Shown: in pieces, positions 1 through 64,000 of the stretch | Layout of the letters: the number at the start of each line of letters is the position of its first letter | How positions within the stretch are numbered: position 1 is the stretch's first letter | Assembly (NCBI GenBank): GCA_017477845.1 | Contig: JAFUTR010000031.1 | Coordinates: 15,738-79,737, forward strand | Direction: 5' to 3' | Length of the DNA stretch: 64,000 nt | From: Bacilli bacterium | GTDB taxonomy: Bacteria; Bacillota_I; Bacilli_A; RF39; UBA660 | Position numbers and translations under genes: made by a program | Notes under the pieces: model-generated | Told to the model about the DNA's origin: nothing | Database searches by the model: none | The model's input: only the letters and a program-made list of their open reading frames with translations

Positions 1-789
1 TACTTGAGCATCTTGCCTACCTAATAAATAAATGTTTCCAACTAAATCTACGCCTTCATCTTCTAAAATTATAACATTATTTTTAATAAGTTCTTCTCTT
101 AATTCCTTATCACCATATTCACGATAATCAAAATATCCTTTATCATGATTTCCATAAATAAAATAAACTCCATATTTTGTCTTTAAAGCTCCAAGTCCCT
201 CACAACTTCTTATCATATCTTTAAGGCTTGTATCATCATCTACAAAGTCTCCTGTAACAACAACTATATCAGGATTAATCTCATTAATTTCAATCATGTA
301 ATAATAAAAGTCTTCTCCATCCATTGTCGCTCCTACATGACTATCAGTAACTTGTACAACTCTAAAATTATCAATACCCAAATCTTTATTAGTAGTTATA
401 TCATAATGAGTTAGAACAACATGATGAGCAAGATAATATCCCCAAGTTAAATATAAAACTGTAAATATAAAACAAGTAAGCATTGTTATTTCATGCCCAT
501 TTTTTAATTCTTTTTTCTTCTTTATAATACAAGCTATTTTATATATTAGTTCTCCAATTAATAACATAAAAAAGAAATGAAGCACTATTATATAGGCATT
601 TGTAGAGTTCCACAATAATAATAGAAGTGTTATATATAACGGAATAAAAGATATAATCCATGATAAAAATTTATTATTTATATCTTTTATTATTTTAATC
701 TTATGAAGTCTTGTCGCAAAAAACATATTAACAGGAAATATGACAATCAAGATTATCGAAATAACCATTAATGTCCATGCATTTAACAT
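1..789 (-). CDS. membrane-anchored metallophosphoesterase (calcineurin-like); 3' end lies outside the window
   Basis: Absent from the ORF track because it runs off the window edge. My translation from the ATG at 789..787 gives hydrophobic N-terminal segments, then VQVTDSHVG, VVVTGDFVDD and FIYGNHD (the DxH / GDxxD / GNHD phosphoesterase motifs). Confidence 0.75.
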   Translation of the reverse strand, partial: MLNAWTLMVISIILIVIFPVNMFFATRLHKIKIIKDINNKFLSWIISFIPLYITLLLLLWNSTNAYIIVLHFFFMLLIGELIYKIACIIKKKKELKNGHEITMLTCFIFTVLYLTWGYYLAHHVVLTHYDITTNKDLGIDNFRVVQVTDSHVGATMDGEDFYYYMIEINEINPDIVVVTGDFVDDDTSLKDMIRSCEGLGALKTKYGVYFIYGNHDKGYFDYREYGDKELREELIKNNVIILEDEGVDLVGNIYLLGRQDAQV

Positions 790-841
790 ATTATCACCTA
801 GTATAATTATAATTAATTAATCACTTAAATACAAGGTATAT

Positions 842-1519
842 TTAGTCTAGAATAGAACTAATACCTTTACTAATACGTAAATTTACATCTTGAAAATGAT
901 TACCTTTATTTTTTTCAAATACAGTTAAAATATTTAAATTAGAAAAATAATTATAAATATCCATTGTATTATCTAAAATAGTACTCATTATTACATTTTT
1001 TGTTAAATGTTCTCTATCACCTAAAGAAAAATATATTTTAGATATTTTATTAGGCTTAAAAGATAAAACATATTCTTTAAAGTTATTAAACCAAAAAGAA
1101 GATGATGCACACATAACTCTATCAAAAATATCTGTTTTATAAATGGAATAAAGTGCAAAAAGGCCTGCCAAAGAATATCCTGCAATTGCATAATATGATA
1201 TTTTAATATCTAAGATATCGATAACGTCTCTAACTGCAGGTATTACTCTATTTATAATTATATCAAGATAATTATCTGCTTTACCACCAAACGGCTTATC
1301 TTTTGGGAATATACTATCCATATACCAGCATGATAAATCATCATTCCAATTTATATTGGAAATATTAACAAGAATAAAATTCTTTTCATTACTGACTAAA
1401 TCATATATTTGACTTCCATCATCTTCAAAACTATTTAAAATAACTAAAGGAATTTCTTTATTATTATATTCAAAATAAACATCCACTATATAATTATCTA
1501 TTTTAAGTCTTTTTTTCAT
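842..1519 (-). CDS. alpha/beta-hydrolase fold esterase (putative esterase family)
   Basis: 225-aa ORF with the nucleophile elbow IAGYSLAGLFALY (GxSxG). It overlaps the stop of the upstream GH13 gene by 4 nt, which suggests an operon. Confidence 0.6.
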   Translation of the reverse strand: MKKRLKIDNYIVDVYFEYNNKEIPLVILNSFEDDGSQIYDLVSNEKNFILVNISNINWNDDLSCWYMDSIFPKDKPFGGKADNYLDIIINRVIPAVRDVIDILDIKISYYAIAGYSLAGLFALYSIYKTDIFDRVMCASSSFWFNNFKEYVLSFKPNKISKIYFSLGDREHLTKNVIMSTILDNTMDIYNYFSNLNILTVFEKNKGNHFQDVNLRISKGISSILD

Positions 1520-3381
1520 TTTCTAACCTTCTTAAGTACTACTCCACCATATGAATCCATTTCTTTTTGATTAGAATTATTTAATCTATATATTGGTTCA
1601 ATATTTTCATATTTTTTTGGTACAATTAGTTTTTCTTGATCGCTAGATCTATTAACTACTATTAAAGCAGCATCAACATCATTTTTTCTTTCAAACATAA
1701 ATAGTTTATCATTTATATCTATAATATTTAGCATAGCATCTTCAAGAAAAGTTTCTTTATTCCTAATCTTACCAATTTCTTTAAAATAATTTAATAAGTC
1801 ATAATCAATATTATCCCAAGTAAATGTTTTTCTATTATATAAATTTCCCATTCCAGTAAGTCCTATTTCATCACCATAAAAAATAGATAATATGCCTGGT
1901 AAAAAAGTAAGACTAAATAAATATGATTTATATATTTCTTTACCTTTCTTTAATTCAAGTGGAGATAAATTATAATTTTTCTGCCATGTTCTATCTTCCG
2001 TTATTGTATTCCACGCCCACTCACCATGTTTTTGAAATGAATCACTTCCAAAGATATTTAAAGCTCTTGATATATCATGCGTAGATGTAAAGTTCATTAA
2101 ACTTTCTATAGTTCCTTCTGGATACTCTCCTTGTATTTCATTTAATACTTCTCTTAATTTATTTACATCTTGATATTTATAGTATCTAATAAGTGCATCA
2201 ACAAGTAAGTAATTCATAACAGAATCCATTCCTTTGCCAGATGAGATATAACTTCTTCCCATTCTCATTGGATTCTTCCATACTTCACCTATTATAAATC
2301 CATCTTCTTTATTTCTTTTAACAGCAGTTCTAATTCCTTCAATAAATTCATCTGTTAATTCATCAGCAACATCAAGTCTTAATCCATCTATTCCAAGTCT
2401 AAACCATTTATCAATTACTCCATTTTCTCCATATATATAGTTTTGCCACTCTTTACTATATCCATCACATACAGGAAGATTTTTCATTCCCCACCAATAA
2501 TCAAATTCGACTTTACCATCATATTCTCTCTTCCTAAAAAAAGGATAATACTTAGAATCCTTACTTTGGTATGCACCTAGATTAGGAAAGCTTGAATATT
2601 CATTAAAATATTTACTATCATTGCCTGTATGATTGAAAACTGCATCTAGCACGACTTTTATTCCCATTTCATGTGCCTTATCACATAATTCTTTTAAATC
2701 ATTGTTATTACCTAAATAAGGATCAACTATTTCATAATCACTGGCATCATATCTATGATTTGATTGACTTGAAACAACTGGGCTTAAATAAAGAATAGAT
2801 ACTCCTAAATCTTTAATATATTTAAGTTTATTAATAACTCCTTTTAAATTACCACCATAAAAATCAGCATTCCAAATACCTTCTTTATTTGGCCCAATAG
2901 TCATTTCTTCATTCCAAGATTTGTGTATATCTCGTCTTGGAAGTTTTTCTAATTTAACTGTTTCATCTCTATTAAATCTATCCACAAATATATGATACAT
3001 TATTTTCCCTTTAGCCCAATTTGGAACATCAAAATTAACACTCAATTTCCATTTTTCAACATTAGAAACACTTTGATTACCTGTTTTATTTTCCTTTTTA
3101 AAATACATAAAATTTTTATTAGCTTCAAAAGAAAAATAATAATTATATATTGCACATGTGTTTAAAAAAACTTCTCCACTAAAATAAACAAATCCATCTT
3201 CATTTTTCTCATGTTTTAACTGATAAGCACTTCTAATACCATTAGCTTCAGTAATAAATTTCATTCTTTCTATCCACCCAAAAGATTCTGGTACCTTAAT
3301 TCTAACATTATATTTTACTTTATTATCATTTTTTTCAATTTCAAATATATTAAATTCAACTTTATCTAAACTACCCTGCAT
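1516..3381 (-). CDS. GH13 alpha-amylase family glycosidase (neopullulanase/cyclomaltodextrinase-like)
   Basis: 621-aa ORF with all four GH13 conserved regions: DAVFNHTG, GIDGLRLDVADE, IGEVW, FTSTHD. Confidence 0.85.
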   Translation of the reverse strand: MQGSLDKVEFNIFEIEKNDNKVKYNVRIKVPESFGWIERMKFITEANGIRSAYQLKHEKNEDGFVYFSGEVFLNTCAIYNYYFSFEANKNFMYFKKENKTGNQSVSNVEKWKLSVNFDVPNWAKGKIMYHIFVDRFNRDETVKLEKLPRRDIHKSWNEEMTIGPNKEGIWNADFYGGNLKGVINKLKYIKDLGVSILYLSPVVSSQSNHRYDASDYEIVDPYLGNNNDLKELCDKAHEMGIKVVLDAVFNHTGNDSKYFNEYSSFPNLGAYQSKDSKYYPFFRKREYDGKVEFDYWWGMKNLPVCDGYSKEWQNYIYGENGVIDKWFRLGIDGLRLDVADELTDEFIEGIRTAVKRNKEDGFIIGEVWKNPMRMGRSYISSGKGMDSVMNYLLVDALIRYYKYQDVNKLREVLNEIQGEYPEGTIESLMNFTSTHDISRALNIFGSDSFQKHGEWAWNTITEDRTWQKNYNLSPLELKKGKEIYKSYLFSLTFLPGILSIFYGDEIGLTGMGNLYNRKTFTWDNIDYDLLNYFKEIGKIRNKETFLEDAMLNIIDINDKLFMFERKNDVDAALIVVNRSSDQEKLIVPKKYENIEPIYRLNNSNQKEMDSYGGVVLKKVRK

Positions 3382-3409
3382 ATCTTACCTCTATTATTAA
3401 TAATTATAC

Positions 3410-3442
3410 CAAAAAAAATAGATAATATCATCTATTATCTAT
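3410..3442 (-). terminator. rho-independent terminator downstream of the SASP gene
   Basis: 9-bp stem ATAGATAAT (3418..3426) / ATTATCTAT (3434..3442). On the minus strand it is followed by a run of 8 T (plus-strand A run 3411..3418). Confidence 0.5.
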
Positions 3443-3470
3443 TTTATCTATAACATTTTATTATTTAAAT

Positions 3471-3677
3471 TTATTTATTTCTACCACGACTAACTAATCT
3501 TTTAGTCATTTCACCACCAACTTTTCCGTTTGCTTCACTTGAAGCTTTTCCTCCAAGAGTAACTCCGAATTCGTTAGCTATTTCATATTTCATATTATCT
3601 AAAGATGTATTTGTAGCATTATTTTTTGATCTTGTAGATTTTCTTGAAGAGTTTGTTTTATTAGAACTTTTTCTCAT
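3471..3677 (-). CDS. alpha/beta-type small acid-soluble spore protein (SASP)
   Basis: Contains [14 protein letters not shown] ... GGEMTKRLV, the hallmark SASP motifs. The track ORF (to 3764) is trimmed to the ATG at 3677, which follows GGAGGTGAAATA; the longer version overlaps thiI. Confidence 0.85.
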
Positions 3678-3732
3678 TATTTCACCTCCTACATTTTTAG
3701 GATGTGATTTTTTCTTTTTTTTATACTCTTCT

Positions 3733-4920
3733 TTAAAGCAAATCTTCAAATTCTTTTTTGTCATCTTCAGTAATAGTTATTGTTTTAATATTTTTAAGTG
3801 TCTTATCAATTAATTCTTGATAGTCAAATCTTTCTTCCATTTCAAGACATAAACTTAATTTTGGATTAATTACTGGATGTTTTGGTACAAATACTGTACA
3901 GCAATCTTCATAAGGCAAAATACTTATATTATATGTATCAATTTTTCTAGCTATTTCCATTATCTCAAGTTTATCAAGACATGCAACCGGTCTTACTACA
4001 GGATAATTAGTTACAGAATTAATCACCTTCATACTTGTCAGTGTTTGACTTGCCACTTGTCCAATTGACTCACCATTTACTATTGCAAGACACTTTCTTC
4101 TTTTAGCCATTCTTTCTGCAATTCTGTACATCATTCTTCTCATAATAGTAATTACATAATCTTGATCAGCTGTTTTATATATAGCTTCTTGTATTTCTGT
4201 AAACGGAACTATATGAAGTTTTATACTTGACGTATATATAGACAATTTTTTACATAATTCTATAACTTTATTTCTAGCATTAATACTTGTATGAGGTATA
4301 GCTTCAAAATAAATTGCTTCAATATGAACTCCACGTTTAATAGCAAGATATGCTGCAACTGGAGAATCAATTCCACCACTAAGCATTAACAATCCTTTTC
4401 CTAAAGTATTATTAGGATATCCTCCAAGTCCATAATAATAATTTGTATAAATATATGTAAAATCCTTTCTAATTTCTATATTTACTGTCAAATCCGGATT
4501 ATGTACATCAACATGAATATCATCAATATTTTTAAGTATTAATCCACCAACTTGTCTTGAAAAATCTAAACTTTTAAAAGGAAATTCTTTATAACTTCTT
4601 TTGGTTTCAACTTTAAAAGAATTAAATTTTTCTTCTTTAACAATTTCAATTACTTTAGATTTAATCTCTTCTTCATTTGTATTAACTTTGTATGCTACTA
4701 AATATTCATGAATTCCAAATACTTTATTAATTCTTTCTAATATTTTATCAAGATCATTTTCATCAAATTCAATATACATTCTTGATAAATCTTTATATAT
4801 TTTTACATCATAATTTTTAAGTTTATTCTCTATACTTTTATATAGTAATCCTACAAAGAAATTTCTATTTCCTTTTTTAGTTGTTAATTCACCATATTTT
4901 ATTAATATAACTCTATTCAT
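3733..4920 (-). CDS. thiI: tRNA 4-thiouridine synthase / sulfurtransferase ThiI
   Basis: 395 aa with an N-terminal ferredoxin-like/THUMP region ([12 protein letters not shown]) and the PP-loop [15 protein letters not shown]. Confidence 0.9.
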
Positions 4921-4928
4921 TTTATCAC

Positions 4929-5507
4929 CTACAAAACTTCAATAACAAATAGTTTTTCATCTTCATGTACTAATACTATCTTAACTTCATTTGGATATTC
5001 TAAATCCTTAATATATTTTATTTTAATAGTAACAAAATAGTAATTTCCCTCACTATTGAAATCTACTACTTCGACATCATTAACTTTTGGTAGCACCTGT
5101 TTTCTTTTCCCATTTAAGTTACTTTCTATACTTTTATATATAGTATCTTCTGCTTTTAAAATAAAATTGTCTTTTATATTTGGATGTATAAACATCACTC
5201 CACCAATATCAGTATTAGTTATTTTATCATCTAAAGAATAAAAGTCAATTACAAATAATTTAGAAATAGTTTTTGCATATTCTTCATAATTAACTTCTTT
5301 GCTATTTAATATATTTTTTAACGCCTTAAAGTTACCATTATATAAATCACTTTTATTATTATATAAAGTATAATCATAATCCATAATAGAATCTACAATA
5401 AATACCTCATCAATTTTTTCATTTTTGCTAAAAAAATTATAATAAAGGAGCACTAAGGCTCCTAGTATTAGTAAAATAATTATTATTTTAATACCCTTTT
5501 TGTTCAT
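4929..5507 (-). CDS. hypothetical membrane-anchored protein
   Basis: 192-aa ORF with one N-terminal TM segment (IIIILLILGALVLLYY). I recognise no motif. Confidence 0.45.
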   Translation of the reverse strand: MNKKGIKIIIILLILGALVLLYYNFFSKNEKIDEVFIVDSIMDYDYTLYNNKSDLYNGNFKALKNILNSKEVNYEEYAKTISKLFVIDFYSLDDKITNTDIGGVMFIHPNIKDNFILKAEDTIYKSIESNLNGKRKQVLPKVNDVEVVDFNSEGNYYFVTIKIKYIKDLEYPNEVKIVLVHEDEKLFVIEVL

Positions 5508-7668
5508 TATTACCCTCTACAAATTTACTTTCATCTACTGTTTCTATTTTTGAATTTCTAATTAAGTCATATACTAAAATATCATTTGAAATAGAAAGAA
5601 GTTTATCAGTATAATTTGAATTTGCTTCTATTGTTTCAGTTGGAACTATTGCATTTGATAAAATATATGATTCTTGTTTTTGGCTATTATAATACATATC
5701 TTTTGTTAACCAGTTTCCAGTAGGGAAAATAACGATATTATCATCTTTTACATTGAAAATATCATGTCCAAGGGCATATTTGTTATAAAAACCAAACATA
5801 TTCCCTAGTGTTGGCATAACATCATACATTCCCATTGTATAAGTATAAACTTTAGGATTATTTACAGTTTCCTTTGACCATATTATAAACGGAACTTTAC
5901 GATTTAATTCATAATCATATTCGTTAAAATCAACGTAAGATGGGTCTTCTGACTCAAGCACAGTATCAGTTTCAGGATCATAATTATATAGTCTTATGTA
6001 ATTATTTCTAGGAAGACGAGCATCATGATCACCATAAAATACAACTATAGTATTATCAAGTAATCCAGCATTTTCTAACTCTTCAAAAAACACTCCCAAT
6101 GCATAATCAGCATAATGAGCAGATTTGAAATAATTACCAAGTTTTGTTCCTTCCATATAAGGATGAGATATTACCTCTTCTTCCCCATCTTCATTTATTA
6201 TAGTTTCTTTTATATCAACATCAAATTCTCCATATTTATCTACATCAGAAAAAGGGGTATGATTAGATAACATTATAAATGTACCATAATACTTGTCATG
6301 TTCTTGTTTAATAACTTTTAATTTCTCTACTGATTGCCTAAAAAATGATTCATCTGATAATCCAAGTCCAATTACTTCATCGATTTCATATTGATCTTTA
6401 GCTATCAAATCATCATAGCCAAGGTTTTTATGCATAACGCGTCTATTCCAATATTCTCCATTATTTGCATGCATTGCAAAAGTATAATATCCTTTTTCTT
6501 TCAAAAGTTTTGGAATTGAAACATATTCTTTATCTGCATAATCACTAAAAGCAGTTCCAATACTAGCCGGCATCAAAGAAGTATTAAATGTAAATTCAGT
6601 ATCACTGCTTGTCCCAATACTAACCTGAGTATAAAAATTATTAAAGTACATTCCTTCACTAGCTAATTTATTAAGATTTGGAGTAACCTCTTGCCCATTA
6701 AATTCTAAACCAATCAAAAAGTTTTGAATTGATTCTCCATGAATAACTATTATATTTTTCCCTTCAAAAATACCAGTAAATTCATTTATAGTAGGCATCT
6801 GTTCACTTACATTACTATAAAAATCTTTAAATTCTTTCAAAGCTGAATCATATCCAAAAAGTGCAGCAAATTTAGGCTCTAAGCTTTTTACCAAATCATT
6901 AACATGATAAACATAAATTCCAAATTTTTTAACAATATACTCTCTATTCCATTGTTTTGTAAGTCTCGAAATATCAGTTCCTGTTAAAGTAGTGCTATAA
7001 ACAAGTGCAAAAAATAAACCAATTACGATAGATTTAATAAATGCTTTTCTACTTTTAAGTCTAAATCTTGATTTAATATATGACAAAGATTTCTTATATC
7101 TATGATGTAAAAAAATAAAAGCTAAAGGAAATAAAATATATATTAAATCTTTTGGTTGTAAAACATTTTCAACAACTGCATCTCCTACATCAGTTATGAA
7201 TCTTGCTGTAGACAATAATGAAATAGAAGAATATGAAGTATAAAAGGTATAATATGCAGAGTTTAAAACACACAAAAAAGTTAAAAAAGATGTTACAACA
7301 AACATATAAATAAATTTACCTTTTTCATTAAATAAATAGGCAAAAGAACCCACTAAAAACATAAATGCCGCATCAACTAAAATTGCATCAAAATCAAAAA
7401 TAGTATTGCTTCCTAATGTCAAATATCTTAAAATCAAATCATTTAATACATTGAAAAATATAAAAAAGATAAATAATCTATTAACAGATAAAGAAGATAA
7501 AAAAGCCTTCCACATCGACTTTAAAGAAGCTTTAGGGTCCTTTTTAAAATTAGAAACCTTTCTTTTAAATCTTTCTATCATACTAATACTTTTTTTCTCT
7601 TTTCTTTCTTTTTTTAAATACAATTTTGTAATTCTTTTACCTTTATTTTTTTCATTTTTTATACTCAT
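5488..7668 (-). CDS. LtaS-family (lipoteichoic acid synthase / phosphoglycerol transferase-like) sulfatase-domain membrane protein
   Basis: Multi-TM N-terminus followed by an extracellular sulfatase domain (NIIVIHGESIQNF ... IGTSSDTEF ... MLSNHTPF ... FYGDHD). Start moved to the ATG at 7668, which follows GAGGGA. Confidence 0.8.
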   Translation of the reverse strand: MSIKNEKNKGKRITKLYLKKERKEKKSISMIERFKRKVSNFKKDPKASLKSMWKAFLSSLSVNRLFIFFIFFNVLNDLILRYLTLGSNTIFDFDAILVDAAFMFLVGSFAYLFNEKGKFIYMFVVTSFLTFLCVLNSAYYTFYTSYSSISLLSTARFITDVGDAVVENVLQPKDLIYILFPLAFIFLHHRYKKSLSYIKSRFRLKSRKAFIKSIVIGLFFALVYSTTLTGTDISRLTKQWNREYIVKKFGIYVYHVNDLVKSLEPKFAALFGYDSALKEFKDFYSNVSEQMPTINEFTGIFEGKNIIVIHGESIQNFLIGLEFNGQEVTPNLNKLASEGMYFNNFYTQVSIGTSSDTEFTFNTSLMPASIGTAFSDYADKEYVSIPKLLKEKGYYTFAMHANNGEYWNRRVMHKNLGYDDLIAKDQYEIDEVIGLGLSDESFFRQSVEKLKVIKQEHDKYYGTFIMLSNHTPFSDVDKYGEFDVDIKETIINEDGEEEVISHPYMEGTKLGNYFKSAHYADYALGVFFEELENAGLLDNTIVVFYGDHDARLPRNNYIRLYNYDPETDTVLESEDPSYVDFNEYDYELNRKVPFIIWSKETVNNPKVYTYTMGMYDVMPTLGNMFGFYNKYALGHDIFNVKDDNIVIFPTGNWLTKDMYYNSQKQESYILSNAIVPTETIEANSNYTDKLLSISNDILVYDLIRNSKIETVDESKFVEGNNEQKGY

Positions 7669-7758
7669 AGGAATCCCTCGCGAGTTAATTATAACAAAAT
7701 AAGCAAGATAATTCAATTTTTTAAGAAAAAAAATACATTCAAATGCATTTTTTTATAA

Positions 7759-8592
7759 TTATATAGAATTATCTCTTTCTTCTAACATTTTACCACGAGC
7801 TGCATTCATACTCATTCCAAGAACAAATACATATGAAATTATATATAAGTACATCATTAGAAATAATAAACTTGAAATGCTTCCATAAAAAGTTTCATAA
7901 GTTGAAAAATACTCTATATAATATGAATACAACCATGTGATAATAACTAATAAAAATGATGAAAATAATGCTCCATAACTAGTTTTTCTTTTTAATTTAG
8001 TCCTATTAGGAGAAAACCAATACAATAACTTAACAAAAATGAAAACAAGTAAAAACGTTACTGGATACCTCAAAAATCTATAAAGTAAGAAATAAATATT
8101 AGAAGCCATATCAGTATGAGTAATCCTTCCTATAAAACCTAACACTTTTGTATTAATAACAGGAATTATTAATAATATTACAAAAAGTATAACTAAAACT
8201 ATTACAAGAACTATTGACTTCAACTTATTTTTAAAATAATTAGAATTCTTAATTCCATAAATTGAATTAGAAGTTATAATCATCGAATAAGTCCCATTTG
8301 AAGCAAGTATTAAAGATGCAAGTAACAATGAAAATATTCCAATTGAAGATGACCCCTCACCTGCTATTGAAATAATAAGGGTTGCTATATTATTTGGAAA
8401 ACTCTCTACTAAGGCATCATAAACGCTAGTCTTTCCAACATCAATATTAGAAATAACTATTCCTAATATTGTTAATAATGGAATAATCATCATCATAAAG
8501 AAAAAAGAGAGATTTCCAGGCAAAACCTCCATTTCTGGTCGTTTAATACTTATATAAAGATAATGTAAAAATCTTTTTATTTTTTCTTTCAT
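7759..8592 (-). CDS. YihY/BrkB-family integral membrane protein
   Basis: 277 aa, six predicted TM segments, N-terminal pattern typical of the YihY family (PGNLSFFFMMMIIPLLT). Confidence 0.65.
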   Translation of the reverse strand: MKEKIKRFLHYLYISIKRPEMEVLPGNLSFFFMMMIIPLLTILGIVISNIDVGKTSVYDALVESFPNNIATLIISIAGEGSSSIGIFSLLLASLILASNGTYSMIITSNSIYGIKNSNYFKNKLKSIVLVIVLVILFVILLIIPVINTKVLGFIGRITHTDMASNIYFLLYRFLRYPVTFLLVFIFVKLLYWFSPNRTKLKRKTSYGALFSSFLLVIITWLYSYYIEYFSTYETFYGSISSLLFLMMYLYIISYVFVLGMSMNAARGKMLEERDNSI

Positions 8593-8601
8593 AAGTCTTC
8601 C

Positions 8602-10653
8602 CTATCTATACTCTTCTTTATCTTTTCTCATTTCAATTGTAGCTTCGTTAATAGCATCATCAATAGTTTTAATCTCATCATTAATCATACTAAAACCTAT
8701 TGCTGCTCCAAATCCATATGGAAGAGATTTGAATTCTTTTGCAAGTTTCTTTGAATAAGTTGATATTTGTTGTTCACTATAACCAACTAAATATAACAAA
8801 AATTCATTTCCATCACTTCTTATTATTTCACTATTTTCTAACTGTGTATTAATTAAAATAGAAGCTGCTCCAATAATTAATTCATCCCCTTGCTCATGTC
8901 CATAATTATCATTAACATATTTAATATTATTTAAGTCAATTATTATTATTGATTGAGGATATTTTTGAGATTCATTCCATACTTTAATATTGTGATTCAA
9001 ATAGTTCCTATTTTTTAATGAAGTAAGCATATCAGTATACTTTCTTCTTTCTTCTTTCTTTATAGTCTTTACTTTTTTTGTCTTTTTAAACGCAAAATAT
9101 AGAACTAATAAAACAATAATTGGAATTAATACTATAGCAAGTAACATCATATATAATTCTTCAAATGTTGATTTTTCAAGCAAAGAAAGATTTAAACTAT
9201 TTATTCCACTATTTCTATAATTATAATAAGAATTTGTACCAATTATATAATTAAATACATCATAAAATACTTTATTAGTATCATCATTATTTACCATAAA
9301 CTTGTAATCATTTGTAATTGTTGATTCAAATAGTACTTCATAATCTTCAAATTTATTATTTCTATAATATTCATACAATTCTCTATCTACTACTATTAAA
9401 TTACCATCACTATTATTTAGTAATTCTTTAATGTTTCTACAAGGGGCAAGTTTTGCTTTACTATTATCTTTGAAATAATTGTAAATTGAATTATCTTCTA
9501 TTATTGAAACTTTCTTTCCTTTCATTGCTTCAAAACTATTAATTACATATTTATCGCTAGTTTTAGCAAGTACAACGTATTTTTCAATAAAAGGTGAAAT
9601 AGTTGAATTATATTTATTTGCTTCGTAATCAAAATAATTAAAATATATATCAACTTCACCTTTATCTATAGCTTTTTTTAAATCATCTAAATTATCATAT
9701 TCTTTAAAAGTAATAAAATCAGAATTAGTAAGTCTCATCATTCTATTTAAGTATTCAGCAGCTATACCACTAAATGTTGTTTTTTCTAAATTTTCATAAG
9801 GAAGATTTGAAACAAAACCATATGTATAATTCTTAGTTAAAAATTCTGTTTTATCTTTATCATTTACATTAGCTTTCGAAATATAATAGTTTAATAACGT
9901 CTTATTATATGTTTGAATATAATTTTTTTCTTTCCAGTTATTAAAATACTTTTCAATAATATTATTCATTTTATCATTATTTTCATTATCAGCTAAAGAA
10001 AGAACTATTTTTTTACTTAGTTCAGTAAATACATATTTGATATTATATTTATCATTTAAAAGTGTAGTATCTAAATACATGTTATTAGGTATTATAATTA
10101 AATCTACTTTTTTGTCTTCATAATCTTTAAATAAATCTTGCGATTTATCATATGTCTTATATTTTAAATTACTATATGACTTCAAGTAATAAATAATTTC
10201 ATCAGAATCACTAGTTAACACACCAATGGTTTTATCAGTAGCTTCTAACATAGAATCGTATTTTCCATTATCTTTTCCATATAATATATAAACATCTTCT
10301 TGAAGTAATAAATCGTTTTTATCAAGTTCATCTTCACTATTTAAAACTCTAAATCTATAACCAGTTGAATTAACTTCCCCTTCTCTTAAATACGGAATAA
10401 TATTAAATTCTAAACCAGTTGTTTCACTAAAATCATTTATAAAAGTCCTAAACACTCCACTTTCTCCAAATATAGGATAATCATTTGGAGCATTAAAATC
10501 TATTACAGTAGAAGAATTATCAGCTATCCATTTTTTCTCTGAAACTGTAAAAGAATTTTCATCTTCTCTATTATAGTAATAAAATAAACCTACAAATATT
10601 ACTACTGCAACTAAAATTGGAATAGTTATTAACCATTTTTTCTTTATCTTCAT
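8602..10653 (-). CDS. membrane protein with two extracytoplasmic solute-binding-like domains and a degenerate C-terminal GGDEF domain
   Basis: Signal anchor, about 500 aa extracytoplasmic, a second TM, then LTSLKNRNYL ... IIIDLNNIKYVNDNYGHEQGDELI ... RSDGNEFLLYL. DGNEF (8800..8814) replaces GG(D/E)EF. Confidence 0.75.
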   Translation of the reverse strand: MKIKKKWLITIPILVAVVIFVGLFYYYNREDENSFTVSEKKWIADNSSTVIDFNAPNDYPIFGESGVFRTFINDFSETTGLEFNIIPYLREGEVNSTGYRFRVLNSEDELDKNDLLLQEDVYILYGKDNGKYDSMLEATDKTIGVLTSDSDEIIYYLKSYSNLKYKTYDKSQDLFKDYEDKKVDLIIIPNNMYLDTTLLNDKYNIKYVFTELSKKIVLSLADNENNDKMNNIIEKYFNNWKEKNYIQTYNKTLLNYYISKANVNDKDKTEFLTKNYTYGFVSNLPYENLEKTTFSGIAAEYLNRMMRLTNSDFITFKEYDNLDDLKKAIDKGEVDIYFNYFDYEANKYNSTISPFIEKYVVLAKTSDKYVINSFEAMKGKKVSIIEDNSIYNYFKDNSKAKLAPCRNIKELLNNSDGNLIVVDRELYEYYRNNKFEDYEVLFESTITNDYKFMVNNDDTNKVFYDVFNYIIGTNSYYNYRNSGINSLNLSLLEKSTFEELYMMLLAIVLIPIIVLLVLYFAFKKTKKVKTIKKEERRKYTDMLTSLKNRNYLNHNIKVWNESQKYPQSIIIIDLNNIKYVNDNYGHEQGDELIIGAASILINTQLENSEIIRSDGNEFLLYLVGYSEQQISTYSKKLAKEFKSLPYGFGAAIGFSMINDEIKTIDDAINEATIEMRKDKEEYR

Positions 10654-10667
10654 ACGTTCACCAACTC

Positions 10668-11423
10668 TTATCTATTCTTAGTCCAAATAAAACTACTAGT
10701 ACCAGCCTTTTTATATCCTATAATTGGAAAATTAGGACTTGATAATGAAGAAATATCTGTAGTATTAGCATCAACATCTGATGCTTTTTTTACAACTTTA
10801 ATACTACAAGTTGATTCTCCTAATTTATCCTTAGTATATCCATAAATAACATACTCACCATCTTCTTCAATTCTAACATCTTTTTCTTTATTATAATTAA
10901 CTGTGCTATCTTTTGAAATACCATACTCTAAAACATTATCTGCTTTTGATAAATCATCATTAAACTTAACTGTAACTGATTCAGTAAATATACCATCTTC
11001 ATCAGTTTTTCCACTTGTTACTAATTCACAACTATAATACTTTGTCACATACACTTCGATATCAAAATATTTATTTTGTTCATCATTTAGCACTTGTGTA
11101 ATTTTATCAGTAAGTTTTTTTGAAGGATCTATTTCAGCTTTATCACCAACATACACGATTACTTTTAATATTTTTCCATTTAAATATGGTTTAGTAACAT
11201 TAACAACTATATCTTCTTTTAATAATTCATCTTTAATATCATTAAATTGCTTGTCACTAATCATTACATCTTCAATTCCATCAAGTCTATCACCATATAC
11301 AGGAAGCCCACTGCTTCCTATAAACATGTTATAAATAAAAAATGCAAAACAAATCATTACTATATATACTAAAATTATAAACACTGTTAATTTGTGTTTC
11401 TTAATATAATTCATATAATTCAC
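10668..11423 (-). CDS. hypothetical membrane-anchored protein
   Basis: 251-aa ORF with a single N-terminal TM. No recognisable motif. Confidence 0.45.
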   Translation of the reverse strand: MNYMNYIKKHKLTVFIILVYIVMICFAFFIYNMFIGSSGLPVYGDRLDGIEDVMISDKQFNDIKDELLKEDIVVNVTKPYLNGKILKVIVYVGDKAEIDPSKKLTDKITQVLNDEQNKYFDIEVYVTKYYSCELVTSGKTDEDGIFTESVTVKFNDDLSKADNVLEYGISKDSTVNYNKEKDVRIEEDGEYVIYGYTKDKLGESTCSIKVVKKASDVDANTTDISSLSSPNFPIIGYKKAGTSSFIWTKNR

Positions 11424-11473
11424 CTCAGTACATTAATTATACACCAAAAGGTAAATAAATAGTAGTTTTTTTA

Positions 11474-11513
11474 AAATAAATAATTACAAAAAATAAAAGA
11501 ACTTCTATTTTTC
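11474..11513 (-). terminator. rho-independent terminator of the gatCAB operon (overlaps the gatB stop)
   Basis: 9-bp stem AGAACTTCT (11488..11496) / AGAAGTTCT (11505..11513), followed on the minus strand by TTTATTTTTT. Confidence 0.6.
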
Positions 11514-12914
11514 AAGAAGTTCTATAAGTTTTTGATTAACAAAAGATGGATTAGCATTCCCCCTAGTTTCTTTCATAATTTGTCCCATCAAATATTTAAT
11601 TGCACGGCTATTACCATTTTTATAGTCATCAACACTTTGTTTATTATTTTCTAAGACATCATTAATGATTGAAACAAGCTCATCTTCTCCCATTTCTTTT
11701 ATGCTGTGATTATCAAGTATTGTGTCTAAATTATCATCTGTTTCCATTAAGTCATCTAAAATTTCCTTAAATATTTTACTATTTATTTTACCTTTATCTA
11801 AATAATTAACAACATCTTTAAATTTATCATTAGTTAACTTAGTATCATCAAGTTCCATTTCCATTTTATTAAGATATGCAGCTATATCTCCAAGCAATAA
11901 ATTACTTGCAATAACAAGATTAATATCATCAAACTTACTTAAATAGTCAGAAACATTTCTATTTTGAATAATTTTTTCAACATTTACTTCATTAATTCCT
12001 GCATTTATATATATTTTTCTTCTTTCATCACTTGACATAGGAAGATTATCTTTTGTATTTTTTATAAATTCATCTGTTAAATCAATAAATGGTATATCAG
12101 GTTCAGGAAAATATCTATAGTCATTTCCAGTTTCCTTAACTCTCATTAAAATTGTAGACATTGTTTTATCATCAAATCTTCTTGTTTGTTCCTTGAATAC
12201 TTCACCTTTTTCATAAAGAGCAATTTGTCTTTCTACTTCATAACGAACTGCTTCCCCAACATTTGAAATAGAACCAATATTTTTAACTTCAACTTTTGGA
12301 TTTAATTTATCAGTTTTGCTAACAGAAACATTACAATCACATCTCATGCTTCCTTCTTCTATTTTACAGTCAGATACATCAGCATATAATAATAGTTCTC
12401 TTAACTTTTCAAGATATTTAACAGCCTCTTCATCGCTTTCCATATCAGCTTCTGTAACAATTTCTACAAGAGGTACTCCTGCTCTATTAAAGTCAAGTAA
12501 AGATATAGATTCATTATGAATACTCTTACATGTATCTTCTTCTACATGTATATCATGTATTCTTATCTTTTTAGGCCCTTTTGAAGTTTCTATTAATACA
12601 TATCCATTTACTCCTATAGGCGTTCTATTCTGAGTAATTTGATAGTTTTTAGGATTATCTGGATAAAAATAATTTTTTCTATCAAAGTGCATATGTTTAT
12701 TAATAGTACAATTAAGCACTAAAGCAGCACGAAGTCCTAAACGGATAGCTTCTTCATTAATTGTTGGAAGTGTTCCAGGATAACCTAAATCTACAACATT
12801 TGTACATGTATTTGCCATTTTACCATAATGATTAGCGCTACCAGAAAACATCTTAGTTTTAGTTTTTAATTCTGCATGTACTTCTATTCCAACAGTTGTT
12901 TTATAATTACTCAT
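11505..12914 (-). CDS. gatB: Asp/Glu-tRNA(Asn/Gln) amidotransferase subunit B
   Basis: GIEVHAELKTKTKMFS ... TNVVDLGYPGTLP ... DRKNYFYPD ... C-terminal YqeY-like tail. Start set to the ATG at 12914, which follows AGAGGTGA. Confidence 0.9.
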   Translation of the reverse strand: MSNYKTTVGIEVHAELKTKTKMFSGSANHYGKMANTCTNVVDLGYPGTLPTINEEAIRLGLRAALVLNCTINKHMHFDRKNYFYPDNPKNYQITQNRTPIGVNGYVLIETSKGPKKIRIHDIHVEEDTCKSIHNESISLLDFNRAGVPLVEIVTEADMESDEEAVKYLEKLRELLLYADVSDCKIEEGSMRCDCNVSVSKTDKLNPKVEVKNIGSISNVGEAVRYEVERQIALYEKGEVFKEQTRRFDDKTMSTILMRVKETGNDYRYFPEPDIPFIDLTDEFIKNTKDNLPMSSDERRKIYINAGINEVNVEKIIQNRNVSDYLSKFDDINLVIASNLLLGDIAAYLNKMEMELDDTKLTNDKFKDVVNYLDKGKINSKIFKEILDDLMETDDNLDTILDNHSIKEMGEDELVSIINDVLENNKQSVDDYKNGNSRAIKYLMGQIMKETRGNANPSFVNQKLIELLEK

Positions 12915-14379
12915 ATCTATCACCTCTTTTAGCTTTACTTCTAGGATCTAAATTAAGGCTCAATTCTTTTTCAAGATATGCTGCAAATTTATACATTTTA
13001 GCTTCTTCAAAATAATTTCCTATTATATGAAGACCTATAGGTAATTTTTCGCAAGAGAAACCAACAGGTAAAGAAAGTCCTGGAAGTCCAGCCATATTAA
13101 CAGGTATTACTAATACATCATCCAAAAAAGATTTAGAAGGATCATTAAATTCTTTTTTTATGTCATAGGCAACATCTGTAGTAGTAGGTCCAATAATTAA
13201 GTCATATTTTTTAAATTTTTCTTCAAAGCTCTTTTTTATATCATCACGAATACTCATAGCTTTATCATAGTATATTTTGGCATTTTCTCCACTTAGTATA
13301 AATGATCCAACCATTATTCTTCTTTTTACTTCATCACCAAATCCAATCTGTCTTGTTTTAGTATATAATTCTTCTAAGTTTTTAGGATTTGGATAAGAAT
13401 ATCCATATCTTACTCCATCAAATCTAGCTAAGTTTCCACTCGCTTCACCCATTGCAAGGATCTGATACAATGTTACAGCATTTTCTATGTAATCAATATC
13501 TACATAGTCTACTATACATCCTTTTTTCTTTAATAAATCAACGATATTATTGAATTTATCTAATACTTGACTAGATACCACAGAAGAAACAAAATAGTTC
13601 GGTATAGCAATTTTCATTCCCTTAATATCTTCACCAATAAATCTTGTAAAGTCTTCCTCATCTTTATCTGCACTAGTTAAATCTTTATGATCTTTTCCAC
13701 AAATAATGTTTAAAAGACTTGCATTTTCAAATACATTTCTAGTCATTGGTCCTATTTGATCCATACTTGATGCAAAGGCAACAAGTCCATATCTTGATAC
13801 TCTTCCATATGTAGGTTTCATTCCAACAATTCCACATAACGAAGCAGGTTGTCTAATTGATCCACCAGTGTCACTTCCAAGAGCAAGAGGAACTATTCTA
13901 TTAGATACGCAAGAAGCACTTCCACCACTTGATCCTCCAGTTATTTTATCTTTATTCCATGGATTATGAGGTGCACCAAAATAACTAGTTTTAGAACAAG
14001 ATCCCATAGCAAATTCATCCATATTAGTTTTTCCAACTATAATCATATGTTTTTCATTTATCTTATCAATAACAGTAGCATTATAAATAGGAATAAAATT
14101 TTCAAGAATCTTAGAAGCACATGTAGTTCTTAATCCTAATGTACAAATATTATCTTTAATAGCAATAGGAATACCAAAGAATAAATTATCTACTTCCACA
14201 TTTTCTAATTCTTTTGCTTTTTTAATAGCATTTTCTTCATCAAATGTTATAAATGCGTTTAAATCTTCATTTTCTTTAATACGAGCAAAACACTCTAAAA
14301 CAAGATCTAATGGTTTTATTTTTTTACTTTTCAATAAATCATTAATCTCTTTAATACTTAAATCTAGATATTTACTCAT
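12907..14379 (-). CDS. gatA: Asp/Glu-tRNA(Asn/Gln) amidotransferase subunit A
   Basis: Amidase signature GGSSGGSASCV ... GSDTGGSIRQPAS. Translationally coupled to gatC and gatB. Confidence 0.9.
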   Translation of the reverse strand: MSKYLDLSIKEINDLLKSKKIKPLDLVLECFARIKENEDLNAFITFDEENAIKKAKELENVEVDNLFFGIPIAIKDNICTLGLRTTCASKILENFIPIYNATVIDKINEKHMIIVGKTNMDEFAMGSCSKTSYFGAPHNPWNKDKITGGSSGGSASCVSNRIVPLALGSDTGGSIRQPASLCGIVGMKPTYGRVSRYGLVAFASSMDQIGPMTRNVFENASLLNIICGKDHKDLTSADKDEEDFTRFIGEDIKGMKIAIPNYFVSSVVSSQVLDKFNNIVDLLKKKGCIVDYVDIDYIENAVTLYQILAMGEASGNLARFDGVRYGYSYPNPKNLEELYTKTRQIGFGDEVKRRIMVGSFILSGENAKIYYDKAMSIRDDIKKSFEEKFKKYDLIIGPTTTDVAYDIKKEFNDPSKSFLDDVLVIPVNMAGLPGLSLPVGFSCEKLPIGLHIIGNYFEEAKMYKFAAYLEKELSLNLDPRSKAKRGDRYE

Positions 14380-14665
14380 TTAACATCACCGGTACTTCCA
14401 CAAAATTTCCAGTTGAATGAGGGACATTTTTCATCACTACTTTATAATCAAGCATCTCTTCCTCTTCATCTTTTCTTAACTCCGAATTATATGAAACTGG
14501 AGATATAAGCATATCTTCATCATAATCTTTTACATCTTTTATTTTATCAATATCATCCATAAGTTTTTTTAATTGCACTCTAAATTTTTCTATTTCTTCT
14601 TCTTCAAGATGAATTCTCGCTAAATTTGCAACGTGTAAAACTTCTTCACGTGATAATTTATCCAT
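14372..14665 (-). CDS. gatC: Asp/Glu-tRNA(Asn/Gln) amidotransferase subunit C
   Basis: 97 aa, VLHVANLARIHLEEEEIEKF. It is the first gene of the gatCAB arrangement. Confidence 0.85.
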   Translation of the reverse strand: MDKLSREEVLHVANLARIHLEEEEIEKFRVQLKKLMDDIDKIKDVKDYDEDMLISPVSYNSELRKDEEEEMLDYKVVMKNVPHSTGNFVEVPVMLNE

Positions 14666-14836
14666 TATATCACTCCTTTTTTCAATACAATATTATAACA
14701 TATTTATATAGAACATAAAGTAAAAATTAATAGAGATTTAAAAATAAAATTTAGAATTTAATATTTTATATACAATTGTTAAAATTACTAGTAAAAAGTT
14801 ATAATATATTTTATAATTTATACAGTAGGTGATGAA

Positions 14837-15400
14837 ATGAGACTTAAAGAATTTATTATTTTTATAATCATTTTTACAATCATTTATTTTTTATCATTTT
14901 GGATTTATGACTATATATCAAATAAAAAGGCGCTAAAGAAATTAAATGAAAAAAAAGAACAATTATTAACAAAAGAAAAATTTAAAATTTTTTGTAATTT
15001 TTATAATGTTAACACTGAAGTTAATAGTGAAGTAATACATGCAGTATACATTAATGCCAAAGATAATTTAATTCTTAGTTTTTCTAAACTAGCCGAGTTA
15101 TATAATATTTCTAAAGACGAAGCAATTTTATTAGTTTTATACTTAGAGTATATCGGTTTTATAAAAAAAAGGGCAATATTAATAGATAATGATACTACAT
15201 CTTTACTTACTGAATATGATAATAGTCTAATAACAAAATATGCATTATATTTTAATAACAAATTTGACTACAATACAATTATTCAAAGAACTGGTCTTAA
15301 TTCTGATAAGGAACTAAATTATTTAAATAATAAGTTTTTAATTCCAGGAGTTAGAATAATCAATTCAACGATTTATTATATAGGTGATTTAAATGATTAA
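14837..15400 (+). CDS. hypothetical membrane-anchored protein
   Basis: 187-aa ORF behind GTAGGTGATGAA, with one N-terminal TM. It overlaps the next gene by 8 nt. Confidence 0.45.
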   Translation: MRLKEFIIFIIIFTIIYFLSFWIYDYISNKKALKKLNEKKEQLLTKEKFKIFCNFYNVNTEVNSEVIHAVYINAKDNLILSFSKLAELYNISKDEAILLVLYLEYIGFIKKRAILIDNDTTSLLTEYDNSLITKYALYFNNKFDYNTIIQRTGLNSDKELNYLNNKFLIPGVRIINSTIYYIGDLND

Positions 15401-16259
15401 AAAAAGATATCTGATATATATACTATTAGTGATAATTTTTACTCTATTTAATTTTTATTTTAGACCAATTAAAGGTAATCCACTAATAACAAAAGAATAT
15501 AAAAATAGTGATAGGTATATAAATGATTTATATATGAGTCAAGAATACTTTAAAGAAAATCTTCTTGATAAAGATGATTATTATATATATGATGAAATAA
15601 TTAATTCTAGCTTGCATAATAAAAATAAAGTAACAATTAATTGCTACGAAAATTGTCAATCAAAACTTTTAAATAGTTATTATGCAGTATATCTAGATCA
15701 TCCTGAGTTAATAAGTTTCGTTGGTATTAATTATTATAATATTTCTAATAATAAAATAACTTATGAAAATTATGGTAATTTAAGTGAAATAAAAACTTTT
15801 TTTGGAACAAAAAGAATAGCCCGTGAAATGGAAAACATAAGAAATGATACTAAAAATATGACAGATAAAGAAAAAATAATTTATGTTTATGACTACGTTG
15901 CATCTCATAATTATGACAAACTTTTTACATTTACTAAAAGCAATCAATCAGCTTACAGTTTCTTTACAGGTGGAAAATCAGTATGCGCAGGTTTTGCTAA
16001 AGCCTCACAGCTTATATTTCAAAATATTGGAATAAATTCATATCTAGTTTTATCAACAACACATATGTGGAACTATGTAGAATATGAAGGAAAATACTAT
16101 GTGTATGACGCCACTATAGGTGCTAGTCTAAGTGATAAAAAAAGTCCATATTTCTATGATGGGCTTGGAAAAACTACTATAAAAAGTACAACTGGAATGT
16201 TTTCTGATTTATATCCAAAAATAGAAACGACTACTCTAAAAGAAGTATTTGGCTTATAA
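15393..16259 (+). CDS. transglutaminase-like cysteine peptidase-fold protein
   Basis: Cys-His-Asp arrangement GGKSVCAGFAKASQLIF ... HMWNYVEYEGKYYVYDAT. Confidence 0.65.
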   Translation: MIKKRYLIYILLVIIFTLFNFYFRPIKGNPLITKEYKNSDRYINDLYMSQEYFKENLLDKDDYYIYDEIINSSLHNKNKVTINCYENCQSKLLNSYYAVYLDHPELISFVGINYYNISNNKITYENYGNLSEIKTFFGTKRIAREMENIRNDTKNMTDKEKIIYVYDYVASHNYDKLFTFTKSNQSAYSFFTGGKSVCAGFAKASQLIFQNIGINSYLVLSTTHMWNYVEYEGKYYVYDATIGASLSDKKSPYFYDGLGKTTIKSTTGMFSDLYPKIETTTLKEVFGL

Positions 16260-16280
16260 AGTGATTTATATCACTTTTTT
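16259..16280 (+). terminator. rho-independent terminator
   Basis: AAGTGAT (16259..16265) / ATCACTT (16270..16276), followed by TTTT. Confidence 0.5.
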
Positions 16281-16797
16281 AATTATAGGAAAATAACTAA
16301 AGCCTTTCATTTTTCTAATACAACAATTCCATCTAATGCAATATAATCATTTCATCTTTCATAGTTGCACGACTGTAAATCCTAAAATAATTTATCAGTA
16401 TAACTACATAATTCTCTTCAATCTTCTAAAACCAAATTTAAAAGATTATTAACGTAATCATGCTATTTATAAAATAAATCAATACGAGAAACATCAAATA
16501 TTTCTTTAATACCAATAGAAAGAATCTTTTCATATGTAGACTTTAAATTATAAATATTTGATATCTAAATATCACCATCATTAATAATTCTTTTACACTC
16601 CAAAACATCGCTATTTTTGCAACCAGTAAAAATAATGACAAATATTAAAATTAATAATATCTTTTATTAAATATATTTTTTTTCACAATTCCATACAACT
16701 TTTATTCACAGTTTTTTACATTTTAAAAAAAATATCAACAATTATTTGTTGTTAAATTAAATATTGTGATGTATATTTTACTTAAATAGGAGGAGAT

Positions 16798-17883
16798 ATG
16801 AACAGAAAAATAAGAGTTGTGCAGTATGGTGTAGGAAAAATGAGTTTATACACAATGCGTTATGCTCTTGAGAAAGGATGCGAAATTGTTGGAGCAGTAG
16901 ATATTAATCCAGATATTATTGGTAAAGATCTATCAATAATACTTGGTGGAAATGAAACAGGAATTCTAGTAACATCTGTTAATGATGCTGAAAAGATGTT
17001 AAAAGAAACAAAGCCTGACATTTGTATTGTAACAACAATGAGTCTATTAAATGACGTATATCACTCTCTTGAAACATGTGCAAAACTTGGAATAAACGCA
17101 ATTACTACATGTGAAGAAGCATTCTTCCCAATTAACTCAAATCCAATATCTACAAAAGCCCTAAATGCAATTGCTAAAGAAACAGGTTGCACTATAACAG
17201 GAAGTGGATATCAAGATATATACTGGGGAGAATTAATCTCAGCCATAGCATCATCTACGCAAAGAATTACAAAGATAAAAGGTAGTTCAAGTTATAATGT
17301 AGAAGAATATGGTATTGCACTTGCAGAAGCCCATGGAGCTGGGCTTACCTTAAACGAATTCGAAGAAAAAATTGCCTCTTTAGATAACTTAACAGAGGAG
17401 GAAAGAAAAGAGCAAATTGATAAATGTGAATTCGCCCCTTCCTATATGTGGAGTGTTAATGGATGGCTTGCTGAAAAATTAGGCCTTACAGTTTTAAGCC
17501 AAACACAAAAATGTGTACCACAAACTCACAGTGAAGATTTAGAGTCAAGTACATTAGGTATGACTATTCCAAAGGGAAATGCCACTGGAATGAGTGCGGT
17601 AGTTACCACTACTACAAAAGAAGGAATTACAATTGAATCAGAATGCATAGGAAAAGTCTATTCAAAAGATGATTTCGATAAAAATGAATGGACAGTTTAT
17701 GGTGAACCAGATACAACAATAGTCGTAAATAGACCCAAAACAGTAGAACTAACTTGTGCTACTGTAGTAAATAGAATTCCAGACGTTATTAATGCCGAAG
17801 CTGGATATGTGACTACTGATCTTATAGGAGAACCATCATTTAAAATTAAACCTCTAAATGAATATGTAGAAAAAAAAGATTAA
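16798..17883 (+). CDS. NAD(P)-binding DapB-like / amine (2,4-diaminopentanoate-type) dehydrogenase family protein
   Basis: 361 aa behind AGGAGG. N-terminal Rossmann motif IRVVQYGVGKMS, and an overall layout like the dihydrodipicolinate-reductase-like amine dehydrogenases. The family assignment is from memory. Confidence 0.55.
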   Translation: MNRKIRVVQYGVGKMSLYTMRYALEKGCEIVGAVDINPDIIGKDLSIILGGNETGILVTSVNDAEKMLKETKPDICIVTTMSLLNDVYHSLETCAKLGINAITTCEEAFFPINSNPISTKALNAIAKETGCTITGSGYQDIYWGELISAIASSTQRITKIKGSSSYNVEEYGIALAEAHGAGLTLNEFEEKIASLDNLTEEERKEQIDKCEFAPSYMWSVNGWLAEKLGLTVLSQTQKCVPQTHSEDLESSTLGMTIPKGNATGMSAVVTTTTKEGITIESECIGKVYSKDDFDKNEWTVYGEPDTTIVVNRPKTVELTCATVVNRIPDVINAEAGYVTTDLIGEPSFKIKPLNEYVEKKD

Positions 17884-17912
17884 AAGATGTTTACTGGGCA
17901 AACATCTTTTTT
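17883..17912. terminator. bidirectional rho-independent terminator between convergent genes
   Basis: 10-bp stem AAAGATGTTT (17883..17892) / AAACATCTTT (17900..17909), flanked by A and T runs. Confidence 0.65.
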
Positions 17913-18619
17913 CATTCAAATTTTCCATAAGGATTTGCTTTAACACCTTTGAGATAAACATTTAACTTTTCATTTGTGTCACACGTTACTAAAAGTAAAT
18001 CATCAATCTTATTAAAGTTCATATTACTAAGTCTTTTAATTAACCATTTTTCATCTTTATGAATACTTTTCAAATTGTTTTTCATTATTTTACCATCAAT
18101 TACAAGGTTTGTACAAAGTCCTATATATTCTTTTTTTAATTTTATATCATTAGCTTTCAAAGGTGAAAACTTACTCTTAGGAAGAAAACTAACTTTCCCA
18201 TTAGCTTCCATAATCGCATATTCTATTTCAGATATATCAAAATATCCATCTATTCTTGCTTCTTCAAGTAAATCATTTATATCAAATTTTACTTTTTTAA
18301 GACCTGATTCAATTATATTTCCATTTTCTATTAAAATAATAGGAACACCAACAATAAGTCTTCTAGCTATGATACTTTTTGTAGTTATAAATGATATTAT
18401 TAAAGAAATAAGAGCATAAGTAAACATGACAAAAACACCATCAAAAAACAAAACTTCTTTATTAACTGTCATTTCTGCAACTACATTACCTATTGATATT
18501 CCTATTACATAATCAAACATATTTAGTTGATTAATTTGTTTTTTACCTAAAGCATTTGTAAATAAATATAGAAAAAATAAAGATCCAACTGACTTAATAG
18601 TTAACATAAAAAAGTCCAT
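17912..18619 (-). CDS. DUF421 (YetF-like) membrane protein
   Basis: Three N-terminal TM segments, then PIILIENGNIIESGLKKVKFDINDLLEEAR, the typical DUF421 core. Confidence 0.6.
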   Translation of the reverse strand: MDFFMLTIKSVGSLFFLYLFTNALGKKQINQLNMFDYVIGISIGNVVAEMTVNKEVLFFDGVFVMFTYALISLIISFITTKSIIARRLIVGVPIILIENGNIIESGLKKVKFDINDLLEEARIDGYFDISEIEYAIMEANGKVSFLPKSKFSPLKANDIKLKKEYIGLCTNLVIDGKIMKNNLKSIHKDEKWLIKRLSNMNFNKIDDLLLVTCDTNEKLNVYLKGVKANPYGKFE

Positions 18620-18652
18620 AATATCACCATTAATATTATGGATTATTTTTTA

Positions 18653-20299
18653 TTAGAATAAACCTACTATTTCATTATCTTCTGAAAGATCAATTATCTC
18701 ATAGTTTGGCTTTTTTGGAAGACCTGGCATAGTTAATATTGATCCAAGTAGAACAGTTATAAATCCTGCCCCAGTATGAAGTTCAACATCTCTTACAGTA
18801 ACTTCATAATCTTTTGGATATCCTAATTTTTTAGGATCATCACTTATAGAATACTGTGTTTTCGCAATACAAATAGGTAAATCATCTTCCCTTAATCTTT
18901 TTATCATTTCTATTTTATCAAGTGCCATAGTAGAATATGTAATCTTTCCTGCATGATATATTTCGTAACAAATTTTTTCAATTTTTTCTTCAATTGATGA
19001 ATTAACATCATAAAGAAGTTTGAAATCATTTTCCTTATCACATATTTCAACTATTTTATCAGCAAGTGCTACTGCACCTACTCCACCTTTTATATACGTC
19101 TCACAAAGTGCAAAAGAAACATTATTAGACTCTACAAATTTTTTAATTAGTTCTATTTCATTTGGTGCATCAGTTGCAAATTTATTAAGTGCTACTATTA
19201 CATGAGATGTATATTTTTTTAAATTTTCTATATGAACTTGTAAATTTGGAAGACCTAATTGTAAATATGTAATATTGTCATCATTTATACTATCCTTACT
19301 TGCTCCTCCATTATGTTTTAGTGCTCTTGTAGTAACTGTTAAAACAACACAATCAGGTTTTAAATCAGCCATTCTACATTTGATATCCATAAACTTCTCT
19401 GCACCTAGATCTGCTCCAAATCCTGCTTCAGTAATAACATAATCTGATAATTTTAAACCTAAATTGGTTGCAACTATAGAATTACATCCATGAGCAATAT
19501 TTGCAAAAGGTCCTCCATGAATAATTACTGGATTATTTTCAAGTGTTTGAACTAAATTAGGATTAAAAGCATCTTTAAGTAAAGTAACTAATGCCCCATC
19601 TAGATTTAAATCACGTACATAAATAGGATTTCCAGCTGTATCGAAGGCAATCATAATATTTCCAAGTTTTTCTCTTAATTCAGCATAATCTTTAGAAAGA
19701 CAGAAAACACTCATAACTTCAGAAGCAGCTGTAATATTAAATCCAGAATGTTCAACTACTCCATCACTTACTTCATATGAAATTCTTCTAAGTGCCCTAT
19801 CATTTACATCTAAACATCTCTTAAAGAATATTTTATCAGGATCAATACCTAATGTATTACCTTGATATATATGATTATCAATAGCAGCAGATATTAAATT
19901 ATTACAACTAGTTATAGCATGTAAATCTCCAGTAAAATGTAGATTTATATCTTCCATAGGTACTACTTGACTATATCCACCACCTGTTGCTCCACCTTTT
20001 AATCCAAAAACTGGTCCTAAAGATGGTTCTCTTAATACACCAATGGCATTCTTCCCTAAATGATTAAAAGCATCAACTAATCCAATTGATACAGTTGTTT
20101 TCCCTTCACCATATGGAGTCGGATTAACAGCAGTAACAAGAATTAATTTCCCTTTTTCACCATTCATTATGTCATTAAACTTTATCTTAGCTTTATACTT
20201 TCCATAACAATCGATATTATCTTCTAAAAGTCCAATTTTTTTGGCAACTTCAGTTATTTCTTTCTTCACACATGTTTTAGCTATATCTATATCACTCAT
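18653..20299 (-). CDS. fhs: formate--tetrahydrofolate ligase
   Basis: TPYGEGKTTVSIGL, EPSLGPVFGLKGGATGGGYSQV and other full-length FTHFS motifs. Start set to the ATG after GGGTGA. Confidence 0.9.
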   Translation of the reverse strand: MSDIDIAKTCVKKEITEVAKKIGLLEDNIDCYGKYKAKIKFNDIMNGEKGKLILVTAVNPTPYGEGKTTVSIGLVDAFNHLGKNAIGVLREPSLGPVFGLKGGATGGGYSQVVPMEDINLHFTGDLHAITSCNNLISAAIDNHIYQGNTLGIDPDKIFFKRCLDVNDRALRRISYEVSDGVVEHSGFNITAASEVMSVFCLSKDYAELREKLGNIMIAFDTAGNPIYVRDLNLDGALVTLLKDAFNPNLVQTLENNPVIIHGGPFANIAHGCNSIVATNLGLKLSDYVITEAGFGADLGAEKFMDIKCRMADLKPDCVVLTVTTRALKHNGGASKDSINDDNITYLQLGLPNLQVHIENLKKYTSHVIVALNKFATDAPNEIELIKKFVESNNVSFALCETYIKGGVGAVALADKIVEICDKENDFKLLYDVNSSIEEKIEKICYEIYHAGKITYSTMALDKIEMIKRLREDDLPICIAKTQYSISDDPKKLGYPKDYEVTVRDVELHTGAGFITVLLGSILTMPGLPKKPNYEIIDLSEDNEIVGLF

Positions 20300-20376
20300 T
20301 TTCATCACCCATCAAGATTATACCATATAACAAAAAAATAAAATAGATATGTTATAATATCTTAGAGGTGTCTTTT

Positions 20377-21270
20377 ATGGATTTATCATGTTGCACTCTT
20401 TGCCCAAGAAATTGCAAAGTTAATAGAAATAATAATGAATTAGGTTTTTGTAAAGCTGGTAATAATATTAAAATTGCTAGGTACTCACTACATTATTGGG
20501 AAGAACCTTGCATTTCAGGTGAAACTGGTTCTGGGACAATATTTTTTTCCTGTTGCAATCTAAAATGCATCTTTTGTCAAAACTACGATATTTCAACGAA
20601 TAATAATGGTAAAGAAATAACAATTGAAGAATTTGCAGATATTTGCATAGAATTACAAAATAAAAAGGCTAATAATATAAATCTAGTAACAGGTGTTATG
20701 TATATTCCTCTTATTAAAAAAGGATTAATACTTGCAAAGAAAAAAGGATTAAAAGTACCAATCATATATAATTCAAGTGGATATGAAAATATTGAAGCAC
20801 TAAAAGAATTAGATGGATTAATTGATATTTATTTACCAGATTTCAAGTATTTTAATAATGAATTAGCTAATAATTTTTCAAAAGCAGATAATTATTTTGA
20901 AATTGCTAAAAATGCTATTAATGAAATGTTTAGACAAGTTGGAAAAGTTAAATATAAAAATGATATAATGCAAAAAGGAGTAATTGTAAGACATCTATTA
21001 TTACCAAATCATTTAGATGATTCAAAAAAAATAATAAAGTATCTACATGATAATTATAAAGATGATATAACTATAAGCATAATGAATCAATATACACCTA
21101 TAAGAAAAATAGAAAAATATAAAGAATTAAATAATACTGTAACAGAAGATGAATATGACGAATTGATTAATTATGCATGTGACTTAGGAATCACTAATGC
21201 ATATATTCAAGAAGGAGAAACATGTAAAGAAAGTTTCATACCAGATTTTAAAGTATTTAAAGACAATTAA
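20377..21270 (+). CDS. radical SAM protein (PflX/YjjW-like activase family)
   Basis: CNLKCIFCQN (CxxxCxxC) cluster motif. Start set to the ATG at 20377, which follows AGAGGTG. Confidence 0.7.
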   Translation: MDLSCCTLCPRNCKVNRNNNELGFCKAGNNIKIARYSLHYWEEPCISGETGSGTIFFSCCNLKCIFCQNYDISTNNNGKEITIEEFADICIELQNKKANNINLVTGVMYIPLIKKGLILAKKKGLKVPIIYNSSGYENIEALKELDGLIDIYLPDFKYFNNELANNFSKADNYFEIAKNAINEMFRQVGKVKYKNDIMQKGVIVRHLLLPNHLDDSKKIIKYLHDNYKDDITISIMNQYTPIRKIEKYKELNNTVTEDEYDELINYACDLGITNAYIQEGETCKESFIPDFKVFKDN

Positions 21271-21292
21271 AAAAGTGGAAACCCACTTTTTT
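21271..21292. terminator. bidirectional terminator between convergent genes
   Basis: AAAGTGG (21272..21278) / CCACTTT (21283..21289), flanked by A and T runs. Confidence 0.55.
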
Positions 21293-22652
21293 ATCTTTTT
21301 TTTGAGTAAACAACAGCAGTAGTATTATCTATTCCACCTTTTATTTCTTCATTAAACCCATAATACAACTCATCCATTTTAGATAATGAAGTTTTTGAAG
21401 ATAATACTAATTTTTTAGTTATATCTTGTGAAGATGTTCTATTTGTAATATATTCAATTTCATCATCATTTAAACATCTTGTAACACCATCTGTAACTAA
21501 TAATAAAATATCATACTCATTATTATTCAATAAATTTACTTGAGGATTAATTGATTCATCAAATTCAATCATTCCTAAATATTTATTTACTATATCAGCA
21601 CTTTTATGAAATCTTAATTTTTCTTCTCCAATATTAGATAATTCATTTAATTTTTGAATATATGAATCATCTTTTGTAAGTCTTTTTAATTTTTCATTAT
21701 TTAACAAATATGCACGCGAATCACCTATTGATGACACAAGTGTTTTGTTATTTCCAACTATAGCACAAGTAAATGTTGTTCCTCTTCCATCTTTATTATC
21801 ACGTAACTCAACATTAATCTGTTTTAGTTTATTAATTAGTAATCTTTCTAGCGACTCTATATCATTAAAATAACATTCATCTAATTCTTCAAACCATTTT
21901 AATATACTTGCTAAAACATAGTTACTTGCTCTTTCTCCAGAAAAATTATAACTTATTCCATCAGCAACAGCTAATAACTTAAACTTTCTATTATTTGGAT
22001 GTTCAATAATTAAAGATCCATCTTCCTGATTTTCTTTAACGCTACCTACATCCATTGTTGCAAATAAGTCTTTTCCAAGAGAATAATCAACATGATTTCT
22101 TTTTATTTGTCCACTACTTAGTACATCATTTCTATTTTTATTAAATAATAAATTTCTAACTTTTCCTAAACTAGATGTTTGAGTTTTTTTTGAATTTGTA
22201 GGCTCTAAATAATATAAATAATTTTTAGCATATCCATCTTCAATTTTCTCTAGTTCATCCATATTCAAATTACTATAATATCTTTGTTCAATAAATGCTA
22301 CTATCAAAAACATTAAAGATATATTATCTTTTTGTAAAAATTTAACAATATCTTCACGTGCTATTTTATATTCAATTAACTCATTTAAGAATTTTTGAGA
22401 TACATGTTTATAACTTATATTTTTATCACTTGATCCAGCAACTTTTAAAGAATGTTTTGCTAATTCATTAATAAAGTCTTCTTTTGAAACATTAGCAAAA
22501 TACTCATTTAATAAGTTATTATCTTCATCACTTAAATTATTAGAAGTTAAATATTTTATAACTAAACTATAAATTTCATACTTTGAATAATTATCTTTCA
22601 TTTTTAATATAGCTTCATCAATTTTTTCTATTTCCCTTTTTTCTTTTTCCAT
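21291..22652 (-). CDS. PP2C-family Ser/Thr phosphatase with an uncharacterised N-terminal domain
   Basis: The C-terminal half has LLAVADGISYNFSGERAS ... GTTFTCAIV ... IGDSRAY ... LLLVTDGV ... DNTTAVV. Confidence 0.7.
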   Translation of the reverse strand: MEKEKREIEKIDEAILKMKDNYSKYEIYSLVIKYLTSNNLSDEDNNLLNEYFANVSKEDFINELAKHSLKVAGSSDKNISYKHVSQKFLNELIEYKIAREDIVKFLQKDNISLMFLIVAFIEQRYYSNLNMDELEKIEDGYAKNYLYYLEPTNSKKTQTSSLGKVRNLLFNKNRNDVLSSGQIKRNHVDYSLGKDLFATMDVGSVKENQEDGSLIIEHPNNRKFKLLAVADGISYNFSGERASNYVLASILKWFEELDECYFNDIESLERLLINKLKQINVELRDNKDGRGTTFTCAIVGNNKTLVSSIGDSRAYLLNNEKLKRLTKDDSYIQKLNELSNIGEEKLRFHKSADIVNKYLGMIEFDESINPQVNLLNNNEYDILLLVTDGVTRCLNDDEIEYITNRTSSQDITKKLVLSSKTSLSKMDELYYGFNEEIKGGIDNTTAVVYSKKR

Positions 22653-24495
22653 ATTTTCTCCCCCTATGTAATTCTAGAACCATATTTTTGATATTTTCAC
22701 TATTTAATCCCTCTTGATTAAATAACTCTTCAACAGATCCTTGTTCAATAAATCTATCACAAAAACCCATGGAGCGTATTATACCACAAAAATTATTTTT
22801 TGCAAGAAAAATCGTAACATTTGACCCAAATCCACCATTTATTACATTATCTTCAATGGTTAATATGTTATATTTTTCAGAAATAAGTTTTAGTAATAGT
22901 TCTTCATCTAAAGGTTTAATAAAAGTTGCATTAATTATTGTAGCGTTCAAATTATATTTTTCATTTGCAACAACTGCTTTTTGAACCATTTTACCTACTG
23001 CTAAAATAGCAACACCATTCCCTTGTTTCACTATTTCCCATTTACCATATTTTACTTCTTTAATTTGAGGAAGATCTATTTCATCTCCTCCTCTTGGATA
23101 TCTAAGAGCAACTATTTTTTTGGATTTAATAGACCACTCTAAGAGTTTAGGTAAATCACTTAAACACTTTGGAGAGATAATAGTAATATTTGGCATTAAT
23201 GATAGATAAGATAAATCAAATATTCCTTGATGTGTTTCTCCATCACTTCCTACTAACCCAGATCTATCAATTGCAAATACAGCACTAATATTTTGCATAC
23301 ATATATCATGTAACAACTGATCAAATCCTCTTTGTAAAAAAGTTGAGTATACTGCAAAAACTGGAATCATTCCTCCACTTGCAAGCCCACCAGTAAAAGT
23401 TGTCGCATGTTCTTCACATATTCCAACATCAAAACTTCTAGAAGGATACTTTAAAAAAAATTCATTTAATCCAACACCATCTTTCATTGCTGCAGTAATA
23501 GCAACTAACTTGTCATTTTTTGATGCTAAATCAATCATTGTTTTCCCAAAAACAGACGAATATGTTTCTTTTTGTGTAACAACAATACCTTTTTCCTTAT
23601 CAAATGGAGAAACCGCATGATATAAATCAGGATTTGCTTCAGCAAAAGGATAACCCTTTCCCTTTTTAGTTACTGCATGAATAATAATAGGTTTATCAAG
23701 TTTTTTAGCTTGATTTAAAACCTTAGAAAGCAATTTTATATCATGACCATCAACTGGTCCTATATATGTAAGTCCCATAGTTTCAAAATATTTAGAAGGA
23801 ACTAAAAAGGTTCTTAATCCATCTTTTATTCTGGACAGATATTTAACAGGTACACTACCATACTTAGTACCATCTAAACAATGTTTAATTTTATTTTTAA
23901 CTTTCAAATACTTTGTATTAATACTAATTCTACTTAAATAACTAGAAATGCCACCAACATTAGATGAAATACTCATTCCATTATCATTAAGTATTATAAT
24001 CATCTTTGTTTTATTAAAACCTAAATCATTTATCGCTTCAAGACTTTCTCCACTACTTATAGATCCATCTCCAATAACAGAAATAATATTATATTTATCT
24101 TTTTTTATATCTCTTGCCCTGGCCAAACCAAGACAAGCGGAAATTGATGTACTACTATGACCAGTTTCAAAAAAGTCATACTTACTTTCTTTCTTATACG
24201 GAAATCCTCTTAAGCCTTTATACTTTCTAAGCTTACTAAAATTATTTTTCCTTCCAGTAAGAATCTTATAAACATAGCTTTGATGTCCTACATCAAAGAC
24301 TACTTTATCATTATCAAAATCAAAACATGATAAAAGAGCAATAGTTAATTCAACTACGCCCAAATTAGATGCCAAATGTCCTCCTGTTTTAGAAACATTA
24401 TCTATTAAAAATTCTCTAATTTCATATGCAAGAATCTTTTTTTCTTTTAATGTTAGTTTCTTTATATCATTTGGGTTATTAATTCTTTCTAACAT
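22618..24495 (-). CDS. dxs: 1-deoxy-D-xylulose-5-phosphate synthase
   Basis: GGHLASNLGVVELT, FDVGHQSY, IGDGSISSG, EEHA. Start trimmed to MLERINNP. Confidence 0.9.
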   Translation of the reverse strand: MLERINNPNDIKKLTLKEKKILAYEIREFLIDNVSKTGGHLASNLGVVELTIALLSCFDFDNDKVVFDVGHQSYVYKILTGRKNNFSKLRKYKGLRGFPYKKESKYDFFETGHSSTSISACLGLARARDIKKDKYNIISVIGDGSISSGESLEAINDLGFNKTKMIIILNDNGMSISSNVGGISSYLSRISINTKYLKVKNKIKHCLDGTKYGSVPVKYLSRIKDGLRTFLVPSKYFETMGLTYIGPVDGHDIKLLSKVLNQAKKLDKPIIIHAVTKKGKGYPFAEANPDLYHAVSPFDKEKGIVVTQKETYSSVFGKTMIDLASKNDKLVAITAAMKDGVGLNEFFLKYPSRSFDVGICEEHATTFTGGLASGGMIPVFAVYSTFLQRGFDQLLHDICMQNISAVFAIDRSGLVGSDGETHQGIFDLSYLSLMPNITIISPKCLSDLPKLLEWSIKSKKIVALRYPRGGDEIDLPQIKEVKYGKWEIVKQGNGVAILAVGKMVQKAVVANEKYNLNATIINATFIKPLDEELLLKLISEKYNILTIEDNVINGGFGSNVTIFLAKNNFCGIIRSMGFCDRFIEQGSVEELFNQEGLNSENIKNMVLELHRGRKYGKRKKGNRKN

Positions 24496-24522
24496 TATAA
24501 TCCCCCCAATCAAATAATTTAA

Positions 24523-26706
24523 TTATTTGAAAAGCATATATTGAATCTTTCGTCTCATCTCATAAGCATTTTTCATTTCATCTTTTAGATTCAAAGTGTA
24601 ATATATTTTACCATTATTATCCTGTGCAACTACAAAATTAGATGATGGTAAAGTATTCTTATAATTATATAACCACTTATAATAAGAAGATAATTCAATA
24701 TCCATATTATTTAATACATAAGTTAATAATAAATCAGGACTTAAATACTTTGTTTCACCATAATCTATTTCGTAATTACTTAGTATTAAAGCAGTTGTAT
24801 TGTACTGTTTATATACACTTTCCAAATTATAATCACTACTTAAATATCCAGTAGTAAATAAAGCATCTTTTCCATTAGGTGTAACTAAATGTGGTAGATG
24901 ATCACCAAAGAAAACAATAATTGTCTCTTCATCAATTGTATTTATATAATCATAAAGTCTACCAAGTTCTTTATCAGCCAAATATATTCCCTCAGCATAA
25001 GAATGTATAACTTCATTAACATCACTTGTATATGGGCTTTCTATAATATTCACATCATAGGTATCATATCTTCCTTCATAATATGGCATATGTCCACCCA
25101 TAGTAATAACAAAGTAAAAAATATTCTCTTCACTATCCTTATTGTTAAAATAATCTATAACTTGATCTGTTAAATATGAATCAGTTACATACTCTCCATC
25201 TAAATCAATTTCATCATATAGATGATTTCTTTCATCAACTCCGTAAAAATCATAAATTCTATCACAATTAAACATATTAGCACTAGACGAATTTAAAATT
25301 TTCGTTTTATATCCATTATTTTTTAATTCCTTAATTATACTTGGATTATTTTCACTTAATCCTTCAGTAAACAATTGCATATAAGGAGTATATCCTTTAC
25401 TAAAATAATCTAAACTACCTCCAGTTAATATTTCAAATTCAACATTTGAACTCATTCCACCATATGAAGGAGAAATCATTTCAAAAGTCTTACCAGATTC
25501 TGCCAATCTATGGAAATTAGGAGTTACATCATTATCAAATTTAATGTCTTTTAATTTTGATACATCCCAAAATGATTCTGAGAAAACTACTATTATATTT
25601 GGCTTTTTCCAAGTTCCTAAATGAGCTACAGAACTATCTAAAGTTTTTTTTAATTCATTTTCATTATAATCACTTGGTTTAAATCTTCTTGCTTCAATAA
25701 ACTTTCCATACATTCCTGATAAAACACCATATTTATAATAATATCTAGTATTACTTGCAGTAATAGCATAATCACCACTTTTATATATATTATAAGAGTT
25801 ATTAATCAAATAATTATCAAGTATTTCATTTGGTAGAAATAATACTAATAAAATAATTAAAGATAAAACTCCTTTAGCAATAACACCTCTTGTATATCTT
25901 ACTTTTACATTAGCCCTTTTACAAAGTTTAAATAAATAAACAAAAATAATTATCAATAATAAAGTTGGTACTAAAATAGAATAAATACAATTTAAAAATG
26001 AAACACCAGCAAATGCTCCTACTTCTCCAGCGTTTTGCAAGAATAATACATCTGTAAGAAGCAATGTATCACTAGTATAATAAATTCTACCTTCATTGAT
26101 AATAAAAACAATTAAAAAAATTATAGCTAAACTTTTATTGGCAATAGATGTATTTCTAACTATATTTAAAAGAATAAAATATAAGGAATATATTATTAAA
26201 ATAGCTATCAAAGATGGAACAAGATTAAATGTAATCTTTAAAACTCCAAAAGTAGCAACTAAATAATATGCTTCCAAACATACTAAAATAATAAATGGCA
26301 TTAAATGAGAAAAAATAATTTTTTTATCATGCTGCAATTCTACTACTTTGTCCATTTTCAATGATAATTTTTTCTTCTTACAGTAAAATATAATAATTAT
26401 TAAGGATAAAAAACTACTAAAGAAAGCAACAAGAACATTAGAAAGAACCATCCCATCTTGAAGTATCAAATATCCAAAAATAAAATATATTAAACTTAAC
26501 ATAATTGGAATATTCCAATCAAATTTATTTTTAATCCAAAATAATAAAGTTAAAAAAACAAAACAAACTGGAAAAATTACGAAAGAGAAATAATTATTTA
26601 TATTTATAGAAAATAATTTAAACAATAACAACAATAAAGTAAAAAGTAAAATAGAAAACAAATAAAACTTTTTCTTATTCTCAAATATCTCCTTCATCTT
26701 TATCAC
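24523..26706 (-). CDS. second LtaS-family sulfatase-domain membrane protein
   Basis: 727 aa: a long polytopic N-terminus followed by NIIVVFSESFWD ... GGMSSNVEFE ... TMGGHMPY ... FFGDHLP. Confidence 0.75.
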   Translation of the reverse strand: MIKMKEIFENKKKFYLFSILLFTLLLLLFKLFSININNYFSFVIFPVCFVFLTLLFWIKNKFDWNIPIMLSLIYFIFGYLILQDGMVLSNVLVAFFSSFLSLIIIIFYCKKKKLSLKMDKVVELQHDKKIIFSHLMPFIILVCLEAYYLVATFGVLKITFNLVPSLIAILIIYSLYFILLNIVRNTSIANKSLAIIFLIVFIINEGRIYYTSDTLLLTDVLFLQNAGEVGAFAGVSFLNCIYSILVPTLLLIIIFVYLFKLCKRANVKVRYTRGVIAKGVLSLIILLVLFLPNEILDNYLINNSYNIYKSGDYAITASNTRYYYKYGVLSGMYGKFIEARRFKPSDYNENELKKTLDSSVAHLGTWKKPNIIVVFSESFWDVSKLKDIKFDNDVTPNFHRLAESGKTFEMISPSYGGMSSNVEFEILTGGSLDYFSKGYTPYMQLFTEGLSENNPSIIKELKNNGYKTKILNSSSANMFNCDRIYDFYGVDERNHLYDEIDLDGEYVTDSYLTDQVIDYFNNKDSEENIFYFVITMGGHMPYYEGRYDTYDVNIIESPYTSDVNEVIHSYAEGIYLADKELGRLYDYINTIDEETIIVFFGDHLPHLVTPNGKDALFTTGYLSSDYNLESVYKQYNTTALILSNYEIDYGETKYLSPDLLLTYVLNNMDIELSSYYKWLYNYKNTLPSSNFVVAQDNNGKIYYTLNLKDEMKNAYEMRRKIQYMLFK

Positions 26707-27442
26707 CTCCTAAATCTTGCAAACTTGATGTCATTTGAACTGATGAAGTCTTTTTTATATTAAAGTATGAAACAAAATATAAAATTGCAACAAAACCATA
26801 GAAAAAAGCTATATGTAACTGATTTCCAGTTAATAAGAAGAAATCAAATATTCCATGCATTAAAATTGGAATTAAAAGACTTAAAGTTTTATAAAATATC
26901 TCATTTTTTCTATAACCAATAGAATGGTTTAATTTAGCAAGCCCCAAATAATAACCAGAAGCCACAGCATAAAAAGCATGAGCAGGAACCGATATTAAAG
27001 CTCTCATAATTCCAACTTGTAAAGAATTAACATTAATACTTTCTACTACATATAAAATGTTTTCAAGCGTTGCAAATCCAAGTGAGATAAATACAGCATA
27101 TACTATCGCATCATATATATGATCAAAATGTTTATTATTCCATGTTCCTAAATATAATACAACATATTTAAATAATTCTTCAACTAACGCCACAATAAAA
27201 AATGAAATTATAAAACAATTTAAATAATCACTTTCTTCTAAACCAGTGAAAGAAAGGAAAGATTGCTCAATAAAAGCTACAGGAATTGTTATTAAAATAC
27301 CCAAGAAAAATAACCTCAAAAGCATATTTGTAGGTTCTTTTTCTATAACGTCCATTTTATATACATAAAAACATAGAATAATTGTAGGAACAATTGCTAT
27401 TACTAAATTAAATATTAAATCCACAAAGCCACCAACTTTCAC
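26681..27442 (-). CDS. prsW: PrsW-family intramembrane metalloprotease
   Basis: Polytopic, with the EELFKY and HAFYAV / HGIFDF motifs. The exact start is uncertain (GTG). Confidence 0.7.
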   Translation of the reverse strand: MKVGGFVDLIFNLVIAIVPTIILCFYVYKMDVIEKEPTNMLLRLFFLGILITIPVAFIEQSFLSFTGLEESDYLNCFIISFFIVALVEELFKYVVLYLGTWNNKHFDHIYDAIVYAVFISLGFATLENILYVVESINVNSLQVGIMRALISVPAHAFYAVASGYYLGLAKLNHSIGYRKNEIFYKTLSLLIPILMHGIFDFFLLTGNQLHIAFFYGFVAILYFVSYFNIKKTSSVQMTSSLQDLGGDKDEGDI

Positions 27443-27547
27443 TTTTCGTAAATATTATATCACTTCTATAGATTTCCAAGCAAATAATATTAAATAAATA
27501 ACTTGTTTTTTTCCAAAAAGAAAATAACCTTTACGGTTATATCAATT

Positions 27548-28099
27548 TTATAAATAATTGTCTGCTTTGATTTCAAAATAGCTTTGTGGATGATTACAAA
27601 CTGGACAAACTCCTGGAGCTTTTTTACCAATCACTATATGTCCACAATTTCTACAAATCCAAATTTTTTCTTCATCACGAGAGAACACTACTTCATCATC
27701 GATATTCTTTAATAATTGTCTATACCTTTCTTCATGATGTTTTTCTATTTCTCCTACCATTCTAAATTTAACAGCAAGTTCCTTAAATCCTTCTTTTTCA
27801 GCAGTTTTAGCAAATTCCTCATACATATCCGTCCATTCATAATTTTCACCATCTGCTGCAGCTTTTAAGTTATCGCATGTTGATGGAACTTCTCCTCCAT
27901 TTAAATATTTAAACCATATTTTAGCATGTTCTTTTTCATTATTAGCAGTTTCCTCAAAAATAGCAGCAATTTGTTCAAATCCATCTTTTTTAGCTTTAGA
28001 TGCAAAATATGTATATTTATTTCTTGCCTGACTTTCTCCAGCAAATGCTGCCATTAAATTCTTTTCTGTTTCAGATCCTTTTAATTTTTTATAATCCAT
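27548..28099 (-). CDS. rbr: rubrerythrin
   Basis: Ferritin-like di-iron region (ESQARNKY ... EKEHAKIW ... EKHHEERY) plus a C-terminal rubredoxin CRNCG ... CPVC. Confidence 0.9.
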
Positions 28100-28322
28100 T
28101 ATTACACCTCCAATAGATGAAATTATTATAACATATTTTTATTTACTATCAAATCAAAAAAATATTGGTCATTAAAATTGTTAATACAATTACAATAATA
28201 ATTGAAATTAATATTTTTTCATAAATCTTCACCTATCTTAATTATAACGCATATAAAAACTAGCTATAAAAAGTTAGATAATAATTCATAAATGGCGCGA
28301 TAATTATATTGGTTTAAAGCTT

Positions 28323-28627
28323 TTAGTTTTCGAAATGAGTATGTTTAGTTTTCCATTTTTTTAATGAAATTGCAACCCAAAAACCATAAATTCCAAGTGT
28401 TATTATTGTCAATAAAAGCCATTTTAACCATTGTCCAAATAATCCAACTGCAGTTCCATCAAATGTAAGTCTTTTCCCTTCAATTACTGTATGCTTAGTT
28501 TCCCAAGAATAAATCATTGTGAATGTCCATGGGAAACAAAGTCCTAAAGTAAAAACTGTAACAAAAACCCAATAATTTTCCATCCTATTAATTGTAATAA
28601 TCCTCCATCAAAATACGATTTTCCCAT
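28323..28627 (-). pseudogene. small DUF898/YjgN-like membrane protein gene interrupted by a frameshift in a homopolymer
   Basis: A GGAGG-preceded ATG at 28627 reads MGKSYFDGGLLQLIGWKIIGF and stops at 28544. The rest (VTVFTLGLCFPW ... ITLGIYGFW) continues in another frame (track ORF 28323..28583). The frames meet at the A5 run 28563..28567 (T5 on the coding strand). Confidence 0.7.
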
Positions 28628-28659
28628 ATTATCCTCCTAAACAGTTTTATTATATCATT

Positions 28660-28685
28660 AAAAAAAGTAGCTAAGCTACTTTGAT
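28660..28685 (-). terminator. hairpin with a T-run on the minus strand
   Basis: AAAGTAGC / GCTACTTT stem preceded on the plus strand by A6, which is a T-run on the minus strand. Confidence 0.4.
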
Positions 28686-29116
28686 ATTCTAAAATGGCAC
28701 CTGTAGTTACCCATTGAGAAACCACATTTATGCCATTCAACTGCTATAAATAATATATCACAGATCAATATTTTAGTAAATAGATTGATATACCATTTAA
28801 AATTAATTTAAAGGCTCATATAAACAAGTTAATAGTAAATATGAAGAAATATACTAGTTTTTTCTTTTGTTAAAAAATGGCATATAAAAATGATAATTCA
28901 TCCATATGTACGGTGTGAACATGTGGATAGTGAATACCTTCAAACCGTATAGATATAATAAATACTACTATAATAAAGATAAAGTAGATAAACGAAATAT
29001 TGAATAATGCTATTTTGAACCTATTCAAAACTAACCCATATACTAAATACTAATATAGTAAAGATAAAAAAGATAAAAGCACAAGTGGGACATTATTTTT
29101 AATTCTGAAAAATATC

Positions 29117-29309
29117 ATATTGAATAATCCCATACCCAATCCCACTAATTTTTTTGAAATATAAGGAAATATTATAATTATAGTCCCATAATGATGGGAC
29201 AATTTTGCAAGTGCAAAATAAGTTTGATATCACACTTTTTCTTATGAAATAAGATAAAATAAAGTGTATAGATATCATTCTCTTATGCTCTTGCTAAATT
29301 ATTCAATAT
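29117..29309 (-). repeat. left copy of a roughly 190-bp structured repeat (orientation given relative to the right copy)
   Basis: 12-bp closing inverted repeat ATATTGAATAAT (29117..29128) / ATTATTCAATAT (29298..29309). It encloses blocks identical to the right copy: CTCTTATGCTCTTGCT (29280..29295) and ATTTTGCAAGTGCAAAAT (29202..29219), separated by exactly 60 nt that fold as a hairpin. Confidence 0.8.
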
Positions 29310-29395
29310 ATTTCAAAATATATGTGATATTATAACCCACTAGTGGGATTTTAAGATATAAAAAACTAGGCAATAAAATTGACTAGTTATGTGGC

Positions 29396-30406
29396 TTAAT
29401 GCTTATTTATTTCATTAATAATGAGTTCACCATGTGTTTTAATTTTTACTGGAGTTAAGATATTAGCATTTTTAAGTTCATCAATAGTTTTAGGTCTTAT
29501 TTCTAATAATTTATCTAGTTCATCATTTGTAAAAACATAATAAGCTGGTATCTTCATTTCATTAGATCTAGTTTTTCTTAATTCAATTAATCTATCTTTT
29601 AAATCATCATTTATCTTAACTCTATTATTGCAATATTTGTTTTTATAGTAATCATAATAATTTATGTCTTCATTATTTAAGAGATTAATATATGATTGAG
29701 CCATTTCTTCCATAGATTTTTTTGAATCAAGATATTCATCATTTTCTCTGTGGTTTAAATCATATTCTATTTGCCTTATTAAAGAATCAGCTCTTAGTAT
29801 TTTGTATTTCATTTCTTTTGGAGCACGATTAGTATTTAGTATAGTATCTTGATTAGCAGCCACCACTAAAACTCTTCTATAATAATCAAAATTCTTTGAA
29901 GCAAAGAACTTTTTTATTGCAGAAGAATTGCTTTCCCATATTTTTCTAATAACTTCTCGTTGAGCCTCAACTTGTCTTAAAGGAGAATACATACCTTTTT
30001 TTATTTTTCTTCCATTAATAGTAAATTCTCTTATAAAAACTCCTTTATCTGTAACAGTAATATTTCCTACCAAATTTTTACATTCTACATAGTAAGTATA
30101 AACTGGAGTTATAATAACATAATCTATTTGTGCAGTTAAATCTTCATATTTAACTTTAACATCTCTCAACACATACATTCCAATGTGTGCCTTTTTTAAT
30201 TGATAAGCAATTTCATTTTCTCCGTCAAGCCCTTTTTTTACAATGAAAAGTTCACTTAACAAATCTTCATTGTTTGGATATTCATCATTTAACTTTTTTA
30301 GTGCATCATATTTATTCTGTAAATCACTATTTTCTTTATAAAAGACAGTGTCTTTAAATCTAAAAGCATCTACTGCAGAATCAATAACATTATCAATTAA
30401 TCCCAT
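29396..30406 (-). CDS. NERD-domain protein with a C-terminal HRDC-like domain
   Basis: GLDGENEIAYQLKKA ... QIDYVIITPVYTYYVECKNL (NERD core), and a C-terminal IPAYYVFTNDELDKLLEIRPKTIDELKNANILTPVKIKTHGELI (HRDC-like). Start set to the ATG after GGTGA. Confidence 0.7.
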   Translation of the reverse strand: MGLIDNVIDSAVDAFRFKDTVFYKENSDLQNKYDALKKLNDEYPNNEDLLSELFIVKKGLDGENEIAYQLKKAHIGMYVLRDVKVKYEDLTAQIDYVIITPVYTYYVECKNLVGNITVTDKGVFIREFTINGRKIKKGMYSPLRQVEAQREVIRKIWESNSSAIKKFFASKNFDYYRRVLVVAANQDTILNTNRAPKEMKYKILRADSLIRQIEYDLNHRENDEYLDSKKSMEEMAQSYINLLNNEDINYYDYYKNKYCNNRVKINDDLKDRLIELRKTRSNEMKIPAYYVFTNDELDKLLEIRPKTIDELKNANILTPVKIKTHGELIINEINKH

Positions 30407-30568
30407 TTTATCACCACTTTTCAATAAATATTATATCATAAAGGAAACTTGATTTTTAAAAATACATATTATTTTGTGTTAAAATATTTATAAAGTAAAA
30501 ACTCAAGCAATACTTCGTGTTATTTTCACATAAGATATTATATTCTAAATCTAGAAAGGAGAAATAAA

Positions 30569-31291
30569 ATGGATCAAATTAAAATAGGAAAGTTTATTGC
30601 CAAATGTCGTAAAAATAGTAAAATCACTCAAAGTGAATTAGCAGAAAAATTAGGTGTAACAGATAGAGCTATCTCAAACTGGGAAAATGGAAAAAATTTG
30701 CCTGATGTATCTTTTTTTAAACCATTATGTGATGAATTAAACATTACTATTAATGATTTATTAAGTGGTGAAAAAGTAGAAAAAAATGTATATCAAGAAA
30801 AGTTGGAAGAAAATGTTTTTTCTGTTATTTCAAATGTAAATACTAAAATTAGTCATATAAGAAGAAGTATCATTATTTTCATATTATCCATACTAATAAT
30901 TATTTTAGCTTTTGTTATTGCTAGTAATTATAAAGTTACTCTCAATTATAATGCTAATAATATGTATGTAGAAGAAAGAGATAATTCTTTAATCTTTACA
31001 ACAAAAGATTTGTGTACTGTTTATAGTGGTAATATTAACCAATATTCTATTATTGACGAGAACAATTATGAGATAATATTTTTAACTGCTAAGTGTTCAT
31101 ATAATGAAATAATAAAAAAATCTATCAATAATGGAAATAGTTACAGGTACTATCCTATAACTATAAATGATAAAAACTCTCAAAAAGTAAAAATATACTA
31201 TATTGATTCAAAAATAAATAATTTAAAAAATAAATCAAAGAAACAACTTGATGAATATATTGATAAATCAGTATTACTATATGAAAAATAA
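30569..31291 (+). CDS. XRE-family HTH protein with a TM segment and extracytoplasmic C-terminal domain
   Basis: IGKFIAKCRKNSKITQSELAEKLGVTDRAISNWENGKNLPD, followed by one TM segment. Confidence 0.75.
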   Translation: MDQIKIGKFIAKCRKNSKITQSELAEKLGVTDRAISNWENGKNLPDVSFFKPLCDELNITINDLLSGEKVEKNVYQEKLEENVFSVISNVNTKISHIRRSIIIFILSILIIILAFVIASNYKVTLNYNANNMYVEERDNSLIFTTKDLCTVYSGNINQYSIIDENNYEIIFLTAKCSYNEIIKKSINNGNSYRYYPITINDKNSQKVKIYYIDSKINNLKNKSKKQLDEYIDKSVLLYEK

Positions 31292-31417
31292 TTACTAGGA
31301 GAATGAAATATTTCTCCTTTTTTATGATAAAATATTAATAAGAGAATATCCCTACGGATTGTTTGGATACTTTTAGATAATAAAAAGATATAATTAAATA
31401 CGAAAGGAGCAAAATCT

Positions 31418-32347
31418 ATGAATCAAGAAAAGATAGGTAAATTTATTGCTAAAATTCGTAAAGAAAAAAAGATGACTTAACAAGAGTTGGCAGATAAATT
31501 AAATGTAACTGATCGAGCTGTAGGTAATTGGGAAAACGGTAGAAGAATTCCAGATGTAGTATTCTATAAACCTTTATGTGAAATACTTGGTATATCACTA
31601 AATGAATTATTAAGTGGAGAAAAAATTAAAGAAAGTGAATTGAAAGAGAAAACTGATGAGGTTTTAGATAATACCATTAAATATTCGACAAAAAGGATTA
31701 AAAAAATTAAGAAAGCTATAATTATAGGTATAATTGTTCTACTATTTAGTATTTTTATATGCACATTTTGGACAGATTATAATCGTGTAAAGCATAATGA
31801 AGAACCATTATTCATGATTAGATTGGGTGAAAATAATAGTAAATATACTTATTTAGGATTTGGGTATAAAATGATAAGAACAACTGCGATTTCACCATTT
31901 GAACCATTATCAAATAGTATCAATATTAAATTTGGCTTTTGGATTTTCACTTGGGATGTTGAAGTTTTTAATCCAACTCCTAGAAATCTATGGGTTATTA
32001 ATGGCAAAAATAGAGTTATGACGCATATTGGCTCATTCTGTATAACTGATACTAAAGGTGATGAAAAAGCAAGTTCATGTGGATTATCAATACCTCTAGA
32101 AGATATTATTTACGATGAAATTCTTGATAGTAATCCTGAAGATGTTGTTGCTTTAGATTCATCAAGTGATGTGAATATAACTAGAATTACATTTTATGAT
32201 TCAAATTATGAGAAAGTTGATGTTCCAATATCTTATGAAAAAAACAATTTTACAGTGCCAAAATTAAAAGGCAATTATATAATATTAATTGACACAATAT
32301 GTGATCGAGGAACAGCTTGGTACTCATTTAAACTAAAAATTAATTAG
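31418..32347 (+). pseudogene. paralogous XRE-family HTH/TM gene with an in-frame TAA in codon 21
   Basis: The AAAGGAG-preceded ATG at 31418 reads MNQEKIGKFIAKIRKEKKMT-TAA(31478..31480)-QELADKLNVTDRAVGNWENGRRIPD, in frame with track ORF 31487..32347. The paralogue has Q (CAA) at the equivalent position. Confidence 0.75.
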
Positions 32348-32371
32348 CCGGGAAAAATCCTGGCTTTTTTT
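32346..32371 (+). terminator. rho-independent terminator
   Basis: AGCCGGGA-AAAA-TCCTGGCT, followed by T7. Confidence 0.75.
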
Positions 32372-32394
32372 ATGGACGATTATGGACGTATTTC

Positions 32395-32584
32395 GACCAT
32401 AATTTTTATATTTTTGGTGTGCAAAAAAGCAAGAGCATAAGAGATTGTCCCCTTAAATCACTCAATCCTAGATAAATACTAGGCTTTTCGTGGGGACAAA
32501 CTCATTTTGCACTTGCAAAATCAATCCACAAATATGGACGGCAAAATATATCAAACCATTAATTTACAAGGAAAAATTATGGTC
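32395..32584 (+). repeat. right copy of the roughly 190-bp structured repeat
   Basis: 13-bp closing inverted repeat GACCATAATTTTT (32395..32407) / AAAAATTATGGTC (32572..32584). It encloses AGCAAGAGCATAAGAG (32428..32443), a 60-nt hairpin-forming spacer and ATTTTGCACTTGCAAAAT (32504..32521). Confidence 0.8.
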
Positions 32585-32595
32585 TAAAGTATGGA

Positions 32596-34521
32596 TTATT
32601 CTAATATTCTTCTCCAATTAATACTTTCTTCTTGTGGATTATCTAATAGTCCATGAACTTCATCTTTCATTATTATTTTTCCATCACTAATTTGTTCTAT
32701 AAAAGCGGCTTTTAAAAACATTTCACTACTAGATAAATCATTATCATAATCACTTATATTCTTATTTGCTTTATGATATCCATAAACATATATTGGAACA
32801 TTCATTGTTTTGTTTTTATTTTTTCTTGCTATTCTTAATAAATCATAATAAGGATCCATTTTATAATTTACAAATTTAGTTTCTTCATTAAAAGTTCCTT
32901 CAAATATTTGAACATCATAATATTGATTTATTATATTCATATATCTTTTTAATTCTTCTACATTTAAAGAATTACTACATCTAAAGTATTTATCAGATAT
33001 ATCAGTATTTCTAAATGCTGCCCAATCCATAAATCCTTCTTCAATTAGTTTTCTAAAATCAGTTAATATTGTATCTCTAAAATTAATACAATCTACAATA
33101 ACTTTTCTACCAACTTGTTTTAGTTTAATATCTTCAATATAGGACAATACGAGGTTTTGTTTTCTATCTCTAGTAGAATTAGACCAATTATGTGCAAATG
33201 AGTTATATAAAGCTGGAAATTTAACTCTATTGATGTAATTAATATCTCTTCTAACTAATACATCAACTTTACTAAATGATGTTTTATTTAATGTTCTAGT
33301 TTCTTCTAATAACTCATTAACTAATTTAATGTCTTTATCAATTTTATCTTTTTCCATATTGAATACTTCTAATTCAAATGCACCATTGATATAAGCTTCT
33401 CTTATTCGTTCTTGTTTCTTGTTTAATTCTTTTAAAGTTTTTTCATAATCTTTCTCTGGATTGTTTAACTTGTTTCTCATAAGAGGATAGTAATAGTTAT
33501 TAATTAAGGCATCATATTCATAAAAATCATTCATAATATCTTTAACTTGCTTTTCAATTAAATCTTCTCTTATATAGTTTTTGCAATCCTTACATTGATA
33601 GTAATAATAAATATTACCATTTTTCTTTCTTGTTGCTTTGCCACCCATAATATTGCCACATTTAGGACAAGTTAATTTTTGTAAGAATAAATAATCTTCT
33701 TTTCTACAATAATGTTTCAAATTCTTTGGAGCTTGAACCTGACACCAATGCCAGAGTTCTTTATCAATGATAGGTGGAACAACATTTTCATAATATTTTT
33801 CAGTTGGTTGTCCTTTCCTTGTAATATAATCACCCATATAAATTGGATTCATAATTATTTTTCTTATTGTTCCATCAAACCAATTTGTTTTATTAAGTGC
33901 TTTTTGTTTATTTAGTTTTTCGCTAATAATGAAATATGAATTACCTTTAGAGTACATATCAAATATATCTTTAATTACTAAACTAGATATTGGATCTACT
34001 TCTAAATTCTTACCATTCTTTTTATATCCATAAGGAACTTTACCTGGTATGTGTCCAGCCTTTAAAGCACCATCCATTCCTATTTTTGTTCTTTCACTTG
34101 TTCTTTCTATTTCATTTTGAGATACACTCATCATTATTCTTGCTACCATTTTTCCATTTGCAGTAGCAGTATTATAGTCATCATATAAGCAAACTATTTT
34201 AATATTATATTCTTCACAGAATTTCATTATTTTTTCCATATCATAAATACTTCTAGAAATTCTATCAAGTTTTATCGCATATATCGTATCTATCCTTTTA
34301 TTTTTTGCATCTTCTAACATTCTTTCAAATTCAGGTCTATGATTACCAGTTTTTGCACTAATACCAGCATCTTGATAATAATCAATGATTGTATAACCTC
34401 GAAGTTCACATTCTTTAGTTAATCTTTCTCTTTGCTCTGGTAAGCTAAACCCCTCACGAGCTTGATCTTCAGTTGATACTCTTAAATAGATACCTACATT
34501 TTTAATACCATTATCATTCAT
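32596..34521 (-). CDS. large serine recombinase (resolvase N-domain + recombinase domain + zinc ribbon + coiled coil)
   Basis: VGIYLRVSTEDQ (catalytic Ser), AIKLDRISRS, and zinc ribbon CPKCGN ... CKDC. 641 aa. Confidence 0.9.
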   Translation of the reverse strand: MNDNGIKNVGIYLRVSTEDQAREGFSLPEQRERLTKECELRGYTIIDYYQDAGISAKTGNHRPEFERMLEDAKNKRIDTIYAIKLDRISRSIYDMEKIMKFCEEYNIKIVCLYDDYNTATANGKMVARIMMSVSQNEIERTSERTKIGMDGALKAGHIPGKVPYGYKKNGKNLEVDPISSLVIKDIFDMYSKGNSYFIISEKLNKQKALNKTNWFDGTIRKIIMNPIYMGDYITRKGQPTEKYYENVVPPIIDKELWHWCQVQAPKNLKHYCRKEDYLFLQKLTCPKCGNIMGGKATRKKNGNIYYYYQCKDCKNYIREDLIEKQVKDIMNDFYEYDALINNYYYPLMRNKLNNPEKDYEKTLKELNKKQERIREAYINGAFELEVFNMEKDKIDKDIKLVNELLEETRTLNKTSFSKVDVLVRRDINYINRVKFPALYNSFAHNWSNSTRDRKQNLVLSYIEDIKLKQVGRKVIVDCINFRDTILTDFRKLIEEGFMDWAAFRNTDISDKYFRCSNSLNVEELKRYMNIINQYYDVQIFEGTFNEETKFVNYKMDPYYDLLRIARKNKNKTMNVPIYVYGYHKANKNISDYDNDLSSSEMFLKAAFIEQISDGKIIMKDEVHGLLDNPQEESINWRRILE

Positions 34522-34748
34522 AGTATCACTACCTTTCTAACAAAAAAGGGAGTCAAAAATACTAGTCTAAACTACTACTCTTGACTCCTTAATAACTAAA
34601 ATAATATATTTTTCTTTGCTTTTGACCATAGTTGTACCTCTCTTTCTAATAAAGACGGATACTGCTTGTCATTTATTGGCTTTATATTCTAGCACATTTT
34701 TGGGTTTTGTCAACATTGTAGTATAATATATACAAGGAGGTTTTTATA

Positions 34749-34934
34749 ATGAACATAAATTTAAATACTCATATTGATATTTCTGGAGTTATTGGTGTAG
34801 TCATTAGAAAAGTTCTTGAATTCAAAAAAGTAGATGGATTTACTGATGAAGAATTTAAAGAATTTTGGGAAAAACTTGAGAATGATGAAGAGTTTCTAAA
34901 TGCCTACAAAAATATTGTTAAAGTTGGTGACTAG
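34749..34934 (+). CDS. hypothetical small protein
   Basis: 61-aa ORF behind AAGGAGG. No motif recognised. Confidence 0.35.
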   Translation: MNINLNTHIDISGVIGVVIRKVLEFKKVDGFTDEEFKEFWEKLENDEEFLNAYKNIVKVGD

Positions 34935-34935
34935 T

Positions 34936-35217
34936 TCACGACTTTTTTATTGTTTTCAAGAAGTTTTCTAAATCTTTAAGTTCTATTGGATTATTGAGAT
35001 TAAAATGATAAACCTCTCTTCCAAAGTTAAAGAATAGAAAGACATGATTATTAACTATCATACGATGAGGTTCAACATAATTAAGATTAGTTCTTTTAAT
35101 ATTTATTAGATTACCTTGTATGTATTTTGGTTTAACATTAACATACTTACAAATAAAGTCTAATCTGTTTTTGATTCCTTCATCATAATCTAGCTTGTGC
35201 TTTTTAATTTGTAACAT
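34936..35217 (-). CDS. hypothetical protein
   Basis: Track ORF trimmed to its first ATG. No motif recognised. Confidence 0.3.
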   Translation of the reverse strand: MLQIKKHKLDYDEGIKNRLDFICKYVNVKPKYIQGNLINIKRTNLNYVEPHRMIVNNHVFLFFNFGREVYHFNLNNPIELKDLENFLKTIKKS

Positions 35218-35302
35218 ATAAAAAATCAACTACCTTTCTAGCAGTTGATTTTTCTATGTATTTAAAGCTCTAAACCCTAAAAGTTAGAGCAGTAAGTACT
35301 AC

Positions 35303-35376
35303 TGGCAGGGGATGAGAGAATCGAACTCCCAACAGTGGTTTTGGAGACCATTATTATACCATTTAACTAATCCCCT
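35303..35376 (-). tRNA. trnW: tRNA-Trp (anticodon CCA), CCA end encoded
   Basis: Manual cloverleaf: acceptor AGGGGAT/ATCCCCT, anticodon loop CUCCAAA, T arm GGGAG-TTCGATT-CTCTC, discriminator G, 3' CCA. Two hairpins follow at 35221..35290. Confidence 0.9.
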
Positions 35377-35529
35377 ACAAATTCAATTACACGAATTATT
35401 TTAACACTTAATGAAATATATTTCAAGATATTTCTAAATTTCATTGGAACATTTAATAATAAATTAATAGACTAAAAAATATAAAACAATAAATTTATAT
35501 AATTTGATTTTTGTTATAAAAAGAATTCG

Positions 35530-35566
35530 TTATATAAAAAAACAAATGCTTATGCATTTGTTTTAG
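35530..35566 (-). terminator. rho-independent terminator overlapping the stop of the amidase gene
   Basis: On the minus strand: AAACAAATGC-ATAA-GCATTTGTTT, followed by TTTTTATAT. Confidence 0.65.
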
Positions 35567-36686
35567 GAAGTAACAATATTTGATTTATTCTTAATAAATC
35601 ATTATTTAAGTTATTAAGTTCTCTTATTATATTTGGAGTAGTATTATATCTTCTTGCTATTGAGTATAATGTATCTCCTCTTTGCACTGTATATTCTATA
35701 TAATTGCTTAATGGTACTATTAATTGTTCTCCTATTTGTAATAACGAACTTTGTAAATTATTTAATCTTATTAATTCATTCACTGTAGTATTAAACATTC
35801 TAGCTATTGAGTATAATGTATCCCCTCTTTGTACTGTATAAACATTTTCATTATTTGGCTCATTGTTCCCATTTTGATTAGCGGCACATGACTCTGATAA
35901 CTTTATTACTTGCCCTGGATATATTATTGTAGAATCAAGTTTATTTAATTTAACTATATCATCTACTGTTACATTACAATTATTTGCAATTTTCCATAAA
36001 CTATCACCAGGTTTTATAGTATAATCTACTACTCCTATTATCTGTATACCATTAGTTGGAATTAGTAATTGCTGTCCTACTGTTAACCCAATTGAATTAA
36101 GCTTATTCAAAGTTAATATATCATCTACTGATACATTAAAGTTCTTTGCTATACTAAATAAAGTATCTCCATTTTTAACTGTATATATTGTATAATCATC
36201 TTGTAAGATATCTTCTTTAGTAGGAATAATTAATCTCTGTCCTATTACTAAATTATTAGTATTCAAGTTATTAGCTCTTTTTAATTCATCTACACTTATA
36301 CTATTGTTTCTCGCTATTTGATAAAGCGTATCTCCTCTTTTAACTGTATATATATTTTGATTATTATTTGTTCCTCCTGGTGCTATATAAGGTAGCCCAA
36401 TATAGTTAGTTACTGCCTTAACAACACCTTCAGCGTAATCTAATAAATTATTTTGAAGTTTTGCTAAATCTCTTGGATTATCAATAAATCCATATTCGAT
36501 TAATACTGCTTCAGTATTAGGGGTTTCTCTCATAATATAATAATAATCTTTACTTGGATTTTCAGGTAATCTTCTTTGATATATTTTTCTTTCTATCTGA
36601 CCTTTATTTCCTATTTCATCAAGTATCATACTTGCAAGAGTATCATCATTACGAAGTGAATAAACAACTTCCGCACCTTCACCACC
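35550..36686 (-). pseudogene. 3' part of a split N-acetylmuramoyl-L-alanine amidase (Amidase_3) / 5x LysM gene
   Basis: The open frame reads GG-EGAEVVYSLRNDDTLASMILDEIGNKG ... LIEYGFIDNP (the C-terminal half of an Amidase_3 domain), then five LysM repeats (YTVKRGDTLYQIAR ... etc.). There is no start codon or N-terminal catalytic half here; that half is at 53836..54109. Confidence 0.85.
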
Positions 36687-36730
36687 TCGCGATATAAGTT
36701 AATGTAACAAAATTCTTCCATAAGACAAAA

Positions 36731-36764
36731 AGAGCTTTGTGCCCAGTGGTCGCAAAGCTTTTTT
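36731..36764. terminator. bidirectional hairpin terminator just inside the left end of the element (after the helicase gene)
   Basis: AGCTTTG / CAAAGCT stem with T-runs on both strands. Confidence 0.55.
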
Positions 36765-38855
36765 TCATAATCTGCTTATAATATATTCTGAAAGAAAATT
36801 TAAATTCTCAAACTTATTATTCTTTAAAGCTTCATATATGTCATTAACATTATCCAATTCGTTCCCAATTACACTTACAATTTTATCTATATCATATTCA
36901 TATATTCCCAAATCTTTCAAAGTTTTTTTACATTTTGAATCTGAAAAGTATATATATTCTATACCTGCAATAATCTTCTGATTAATTATTTCTATAAGAT
37001 TATCAGCAATAGTATTACATTTCATAAAATAAATAATAATTTTGCACATATTATAAAATTCATGCTCGATATAGCTGCTTTTTAGTCTTAAAATCGTTGA
37101 TATTTCTCTATCTATATTTATTCTTTTATTATTTGACATCATTTCGTTTATTATAGTTTTAATATGCAATCTTCTTTTATCAATTAATTTATTTATTAAA
37201 AAAGAATTATGATTTATAATATAAGGATTTTCTTCTTCATAATTTATTATAGAATATATTAATTCTATTAAATATCCTCTCGATCTTTCCCTATTTTCAT
37301 ATAATTGCTGAAGTTCATAAAGTAACTTTGATTTGATGTTAATAAATTTTTCATACGTTTCTGATATTTTTTTAATCTTATACTTTGCCCCAATATTTTC
37401 TTTATATTCATCAGATGTAATATGTAATTTTCTAACGAACTCCTCATATTGACGACATTCAGCCTCATTTCCAACGTGGAAATCGAAGTCTTCACTTATA
37501 TCTGTTGCTTCAAATTTTATACTTTTTATTGCATCATCTTTTATGTATTTTGGATCGTCTGGTTCTTTTAAATAATATGCATATCCTAACTTATGCTGGT
37601 ATAGTCTCCCTGTTCTTCCAACTAAATTGTAAAAATCAAATGCATCAAATTTATTTTTAAATCTATATGGTTTCGTTATAATAATATTTTTGGCAGATAA
37701 ATTAACACCTTCTAGGATAGTTGACGTGCATAGAAGTGTATAAAATTCTTCCGATGAATCATACAAATCTAACTGATACATTCTAAATCCATTATTTAAT
37801 AACTGACCATTATGAATTAAAAATCCTCTTTCCATTGCTTTGACAACATACCATTCTTCATGGATTTCTTCTTTAACCCATTTAATGAAATTTAATATAT
37901 TTTTATCTTTTATTCTTATTAGTGGGTAATTTTTGACTATATTTTCGTTAACAAAAATTGGAATTTCTGCAACTGTTGGAAAATAAATTAGTGTTTTTTC
38001 ATGAATATGAGTATTAAGAAGCTCATTTATATATTTGTTTTTTTCTTTAGAATCATTTACATTTATCGTTTCTAGTTCGTTAACAACTGGAGAAAAATTT
38101 GTTCTAAACAAAATAGGTTTTTTATTCAATTTTTCTCTATCTTCAATATCTGAAATAAATGGAGCTAACAACACATACTTTTGTGATATTTGTGATAAAT
38201 AGTAGTATGCTAAATTTAGAATAAGAACCCTATTATTGTTATCATCTTTTTGTAATTTGTATACTTCATCTATTACCAAAAAATCTATTTTTTTTATTAA
38301 GTTATAATTACCATTCTCAACAACTTTATCATGTGTTAACACGAATAAATTATAATTATCAAAGTTAATTTTTGTTTCAAAATCAAAATTAATGTATTTT
38401 TTATATTTTTCAAAAATAAATTTGTATTTAGATATTATTTTTTTTAAATATTCATCTACCAATGCCAAAGTTGGGACAATAAGAACAACATTTTTTGGTA
38501 ATTCTCTTGAAATATATTCAAAGATACAAAATGTTTTTCCAAAACTTGTTGGAGCACTAACAATTAGTGCATTATTATTTTTTATATTACTTAATAATTC
38601 TAACTGTTCCGGATATAATGATATTTTTTTATCTAATGTAGATTTTGAAATAGAATTATATATAATTGAATCTAAATTTAAATTCTTAGAATAAATAGTT
38701 AATCCTAGGGAAAATAAATCATCAGAAATACTATATTTTTCTTCGTCAGATAAATTTTTATCTAAAAGCCTTATATATTCTTGTCTTAAATCATTTATAT
38801 CAATAACATCATTTATATTATATTTTTCACTGACATTCAGACTCATAAAAATCAC
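36765..38855 (-). CDS. hamB: SF2 DExD/H-type helicase, HamB-like (Hachiman)
   Basis: Walker A SAPTSFGKT, motif II VIDEVYKL, motif VI LVGRTGRL. It overlaps the stop of the preceding DUF1837-like gene. The Hachiman assignment rests on gene pair architecture. Confidence 0.6.
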   Translation of the reverse strand: MIFMSLNVSEKYNINDVIDINDLRQEYIRLLDKNLSDEEKYSISDDLFSLGLTIYSKNLNLDSIIYNSISKSTLDKKISLYPEQLELLSNIKNNNALIVSAPTSFGKTFCIFEYISRELPKNVVLIVPTLALVDEYLKKIISKYKFIFEKYKKYINFDFETKINFDNYNLFVLTHDKVVENGNYNLIKKIDFLVIDEVYKLQKDDNNNRVLILNLAYYYLSQISQKYVLLAPFISDIEDREKLNKKPILFRTNFSPVVNELETINVNDSKEKNKYINELLNTHIHEKTLIYFPTVAEIPIFVNENIVKNYPLIRIKDKNILNFIKWVKEEIHEEWYVVKAMERGFLIHNGQLLNNGFRMYQLDLYDSSEEFYTLLCTSTILEGVNLSAKNIIITKPYRFKNKFDAFDFYNLVGRTGRLYQHKLGYAYYLKEPDDPKYIKDDAIKSIKFEATDISEDFDFHVGNEAECRQYEEFVRKLHITSDEYKENIGAKYKIKKISETYEKFINIKSKLLYELQQLYENRERSRGYLIELIYSIINYEEENPYIINHNSFLINKLIDKRRLHIKTIINEMMSNNKRINIDREISTILRLKSSYIEHEFYNMCKIIIYFMKCNTIADNLIEIINQKIIAGIEYIYFSDSKCKKTLKDLGIYEYDIDKIVSVIGNELDNVNDIYEALKNNKFENLNFLSEYIISRL

Positions 38856-39750
38856 ACCTTTCTCTTAAAAAGCTTATAATTTTTGTTTGAAAGACATTTT
38901 TATCTATAATTGGAATGTTTATAATATAATATTTAACGTCTAAATCCAGTATTTTTTGTTTTTTTACTCTATCTAGTTTTTTGAATATTTGATTTACATC
39001 AATGTCATTACCACTCATTATAAAGATTGGAATGCCAATTTTTGTTGTTTTTGATATTTCTATAAACTTTTTAAAACTTAATGCTTTATTAATGTATTCT
39101 TTTATATCGTCAGGAAGGTTGGTTGGAAGTAGTTTTCTTGATAGTATAGTCCTAAATTCTTCGCAAATTTGATGTTCATAGTTATTTAATGACTTGTTTA
39201 TTAACTCAATTCCATCATCTAAGCTTTTACTTACTTTAGACTCTCCAAATAATAACATTCTTTCATTATAATCCCAGAAAATAACATCAATACCAAAAAC
39301 ACTCATATTTTTATTAGTAGTTAAAACTAATTTTGGTAATACGCATGTGAATTTGAAATAGTCAACTAAAACATTATGTAATATATATTCACCTACTTTT
39401 CCAATTTTATCACGTCTTAGTTTCAATAAATCCTTATCAGAATAATTTTCCCAGTCAATATAATTTGATAATTCTTTTTTTAAATCTGCTAAGTTTATCT
39501 CTAAGTTTTCATCGTCTATAAAATCAGTTAATGTTTTATATAAACTCACAAAATCTTCTGGAGTCGCATTAAAATCAACATTCACTTTATTATTTATGTA
39601 TCCTAAAATTTTTTCTTCTTTGAAGAAAAAACTAATTAATTCATCATAAAAACTATCTATATCTATTTTTATATGTACAAAAATATTTTTTTCTGTGTCA
39701 CTATAAACTATAAAGTCTTTATATTTTTCTTTTATCAATTTAATCACCAA
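38827..39750 (-). CDS. hamA: HamA-like (DUF1837-type) putative PD-(D/E)xK effector
   Basis: 307 aa lying directly upstream of and overlapping the helicase. Candidate nuclease motif GIDVIFWD ... LLFGESKVSK. Confidence 0.5.
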   Translation of the reverse strand: MVIKLIKEKYKDFIVYSDTEKNIFVHIKIDIDSFYDELISFFFKEEKILGYINNKVNVDFNATPEDFVSLYKTLTDFIDDENLEINLADLKKELSNYIDWENYSDKDLLKLRRDKIGKVGEYILHNVLVDYFKFTCVLPKLVLTTNKNMSVFGIDVIFWDYNERMLLFGESKVSKSLDDGIELINKSLNNYEHQICEEFRTILSRKLLPTNLPDDIKEYINKALSFKKFIEISKTTKIGIPIFIMSGNDIDVNQIFKKLDRVKKQKILDLDVKYYIINIPIIDKNVFQTKIISFLRERCDFYESECQ

Positions 39751-39843
39751 CTTATTTTATAAAACAAGTACATCTATGAGTACTTCATATCACTTCATCA
39801 CATTCCTACATCCTTCATATTTTGTTGTTTGTTTTACTAATTA

Positions 39844-40890
39844 TTACTTCCACTTATACTCAGTAAATCTTCCACCTGATATCTTTTCAATCTTTCCTTC
39901 ATTTAATAAAGTACTTAATGATCTTTCTATTGTAGTTTCACTTATATCAGGACATCTTTCCATTAAGTAAGCTTTATTAATTGGAGAAATACTTTCCATA
40001 AATAGAATACTAATTCGTTCAATAGCAGTCATCTTCTTATTTGTAATATACTCTACTCTTGAAGAAAACTCTTTATAAGCAGATAGAATAACACCAAGAT
40101 AATATTCTACAAAATAAGAATAATCATTTTCATTATTATGCCAGTTTACTGAACTATTTTCTAAAGAATCATAATACGTTTCTTTTGTTTCTTCTATTAT
40201 TTTTTCTATACTAATATATTTACCTACAATATATCCTGCTTTATATAATAGTAATAATGTTAATAATCTACTCATTCTACCATTTCCATCATTAAATGGA
40301 TGGATAGAAACAAAATCTAATATAAAAATAGGAATTGCAAGTAATGGATCTATTTCTCCTTTACTTATTATTTCATTATAACTATTGCATAGTTCTTCTA
40401 TTGCTATTGGAGTTTCAACTGGAGATAATGGTGTGAATCTTATTCTTTTTGTTCCATCTTCCAAAGTTTCCTCAATATAGTTTTGAGAGTTTTTAAATTT
40501 ACCACCATAACTGATTCCAGAATATTTATATAAATCTCTATGAAATTGTAAAATAACACTAGAACTAATATTAATATAATCATAGTTTTCATGTATTGTA
40601 TTTAATACATCTCTATATCCTGCTATTTCTTCTTCATTTCTATTTTTAGGTTCTACTTTATTATTTACAATTTCACTCATTCTTTGATCAGTAGTATATA
40701 TTCCTTCAATTTTATTTGAAGCACTCGTACTTTGAACTTTTGCAATAGATAATAAACTAGATAAAATATCTGGTTTTGCTTCAATATATAATTCTTGTTT
40801 TCCTTTATATTCATGAATACTAGATAATAAATTAACTACATTATTATTCATTAAAGATTCTAATTCTTTTACTAAATCAAATGTTCTCAT
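39844..40890 (-). CDS. Fic-family protein with a C-terminal winged-helix domain
   Basis: Fic motif HPFNDGNGRMSRLL. The C-terminal TIERSLSTLLNEGKIEK is wHTH-like. The start is ambiguous (ATGs at 40899 and 40890; the longer track ORF lacks an RBS). Confidence 0.85.
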   Translation of the reverse strand: MRTFDLVKELESLMNNNVVNLLSSIHEYKGKQELYIEAKPDILSSLLSIAKVQSTSASNKIEGIYTTDQRMSEIVNNKVEPKNRNEEEIAGYRDVLNTIHENYDYINISSSVILQFHRDLYKYSGISYGGKFKNSQNYIEETLEDGTKRIRFTPLSPVETPIAIEELCNSYNEIISKGEIDPLLAIPIFILDFVSIHPFNDGNGRMSRLLTLLLLYKAGYIVGKYISIEKIIEETKETYYDSLENSSVNWHNNENDYSYFVEYYLGVILSAYKEFSSRVEYITNKKMTAIERISILFMESISPINKAYLMERCPDISETTIERSLSTLLNEGKIEKISGGRFTEYKWK

Positions 40891-41371
40891 TTGCCTCATT
40901 TCTCCTTTCATTTGCACCATTATAGCACAAAATGATGCAATTAGCAATATATATGATGCAATTAAGGCTTAATATCATTTTGATAAATATATTGTCAGTT
41001 TGTTATTAAGCGCATTATTTTAACGTTTGGATATTTTAATCTATTTATGGTGAAGATTATACCATATTTTTGTTATATTCTTCGCTATTACTTATTTAAC
41101 ACTTGCTATACTTCTCGCACCTAAGACTATTTAAAATATTAATTGTATATATAATATAGGAAAAAATTATTATTTAGTTGCATCACTTGATAATGACAAT
41201 TCAAAAAGTAATATCTACTATTTTTATTTAAAAAAGGATTTACTGAAAAGACTAGTCAACCTCATAATAAGCAAATATAACTATAGTTGCTAAATATCTA
41301 GGATATGTTCATTAATATTAAAGCAAATCTATTTAACTTTGATTTAATTGAAATATTTAATTTAATTGACA

Positions 41372-41403
41372 AATTAAAATTAAAAATTAGGATTTCTCCT
41401 AAT
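41372..41403 (-). terminator. rho-independent terminator after the two-gene module
   Basis: AATTAGGA (41384..41391) / TCCTAATT (41396..41403), with a T-rich tail on the minus strand. Confidence 0.55.
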
Positions 41404-41408
41404 TATTT

Positions 41409-41750
41409 TTAATAATCATTAAAGTTTTCAGCTAAATACTCAGCCAACTGCCCCTCAGTCATATCTTCCATCATTTCTATTTCTTGTTCTATAATTGCAT
41501 GTTTTGGATTAGTGTGAAATATTTTATATTCATTATAATATTCCTCTAATTCTTTCTTTTCTAATCCTTTTATTCTATCAATTTCTTTTTCAAGTTCACT
41601 ATCTTTTATTTCTCTTTCATTTAAAAAAGACTTATGTTTTTCATTCCAATATTTCGCTTTAATGTTCTTTAAATTTGTATCACTAATTTCTGATATTTCT
41701 TTTTGATTCATATCAAAAGTATACTTTTCTAAATATTCTTCTAATGTCAT
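41409..41750 (-). CDS. hypothetical small acidic protein (partner of the RNxxxH protein)
   Basis: 113 aa from the ATG after AAGGTGA. Highly acidic and predicted helical. No motif recognised. Confidence 0.5.
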   Translation of the reverse strand: MTLEEYLEKYTFDMNQKEISEISDTNLKNIKAKYWNEKHKSFLNEREIKDSELEKEIDRIKGLEKKELEEYYNEYKIFHTNPKHAIIEQEIEMMEDMTEGQLAEYLAENFNDY

Positions 41751-41821
41751 CTTATCATCACCTTTCATTTAAAAAAATTTAACTCTATTATAACATATAA
41801 AAAGAATAATTATTTCTTTCA

Positions 41822-42553
41822 TTAATCTTCATTATCATCTATTAGAGAAACCTGGGTATACTTTCCCATTAATTCCATTGCTTGTTGTTCTGTATAATTA
41901 TCATCAGTTAACATTTTTATTAATTCATTATAATTTTCTTCTCCATATAATTCAATCATTTTATTCTTATTTTCCTCTAACTGAACATATTTTATGAATT
42001 TATTAGCTAAATCATCAAATTCTTCTTTTGTTGATTCATCATATTTAAAATTATTAAATATTGGCCTTAATTCATTTTTACTTTTTCTATCAAAATCTGT
42101 TTTTGATTTTGGATTATTAATTATATCTTTCATTAATTCAAAAATGGTTATCACCGGTTTAGAATTCATAATTACTTTATAATAATCACTACTTAAATAT
42201 GTCTTAAATATTACTTCTATTGTACTTTTAATTTCATTAATTAAAGTATGTATATCATTTTTATTTACTTTAGTTAATAATCTAATAAGATCATTTATAT
42301 ACTTATTATCTTCAATATGACCATATCTATTTCTCATTTTATATATCATTTCTTTAATACTGTGGTTATCTATTTTTTTATTTAAAATTTTATCTATAAC
42401 TACATAATTTTCAAAATATTTTTTTAATTTGTTGTAACCATCTATTATTTTTTGAATATTAAAATAGTCTTCTTCTGTATAATAACTCTTAATCTCTATT
42501 TTTTGTAATGTTTCAGACATATTGCATAATATCTTTATTTCTTCATTTGTCAT
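41822..42553 (-). CDS. hypothetical protein with an RNxxxH (HEPN-like) motif
   Basis: 243 aa, all-helical composition. KMRNRYGHIED fits the HEPN Rx4-6H signature. This assignment is inference only. Confidence 0.5.
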   Translation of the reverse strand: MTNEEIKILCNMSETLQKIEIKSYYTEEDYFNIQKIIDGYNKLKKYFENYVVIDKILNKKIDNHSIKEMIYKMRNRYGHIEDNKYINDLIRLLTKVNKNDIHTLINEIKSTIEVIFKTYLSSDYYKVIMNSKPVITIFELMKDIINNPKSKTDFDRKSKNELRPIFNNFKYDESTKEEFDDLANKFIKYVQLEENKNKMIELYGEENYNELIKMLTDDNYTEQQAMELMGKYTQVSLIDDNED

Positions 42554-43046
42554 AGGAACTCCTCAATTTGATATTATATCAAACTTAGAATAAATAAGCA
42601 CACAAAATATATAGGTTTTTGTTTTAAATTATTTGCTCTCCTCTGGGGGGCGATTTATAACATATGTTCGTATATATAAAACCGCATAAATTCAGCGAAT
42701 TTATGATACCAAAATCTAAAAAAGTATTAAGATTCTAACAAAATCTAGAAAAACTGTGACCTGGATGTGACCTGGAACCAGTTCCTTTATTTTGTCTTTA
42801 ACTATAATTATTATACCATAAAATAAGTAAAAGAGCACGATTAATACAATTATCTTTCGCACTCTTCTTTTTTTGACAATCCTGCGGATTTTCCCATCTT
42901 TTTCCGTATCTTTGTCAAAGAAAAAATTTTGGGAACATTTTTCCAAAACTATCCAGTTGTGTCAGTTATGACACTTTTTTCTATGATACCCTATCACACA
43001 TTAAAGTGACACAAGTGTCATGACCAATGAAAAAGCGATCTTTAGA

Positions 43047-44117
43047 TCACTCTTCATTAACAATATTAACATTATTTTTAAAATTAATTGCAATACTGTT
43101 TAAAGTATTTTTAATGTTTTCCCAAGTATCATTCATATCTAGTGTCTTTACATATAAATCATGACCTATCATTGGAAAATGAATATTAGCTGGTTTTTCA
43201 TCAATAGTTTGTGCATATAATAACATTCCTTTTACATTTCCACTTTTTTTTGGATCTTGACTATCTACATATACATATATTTGATTCAAATGATCATTTG
43301 ATATTATCTTAGTCTTTGAAAATGGATGATCATGGTATATTTTGTTGTAGAATTTAGCATCTATAATTAGCATACGATCTTCATATTCCATTGTAATATC
43401 AGTTTTGACAGATGGTATGTTCATTATAGGTTTATCACTTAAACAAAATCTACGAGAAGAAGCTTTTAATTCAGGATAATGTTTCCTATAATAAGATTTA
43501 ATAAAATTTTCATATATCGCACTTACTCTAGCATCATCTAAGTATTCTTTAAACTTATTTTTTCCAACTCTATCGCTAACTATTAATCCTTTCAAAATCA
43601 ATTTGCATAAATCTAAAACAAATTTATAAGAAATATTGTTTCTATTAAATCTTACTTGATCCCATTTAATTGTTTTAGTATCAATAATATCTACATTATT
43701 AAAATAGTATAATAGCTTTTTTAATTCATTTTTTGTTTCGGTCCCTATTTTTTTTGATTTCACTAAATAGAACATCGTTGTTTTTATTATTTGATTTAGC
43801 AAACAATTTTCACTATATTCATCGAAATTACAAATAATTTTTTTCTTCACTAAAGAATTCTTTTTAATAGTCTCATTTATATCTATTTTCCCTCTAATCG
43901 TGCCAATTTCTTCATTTGTATTGATGTATTCTCTATGAAGACCTTTTTTTATTTCCTTTTTCAAAATAAGACACAATAGCAAAGAAAATAGATTATATAT
44001 ATTATCAAATGCCTCATCACCTAAGTTAGCCTCATCCTTTTCATTAAGTTGCTCTCCATAAAATGAATAGCATAGCATGTAATAAATGTTTCTTACTTTA
44101 TTGTCTACGTTAATCAT
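43047..44117 (-). CDS. mcrC: McrC/LlaJI-R2-like PD-(D/E)xK nuclease subunit
   Basis: 356 aa, overlapping the McrB-like gene by 8 nt. Nuclease motif DITMEYEDRMLIIDAKFY. Confidence 0.75.
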   Translation of the reverse strand: MINVDNKVRNIYYMLCYSFYGEQLNEKDEANLGDEAFDNIYNLFSLLLCLILKKEIKKGLHREYINTNEEIGTIRGKIDINETIKKNSLVKKKIICNFDEYSENCLLNQIIKTTMFYLVKSKKIGTETKNELKKLLYYFNNVDIIDTKTIKWDQVRFNRNNISYKFVLDLCKLILKGLIVSDRVGKNKFKEYLDDARVSAIYENFIKSYYRKHYPELKASSRRFCLSDKPIMNIPSVKTDITMEYEDRMLIIDAKFYNKIYHDHPFSKTKIISNDHLNQIYVYVDSQDPKKSGNVKGMLLYAQTIDEKPANIHFPMIGHDLYVKTLDMNDTWENIKNTLNSIAINFKNNVNIVNEE

Positions 44118-46674
44118 CTATTACACCGTCCAATGCTGACTCCCATTGGATTATAGCGTCCTCATCATCATACCAATACTCTTCCAATAATGGTTTTATC
44201 TCATATGTAATAATATCTACCAAGTCTTTTTTGTTTCCCTTTCTATCTTTTATATCAGGGCAAAAATAACTGTGTCCTATTTTAAATCCACTCCCTAATG
44301 ACTTATCATTTTCTATAGCTTCGTTTATATCCTTAATTATCTTGATTATATTACTATAATCAGCATCAAATTTATTGTTAAAGTCCCTTATAAAATTATC
44401 GTTGTCAAAAGCTGGTTCTATTCTAACAAATGAGAATCTTCTTCTTAAAGCATAATCTATTAATGCTAGGGATCTATCTGCAGTGTTCATTAACCCTATT
44501 ATATATAAGTTATCAGGTACTGAAAACTCTTCCTCAGAATATGCTAATTGTAATTTTTCTCCTCTTTTATCACTTTCAATTAACATTAATAATTCACCAA
44601 ATATTTTACTAAGATTTCCCCTATTAATTTCATCTATAATCATGTAATAATCATGGTCTGGATCATTCTCGGCTTTTTTACAAAATTTATAAAAAATACC
44701 ATGCTCAAGTTCGAATCCATTTTCAGTTGGTCTATATCCTTCTATAAAATCCTCATAAGAATAGCTTTGATGAAATTGTATTAAGCATAATTTATCTTCA
44801 TCTTTTGTTCCAATTATCGAATATGCTAATCTTTTAGCCATGAATGTTTTTCCAACTCCAGGAGCACCTTCTAGTATTATGTTTTTCTTCTTTTCAAGAA
44901 TAGAAATCATAGAATCATATAACTTACCATCTATATATACTTCATTCAAAAATTTGTCTCTTGAGTAACTTCTATCCTCATCTAAAATTGAATGAATATA
45001 ACTAGAGAGTTCTTCGGTTAGTTTAATTGCTCCTTGTGGTGCTGCATTTAAACCATGTTTCATTAAATTATCTAATGACAATTTATCATTATCTATAAAA
45101 TTAATAAGTCTCAATCTACAATAACGATCTTTATCTTCATTATATTTTTCATTAGTATTCCAAAATTCACGATCATCTATCGTCTCATTAGGAAGGATAT
45201 TTATTTTTTCAACTTTTGTTAATGCACTAATTCTTTTTTCTGGTGAAGTACTATAAATATATACGATATCATTAACAGCGAAATTTCTAGTTTGTCTCCA
45301 ATCAATGCATCCATTCTTTTCGAAACTTTCTTTATGATTGTATACCTCTCCATTTGCTGGTAATAACCATTCAACATTATTATCTTTTTCATCCACAATA
45401 TTATATTCATCTAAGAATCTTCTATAATTACTAATTGATGCAGTATTTATATTATTACTATTAATTTTTCTAGCATTAAATCGTTCATTAGTATTTAGTA
45501 TAGCAACAACTTTATCTAACTCCTCAATATCACTTATTTCGTAAATGGATTTATCAAGTATTCCATCTTCAATTGCTTCATTAGATGTTAGTGAAATACT
45601 AGATGTATACATATTAACACTTGATTCTGCAAAGCCATTCTTAGATAACCATTCTTTAAATTTTTCTTTCATTTTTTCACCACCATTCATTATATTCATC
45701 AATCTTTTAACAAAGTCTTTATATTCAGTTATATTAGTTAATGTTTTTTGTGCAACTTGGTCTTCCTTAGATAATGACCATTCTCCTCTTTTTAACCATT
45801 TTACATTTCTAACATTTTTATAATGTTCTATGCTGTCATCAAAATAGTATTCGTTATCAATTACTTGTCCATAACCTAAAAGCTTAGTTTGTCCAACTTT
45901 TGCAATAACAATATCATTAGGTTTCAAATCATAACAAAACGAACTAACAGCTGCTATAGAATTAAACGGATTATCTTGTCCATACGCTTCTTTTATTGCA
46001 TTTGCAATATCTTCTTTATTTGCATATTTACTATAGTCACCTATCGCATCCCATCCTAATAACATTTTATTGTTATTAAAGCAATAGTCCCATACAGTTC
46101 CATTTTCACCAGGCGAATATGTCCAATATTGTATTTCATTATTATTCAATATTTTGACTTTTCTCTTTTCTAATATCTCTTTTACATTATCTACTAAAAA
46201 AGGAGTTATTAGGTAATAATTATTATCTTTAGATATATAAAAACCAGTTATGTCTCCATATAAAATTTCCCTTAATTTTTTTACCGTTGGATCACTGTTG
46301 TCGAATTTATAGTATCTATTATTTTGTCCAGAGTAAAACATTCTTGGAATTCTTAAATATTCATTATTAGCATTTTGAAAAAAAGAGAATGAACTATCCA
46401 AGCTAGAAAAATTATCTTTGAAAATTTCTTTATAATCATAATAATTATCTTTGATAGTTTTAATTACATTAATTGTAGCTGGTACATTTAAAATATAATC
46501 ATATTCTTCTGCAAGAAATTTAACAAATTCATTTTTTATTTCTTCCTTATCGTTCATATAATAGCCAGTTACTTCACTATCTTTTATGCATTTTAGTTGT
46601 GCAGATATTGTAGCTTCACTATTTGGGATAATCACTTTTATTCTATTTTGATTTTTTTCCAAAATCATACTCAT
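44110..46674 (-). CDS. mcrB: McrB/LlaJI-R1-like AAA+ GTPase with a long N-terminal extension containing two PUA/EVE-like candidate reader modules
   Basis: C-terminal AAA_5 region: GAPGVGKTF, MIIDEINRGNLSKIFGE, MNTADRS, RRRF. The N-terminal roughly 560 aa include two related segments (YWTYSPGENGTVW ... PNDIVIAKVG ... LLGYGQV, and WLLPANGEVY ... VNDIVYIYS ... ISALTKV). Confidence 0.8.
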   Translation of the reverse strand: MSMILEKNQNRIKVIIPNSEATISAQLKCIKDSEVTGYYMNDKEEIKNEFVKFLAEEYDYILNVPATINVIKTIKDNYYDYKEIFKDNFSSLDSSFSFFQNANNEYLRIPRMFYSGQNNRYYKFDNSDPTVKKLREILYGDITGFYISKDNNYYLITPFLVDNVKEILEKRKVKILNNNEIQYWTYSPGENGTVWDYCFNNNKMLLGWDAIGDYSKYANKEDIANAIKEAYGQDNPFNSIAAVSSFCYDLKPNDIVIAKVGQTKLLGYGQVIDNEYYFDDSIEHYKNVRNVKWLKRGEWSLSKEDQVAQKTLTNITEYKDFVKRLMNIMNGGEKMKEKFKEWLSKNGFAESSVNMYTSSISLTSNEAIEDGILDKSIYEISDIEELDKVVAILNTNERFNARKINSNNINTASISNYRRFLDEYNIVDEKDNNVEWLLPANGEVYNHKESFEKNGCIDWRQTRNFAVNDIVYIYSTSPEKRISALTKVEKINILPNETIDDREFWNTNEKYNEDKDRYCRLRLINFIDNDKLSLDNLMKHGLNAAPQGAIKLTEELSSYIHSILDEDRSYSRDKFLNEVYIDGKLYDSMISILEKKKNIILEGAPGVGKTFMAKRLAYSIIGTKDEDKLCLIQFHQSYSYEDFIEGYRPTENGFELEHGIFYKFCKKAENDPDHDYYMIIDEINRGNLSKIFGELLMLIESDKRGEKLQLAYSEEEFSVPDNLYIIGLMNTADRSLALIDYALRRRFSFVRIEPAFDNDNFIRDFNNKFDADYSNIIKIIKDINEAIENDKSLGSGFKIGHSYFCPDIKDRKGNKKDLVDIITYEIKPLLEEYWYDDEDAIIQWESALDGVIDD

Positions 46675-46744
46675 AACATTTCACCTCTTAAGATATACTT
46701 CCATTTATAATTATATCATTATATGTTAAAAAAAAGAACCGTTA

Positions 46745-49054
46745 CTAACACGATTCTTCAAATACTCCAGTCTTAATTATCTCTTTAATTACTGCAAGCA
46801 TAACATCAACAACAATACTATTACCAGCTTGCTTATATGCCTGAGCACGTGAAACAACAATTTTATAATCATCAGGGAATCCCATCAATCTATGAGCTTC
46901 TCTTTCAGTCAGCATTCTAACTTCTCCTAAATCAGTCATGTAATTGTCAACACCTGCTCTATGTCTATTCCCCATAGTTGATAAAACTGTTCTTGCTATT
47001 TTCCTATCAATTTCAAGTGATGTTTTAAATGTTTTTGTTCCTGAACACATAACATATTTTTTTAACAATGGTGATAATATATATTTTTGGTCAACTACAC
47101 CAGGTTCATTAATTAATTCAATTTCCCCATTTTTTGATAAATAATTTCCCTCTTTTACTTTAGATAAAAGTAGATCTGGTAAATAAAACTTCAATTTTTT
47201 CTTTTTTGGAAATTCAAATTGTTTTTTTAATTTAATATCTTTTCTAAATCCAATCACAAACAGTCTTCTTCTAGTTTGTGGTATTCCATAATCTTCAGCA
47301 TTAAGAATATCTTGATGAATATCGTATCCTAGCTCGTCATATACTTCTTGCATAATTGCCCAAGTTTTTCCTTTATCATGAGTAGTTAATCCTCTTACAT
47401 TTTCATAAATGAAAACTTTAGGGTTTGTCTCTTTAATTATTCTTCCATATTCATAGAATAAAGTACCTCTTGTATCTTCAAGGCCTCCCTGAAACCCTAC
47501 TGTTGAAAAGCTTTGACAAGGGGATCCACCAACAAGTAAATCAACCTTATCTCTATAGTCAGTTCCATCTAATAGATTAATATCTAAGTGGAAATCATTT
47601 TCATTAATATCATAATTAGCCATGTAACTTTCTTTAACATAATTATGCTTTTTACTCTTCGATGAATATAAATTATCTACATATTTTTTCTTTTCTTGCT
47701 TTGTTTTCATTGAACGTATTTTTTTCATCTCTTTATCAGCGTCATATTCAATTTCAATATCTCCATTATCGCAAGCAAAAACCAACTTATAATTAACACC
47801 TAGTCTTTTCAATGCTTGTTCAGGTGATCCAATTCCACTGAACAAAGTTCCTACTCGTAAAATACCGTCGTTTTCAGTATTTACTTCATTTAATGGATTA
47901 TTTTCTCTTTTACTACTATCATGTAATGTTAACAATTTAGTTTCATTAGAAGAATCATCAAAAATATTTAATAGTTGAAGTTCTTTTAAAATTCTCTCAA
48001 ATATATTTACAACAATACTATTCCCTGCTTGTCTATACATTTGTACATCAGGAACTACTATATTAAAATCATCGCTAAATCCCATTAGTCTTAAACATTC
48101 TCTAGGAGTTAGTTTTCTAATCACGCCAGTCTTTCCATTCCATTTAGATAAATAAGCATGCTTCATTATTTCTTCATTGTGTCTTTTATTATCATATTCT
48201 TCAAAAACAAAATCTCCATTCCAATTAAATTGTTGATTTGCTTTTTCACACATAATAATATTTTCGTTTACTCTTGCTCTATTTCTATATTTTGGGTTAG
48301 TAACAAATTCAAACCCTTTTTGTCCTAAATAGTATTTTGGTTCAACTATATCCTCAAGATAATCAAACATAGTAGTTGTTAATTCCTCTTTTTCAGGAAA
48401 TTTGAAATCTCTTTCAAGAGTTATATCTTCCCTAATTCCAACAACAAATAATCTTGGTCTATTTTGAGGTATTCCATAATCTCTAGCATTTAATATAGGA
48501 TCATCGTTAATATAAATTCTATATTTTAATTCTTTAAATACATTTTGAATTGTTTCCCAAGTTTTTCCTTTATCATGATTTAATATTCCTCTAACATTTT
48601 CAAAAATAAAGACTTTAGGTTCACAATCTTTGATTAATCTAGCATATTCATAAAATAAAGTACCTCTTGTATCATTAAATCCCCCTCTTTTACCTATAAT
48701 TGAAAAGCTTTGACAAGGGGATCCACCAACAAGTAAATCTACTTTATTTTTATAATGCTCTCCATCTATAAATCTTATATCTTGGTGAAAATCTTTTTTA
48801 TCTATATCATAGTTAGCCACATATGACTCTTCCATGTAATTTGGTTTTCCTGTATTTGTATATAATTTATCTATAAATTCTTTTGATTCATCATAAGAGA
48901 GTTTTTTAATTTTTTCTTGAATTTCATCTTTAGATTCTTTTAATTCTCTTTCGCCGTTGTCACAAGCAAATACTAATTTATAGTCAATTTTTTGTTTTTT
49001 CATCGCTTCTTCTACAGCGCCAATTCCACTAAACACAGTAGCTAATCGAATCAT
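46745..49054 (-). CDS. fused tandem C5-cytosine DNA methyltransferase (two complete Dcm-type domains in one polypeptide)
   Basis: Every motif occurs twice: FSGIGA/FSGIGS (I), GGSPCQSFS x2 (IV), ENVRG x2 (VI), QNRPRLF/QTRRRLF (VIII), AGNSIVV x2 (X). The domain boundary is near 47.87-47.97 kb. Start set to the ATG at 49054, which follows AGGAGGT. Confidence 0.9.
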   Translation of the reverse strand: MIRLATVFSGIGAVEEAMKKQKIDYKLVFACDNGERELKESKDEIQEKIKKLSYDESKEFIDKLYTNTGKPNYMEESYVANYDIDKKDFHQDIRFIDGEHYKNKVDLLVGGSPCQSFSIIGKRGGFNDTRGTLFYEYARLIKDCEPKVFIFENVRGILNHDKGKTWETIQNVFKELKYRIYINDDPILNARDYGIPQNRPRLFVVGIREDITLERDFKFPEKEELTTTMFDYLEDIVEPKYYLGQKGFEFVTNPKYRNRARVNENIIMCEKANQQFNWNGDFVFEEYDNKRHNEEIMKHAYLSKWNGKTGVIRKLTPRECLRLMGFSDDFNIVVPDVQMYRQAGNSIVVNIFERILKELQLLNIFDDSSNETKLLTLHDSSKRENNPLNEVNTENDGILRVGTLFSGIGSPEQALKRLGVNYKLVFACDNGDIEIEYDADKEMKKIRSMKTKQEKKKYVDNLYSSKSKKHNYVKESYMANYDINENDFHLDINLLDGTDYRDKVDLLVGGSPCQSFSTVGFQGGLEDTRGTLFYEYGRIIKETNPKVFIYENVRGLTTHDKGKTWAIMQEVYDELGYDIHQDILNAEDYGIPQTRRRLFVIGFRKDIKLKKQFEFPKKKKLKFYLPDLLLSKVKEGNYLSKNGEIELINEPGVVDQKYILSPLLKKYVMCSGTKTFKTSLEIDRKIARTVLSTMGNRHRAGVDNYMTDLGEVRMLTEREAHRLMGFPDDYKIVVSRAQAYKQAGNSIVVDVMLAVIKEIIKTGVFEESC

Positions 49055-49149
49055 ACATATACCTCCTATCATTATCATATTACCATTTTAATCACATTTT
49101 GTCTGCATATATCTTAACAAAAAATTGTTATTTTGAACAGACCCAATCA

Positions 49150-49270
49150 TAAAAAATACCAAGAACAACTCTTGGTATAAGTTGCCTCATCATACTGAAA
49201 TTACCACCTAACTTAATAGGTTGGTGCAAGGTTATCGGGTCAGTCCCTATCTTGCTCTATATAAGGTCCT
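49150..49270 (-). promoter_or_regulatory. S-box (SAM-I-like) riboswitch leader with intrinsic terminator, upstream of the methyltransferase/McrBC-like operon
   Basis: The minus strand reads CCUUAUAUAGAGCAAGAUAGGGACUGACCCGAUAACCUUGCACCAACCUAUUAAGUUAGGUGGUAAUUUCAGUAUGAUGAGG. P1 is CCUUAU/AUGAGG and P2 is GCAAG/CUUGC. It is followed by the terminator AUACCAAGA-GUUG-UUCUUGGUAU-U6 (49151..49178). It deviates from the S-box consensus at several positions: UAGGGA for GAGGGA, GACCC for GGCCC, UAA for UGA. Confidence 0.6.
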
Positions 49271-49361
49271 CTTTATTCTTTACATGTATTTATATTGTAA
49301 CATACTTAAATGAAAAAGTCTGCATAAAAAACAATATATTAAAAATAATTCCTATTTTTCT

Positions 49362-49606
49362 ATCATAAATGCATCATATTTAGTATCTATATATCCCAAT
49401 AATGTATATATATTTTTTAATTTCTTTTTAACATCTTCTGGAACATTGTCTAAAGTATCAAGATACTTTGAAATATCATCCAAGTATCCCTTTGCATCCC
49501 TTGCATTTCTTCTCTTTTGTTCCACAGTAAAAGCAGCGTGTTCAATCTCTCTACGATAATCCTGGATAAGCTTGTCATATTTTTCATATGAAACAATAAA
49601 GTTTTG
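49362..49606 (-). pseudogene. start-less open frame; possible remnant of a coiled-coil accessory gene
   Basis: The frame reads ...YEKYDKLIQDYRREIEHAAFTVEQKRRNARDAKGYLDDISKYLDTLDNVPEDVKKKLKNIYTLLGYIDTKYDAFMIEK-stop. It is bounded upstream by TAA (49607..49609) and has no usable start. The two track ORFs here are in other frames and look non-coding. Confidence 0.3.
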
Positions 49607-49779
49607 TTAGCTAATGAAGGCATAACTTTTTCAGAGTATAGGACTTCCAAAGGAAGGACTTATCATTTTGAATATCATGAGCCTTCATTAGATGAAAATG
49701 ATTAACGTGGCACGTTTTGTTTCGGAGAAATGAAAGTGGCGATAGTGATTCATTTTCTTGTTTTATTAATTTGATAAAA

Positions 49780-49915
49780 ATTGATAAAACACTTGTTACA
49801 CAAGTGGAGGGAATAAATTCATTTTGTTCTTTCCTATCTTTGTAACAAGACATTGGGATTTTTAAGGGATTCCCTTAAACTCACGATGGGCTATGCCCTA
49901 GTGAGATAAGTCACT
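49780..49915 (+). promoter_or_regulatory. cluster of palindromes upstream of the relaxase gene; candidate oriT
   Basis: Four repeats: CACTTGT-TAC-ACAAGTG; CTTGTTACA ... TGTAACAAG; TTAAGGGA-T-TCCCTTAA (about 49868..49884); CTCACGATGGGC-TAT-GCCCTAGTGAG (about 49888..49913). Confidence 0.35.
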
Positions 49916-49957
49916 ATTTAAAACCTAGATGACTAACTGAAAGAAAGGAGTACATAT

Positions 49958-51388
49958 TTGAATATAGATTATCAAGTTTTAAAGTTTGAAAATAAAATAA
50001 AGCCTAAAGATATTGGTGGTCTTGGAGTCGAATTAGATGCTAGAAAATGATCTGGAAATTATGACAAAGAACGTACTCAATTTAATAAAGAATATGTTGG
50101 ACTTGATGGTCACTCTACTCTCAAAAGTAAAATATATTCAAAAATTTATGACAATAATATTCACTTTAATAAAGGTGAAAAAACAAATATATTGAATGGT
50201 TGTATAGTAACAAGTGGACCAGATTTTTTTAAAAAATTAGGTCTTCCTATGAAAGATTCAGGAAGAGTTTATGGAGAAAAATCAAAGCATCCAAGAGAAA
50301 AAATATATTGTCCTGATATTAAAAGTAAGGATGATATTCCATCAGAAGTATATAGATTTTTCGATGAAAGTTTTAATTTTTTATCTAACTTTGTTGGAAA
50401 AAAAAATGTAGTTTACGCTTCAATTCATATGGATGAAGATACTCCACATATGCACTTTTACTTTTTACCTATTGTTAATTCTATTCAAAGAAAAACATTT
50501 GAAACTGATGAAAATGGTAAAAGAATTATAAAAAAAAACACTAATAAAGATGGTATTGTAAAACAAAATCCTGTACTAAAAAGAAATGAAAAAGGAGACA
50601 TTATTTATACAACTGAGTACGGAAAATTCTTAAATACAGATGAATTTTGGAAACAAAAAGGTGGTAAATTATCTTTTGCTAAAATCCAAGATGAATACAA
50701 TGAATTTATAAAATCTAAAGGATTTGATCTTGATAGAGGCCACGTTGGAACTCATCGAGAACATCAATCTAAATTAGAATATACAATTAAAAACTTACAA
50801 GCTCAGGTCGAAAAGTTAAGTAAAGATGTAGAACTTTATGAAGAAATAAATAGCATTCAACTTGAGACTAATAAAGAAATAATAAACTTAAATACTGAAG
50901 AAGTATTATCCCCTACTAAAGATTTCTTTAACAAATATAAGAATGAAGATGTAGAAAAAATAAAACAATATGCTAAAGAGATCAATAAAGATAATGCTTC
51001 ATATAAATCAAAAATAAAATCTAAAGATGCTAAGATCAATCAACTTGAGTATGAAGTTCGTGAACTTAAAAATATGGATTTATATACTAAAAATTATGAA
51101 CAAATGACTGCTTTAGAAAGTAAAGATAAACAGATAAAAGAACTAACTGAAACAATTAAAAGTAAAGATAAAGAAATAGCATCACTAAAAGGTATTATTG
51201 AAAGAATCATTAAAAAAACATTCTATGTAATACAATATCTTGTTGGTAAAACAAAAGATAAAATAACTGATTTATTTAACTGGGATTCAAAAAATGACTT
51301 TCGAGCTTTTGAAAGTCAATTAGATAGAATGCTTAATAAATATGAAAATAAAAAGATATTACAAAAGACAAAAGCAAAGAATAAATGA
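49958..51388 (+). pseudogene. MobV (Mob_Pre) family relaxase gene with an in-frame TGA at codon 31
   Basis: The AAAGGAG-preceded TTG at 49958 opens a frame that meets TGA at 50048..50050, then continues in the same frame into track ORF 50192..51388. Relaxase motif ASIHMDEDTPHMHFYFLPIV (HxDE..PHxH), plus a long C-terminal coiled coil. Confidence 0.7.
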
Positions 51389-51398
51389 GGAGGTTAAT

Positions 51399-51512
51399 AT
51401 GAATAATATAGTAATTGAAAACATAAATTTAAGTATGGAAAAAGATAAGGATAAATTATTTAAAGAATTAATTATTAAGTACTTAGTTAAGCAAATTAGT
51501 GAGAGCAATTAA
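51399..51512 (+). CDS. hypothetical 37-aa protein
   Basis: Strong GAGGAGG RBS. MNNIVIENINLSMEKDKDKLFKELIIKYLVKQISESN, followed by the hairpin GTGAGAG/CTCTCAC. Confidence 0.4.
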   Translation: MNNIVIENINLSMEKDKDKLFKELIIKYLVKQISESN

Positions 51513-51598
51513 ACTCTCACATTTGCTTATTTTTTTTAAATCAAATATAATGTTACTGTCTTATGGGAGATGAGTAACAAAAACAAAGGAGATAATAA

Positions 51599-53254
51599 AT
51601 GAATTATAGTTACTTATCAAACTTGGATTATAATGCTGGTATTTATATCAGACTTTCACAAGAAGATAAAGATAAGAAATATGAATCTGATAGTGAAAGT
51701 GTATCCAATCAAAAAGAAATTTTAAGAAATTATTGTAAAAATAATGGATTCAATTTAATAGATGAATATGTTGATGATGGCTATTCTGGAACTAATTTTG
51801 ATAGACCTGGATTTATTCAAATGATTGAAGATATTAAAGCAAAAAAGATTAATTTAGTAATTGTTAAAGACTTATCTAGGCTTGGTCGTGATCATGTAAT
51901 GACTGGTTATTATATAGAATCATATTTTCCTGAAAATAATGTAAGATTTATATCTATCGTAGAAAACTATGACAGTGCAAAGGTTCAAGCTAGTAATGAC
52001 TCCTCTACTTTTATAATTGCTTGTAATGATTACTATAGTAAACAAAACTCTTTAAAAATTAGAAATGTTTTAGACTCAAAGAGAAAAGATGGAAAGTTTA
52101 TAGGTAGTAAACCAAGCTATGGTTATATGAGAGATCCAAATGATAAAGGACACCTTATACCTGACCCTGAAGTTAGTAAATACGTTAAATTAATATTTGA
52201 ATGGAGAGCTAATAATATTGGAGTTAGTGAAATAGCAACAAGACTAACTGAGATGGGTGCTCCTACTCCTGCATCATATAAAAATATGCCAAAATCTAGT
52301 AGAGTTATTGAAAAAGATAAATGGACTATTCACTCTGTTCATAACATCTTACAGAATAGAATGTACACTGGAGACATGGTTCAGCATACACAAACCAACA
52401 TAAGTTATAAATCGAAAAAGAAAGTTACTTTAAATGAAAACTTATGGGTAGTTGTTGAAAATACACATGAACCTCTTGTAGATAAAGATACATTTATGCT
52501 TATCAATAAAAAGACTAAAAATAAGAATAGAACTTATCAAAAAAGAGAAAGAAAAGAAAGATTGTTAGAAGGTTTACTCTACTGCAAAGAATGTGGTAAT
52601 AGACTTGGAGTTCTTTATAGAAAAAAACAAGACTATTGGTGTATTAATTGTAATAAATATACAAGAGATCCTGTAAGAAAATTATGCACATCTCACTTTT
52701 TTGCCTACGATTATTTTGAAGAAATAGTCTTAAAAGAAATTAAAAAATTACTATTAGAACTATTTAATGATTTAGACATAAATGAATTAAATAACGAGGT
52801 TTTAATTAGAACTAAAAATAATAGTAATGATTATAAAAAACAAAAAGAAGATATTATTAAAGAACAAAATAAAATACTAGATATGATTAAAACAATTTAT
52901 CAAGATAGATTGGATGGAAATATTACTCCTGAACAGTATAAGTTATTGTCTAAACCATATGATGAAAGATTAAAAGAGTTAAATTCTCAATTAGAAGATA
53001 TAAATATTGAAATAGAAAAAAGAAAGAATAATGCAGATAAACTTCCAAATTACATAAACAAAATAAAAAGGTTGTTAAACTTAGACAACCCAAATAAGGA
53101 ATTATTATTTGCATTAATTGAAAGAATTGAAGCAGATAAAGATAGAAACATCACTATTAAATTTAGATATGACCTACTTGATACTCATACTTTTAAATAT
53201 GAAGATAATAGAGTTCATAATCCTTACGGTAGAAAAGGAAAAGATATGATATAA
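51599..53254 (+). CDS. large serine recombinase of the 17-kb element
   Basis: AGIYIRLSQEDKD (catalytic Ser), VKDLSRLGRD, recombinase domain, zinc ribbon CKECGN ... CINCNK, and a C-terminal coiled coil. 551 aa, ending 580 bp from the right end of the element. Confidence 0.9.
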   Translation: MNYSYLSNLDYNAGIYIRLSQEDKDKKYESDSESVSNQKEILRNYCKNNGFNLIDEYVDDGYSGTNFDRPGFIQMIEDIKAKKINLVIVKDLSRLGRDHVMTGYYIESYFPENNVRFISIVENYDSAKVQASNDSSTFIIACNDYYSKQNSLKIRNVLDSKRKDGKFIGSKPSYGYMRDPNDKGHLIPDPEVSKYVKLIFEWRANNIGVSEIATRLTEMGAPTPASYKNMPKSSRVIEKDKWTIHSVHNILQNRMYTGDMVQHTQTNISYKSKKKVTLNENLWVVVENTHEPLVDKDTFMLINKKTKNKNRTYQKRERKERLLEGLLYCKECGNRLGVLYRKKQDYWCINCNKYTRDPVRKLCTSHFFAYDYFEEIVLKEIKKLLLELFNDLDINELNNEVLIRTKNNSNDYKKQKEDIIKEQNKILDMIKTIYQDRLDGNITPEQYKLLSKPYDERLKELNSQLEDINIEIEKRKNNADKLPNYINKIKRLLNLDNPNKELLFALIERIEADKDRNITIKFRYDLLDTHTFKYEDNRVHNPYGRKGKDMI

Positions 53255-53281
53255 TATTTGTAATTTAAGGAGGTCTGCTTT

Positions 53282-53797
53282 ATGGACTGCAATGAAATTA
53301 TTACAAATATTATTATGCCTATTGTTTCAGCATTAATTGGTGGTGGATTAACATTAATTGGTGTGTTAATAACTATAAAATCAGAAAACAAAAAAAGGAA
53401 AGAAGAAATTAGGATAGCTAACAAACCATTATTCTATGTTATAGATCCTCAACAAGATTATGATTATAAAAATGCTGTTGATTTTGCTTTTTATCAAAAT
53501 GATAGCAAAAAAAATGAAGGCTTTTTTACTCTTATTTTTAAGAATACAGATAAAGCTATATTAATATTAGATTATATTGAAATAAATGGAATAAAGTATT
53601 ATTCAAAATATGGTAATGTTGTAGACAAAAGTGTAGTATTTAACATTTATATTTATGCTGATAAAAATACTTTTAAAAAATCAAATAATGAAATAATTTT
53701 TAGTATAAAAGATTCATTAAATAATAACTATAAATACAATTTAGAGTATACTGATGAAAATGGTAAAATAATTAAAGGCTATTATGAGATTAAATAA
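53282..53797 (+). CDS. hypothetical membrane-anchored protein (last gene of the element)
   Basis: 171 aa behind AAGGAGG, with one N-terminal TM. Confidence 0.5.
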   Translation: MDCNEIITNIIMPIVSALIGGGLTLIGVLITIKSENKKRKEEIRIANKPLFYVIDPQQDYDYKNAVDFAFYQNDSKKNEGFFTLIFKNTDKAILILDYIEINGIKYYSKYGNVVDKSVVFNIYIYADKNTFKKSNNEIIFSIKDSLNNNYKYNLEYTDENGKIIKGYYEIK

Positions 53798-53815
53798 TTT
53801 TTTTAAATTTAACCC

Positions 53816-54109
53816 TTAATAATTACTTATATCGCCACCACCAGCGTTTATGTGATTTGATAAAATTATAACATCTTCATCATTTCCAAAAGAATTAAGC
53901 ATTCTTCTAAGTCTTTCATTTCTTCCTATATCTTCATCATCTGTTCTAGTTATTGCAACAGGTACACCTAATTCTCTTAATCTATTGTATATATAGTTAG
54001 CAGATTTTAAGTTAAAATCTTTTTCTCTTATATTACCATTTACTGCTCCAGGATCACTTCCACCATGTCCTGCATCAACAACTACTCTTTTAGTAGTATT
54101 TCCATTCAT
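53816..54109 (-). pseudogene. 5' part of the split Amidase_3 gene (authentic sequence 53836..54109; the last 6 codons and the stop are element DNA)
   Basis: MNGNTTKRVVVDAGHGGSDPGAVNGNIREKDFNL ... VIILSNHINAGG, then GDISNY-stop. Start set to the ATG at 54109 after AGGTGA. Confidence 0.85.
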
Positions 54110-54200
54110 TATAATCACCTATATTAATGTATGTAAAACTAATAATGATGTGAAAAAAAATAAACTCTAAAAAGTTAAAATCAATTTAGAGTTTATTATT

Positions 54201-54737
54201 TTAATTAGTTACTGTAATTGTTGCTTCACTTATTGGCATATTAGCATAGTTCGCATCTACTAAATTAATAGTTCTAGTAGCACCTAAAGCATTTTCAACT
54301 TGAATAGTTTCCTGATTAGTAGTCATTGAAGTACTTTGAACATCAGTACTAAATTCATGATCACCATCAGATGCAGTTTGCTTATAATAAATTAGAGGTG
54401 CATCAGTTGTAGCAAAAGGAACATTTTCGAATACTGCATCTCCACTTTCATTTGTTGTTATAAGATTTCCATATTCTGTACCAGTACTATCAACTCTTGC
54501 AAAAGTAGCTCCTACAATTGGATTTCCACTTACTGTACCATCATCAGTAACATGAAGTGTTAATGTTCCATTTGCTGCAATAGAAAATGAATACTCATTT
54601 GTCCCAGAAACTACGTCAAAACTACTAGGACTTATTGAGGTATTGTCATACCCAACAACATTAGCTGAAACTGTATAACTACCATTAATTAACTCACTTG
54701 TTCCAGTACCATTTGTAATATTAATTATTTTTTCCAA
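54201..54737 (-). CDS. hypothetical protein with a Cna-B/prealbumin-like beta-sandwich repeat pattern
   Basis: Two segments of the type TDDGTVSGNPIVGATF ... TNESGDAVFENVPF ... YYKQTASDGDHEF, reminiscent of Cna-B-type repeats. It lies immediately upstream of the amidase gene on the same strand. Confidence 0.45.
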   Translation of the reverse strand: MEKIINITNGTGTSELINGSYTVSANVVGYDNTSISPSSFDVVSGTNEYSFSIAANGTLTLHVTDDGTVSGNPIVGATFARVDSTGTEYGNLITTNESGDAVFENVPFATTDAPLIYYKQTASDGDHEFSTDVQSTSMTTNQETIQVENALGATRTINLVDANYANMPISEATITVTN

Positions 54738-55122
54738 GTAAAATCTCTCCTTTCATAATTGGAATATTGTAATAAAAATCATTTAGTTGAAAGGTGACTA
54801 TTCTTCTAGGAATATAAATAATATTATTAAAATAAAAAGTATATATTTTTTGATCAGTAACATAAAATGCAGAATTAACTATTTGATTTCTAAAAACTGC
54901 ATATAATCTATATACTTTATTTTTTTCTAAAGATAATTGGACCTCACCATTATAAGAATTGCCACAATAGTATGTTTTCTCATTATCAAAAACTTTAACA
55001 TGAGCTTGATAATTGTCTAACAAACCAGTACCTATGAATTTAAGTATAATATTTTTTATTAAATCATCACCCTTCAATATATTATATTTAATTATTAAAA
55101 ATTGCATATAATTAACACCCAT
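54721..55122 (-). CDS. hypothetical protein
   Basis: 133-aa ORF overlapping the next gene by 17 nt. No motif recognised. Confidence 0.4.
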   Translation of the reverse strand: MGVNYMQFLIIKYNILKGDDLIKNIILKFIGTGLLDNYQAHVKVFDNEKTYYCGNSYNGEVQLSLEKNKVYRLYAVFRNQIVNSAFYVTDQKIYTFYFNNIIYIPRRIVTFQLNDFYYNIPIMKGEILLGKNN

Positions 55123-55219
55123 ATTAAAAAAATATTGATTTTCAATATTTTTTTTGTGATATTTTATATTAATAAAAAGTTATTATGGTGAAAAGCTTTT
55201 CAACAAAAGGAGGTTAATC

Positions 55220-55705
55220 ATGGATAAAGATTTTTTAAGAATATTTAACATGTATAAAAATGATATCTATAGATTAGCATATAGTTATACAAAAAACTTT
55301 TCTGATTCTGATGATATAGTTCAAAATGTTTTTATAAAGCTATATAAAAAAGAAAAAATTCTTGAAAAAAGTGATATTGAAATAAAGAAATGGTTAATCA
55401 AAGTAACTATCAATGAATGCAAAACAATATTTTTATCATCATGGAAAAAGAAAATATGTTCTTTAACAGAAAAAGAAGAAAATATTATGAAATCTCAAAG
55501 TAAAGAATATTTTCTACTTGATGAGATAAATAAATTATCTAAGAACGAAAGACTTGTTATATTCTTATATTATTATGAAAACTATAAAATAAAAGAAATA
55601 TCAACTATTATGAAAAAATCAGAAACGAATATTCAAACAATACTTTATAGAGCAAGAAATAAATTAAAGTATATTATAAAGGAGGGAAATTATAATGAAA
55701 AATAA
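55220..55705 (+). CDS. ECF-type sigma-70 family RNA polymerase sigma factor
   Basis: Region 2 (IYRLAYSYTKNFSDSDDIVQNVFIKLY) and region 4 (LSKNERLVIFLYYYENYKIKEISTIMKKSETNIQTILYRARNKL). Confidence 0.8.
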   Translation: MDKDFLRIFNMYKNDIYRLAYSYTKNFSDSDDIVQNVFIKLYKKEKILEKSDIEIKKWLIKVTINECKTIFLSSWKKKICSLTEKEENIMKSQSKEYFLLDEINKLSKNERLVIFLYYYENYKIKEISTIMKKSETNIQTILYRARNKLKYIIKEGNYNEK

Positions 55706-56450
55706 AATACAAAATTCATATAGTTCATTAGAAATCAGTAAAGAATTAGAAAATAATATTTTAAGAAAAACTATATATAAAAAGAAAAAATCTAATTATA
55801 AAAAATTAGGATATGCCATAGGAGTATTTTTACTTATTTTTACTATATCTATAACATTAGTAAATGCAAAACAAATAGTACAATTCTTTAAAAGTTGGTC
55901 TACAGGTATTGAATTTGAAAATGAAACTAAAGTAACACTTATTGAAAATGCAAATTTTAAAGAAATAAATAAAAGTGCAAAGAAAAGTGAAAACCCTATC
56001 GATATGTCCCATGATGAAGTTGAAAATAATCTTGGATTTCATATTTTAGATTATGACAATACAAGTACTAAAATAATGGGATATAGTACCGATTTAAATA
56101 AAGATGGTAGCATCGCAGTAGCAAGATTATGGTGGGCTGATTTTATTACTAATAATGATCAAAATTGGGAAAGTATTAAAGCTGTTTCCGTAAATATAAC
56201 TGTTCTTAATAAATTTGCTGAAGAAAAATATGTTCATCCATTTTTCGAAGGAATAGATGCAACTGCTGAAAAGGAATTAGATCAAGTATATGAAATAAAA
56301 AATTTAAATACTAAAGCTGTTATTTATGGAAATAGTTGGGATAAGAGAAGACTTACTGCAACATTTGTATATGATAATATTGTTTATGAATTTATTGGAC
56401 GTAATTATACAAAAGAAGAAATAATAGATATATTAGAGCATTTAAAATAA
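55695..56450 (+). CDS. putative anti-sigma factor (single TM, extracytoplasmic domain)
   Basis: Overlaps the sigma factor gene by 11 nt. It has a short cytoplasmic N-terminus, one TM and a domain of about 190 aa outside. Confidence 0.55.
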   Translation: MKNKIQNSYSSLEISKELENNILRKTIYKKKKSNYKKLGYAIGVFLLIFTISITLVNAKQIVQFFKSWSTGIEFENETKVTLIENANFKEINKSAKKSENPIDMSHDEVENNLGFHILDYDNTSTKIMGYSTDLNKDGSIAVARLWWADFITNNDQNWESIKAVSVNITVLNKFAEEKYVHPFFEGIDATAEKELDQVYEIKNLNTKAVIYGNSWDKRRLTATFVYDNIVYEFIGRNYTKEEIIDILEHLK

Positions 56451-56472
56451 AGAGAGTAAATCTCTTTTTTTA
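56449..56472 (+). terminator. rho-independent terminator
   Basis: AAAGAGA-GTAAA-TCTCTTT, followed by a T-run. Confidence 0.55.
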
Positions 56473-56533
56473 TATTTTTATTTAAATTATTAATTAAAAA
56501 AAGAACAATCATTTAATTGTCCTTATATCACCA

Positions 56534-57259
56534 CTATAGTTTAATTTTTTTTAAAACTTTAACCAAATCATCATTTATAACTAAATTAGCAAATCTATCA
56601 TAAGAAGTTCTATCCTTGTTTATTATTACAAGATACCTCCCTCTAAAGTAATCTATAAGTCCTGCTGCTGGATAAACAACCAAGGAAGAGCCTAATACTA
56701 ATAACATATCTGCTTTACTAATTACTTCTATAGATTTCTTTAAAACCATTTCTGGAAGTGCCTCTCCATATAACACAACATCTGGTTTAATGATTCCACC
56801 ACAAGTACACCTTGGAACGCCACTAGACTAAAAAACATATTTATAATCATATTCTTTTAAACAATCAACACAATGATTTTTATAAGTTGTACCATGTAAC
56901 TCATAAACATTTTTACTACCTGCTAAAGAATGTAGTCCATCTATATTCTGAGTAACAATAGCTTTTAACTTTCCTATATCTTCTAATTTTTTTAAAAACA
57001 TATGAACATAATTAGGTTTAACATTTTTTATTGAAAAGTTTTTTCTATAAAACTTATAAAAATCGTCTGTATCATTATAGAAATAATCATGACTTAGCAA
57101 AACTTCCATAGGAATATCAGATTCTTTAGATAATCCATATACTCCTCTAAAATCCTTTATACCACTAGCAGTAGAAACTCCTGCTCCTGTAAGTACCACA
57201 ATGTTTTTAGCTTCATCAATCATTTTTTGTATTTTTTTTACATTATCCAATTTTTTCAT
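56534..57259 (-). pseudogene. Sir2-family NAD-dependent deacylase gene with an in-frame TAG
   Basis: Track ORFs 56828..57259 (LTGAGVSTASGIKDFRG ... VTQNIDGLH ... HCVDC) and 56534..56776 (VVYPAAGL ...) are in the same frame. They are separated only by TAG (56828..56830); the 17 intervening codons read SSGVPRCTCGGIIKPDV, the second zinc-ribbon CxxC. Confidence 0.8.
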
Positions 57260-57689
57260 TTATCTGTTCCAATCCAACTTTATCAGTTTTTTTTACATTA
57301 AGTATTTCTGAATTCATAAAAATAGATTTTATATTATCTTTTATCATATTATTCTTTATCTTAAAAATCATTTCATAATTATCTCCAACGGTTACCGAGT
57401 TAAACCTTTTTTTCTCAACCTTTACAGTTTCAATCTCTTCTTTTTGAAATTCTCTAATAGTAATATACATATATCTATTATCATAACTAAATGCTATATT
57501 ATTAACATTATATGTTCTAGTAAATATCTTTCCAATTAAATCAGCTCTATCTTTTTCATGTTTTTTATTATGATTGTCAACATTCACTAAAACATAATCA
57601 TTATTTTTGTTAGTTGAGTTTGTAAAAATCACAAACACAAAAAATAATAAAAAAATAAATATTAACAAAGATACAATATTTTTTTTCAT
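57243..57689 (-). CDS. hypothetical membrane-anchored protein
   Basis: ORF with an N-terminal TM. No motif recognised. Confidence 0.4.
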   Translation of the reverse strand: MKKNIVSLLIFIFLLFFVFVIFTNSTNKNNDYVLVNVDNHNKKHEKDRADLIGKIFTRTYNVNNIAFSYDNRYMYITIREFQKEEIETVKVEKKRFNSVTVGDNYEMIFKIKNNMIKDNIKSIFMNSEILNVKKTDKVGLEQINEKIG

Positions 57690-57775
57690 AAAAAACACAC
57701 CCTTTATAACATTATTATATAAAAAAATACTGATAAATAAAAGAAAAACACATAAGAATGCTTTTCTTTAATATA

Positions 57776-60010
57776 CTATTCTCTATTAAATTTTTGATCT
57801 AATAATTTAACAAGTTCTTTATTACCACTAGGTGTTAAATGAATCTTATCAACCATTAAGTAATCTTTATTGTTCTTTATACTGGTATAGAAATCAAATA
57901 AATACAAATTTTCACGTTTCATTTCCATTTTTTTCAAAGAAATAATAATAACTTGATAATCTTTACATATTTTTAATATTTCTTCATATTGAGAAGATGT
58001 TATTTCAAAAGAATTATCAAAACCAAAAACTACACGATATGTCAATGATTTATTTTTTACACCTTCTTTTAATTCAGCCAATAATTTCTCATAAGTATAA
58101 TCGTTAGATAATTCATAATTGGCATTCGGGAATTTTTCTTTTAAACCATCAAAAGCATTTATTAATAAATCATTACCATAAAACGTAATTTTGTTTTTCT
58201 CTTCATCTTCATGTTTACTAATAATCTCTTCTTTTTTTATTTGATATTCATCATAATATAACTTATAAATTGCATCATATATGGCATTTGTATATGCTTC
58301 TTTTCCTAAAGGGGTGAGATGAACTCCATCAGGAACAAAATATTCATTATGATTTAGAGAAATTGCATGCCAATCAATTAAATGAACATTATCGTAAAGA
58401 GAAACAAATTTTTCTATTGATGAATTAACATGAACTTCGTAATCATTTGAAACATTAATCCAAAAAACAGTTCTATCACCTATAGTATTTAATATTACTT
58501 TTCTACAAGGATCTCCACATTGACCATTAGTTCCCAAAGCAATTATAATAGGATTTCCTAAAGAGCCTTTTTTTAATAAATTTGTTAAAACAGCATTTGC
58601 TTCATAGTCTGTCCTAGATACTTTTGCATCGACATACGCATTCGGAAATTTCTGATAAATATTACTTGCTGCTCCTAATAAAACTGAATCACCTATTCCA
58701 ACAATTGGAAGTTCACTTACAATTTTCTTAATCTCTTCTTCACCATTAGACAAATCATCCAATACTTTATTCCACTTTTCTTGTTCTTCATTTAAATTAG
58801 CCTTATACTCTTCTTGCTTAATTTTCAGCAATTCCTCATTTTTAGCCATTTGCTCTTCCAATTTTTTTAGTTCACTTGTATAATCCTTAGAAATAGCATA
58901 ATTATATAATCCAAATGAAGCAATCAATATTATAAAAACAAGACAAGTAATTTTTTCCTCTTCCTTTTTTACTATTCCATCACAATCCTTCTTATAATTT
59001 AAAGAAAAATTAATAATATAAGAAAGTGCAAAAATAATTAAAATCATTAAAGGGATTTTAAGCCAAAGATTCATTGAAATCTCATTGAAGAAAAATATTA
59101 CAGGAAATTGAATTAAATAAATTTCATATGAAAAAGATGATATCCAATTAAAAAATTTATCTATAAAAGTTTTTTTATTATCATAATAAACTGTTCCATA
59201 TTTTATTAATCGACAAGATATTAATGATGATATTATAAGTAAAACTACAATAGTTTTAGAATCAACAACAGTAAATGTAAAAAAATATAATAAGAGTACA
59301 AAATATGAATAGAACACTTCACGATTCAATAGTTTACTTGAGAAAAATTTAGGAAAATAATTATTAAAATAATAATGAAAAAAAGCCATATTGATACCAA
59401 CAATAAACGAAAAGGATCTTGCTACAGTTCCATAATATATATTCATAAAATTATCAACATTTCTAGAACAAATAAGATATACAAATAATATCAAAGAAAT
59501 AATAGTTAAAAAACAACATGATAATTTCTTTGATACCTTATCGCCAATTTTTTTTAAAATTAGAAATAATATAGGAAAAATAATATCTAACTGAATTAAA
59601 ATACTAATAAACCAAAAATGAGTAAAAAATGAAGTTGCACTCCTAGTAAAATAATCAAGATTAGTAGATATTTGCCATATATTATTATAACCTAAAAGTA
59701 CAGAAGTAGTTTCTGGTTTTAAATTAACCCAATTAAAAGAAGAAAATAAAGAATAAAAAGCGATTGTTAAAAAGACAACAATTAGCAGTGGAATATACAA
59801 TTTAATAAATCTATTTTTATAATAAGAAAAAATAGACACTTTATCTTTATAAAAAAATGATATAGAAGATAAATATCCAGATAAAACAAAAAAAGTGCAT
59901 ACAGCTAAATAACCGCCTTTTAATATATCAAGATGATACAACAAAACAGCTATGCACGAAATAGCTCTGATAAAATCTAAATCTCTATAATACTTTTTTT
60001 CAACCGCCAT
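57776..60010 (-). CDS. acyltransferase-3 family membrane protein fused to SGNH-hydrolase-like domains (OatA-like O-acetyltransferase)
   Basis: N-terminus YRDLDFIRAISCIAVLLYH with about 10 TM segments, a coiled-coil linker, and a C-terminal region with GIGDSVLLGAA (the GDS block of SGNH). Confidence 0.75.
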   Translation of the reverse strand: MAVEKKYYRDLDFIRAISCIAVLLYHLDILKGGYLAVCTFFVLSGYLSSISFFYKDKVSIFSYYKNRFIKLYIPLLIVVFLTIAFYSLFSSFNWVNLKPETTSVLLGYNNIWQISTNLDYFTRSATSFFTHFWFISILIQLDIIFPILFLILKKIGDKVSKKLSCCFLTIISLILFVYLICSRNVDNFMNIYYGTVARSFSFIVGINMAFFHYYFNNYFPKFFSSKLLNREVFYSYFVLLLYFFTFTVVDSKTIVVLLIISSLISCRLIKYGTVYYDNKKTFIDKFFNWISSFSYEIYLIQFPVIFFFNEISMNLWLKIPLMILIIFALSYIINFSLNYKKDCDGIVKKEEEKITCLVFIILIASFGLYNYAISKDYTSELKKLEEQMAKNEELLKIKQEEYKANLNEEQEKWNKVLDDLSNGEEEIKKIVSELPIVGIGDSVLLGAASNIYQKFPNAYVDAKVSRTDYEANAVLTNLLKKGSLGNPIIIALGTNGQCGDPCRKVILNTIGDRTVFWINVSNDYEVHVNSSIEKFVSLYDNVHLIDWHAISLNHNEYFVPDGVHLTPLGKEAYTNAIYDAIYKLYYDEYQIKKEEIISKHEDEEKNKITFYGNDLLINAFDGLKEKFPNANYELSNDYTYEKLLAELKEGVKNKSLTYRVVFGFDNSFEITSSQYEEILKICKDYQVIIISLKKMEMKRENLYLFDFYTSIKNNKDYLMVDKIHLTPSGNKELVKLLDQKFNRE

Positions 60011-60082
60011 TTTTATTACCTCATATGATAATATAATTATAAAAAGAATTAAGAAAAAAGTAAATATAATCGTATAATATTT

Positions 60083-60865
60083 TTAATATAATCCCCATTC
60101 AGCTAATTTTTCAAAACCACCAATTTTATTAATATATTCTTTTGCTATTTCAACAATTTCTTCATATGGTTTGCCATCAATTAATTCATCTCCTATTGCA
60201 CAACTTAATTTAACGGTCTTTTTTGTTTTTTGTGCTTTAAGAAAAGCATAAATATTAATTGATACATCAGCCTTGGATAAGTCTTTTCCATGAAGTCCAC
60301 CACCCGTAATAGACTCAGCCATATCAGAACCAAGTTTTCTATTAGTAAGACCTGAATCAGTATTAATACCACCAGTCCAATAACCTAAAGGATTAATTAT
60401 GGCATTAGGATACAATTTAAGTAATTCCTCACGTTTAGCATTACTCTGGCATATAACTAATTTATCACCATCTAAAATATATTTTCCATCATAGGGAAAC
60501 TTACTATATATTTCTCTTGCAATCAAACTAATCTTTCTATCCTCTTCTTTTAATGGTACTCCTTTAAAAATACCATTATCTCCACATCTTATTTTTCCTA
60601 TTTGATTAGATGCTAAAATAGAATCTTGTAAAACAACTAATAAATCAAGTTTTACATCACCAACAATTCTTTTAACAATATTAAATACTTCTTTTCTGGT
60701 AAATTTTTCACTAGACTCAATGATAACATGACAATTACCATGTCCTAACATAACTTCAACTGCAATTTTCGGTTTATCATTTTTTTTATAAGATAAATCA
60801 ACTAATGCACCTGCAACTCTATCTGCTATTTTATCTGGATGAGCAGGATTTACTTTTTCAATCAT
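60083..60865 (-). CDS. compact (260-aa) S-adenosylmethionine synthetase-like protein
   Basis: MetK signature blocks in the correct order but in a much shorter protein: NPAHPDKIADRVAGALVD (GHPDK block), CGDNGIFKG (GDQG block), INPLGYWTGGINTDSGLTNRKLGSD ... TGGGLHGKDLSKADVS (GRKIIVDTYGG / GGGAFSGKD..KVDRS blocks). Preceded by an S-box leader. Confidence 0.65.
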   Translation of the reverse strand: MIEKVNPAHPDKIADRVAGALVDLSYKKNDKPKIAVEVMLGHGNCHVIIESSEKFTRKEVFNIVKRIVGDVKLDLLVVLQDSILASNQIGKIRCGDNGIFKGVPLKEEDRKISLIAREIYSKFPYDGKYILDGDKLVICQSNAKREELLKLYPNAIINPLGYWTGGINTDSGLTNRKLGSDMAESITGGGLHGKDLSKADVSINIYAFLKAQKTKKTVKLSCAIGDELIDGKPYEEIVEIAKEYINKIGGFEKLAEWGLY

Positions 60866-60887
60866 AAAAATTCCTTTCTACATCCTA

Positions 60888-61008
60888 TAAAAAAATACTC
60901 AAGATAACCTTGAGTATAAAGTTATCCTATAGATCTAGCATTACCACCTAATTTAATAAGTTGGTGTGACTTCATCGGGCTAGTCCCTCCATCACTCTTT
61001 ATAAGATG
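60888..61008 (-). promoter_or_regulatory. S-box (SAM-I) riboswitch leader with intrinsic terminator, upstream of the MetK-like gene
   Basis: The minus strand reads CUUAUAAAGAGUGAUGGAGGGACUAGCCCGAUGAAGUCACACCAACUUAUUAAAUUAGGUGGUAAUGCUAGAUCUAUAGG. P1 is CUUAUA/UAUAGG. It is followed by the terminator AUACUCAAG-GUUAU-CUUGAGUAU-U7 (60889..60917). It matches the S-box core AGAG..GAGGGA..GCCCGAUGA..GGUG.UAA. Confidence 0.8.
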
Positions 61009-61039
61009 TAATTTAATTATAACAAATTCTTTAATAAAT

Positions 61040-61579
61040 TCAAATATTATTTTTAATATCATCACATATTTTGTAAGAAACATTTTCCAAAAAAGAAAGA
61101 AACTTTTTTTCCTCCAAATATTTTAGTACACCATTTTTATTTTTTTTTAAACATTCAAGATTATAAAATAAAAGATCACGATCTATATCATCATCAATTG
61201 ACAATAAAATATTTTCCAAATAAGATATATTGATATTAAACTTTTTAATAATTAAATCATTTATTATGTCATAATCATTATATATATTATCATTAATAAA
61301 AACATTATCATTTATTTCATCCAAATAATCTTCTAAATAGTAATAATCTAACATTAAATGAACGAATTTTCCTAAATCCTTCATATTATTCAAATTCAAG
61401 TTATTTTTAACAACGACTATATCAGGAATTAAATACCTTTCTCCAGCAGTTTTAAAATGACTTTTAAATTTATTTCTATACAAATCAGGTATTAAATTAC
61501 CTTTATAAAAATCTTCACTGTTTATTTTTAATAATTCACTGACTTTTTTTGCCACAGCCATATGACTTGATATATTTGG
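61040..61579 (-). CDS. hypothetical protein
   Basis: ORF trimmed to the ATG after GGAG (MPNISSHMAV...). No confident family assignment. Confidence 0.4.
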   Translation of the reverse strand, partial: PNISSHMAVAKKVSELLKINSEDFYKGNLIPDLYRNKFKSHFKTAGERYLIPDIVVVKNNLNLNNMKDLGKFVHLMLDYYYLEDYLDEINDNVFINDNIYNDYDIINDLIIKKFNINISYLENILLSIDDDIDRDLLFYNLECLKKNKNGVLKYLEEKKFLSFLENVSYKICDDIKNNI

Positions 61580-61688
61580 CATAAACTCATCTCCGATCAT
61601 AAAATATAATATCACATTGTAATAAAAAAAAATAGTTTAACTGCCCAATTCTTATTTTTTTCATGCATATACTAATTTAGGTGAAATA

Positions 61689-62483
61689 ATGATAAATACA
61701 TTTATAAATTTAAATCCAATTATACAAGCATTTATTGCAACTATTTTTACATGGTTAATAACTCTCTTAGGAGCATCACTTGTATTTTTTTTTAAAAATA
61801 TAAATAAAAATATTATGGATGGTATGCTGGGCTTTGCAGCAGGAATAATGATTTCAGCTTCTTTTTTTTCCCTTCTTTCTCCGGCAATTGAAATGGCTAA
61901 AAATCTAAAAATAAACATATGGCTCACAACTTCTATAGGATTTATCACAGGTGGACTACTACTTTTCATTGGAGATAAAATTTTTGAAAAGAAATATGAA
62001 AATAAGAAAGAAAAAAACAGTTTAAAAAGAATAATAATGTTAATTCTTTCAATTACACTTCATAATATTCCAGAAGGATTAGCAGTAGGAGTAGCATTTG
62101 GCTCAATATCATATAATTTAGACGGTGCAACAATAGGCAGTGCATGCATACTGGCATTTGGAATTGCTCTCCAAAACTTTCCAGAAGGAACAGCTGTAAG
62201 TGTCCCATTAAGAAGAGAAGGCCTTTCAAGAAACAAATCCTTTTTTTGGGGGCAATTAAGTGGAATAGTCGAACCAATTGCAGGTGTATTAGGAGCTTTA
62301 ATGGTAATAAAAATAAGACTTATACTCCCATTCATTTTATCGTTTGCAGCAGGAGCAATGATATATGTCGTTATACAAGAATTAATACCAGCAAGTCAAT
62401 CAAATGAACGAAAAGACTTAATGGCACTTTTTAGTCTTCTTGGATTTGTCACAATGATGATACTAGACATCGCTCTAACATAA
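61689..62483 (+). CDS. ZIP-family divalent metal (zinc) transporter
   Basis: Polytopic, with the HNIPEGLAVG and QNFPEGTAV motifs typical of ZupT/GufA-type ZIP proteins. Confidence 0.8.
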   Translation: MINTFINLNPIIQAFIATIFTWLITLLGASLVFFFKNINKNIMDGMLGFAAGIMISASFFSLLSPAIEMAKNLKINIWLTTSIGFITGGLLLFIGDKIFEKKYENKKEKNSLKRIIMLILSITLHNIPEGLAVGVAFGSISYNLDGATIGSACILAFGIALQNFPEGTAVSVPLRREGLSRNKSFFWGQLSGIVEPIAGVLGALMVIKIRLILPFILSFAAGAMIYVVIQELIPASQSNERKDLMALFSLLGFVTMMILDIALT

Positions 62484-62507
62484 TAAAAATGTTCTAATAG
62501 AACATTT

Positions 62508-63449
62508 TTATTTATTTATTACATTACTTTCATAAAACAATGGAAGCATTACATAACCTTTTGAGTCTAAATATTCAATTGCTTCAGGTAATATTTCTGT
62601 AGTTATAGAACTATAATCATGAAATAATATAACTTCAATATCTTGATTAATGGAAGATTTTAAATTATTCCATGCTTCCTCAGTACTTTTTAAAGAACCA
62701 CCATCTCCATCCTGTGCACTCCAATCAACCCATCCATATCCTTTTTCACGAAGTTTTTCTATAATAGAAGTCTTTAACTTTCCAGCAGTACTACTTCCTC
62801 CAGGAAATCTTACAATATTAGTTTTATATCCATCAGCATATTTTTTTACTTGATTCTCTTGATTAATTACAGCTTCAATAAAAGAATCAGCACTTTTATA
62901 AAGTCCTCTCCAAATAGCATGTGTAAAAGTATGATTTGCTATTGTATGTCCTCTTTTTACATATTCTTTATACAAAACTAAACAGTTTGTATCTTTTTTA
63001 TCATAACAATTTTCCCCATTGATAGTGGTTGTAAAAAAAGTAGCACTTACACCATATTTATCTAAAATATCTAAAACTTTATATGTATTATAATAAGGTC
63101 CATCATCAAATGTTAAATATGCTATTTTCTTATCATTTTTACCACTTATAATCTGATCTTCTAACTCTTTAATAGTTCCATAATACTTTTTCTTAGTATT
63201 AAACAATTTAGTTTCTAAATCATCTAGCTCTGTAATATTAGCCTCTATCTTTGATAGTTCTTCTTTCTTTGAAGTTAATAATACATTTTTTTCTTCTTTA
63301 AGTTTAATAATAGTCCCATTCTTTTTATCAGTCTTGTGTATTTCTGTATCAAAATAGAAATATGCTAACAAAAATATTATAGATATTAATAATAAAAAAA
63401 TAGAACTTACAATAAATAACTTTCCACTTTTTTTACTTTTTCTTCCCAT
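62508..63449 (-). CDS. polysaccharide deacetylase (NodB homology domain) with N-terminal TM and coiled coil
   Basis: YLTFDDGP, HTIANHTFTH, RFPGGS, VILFHD. Confidence 0.8.
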   Translation of the reverse strand: MGRKSKKSGKLFIVSSIFLLLISIIFLLAYFYFDTEIHKTDKKNGTIIKLKEEKNVLLTSKKEELSKIEANITELDDLETKLFNTKKKYYGTIKELEDQIISGKNDKKIAYLTFDDGPYYNTYKVLDILDKYGVSATFFTTTINGENCYDKKDTNCLVLYKEYVKRGHTIANHTFTHAIWRGLYKSADSFIEAVINQENQVKKYADGYKTNIVRFPGGSSTAGKLKTSIIEKLREKGYGWVDWSAQDGDGGSLKSTEEAWNNLKSSINQDIEVILFHDYSSITTEILPEAIEYLDSKGYVMLPLFYESNVINK

Positions 63450-63670
63450 ATCTTTAATTCCTCTAACAAACTACTATTATCAGCCTGTAATTTTCTATAT
63501 TCTTCTTCTTTTTGTTTTATTTTTTCATCTAAAAATTTTATTTCTTTATCCATTTTTGATAAATCATCAGATTCAATATTTAGATTATTATATTCTAAAT
63601 ATTTAGATATTCCAAAAAACATACAAGAAATAGAAATACACAATAAAAATATTATAATAATTTTCTTCAT
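63407..63670 (-). CDS. small membrane-anchored coiled-coil protein
   Basis: 87 aa with one TM and then a heptad-rich segment. It overlaps the deacetylase gene. Confidence 0.4.
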   Translation of the reverse strand: MKKIIIIFLLCISISCMFFGISKYLEYNNLNIESDDLSKMDKEIKFLDEKIKQKEEEYRKLQADNSSLLEELKIWEEKVKKVESYLL

Positions 63671-63777
63671 ATTATCACCAAATACATTCTATATCATAAT
63701 TATTTTTTTTTCAACATTTCACACAAAAATTGACTTTTAATTGTTTATTGCTTATACTTTTATTATTGGTGATAATT

Positions 63778-64000
63778 ATGGAATTTATAGAAAACGTTGA
63801 AAAAAATAAATATGAAAAATTTGTTAAAAATCATAAATTAAAATCTCATTTTTTGCAAAGCTATGCCTGGGGAGAATTTTCAAAAAAATGCAAAAATTTT
63901 ACTCCACATTATGTAGGATTAATAGATGAAAAGAAAAATCTTCATGCAACAGCATTACTTCTTGAAAAAAAATTACCTTTAGGATATAGTTATTTTTACT
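63778..64000 (+). CDS. FemAB-family peptidoglycan interpeptide aminoacyltransferase; 3' end lies outside the window
   Basis: My translation from the ATG at 63778 gives MEFIENVEKNKYEKFVKNHKLKSHFLQSYAWGEFSKK ... HYVGLIDEKKNLHATALLLEKKLPLGYSYFY, the typical FemX/FemA N-terminus (FLQS..WG). Confidence 0.7.
   Translation, partial: MEFIENVEKNKYEKFVKNHKLKSHFLQSYAWGEFSKKCKNFTPHYVGLIDEKKNLHATALLLEKKLPLGYSYFY

Follow-up and report, generated by a model that had tools for sequence, protein, structure and literature searches.

Islands carrying a large serine recombinase, probably of non-phage origin, split a LysM amidase gene at one codon in uncultured gut Bacilli

What separates the two parts of an amidase gene that lie on one strand about 17 kb apart, and could the gene be made whole again? 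The window analyzed here is a stretch of 64,000 nucleotides from an uncultured member of the Bacilli (contig JAFUTR010000031.1), in which the split is defined by the following features:

53838..54109, minus strand, 5′ part of the amidase gene (codons 1-90 and GG of codon 91)
35550..36684, minus strand, 3′ part of the amidase gene (remaining catalytic domain and five LysM repeats)
36687..53837, integrated element (17,151 bp between the core GG copies; 17,153 bp including one core)
53811..53862, minus strand, attL (chromosomal half, core GG at 53839-53838, element right arm TGGCGATATAAGTAATTATTAAGG)
36660..36711, minus strand, attR (element left arm TTTGTTACATTAACTTATATCGCGA, core GG at 36686-36685, chromosomal half)

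The initial annotation had placed a 5′ fragment at 54109..53836, where reading continues into 6 foreign codons and then stops, and a 3′ fragment with five LysM repeats at 36686..35550, both on the minus strand. These coordinates hold; the 5′ ORF as present reads 6-7 element codons after the amidase codons and stops at 53816. GGTGGTG, said to mark both junctions, was found at both (CACCACC on the plus strand, at 36680-36686 and 53836-53842). Joining the halves at this 7-mer did rebuild a single gene, but in a register one codon short: the proposed HINAGG-EGAE has two Gly, whereas HINAGGGEGAE, with three, was present in 24/24 intact orthologues examined, and the 7-mer register was rejected. The corrected join (54109..53838 plus 36684..35550) encodes 468 aa and aligned without gaps to the intact 468-aa orthologue P0247 with 95% identity. 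The profile search that had been suggested as a check returned one contiguous, full-length Amidase_3 match for the joined halves (PF01520, residues 9-183, profile positions 1-174 of 174, E 1.8e-31), together with the five LysM repeats. The match already begins at residue 9, so the amidase has no signal peptide. The two halves cover neighbouring portions of a single domain without overlap; the gene is split within the catalytic domain, and therefore neither fragment encodes a complete Amidase_3 domain. No characterized orthologue of the amidase was found, and its score fell under the CwlD cutoff, with no equivalog. Precise excision restored the intact ORF in silico.

The insert had been measured as 17,156 bp with its own recombinase near one end; the recombinase element stands, and its length is corrected to 17,153 bp. 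In relatives with wobble differences between attL and attR, such as L006 and L002, the two sites share no more than GG, from the second Gly codon, and the crossover is therefore placed at this GG. The predicted circular junction, ACTTATATCGCGA-GG-TGGCGATATAAGT, is 3 bp shorter than had been proposed. Its arms form inverted repeats matching at 16/25 positions and at 12/13 beside the core. As expected for a large serine recombinase, the inverted repetition is imperfect, the 2-bp crossover between the arms is non-palindromic, and one copy of it stands at each of attL and attR. Both att sites are intact in the window copy and their arms fit the family consensus. The relative with an empty site closest to the window (L001) aligned to both flanks with an 8-nt overlap. 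The recombinase would recombine an imperfectly palindromic attP with an attB of about 45 bp that encodes the conserved catalytic motif SNHINAG-G-GEGAEVVY of the LysM amidase. Cleavage would fall within the second Gly codon, at its GG, and precise excision would rebuild the amidase gene exactly.

The genes that may drive and spread the element lie near its right end:

51599..53254, plus strand, large serine recombinase (LSR), 551 aa, antisense to the amidase
51523..51578, plus strand, LSR promoter region: sigma-A-like TTGCTT-17-TATAAT (51523-51551), then conserved inverted-repeat box GTTACTGTCTTATGGGAGATGAGTAAC
51399..51512, plus strand, conserved 37-aa micro-ORF MNNIVIENINLSMEKDKDKLFKELIIKYLVKQISESN with a strong RBS, candidate recombination directionality factor (RDF)
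53282..53797, plus strand, 171-aa predicted membrane protein downstream of the LSR, common to a few class B elements (cluster c10)
50192..51388, plus strand, Mob_Pre (MobV-type) relaxase ORF
49780..49915, plus strand, inverted-repeat cluster upstream of the mob gene, candidate oriT

The LSR gene, expected about 580 bp from one end, lies 581 bp from it. Its product matched Resolvase (PF00239), Recombinase (PF07508) and Zn_ribbon_recom (PF13408), each above cutoff, as well as a PHROG integrase, and is 64% identical to the LSR of L002; an N-terminal YIRLSQED stretch is the candidate site of the catalytic serine. The promoter layout was kept across all LSR classes, and RNAalifold gave no consensus fold for this region. 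The micro-ORF is followed by a hairpin terminator (51499-51520), was called as a gene in L084, and its translation is coupled to that of mob or replication-like genes. It had no match in family and PHROG profile searches; its position and conservation suggest that the product is probably the directionality factor for excision, which would then depend on it. The 171-aa protein had no Pfam, PADLOC or PHROG match.

The interval between these genes and attR carries the following cargo:

36765..39750, minus strand, Hachiman pair (HamA 38827..39750, HamB helicase 36765..38855)
39844..40947, minus strand, Fic-domain protein, SoFic-type defence candidate (Pfam Fic; PADLOC SoFic, E 1.9e-41)
41409..42553, minus strand, two ORFs of 243 aa and 119 aa
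43047..46674, minus strand, McrB-like AAA_5 GTPase (44110..46674) and McrC-like protein (43047..44117)
46745..49078, minus strand, fused double C5-cytosine DNA methyltransferase (Pfam DNA_methylase in two stretches; PADLOC MTase_II)

The defence cargo read from the letters was largely recovered. HamA (DUF1837) and HamB are adjacent and overlap at 38827-38855; Pfam detected HamA and DEAD/ResIII, and PADLOC detected HamB1 (E 1.5e-92) and HamA1 (E 5.5e-12). The McrB-like and McrC-like proteins and the methylases make up a LlaJI-like restriction module. The two ORFs previously described as a HEPN-like module, on the other hand, showed no significant family match in Pfam, PADLOC or PHROG searches.

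To which class of element does this interval belong? An integrase and att sites are present, as in integrative mobilizable elements. The relaxase ORF matched the Mob_Pre profile in the motif-III region only, and a TGA at 50048-50050 interrupts a longer frame that starts at 49958; the relaxase gene may be truncated or damaged, and because of the partial match and the in-frame TGA the window copy may be non-mobilizable. Its spread may have relied on the MobV relaxase and the candidate oriT, but the relaxase gene looks damaged. The element has no T4SS genes, and most relatives lack any relaxase. That the interval is a prophage remnant, or a PICI-like satellite packaged by a helper phage, is suggested by relatives with a DnaD/replication-initiator-like HTH (PHROG) and an OB-fold-like small protein beside the LSR, and by related LSRs on two IMG/VR contigs. 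However, Pfam and PHROGs detected no genes for capsid, terminase, portal, tail or lysis functions in the window element or in 27 complete relatives; no close phage or plasmid LSR was found (closest below 34% identity, phage below 33%), and the window element has the Mob_Pre gene in place of the replication-like module. We therefore consider a phage or satellite origin very improbable. The interval is, with good confidence, a 17,153-bp non-phage integrative island of a large, previously undescribed LSR-driven clade.

The island was compared with known non-phage LSR elements. Like Tn4451/Tn4453 and Tn5397 (TnpX/TndX; TnpZ Mob/Pre relaxase), it is a Firmicute element pairing an LSR with a Mob_Pre-type relaxase; these transposons excise as circles with a 2-bp core, which is also present here, and TndX was among the best annotated matches to the window LSR at about 31-33% identity. 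The transposons carry antibiotic-resistance genes and use several insertion sites, whereas the window clade targets a single amidase codon and bears defence genes. SCCmec (Ccr, rlmH/orfX) offers another likeness: there, too, LSR-borne islands with mosaic cargo share a single conserved position within a conserved gene and can stand in tandem arrays. The target gene of SCC is entered at its 3′ end and stays functional; the window insertion, in contrast, splits the catalytic domain.

Related LSRs (59-88% identity) adjoined amidase fragments at the same codon in 72/80 metagenomic loci (about 90%), and the identical split at the identical codon was found in more than 90 independent loci, a recurrence far beyond chance. 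Among 63 species-representative genomes of uncultured gut Bacilli, the gene was split in about 28 and intact in about 35 (about 45% occupancy). The empty site, which the initial annotation had proposed to look for in relatives, was thus recovered in these 35 or so genomes, in L001, in P0001 and in P0247. LSR similarity and host amidase similarity were uncorrelated (Spearman 0.04), and LSRs 97-100% identical resided in amidases 44-47% identical. On these comparisons the elements are highly mobile, moving horizontally at a high rate with no co-divergence with their hosts. The attB motif is conserved in DNA though the amidases are otherwise about 45% identical; the same site would therefore be open in many species and would allow the elements to pass from one to another. 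All elements have the LSR, no other gene is common to all of them, and the cargo varies. In split genes the 3′ part was still an open reading frame in 87/90 loci, with the same distribution as in intact genes. In L089 and L125/L087 the 5′ half was duplicated and the gene thereby restored, and tandem hybrid junctions were present in L009 and L043. Both the target and the family of LSR-borne integrative islands are new.

What kind of gene is the target? Between the upstream terminator and the RBS of the amidase lies one further feature:

54125..54151, minus strand, candidate sigma-K-type promoter of the amidase (AC, 16 nt, CATACATTA)

When the unique upstream regions of orthologues were compared, a CATAnnnTA box was present between -45 and -18 in 61/69 (chance expectation 1.3), with AC 16-17 nt farther upstream in 42/69. 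The window promoter could also be read as a weaker sigma-A promoter, TTCACA-17-TACATT. The initial annotation held that the organism sporulates, and sporulation genes of the lineage were indeed found: a SASP gene in the window (Pfam) and SpoIIGA beside the amidase in L110. The joined protein resembles CwlC of Bacillus subtilis in its N-terminal Amidase_3 domain, its lack of a signal peptide and its C-terminal wall-binding repeats. The CwlC binding domain is SPOR-like, whereas that of the window amidase consists of five LysM repeats, and no evidence of orthology was found. The window gene is preceded by a promoter-type box matching the cwlC class, and the conserved box, the lack of a signal peptide and the sporulation genes of the lineage suggest mother-cell expression, as the initial annotation had guessed. 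cwlC itself encodes a late sigma-K/GerE-dependent mother-cell lysin (PMC517825). Because it combines the absence of a signal peptide with a conserved sigma-K/E-type box, the target is most likely a CwlC-like late mother-cell lysin, dispensable in growing cells; such a gene would therefore be a cheap landing site.

A predicted mother-cell target raises the question of when the island leaves it. The initial annotation read the island as a possible skin-like element, which refines, and is compatible with, the integrative-island explanation. In such a reading the LSR and a sporulation-controlled directionality factor would excise it in the mother cell late in sporulation, which would rebuild the amidase and permit mother-cell lysis; the forespore would retain the island. 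LSR elements examined in the mother-cell genes sigK, spsM, spoVFB and gerE were reported to be excised during sporulation (PMC4191935, PMC5595907). The gin element in gerE of Bacillus cereus ATCC10987 (GirC/GirX) is likewise a non-phage island with R-M cargo, splits the coding sequence of a mother-cell gene, has short flanking repeats, and is excised precisely to restore the ORF (PMC5595907). It differs in having three recombinases, proven sporulation-specific excision and an identified RDF, whereas the window element has one LSR; the target gene is another, and the window family has a broad host range with about 45% occupancy. Like skin (SpoIVCA in B. subtilis; CD1231/CD1234 in C. difficile) and SPbeta (SprA/SprB, spsM), the island has its LSR near one end and lies inside a mother-cell gene, here a predicted one. 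For SPbeta and skinCd, recombinase production is constitutive and the timing comes from a small RDF (PMC4191935, PMC5025042, PMC5499854), a layout paralleled by the sigma-A-type LSR promoter and separate micro-ORF. Skin and SPbeta, however, are prophage-derived, their RDFs have sigma-E/K promoters, of which none was found in the window element, and their targets are a regulator or a spore-envelope gene rather than a lytic enzyme. The yin element in yabG shows growth-phase-dependent excision (PMC10747680).

Developmental excision is consistent with the conserved sigma-K/E-type box of a target without a signal peptide, the sporulation genes of the hosts, the intact halves of nearly all split loci, and an occupancy that suggests low cost. 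Nevertheless, it gained no direct support. A consensus search, in which divergent promoters could be missed, detected no CATAnnnTA or other sigma-E/K-type box in the vicinity of the LSR, of the micro-ORF or of the genes preceding them, including HTH/SSB-like ones, in the window and about 80 relatives, and placed neither the recombinase nor the candidate RDF under a sigma-E/K (or SpoIIID) promoter. The LSR promoter is of the sigma-A type, and the coupling of the micro-ORF to mob or replication-like genes fits excision for transfer. Because transfer is rampant and recent, intact halves may simply mark young insertions, and rescue by 5′-half duplication would be needless if excision always rescued the gene. 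Skin-like excision is thus plausible but tentative. In the opposite reading, the island is fixed in a dispensable amidase gene, which is permanently off, and excision has ceased in this strain. The broken relaxase frame agrees with this, as does the integrated context shared by all six contigs carrying the window LSR; moreover, the repaired protein was not present in a 15-billion-protein collection, in which the split 3′ ORF occurred on 4 contigs. Neither an excised attP circle nor a same-strain empty attB site was found in the sequence collections searched. The intact LSR ORF with its three domains, the intact att sites, the undamaged amidase halves and the conserved micro-ORF and promoter architecture argue against such a dead insertion, which we regard as improbable.

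That a whole clade of horizontally mobile defence islands in uncultured gut Bacilli is at home in a catalytic-motif codon of a mother-cell lysin, and leaves it in the mother cell with the 37-aa micro-ORF product as RDF so that the lysin is rebuilt, is in our estimate rather unlikely as a whole. If it is true, spore release in roughly half of the species would depend on the recombinase of a mobile element, which would itself persist in the germ line nearly free of cost.

The amidase gene was found in two pieces on the minus strand of the window, as the initial annotation had claimed; both fragments were confirmed in the sequence, and both junctions contain GGTGGTG. Positions in the window are as follows.

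Pieces of the amidase gene and copies of the core
54109 (start) to 53816 (stop), minus strand: amidase 5′ ORF, with RBS AGGTGA, reading MNGNTTKRVVVDAGHGG...ILSNHINAGG, then GDISNY and a stop
53839-53838 and 36686-36685: the two copies of the GG core (crossover dinucleotide), placed from attL/attR of relatives
36686..35550, minus strand, as the 5′ part: amidase 3′ continuation, GEGAEVVYSLRNDD...IEYGFIDNP plus five LysM repeats

When the pieces were joined at the shared 7-mer, as initially proposed, one Pfam Amidase_3 match was obtained (residues 9-183, profile positions 1-174 of 174, E 1.8e-31), followed by five LysM domains. Because this single full-length match runs across the join, the pieces are adjacent, non-overlapping halves of one catalytic domain, and a check set beforehand for overlapping or non-adjacent Amidase_3 fragments gave the same answer in Pfam. 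While the claim of one continuous Amidase_3 gene held, its register at the 7-mer did not. Three glycines were present in HINAGGGEGAEVVY of all 24 intact orthologues retrieved (24/24), whereas the 7-mer join yields only two, one short of every orthologue. The repeat GGTGGTGG leaves the register ambiguous in the window alone, and the relatives settle it. Two relatives show the integrated junctions: attL and attR read GCA GGG GGC TCC and GCA GGT GGA GAT in L006, and GGT GGT GTG and ACA GGA GGA GAA in L002. In the three-glycine register, attL and attR of the relatives compared have just two bases in common, the GG in the second of the Gly codons. Serine recombinases leave such a 2-bp core. Given the three glycines of all intact orthologues and the GG as the only bases common in relatives, the 7-mer join (467 aa) was dropped for a GG-core join (468 aa). 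The repaired gene, 54109..53838 plus 36684..35550, encodes 468 aa, and its protein aligned without gaps to an intact 468-aa orthologue (P0247) at 95% identity.

The integrated element is 17,153 bp long. Its predicted attP (element site) is TTTGTTACATTAACTTATATCGCGA-GG-TGGCGATATAAGTAATTATTAAGGG, with arms that form inverted repeats at 16 of 25 positions and at 12 of 13 beside the core. The junction sequences were predicted as TATCAAATCACATAAACGCTGGTGGTGGTGAAGGTGCGGAAGTT for attB (the empty chromosomal site) and TTACATTAACTTATATCGCGAGGTGGCGATATAAGTAATTATT for attP. Junctions of relatives showed that at least three attP arm types use one common attB, whose DNA-level conservation follows from its coding for SNHINAGGGEGAEV(V/I)Y. 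The empty site sought in relatives was present in L001, the closest such locus, whose DNA (85-92% identical) aligned to each flank, the two alignments overlapping by 8 nt at the core. A degenerate attP pattern for the excised circle gave no match in IMG/VR. The reconstituted protein had no exact match in a 15-billion-protein collection.

Searching with the repaired protein retrieved many intact orthologues together with a set of ~360-aa proteins starting from the same internal Met as the 3′ ORF of the window. One of this set, from L002 (a 133-kb contig; amidase identity 71%), belongs to a gene interrupted at this very position by a 9.5-kb element whose large serine recombinase (LSR) is 64% identical to that of the window, with wholly different cargo: a ubiquitin-like Bub module and a DpnII R-M system. 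Eighty metagenomic loci were retrieved via the LSR (59-88% identity); an Amidase_3 fragment lay just beyond the LSR in 72 of the 80, with all junctions at the same codon. LSRs at least 80% identical, that of the window included, face the 5′ fragment, antisense to the amidase, and those 59-73% identical face the 3′ fragment in sense orientation. With the amidase as query in one-genome-per-species data, ~35 intact versus ~28 split genes were found, so that ~45% of species representatives are occupied, part of the split genes having more distant LSRs (47-52% identity). All species-representative matches came from MAGs of uncultured gut 'Bacilli', sampled from rabbit, Hadza and other human, mouse, rumen and chicken sources; labels such as Erysipelotrichaceae, Tenericutes or Candidatus (Allo)scybalousia are attached to some. 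The amidase site is a major integration hotspot in uncultured gut Bacilli, and the defence cargo of its islands is swappable.

Among 27 complete elements (7-17 kb), the LSR was the only universal gene. Many relatives have, next to the LSR, a small HTH of the replication-initiator-like type plus a protein of 143 aa; all other content varies as cargo, in which methylases and restriction enzymes are frequent. Pairwise identities of the LSR and the host amidase were uncorrelated (Spearman 0.04), which ruled out vertical, skin-like co-divergence of element and host, and amidases only 44-47% identical host LSRs that are 97-100% identical. These results point to elements that are actively transferring rather than old co-diverging residents. 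No close LSR was found in sequenced phages or plasmids, where the best matches were 31-34% identical, some annotated as TndX.

Tandem or hybrid junctions were observed in two loci, L009 (9418-9465) and L043 (attL class B1, attR class A), where GG links a left arm from one attP class to a right arm from another. This indicates two different islands in tandem inside one amidase gene. Seven further loci (L051, L057, L060, L061, L066, L068 and L073) carry 3′ amidase fragments each 64.6% similar to that of the window, and may come from one species, the comparison being in each case with the window's fragment. With both ends visible, their islands are 9.8-12.9 kb long and share the LSR end, while cargo and attL arm vary, which points to rapid cargo exchange within one species.

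Genes in and beside the element are located as follows.

Genes of the element and of the adjoining region
51599..53254: LSR with Resolvase, Recombinase and zinc-ribbon domains
51399..51512: micro-ORF, upstream of the LSR
50192..51388: Mob_Pre ORF, upstream of the LSR; only the central part of the profile matched
35303..35376: tRNA-Trp, adjoining the second LSR
32596..34521, minus strand: second, unrelated LSR of 641 aa (Resolvase, Recombinase and Zn ribbon), just downstream of the amidase

The defence cargo of the initial annotation was recognised as a Hachiman HamA/HamB pair, a SoFic-type Fic protein, and an McrB-like GTPase and McrC-like protein with a fused double m5C methylase. Its HEPN-like module at 41409..42553 found no such backing, as the two ORFs there had no match in Pfam, PADLOC or PHROGs. 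Phage structural genes were absent from the element, and a prophage reading was dropped since no phage gene at all was detected. The N-terminal relaxase motif is missing from the mob ORF as annotated (start at 50192). A frame that begins further upstream, at 49958, with a good RBS and a TTG start, is stopped by an in-frame TGA at codon 31 (50048-50050). Because of the partial profile match and this TGA, the relaxase of the window may be damaged, and the mob gene could be either a pseudogene or a recoding event. Extending the ORF upstream through the TGA did not lengthen the Pfam Mob_Pre match.

The region of the second LSR (28100..35400) also holds a NERD/HRDC protein and two HTH_3 proteins, and resembles another small island that borders the amidase locus. 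On the other side, a SIR2-family deacylase gene (56534..57259, minus strand) encodes 143 aa, the N-terminal half, versus 241 aa in the 85%-identical relative L001, and is probably a frameshifted or truncated pseudogene.

Upstream of every LSR of the clade (51399..51598 in the window; equivalents in L002-L149), the same layout was found: a conserved micro-ORF of ~25-37 aa and a hairpin terminator, then a promoter of sigma-A type (TTGCTT-17-TATAAT), then an inverted-repeat box that is also conserved. Translation of the micro-ORF, a candidate recombination directionality factor, is coupled to that of the mob gene in the window; in relatives its partners are replication-like genes. A conserved CATAAATTTA near it was dropped as a promoter, as it encodes a conserved peptide segment (INL). 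In class B2 (L045-L083 type), the segment ~200 nt before the LSR has two short frames that overlap; these, MYEKNSKIINKNINLNRWFNYGRSLFE and MEGAYLNNISFKDLILKYLIEEISKEEG..., are together the counterpart of the single 37-aa ORF in classes A and B1, and could be a frameshifted gene or two peptides. The inverted-repeat box contains TGTCT, and its arms vary by class: GTTACTGTCTTATGGGAGATAAGTAAC in A, GCACTTGTCTCGAAGAAAGTTAAGTGC in B1 and GTCTTAATACCCAATTAAGTAAGA in B2. Its opposite strand, TAAGACAG, fits the SpoIIID consensus WWRRACAR, and is given as a lead. No common fold emerged from RNAalifold for the 5′ leader of the LSR, in which the conserved inverted repeats lie. In class B elements, the replication-like module is also preceded, ~160 nt upstream of the HTH_36 gene (L025, L028, L030, L032, L044, L048 and L141), by a long hairpin that is conserved (GGGATAAATTTTGCAAGTGCAAAATAAGTTTGGTACC ... 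GGTACCATCGTCTTATCC) and then a terminator-like stem; an origin, oriT or regulatory RNA are candidate roles.

The lineage carries sporulation genes, in agreement with the initial annotation: the SASP gene is present in the window, and in the relative L110 SpoIIGA comes immediately downstream of the amidase. The catalytic domain of the amidase begins at residue 9 (Pfam), so the protein has no signal peptide, a layout similar to that of CwlC, a mother-cell lysin turned on late under GerE control (PMC517825). NCBIfam gave no equivalog for the amidase, the CwlD model scoring well under cutoff. Only ~45 nt separate the upstream terminator from the amidase RBS, and they read AC, 16 nt, CATACATTA. This stretch fits AC-16/17-CATAnnnTA, the Bacillus sigma-K consensus. 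CATAnnnTA was found at -45..-18 from the start codon in 61 of 69 unique orthologous upstream regions (1.3 expected from the background frequency of the window), and AC was in position in 42 of them; these amidases are 47-95% identical, and the intergenic sequence has otherwise diverged. Sigma-A promoters do not feature the C of CATA or its final A in CATAnnnTA. Alternatively, the amidase promoter might be read as a weak sigma-A promoter, TTCACA-17-TACATT. Mother-cell expression of the amidase is predicted, and we regard it as likely.

Given such a target, we considered whether the island is excised developmentally during sporulation, like skin, as initially suggested. The target type suits this reading, and so does the high site occupancy. 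LSR elements studied in mother-cell genes are reported to be excised in sporulation or in a growth-phase-dependent manner (PMC4191935, PMC5595907, PMC10747680). Moreover, in 87 of 90 loci the 3′ half of the split gene still has an uninterrupted frame of at least 224 codons, the same distribution as in intact genes; however, given the transfer rate, intact halves may mean just young insertions. The promoter evidence also speaks against it, as that of the LSR is sigma-A-type and no sigma-E/K (CATAnnnTA-type) box was found near the LSR or micro-ORF or upstream of neighbouring genes. Coupling of the micro-ORF to mob or replication-like genes suits excision for transfer. In L089 and L125/L087, moreover, rescue took another route, an intact gene through a second copy of the 5′ half. 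Developmental excision is thus possible, but we hold it to be somewhat doubtful.

In these loci, an intact amidase is preceded by one or two orphan fragments of the amidase 5′ part (L089:2417-11380; L125:9992-11034 with L087:476-1891). In L089, the fragment and the intact gene match N-terminally over the first ~70 residues shown, with a 7.3-kb island lacking an LSR between them. The gene in such genomes apparently regained its 5′ half by duplication or from an element.

According to the literature searched, excisable elements interrupt the sporulation genes sigK, spsM, spoVFB, spoVR, gerE and yabG, mostly in cultured Bacillus and Clostridium, and a lytic amidase is an addition to these targets. 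The mechanism is that of a standard LSR integrative element. The closest gene-intervening element is gin in gerE, which is non-phage and has R-M cargo and a serine recombinase (PMC5595907). The gene content of LSR plus Mob_Pre recalls Tn4451/Tn4453, but TndX-type enzymes are only ~32% identical to the LSR of the window. In population behaviour, with one site, mosaic cargo and tandem arrays, the family is like SCC elements. No description of an amidase-intervening element or of this LSR clade was found in the literature searched. What is new here is the target gene and a very large LSR-element family; the kind of element is already known. The large natural LSR set, with a defined attB/attP pair of known GG crossover (one attB, at least three attP types), is useful for studying the evolution of site recognition by LSRs, and might also supply orthogonal integration tools. 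Should excision prove developmental, carriage of an anti-phage island would be tied to spore release; otherwise, the case shows that mobile elements can park at low cost in a sporulation gene.

Follow-up and report, generated by a model that had tools for sequence, protein, structure and literature searches.

A P4-less SAM-I riboswitch subtype between two predicted promoters of a mobile LlaJI-like DNA methyltransferase cassette

Introduction

What does an S-box leader do when it lies 5' of a DNA cytosine methyltransferase gene, and which of the genes behind it could it control? The textbook role of SAM-clan riboswitches is to regulate sulfur and methionine metabolism, and the known regulation of restriction-modification (R-M) systems involves C-proteins, methylase autorepression and antisense RNA. 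If a SAM riboswitch did act on a DNA methyltransferase, it would link cofactor supply directly to epigenetic self-protection and would suggest, in a testable form, how R-M systems escape autoimmunity at SAM depletion, including depletion by phage SAM-degrading enzymes. An earlier note on this DNA, written from the sequence alone, knew of no precedent for such an arrangement; our full-text literature searches likewise turned up no riboswitch reported to control a DNA methyltransferase or an R-M system.

We analyzed the leader, the genes around it and its relatives in a stretch of 64,000 nucleotides from a Bacilli bacterium contig (hereafter, the window). The reading we prefer, to which we assign a probability of about 0.6, is that an S-box subtype was recruited together with a promoter copy and gates read-through into the methylase gene, with the copy in the window probably impaired. 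The features on which this reading is built are collected in Table 1.

Results

The leader carries a SAM-I aptamer without P4

The earlier note had proposed an S-box leader and a covariance search by which to check it. In that search, the Rfam SAM-I model RF00162 matched the leader over the full length with 45.6 bits, exceeding the gathering score of 44.4; E was 3.2e-07 when the whole window was searched and 1.3e-09 in a search of the local region. With model R1, a covariance model of S-boxes from the window's own lineage, the score was 91.6 bits. The low RF00162 score is mainly due to 18 missing P4 model positions, which are deleted in both S-boxes of the window and in all 120 loci of the metagenome scan described below. 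The aptamer has no 3' P4/PK-2, and the antiterminator follows directly. Natural SAM-I aptamers lacking P4 are documented and can respond to SAM (PMC12714719). A comparison across the SAM clan (E <= 10) placed RF00162 on top, with one overlapping clan match that scored lower and was suppressed; neither SAM-IV (RF00634) nor SAM-I/IV (RF01725) fitted the window aptamer better than SAM-I. The second leader of the window, with which the note had asked for a comparison, scores 60.2 bits with RF00162, against 45.6 bits here.

Helices P1 (CCUUAU/AUGAGG) and P2 (GCAAG/CUUGC) and the conserved core were all found where they had been claimed, and the Rfam consensus core positions are matched by the window aptamer and its relatives. 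We aligned 34 distinct S-boxes of the lineage and counted pairing in P1, P2a, P2b, P3 and the pseudoknot between the P2 loop and J3/4. Pairing was present in 99.8% of cells, and seven pairs change on both sides, two of these in the pseudoknot; compensatory changes are seen in helices P1 and P2 and in the pseudoknot. None of 500 shuffles equaled the observed percentage paired or the covariation score, and slid controls of the alignment reached only 30–48% pairing. Specifically, the pseudoknot is CUGA/UCAG in the subtype found before methylases and CUAG/CUAG elsewhere, so that two of its four pairs differ on both sides. The sequence 'GACCC', which had been listed as a possible core defect, falls in this covarying P2 loop; because its J3/4 partner UCAG has changed with it, the deviation is not a defect.

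Together, the covariance evidence shows that the leader truly belongs to the SAM-I (S-box) class. The methylase S-box represents a P4-less subtype whose origin lies in the housekeeping S-boxes of this AT-rich lineage of gut Bacillota.

Table 1 Coordinates of the leader and of the surrounding features in the window. Promoters are predicted; positions are those of the whole stretch.
Feature	Position	Strand	Details
P4-less SAM-I (S-box) aptamer	49184..49267	(-)	RF00162 45.6 bits; R1 91.6 bits
Aptamer helix P1	49266-49261 / 49190-49185	(-)	CCUUAU/AUGAGG
Aptamer helix P2a	49256-49252 / 49230-49226	(-)	GCAAG/CUUGC
Aptamer helix P2b	49247-49245 / 49239-49237	(-)	GGG/CCC
Aptamer helix P3	49225-49203	(-)	CCAACCUA/UAGGUGG
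Aptamer pseudoknot	49243-49240 / 49198-49195	(-)	P2 loop CUGA with J3/4 UCAG
Degenerate K-turn in P2	49231..49250	(-)	
K-turn, non-bulged strand	49250-49248	(-)	A-U-A (3n, 2n, 1n)
K-turn, bulged strand	49236-49231	(-)	GAU-A-A-C (L1-L3, 1b, 2b, 3b)
Antiterminator	49164..49186	(-)	GGCAACUU (49186-49179) with GAGUUGUU (49171-49164); constrained and snapshot folds
Leader intrinsic terminator	49151..49178	(-)	AUACCAAGA-GUUGU-UCUUGGUAU, then U-tract 49156-49151 (U6); scan; fold -10.2 kcal/mol
Upstream promoter P1 (predicted)	49294..49323	(-)	-35 GCAGAC 49323-49318, 17-nt spacer, TG 49302-49301, -10 TACAAT 49299-49294; sequence; arrangement conserved in relatives
Likely native methylase promoter/operator P2 (predicted)	49077..49143	(-)	GGTCTG 49143-49138, TTTGTTA, -35 GCAGACA 49106-49100, 17-nt spacer, TGG, -10 TAATAT 49082-49077; conserved block
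RBS and fused double m5C DNA methyltransferase	46745..49067	(-)	RBS AGGAGG 49067-49062; ATG 49054, stop 46745; 769 aa
Terminator over methylase stop codon	46733..46759	(-)	GAAGAAUCG...CGGUUCUU + U8; scan; fold -10.6 kcal/mol
Extended -10 promoter before McrB (predicted)	46710..46718	(-)	TGATATAAT
McrB-like GTPase/AAA_5 gene	46674-44110	(-)	PF07728; NF008457 299 bits, below equivalog cut-off
McrC-like nuclease gene	44117-43047	(-)	PF10117; NF007277 285 bits, below equivalog cut-off
Mob_Pre (Mob relaxase)	50192-51388		
Serine recombinase	51599-53254		81% identical to that of L079
Second S-box of the window, housekeeping	60924-61007		RF00162 60.2 bits

The K-turn of the window copy carries a lesion

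The K-turn in P2 is degenerate in the window copy, where A (49233) replaces G at position 1b and U (49249) replaces G at 2n. Of 77 distinct lineage S-boxes, 76 have G at 1b, and the window copy is the sole exception; U at 2n also occurs at loci L146 and L121. The tandem G.A/A.G feature of K-turns is absent from the window aptamer. Among the related methylase leaders, the K-turn is canonical (GA/UGA) in L079 and L192 and of the tolerated U2n/U3n form in L146. In the T. tengcongensis SAM-I riboswitch, SAM binding is abolished by A1nC and A1nU, which break the 1b.1n pair, but survives G2nA and G2nU+G3nU, the Kd values being 0.31 and 1.95 uM (PMC3651934). SAM sensing by the window copy is doubtful for this reason. 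The mutants just cited concern positions 1n, 2n and 3n, whereas the window change is G1b->A, and other kinks can substitute: a pk-turn can replace the K-turn in SAM-I (PMC3672288). We therefore put the chance that the window aptamer retains useful SAM binding at roughly one in three. SAM sensing in this copy is probably weakened or lost, and the leader would then act as an attenuator that is partly constitutive.

The expression platform has an S-box OFF design

The intrinsic terminator that had been claimed behind the aptamer was detected independently by a terminator scan, which found three terminator-like sites around the leader against 0.4 expected. Its stem is compensated in two relatives, L146 and L200, where ACC/GGU is replaced by GUC/GAC. 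From the end of the U-tract, about 96 nt lead to the methylase ATG.

The antiterminator of the window comprises 8 bp, sharing 2 nt with the 3' strand of helix P1 and also drawing on the loop and the 3' arm of the terminator. In the relatives, GAGG(A)CAACUU pairs with GAGUUGUUCUU, which comprises the terminator loop and the beginning of its 3' arm. This antiterminator extends over 10–11 bp in L079, L192, L146, L201 and the second S-box of the window, where its energies lie between about -7 and -10.5 kcal/mol, and CAAC/GUUG is exchanged for UAAC/GUUA by covariation. The methylase leader of the window has lost 1 nt (GAGG-CAAC versus GAGGACAAC), so that antiterminator and helix P1 share 2 nt instead of 4 nt. 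The leader thus displays what its pairing pattern marks as a classical S-box OFF design, in which terminator and antiterminator compete with helix P1. The OFF platform proposed earlier stands; the pairing register proposed with it, AUGAG/CUUAU, is possible and unconserved in the relatives. A hand check of alignment A3 led us to reject both this register and a second one, GUAUGA/UUAUAC, each of which is weak and unconserved in L192 or L146.

Two predicted copies of one promoter type flank the S-box

A predicted promoter, P1, precedes the aptamer and would start transcripts near 49287. Its arrangement, GCAGAC(A)-N17-TGnTAnAAT, is found before the S-box in L079, L192, L146, L200, L201 and L203. 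A second predicted promoter, P2, follows the riboswitch terminator and belongs to a block shared by the leaders, GGTCTGTTCAAA...TTTGTTA...GCAGACAA-N17-TGnTAnnAT, behind which the RBS is placed; all four leaders of alignment A3 have GGTCTGTTCAAA and GCAGACAA unchanged. The S-box-less relatives L018, L210 and L207 have the P2 block as well, and there nothing else between a plain terminator and the methylase gene resembles a promoter; a simpler form of the block occurs in L013 and L001. Locus L018 belongs to Clostridium sp. CAG:524.

Because P2 stands alone in these relatives, it is most likely the native methylase promoter, situated 3' of the riboswitch terminator. By the motifs they share, the S-box is placed between two copies of one promoter type. 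With P2 beyond the terminator, the switch would gate only read-through from the extra upstream promoter: the S-box can probably do no more than add or withhold transcripts from predicted promoter P1, and, given promoter P2, its contribution to methylase expression could be small.

The promoter motifs also bear on the specificity of the R-M system. CAGAC/GTCTG occupies the -35 position in many relatives, and a CCGGA-like motif takes its place in a clade of ~50% identity. CAGAC/GTCTG occurs 14 times in the window, where base composition would predict about 35 sites. The LlaJI promoter contains two recognition sites that are part of its transcriptional regulation (PMC1459862). This precedent and the recurrence of the motif at -35 make the CAGAC/GTCTG promoter motifs plausible candidate recognition sites of the R-M system.

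The nuclease genes are probably transcribed as a separate unit

The methylase gene matches PF00145 twice (E = 7.8e-144) and also TIGR00675 (dcm), and its homologues begin with MIRLATVF, supporting the ATG at 49054. Together with the McrB-like and McrC-like genes, its two m5C methylase modules make up a LlaJI-type gene set in one orientation. The modules are fused in the window and split into M1 and M2 in L146, L013 and L200. With a Mob relaxase and a serine recombinase gene close by, the LlaJI-like R-M module reads as the cargo of a mobile element.

A terminator lies over the methylase stop codon and is kept in L079, L192 and L018; in L146 its stem is different yet paired. A TGnTATAAT element stands before McrB at the same place in L079, L192, L146 and L018. 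This conserved terminator and predicted promoter set the nuclease genes apart as a transcription unit of their own, and the layout places McrB and McrC outside the switch. Of the R-M operon that had been envisaged behind the S-box, the methylase part holds and the McrB/McrC part does not, owing to the conserved terminator and predicted promoter in between. The same division applies to the idea of coupling methyltransferase and nuclease to the SAM pool, since the S-box precedes the methylase and the nuclease has its own predicted promoter. The two rationales once offered for such coupling fare differently. A guard circuit derepressing the nuclease loses its basis with McrBC in a separate unit; homeostatic compensation of methylation capacity at low SAM would be the better architectural fit.

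These observations make it very improbable that a functional SAM-OFF riboswitch serves as the main control of methylase, McrB and McrC together. The S-box does lie 5' of the three genes on the same strand, and terminator and antiterminator both exist, as a switch for the whole operon would have it. Such a switch is contradicted by the conserved promoter-like module 3' of the riboswitch terminator, by the conserved terminator and promoter that separate methylase from McrB, and by the K-turn 1b lesion in the window copy.

The subtype recurs before homologous methylases and is evolutionarily labile

The same leader subtype precedes homologous m5C methylases at six further loci: L078/L079, L192, L146, L200/L202, L201 and the partial L211. 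Where scanned with RF00162, these leaders score 52.9–54.0 bits (L078/L079 53.1, L146 52.9, L192 54.0). L078 and L079 are metagenome contigs with methylases 89% and 86% identical to that of the window and the leader at the corresponding position. A pattern scan of metagenome contigs yielded 120 S-box loci, 118 of which are of the housekeeping subtype (P2 loop ACUAG), as is the second S-box of the window. The other two, L146 and L192, are of the methylase subtype (loop ACUGA, helix P1 CCUUAU), and both precede a methylase, 66–68% identical to that of the window in L146 and 88% in L192. Look-ups from the M1 methylase of L146 added L200, L201 and L202 (intact), L211 (partial, at a contig edge) and L203/L204 (decayed). 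All leaders of the subtype found lie 140–150 nt upstream of a homologous methylase, over a range of protein identity from 66% to 89%. The linkage sample consists of the two scan loci, the further copies having been found through methylase-based look-ups; on this footing, a specific and repeated linkage of the leader subtype to the LlaJI-like methylase is supported.

The distribution is patchy. With the own-lineage model, no S-box was found within 4 kb of a homologous methylase in any of 77 species-representative genomes. Regular-expression and nhmmer/blastn searches of the 77 genome loci with homologous methylases also failed to find the leader, and Rfam searches of the closest 14 were negative. 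The S-box is absent from four relatives with 81–85% identity (L013, L001, L205, L210), and a pattern scan of viral contigs gave 0 matches. A search of related genomes for S-boxes beside PF00145 genes, as suggested in the earlier note, was thus positive at the six loci named above and negative in the species representatives. In L203/L204, whose M1 is 91% identical to that of L146, the aptamer has fully decayed: the lineage model gives it 27 bits, its core motifs carry mutations and it has lost the pseudoknot partner, with P1, antiterminator and terminator still in place. Absence from 77 of 77 representatives, decay in L203/L204 and the lesion in the window suggest that selection is weak or host-dependent. 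On this record, the S-box/methylase arrangement is evolutionarily labile.

The same facts would fit a relic, a housekeeping S-box captured once by recombination, of no benefit, undergoing neutral decay and left in the window as a leaky terminator or spacer. The S-box-less relatives, which have a plain terminator alone at the leader position, can be added to the patchy distribution, the decayed L203/L204 and the lesioned window copy as points in favor of this account. We consider it unlikely, however, as intact copies persist over methylase divergence down to 66% identity, and compensatory changes have accumulated in the P2 helix, the pseudoknot, the antiterminator and the terminator. The dedicated predicted promoter P1 is conserved as well, and the leader is conserved more than the coding sequence: mean column identity is 80% in the four-leader alignment versus about 66% protein identity between the window and L146 methylases. 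Intact distinct sequences number about five, all from closely related cassettes, so that shared ancestry or recent recombination could explain part of this conservation.

How the S-box came to its place can be narrowed down. Insertion of the R-M cassette behind a pre-existing metabolic S-box was considered and rejected, because the leader moves with the cassette through different upstream contexts and promoter P1 carries the cassette's GCAGAC.

A further account concerns the RNA itself. Listeria SreA and SreB are SAM riboswitches that act as trans-acting sRNAs, and the RNA running from promoter P1 through the S-box to the terminator (about 135 nt) might be a stand-alone product of this kind, or else a conditional insulator against HNH read-through. 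It has its own predicted promoter and an efficient terminator directly before another promoter, and in L018 and L210 a plain terminator occupies the leader position after an HNH_2 gene. Even so, we hold this to be highly unlikely. A conserved antiterminator overlapping helix P1 is purposeful only if read-through matters, no candidate trans target was identified, and the window keeps the leader though the HNH_2 gene is absent, with no HNH_2 remnant found by tblastn 5' of the leader.

Discussion

A model for recruitment of an S-box by an R-M cassette

In the reading we favor, recruitment and gating by an S-box subtype, the S-box and promoter P1, a duplicate of the promoter native to the methylase, would have been recruited 5' of the methylase in a mobile R-M cassette. 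Transcripts from promoter P1 would enter the aptamer. With SAM bound, helix P1 would be locked and no antiterminator could form; these transcripts would stop at the U-tract, leaving methylase expression to promoter P2 only. With SAM scarce, GAGG(A)CAACUU would pair with GAGUUGUUCUU, pre-empting the terminator and allowing read-through past promoter P2 into the methylase gene. The terminator that ends the methylase unit and the separate promoter of McrBC mean that the switch would raise the methylase and not the nuclease. Low SAM would thereby yield extra methylase mRNA at unchanged nuclease levels, which would guard against self-restriction.

A bolder claim concerns the intact forms (L079, L192, L146/L200 and L201). 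These may be the first natural example of a riboswitch-controlled R-M component, in which low SAM, through starvation or a phage SAM-degrading enzyme, would selectively boost the methylase and not the McrBC-like nuclease, preventing self-restriction, with this control layered on a duplicated methylation-sensitive promoter. We advance this proposal tentatively, at somewhat less than even odds. The window itself shows the arrangement in a reduced state: the nuclease lies outside the switch, the methylase has an apparent promoter of its own, and the aptamer copy is probably impaired. The case illustrates the capture of a riboswitch by a mobile defence cassette and the duplication of a promoter around the captured element, and it presents several stages of riboswitch decay among close relatives, from intact through lesioned to pseudo-aptamer.

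Comparison with known systems

The window leader has the P1-P2-P3 core in common with SAM-I riboswitches (RF00162), such as B. subtilis yitJ and metI and T. tengcongensis metF-H2. It also has their AGAG, AGGGA, CCC, CAAC and GGUG..AAU nucleotides, the pseudoknot between P2 loop and J3/4, and the OFF platform with an antiterminator drawing on the 3' strand of helix P1. Unlike these examples, it lacks P4, a trait of the whole lineage, and its 1b.1n K-turn pair is broken, a trait of the window copy only. It precedes a DNA cytosine methyltransferase gene, not one for methionine, cysteine or SAM metabolism or transport, and it sits 5' of a second predicted promoter.

The closest relatives of the methylase leader are the housekeeping S-box of the window and the 118 housekeeping S-boxes from gut and rumen metagenomes, which have the same length of 84 nt, the same lack of P4 and the same antiterminator design. 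A single pair and a single loop base distinguish P3 of the housekeeping S-box from that of the methylase leader, and both have the junction segment GGUGGUAAU. The two differ in helix P1 (AUCUUAU/AUAAGAU versus CCUUAU/AUGAGG) and in the pseudoknot already described, and the housekeeping K-turn is canonical. Housekeeping S-boxes precede metabolic or unknown genes (ORFs of 260, 270 and 340 aa) and no methylases.

The R-M genes have their counterparts in LlaJI from Lactococcus lactis plasmid pNP40 and BsuMI from B. subtilis, in both of which two m5C modules are followed by McrB-like and McrC-like subunits, as here. In BsuMI, modification and restriction genes form separate transcription units, and the window layout would be alike. 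The likeness to LlaJI extends to short asymmetric motifs repeated within the methylase promoter region. The LlaJI paper mentions no riboswitch (PMC1459862); the S-box and the duplicated promoter are what the present cassette has in addition.

Housekeeping S-boxes and decay of the S-box in a methylase leader

In this gut and rumen lineage, the housekeeping S-boxes (118 metagenome loci together with the second S-box of the window) are uniformly 84–85 nt long and lack P4. Nearly all share a common P3 stem, with variation confined to the P3 loop, and the ORFs located 3' of them encode ~80, 250–270, or 340 amino acids. The window copy scores 60.2 bits, above the methylase leader. Downstream of it, a 260-aa ORF resembles SAM synthetase in the N-terminal domain alone (PF00438, 40 bits) and reaches 48 bits against TIGR01034, whose cut-off is 309. 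This ORF, which precedes a 744-aa acyltransferase_3 protein, may encode a short MetK-like protein, and at least 12 metagenome loci repeat the pairing of this S-box subtype with a 260-aa ORF.

A methylase leader with a decayed S-box is found in two related loci, L203 and L204, whose cassette encodes a first methylase (M1) 91% identical to M1 of the intact-leader loci. The pseudo-aptamer has mutated core motifs and a 5-nt deletion, yet the promoter 5' of it, the antiterminator, and the terminator all remain intact, a snapshot of a riboswitch in decay.

Features of the leader, its neighbors, and the wider window
Feature	Locus	Position	Strand
Second S-box	window	60924-61007	-
Second S-box with 260-aa ORF	window	60083-61007	-
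Pseudo-aptamer	L203	2301-2377	
Pseudo-aptamer	L204	247-323	
HNH_2 nuclease gene	L079	4470-5381	
HNH_2 nuclease gene	L078, L146, L192, L200, L203, L018, L210		
CAGAC/GTCTG motif	window	49101, 49138, 49318	
CAGAC/GTCTG motif, promoter regions	L018, L021, L026, L043, L046, L002, L024, L031, L037		
Terminator over methylase stop codon, then extended -10 promoter before McrB (both conserved)	window	46710-46759	-
SIR2-domain ORF and overlapping ORF	window	56828-57698	-
Sigma-70 ORF	window	55220-55705	+
tRNA gene	window	35306-35376	-

Surroundings of the cassette

Immediately 5' of the leader or methylase, most relatives have an HNH_2 gene that weakly resembles a phosphorothioated-DNA-binding restriction endonuclease. 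The window has no HNH_2 gene, and its homology to the relatives carrying one starts at position 49284.

Elsewhere in the window, a 143-aa ORF with a SIR2-family domain overlaps a neighboring 151-aa ORF, and the two may represent a frameshifted or split SIR2-type gene. Near them, on the opposite strand, are a sigma-70 ORF (regions 2 and 4) and a 251-aa ORF. The window also carries a tRNA gene; it is very AT-rich (25.5% G+C), and C strongly exceeds G on its + strand (15.2% versus 10.3%).

Promoter motifs and transcription units of the cassette

In many relatives, the methylase promoters carry CAGAC/GTCTG at the -35 position or close to it; a CCGGA-like motif takes its place in a clade of ~50% identity (L010, L011, and L067). 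The window contains 14 copies of the 5-mer, versus ~35 expected from base composition. CAGAC/GTCTG is a candidate recognition sequence of the restriction-modification system and may serve LlaJI-style autoregulation.

Because a conserved terminator at the methylase stop is followed by a conserved extended -10 promoter before McrB, modification is predicted to be encoded in one transcription unit and restriction in another. This division resembles BsuMI, whose modification and restriction genes likewise lie in separate transcription units.
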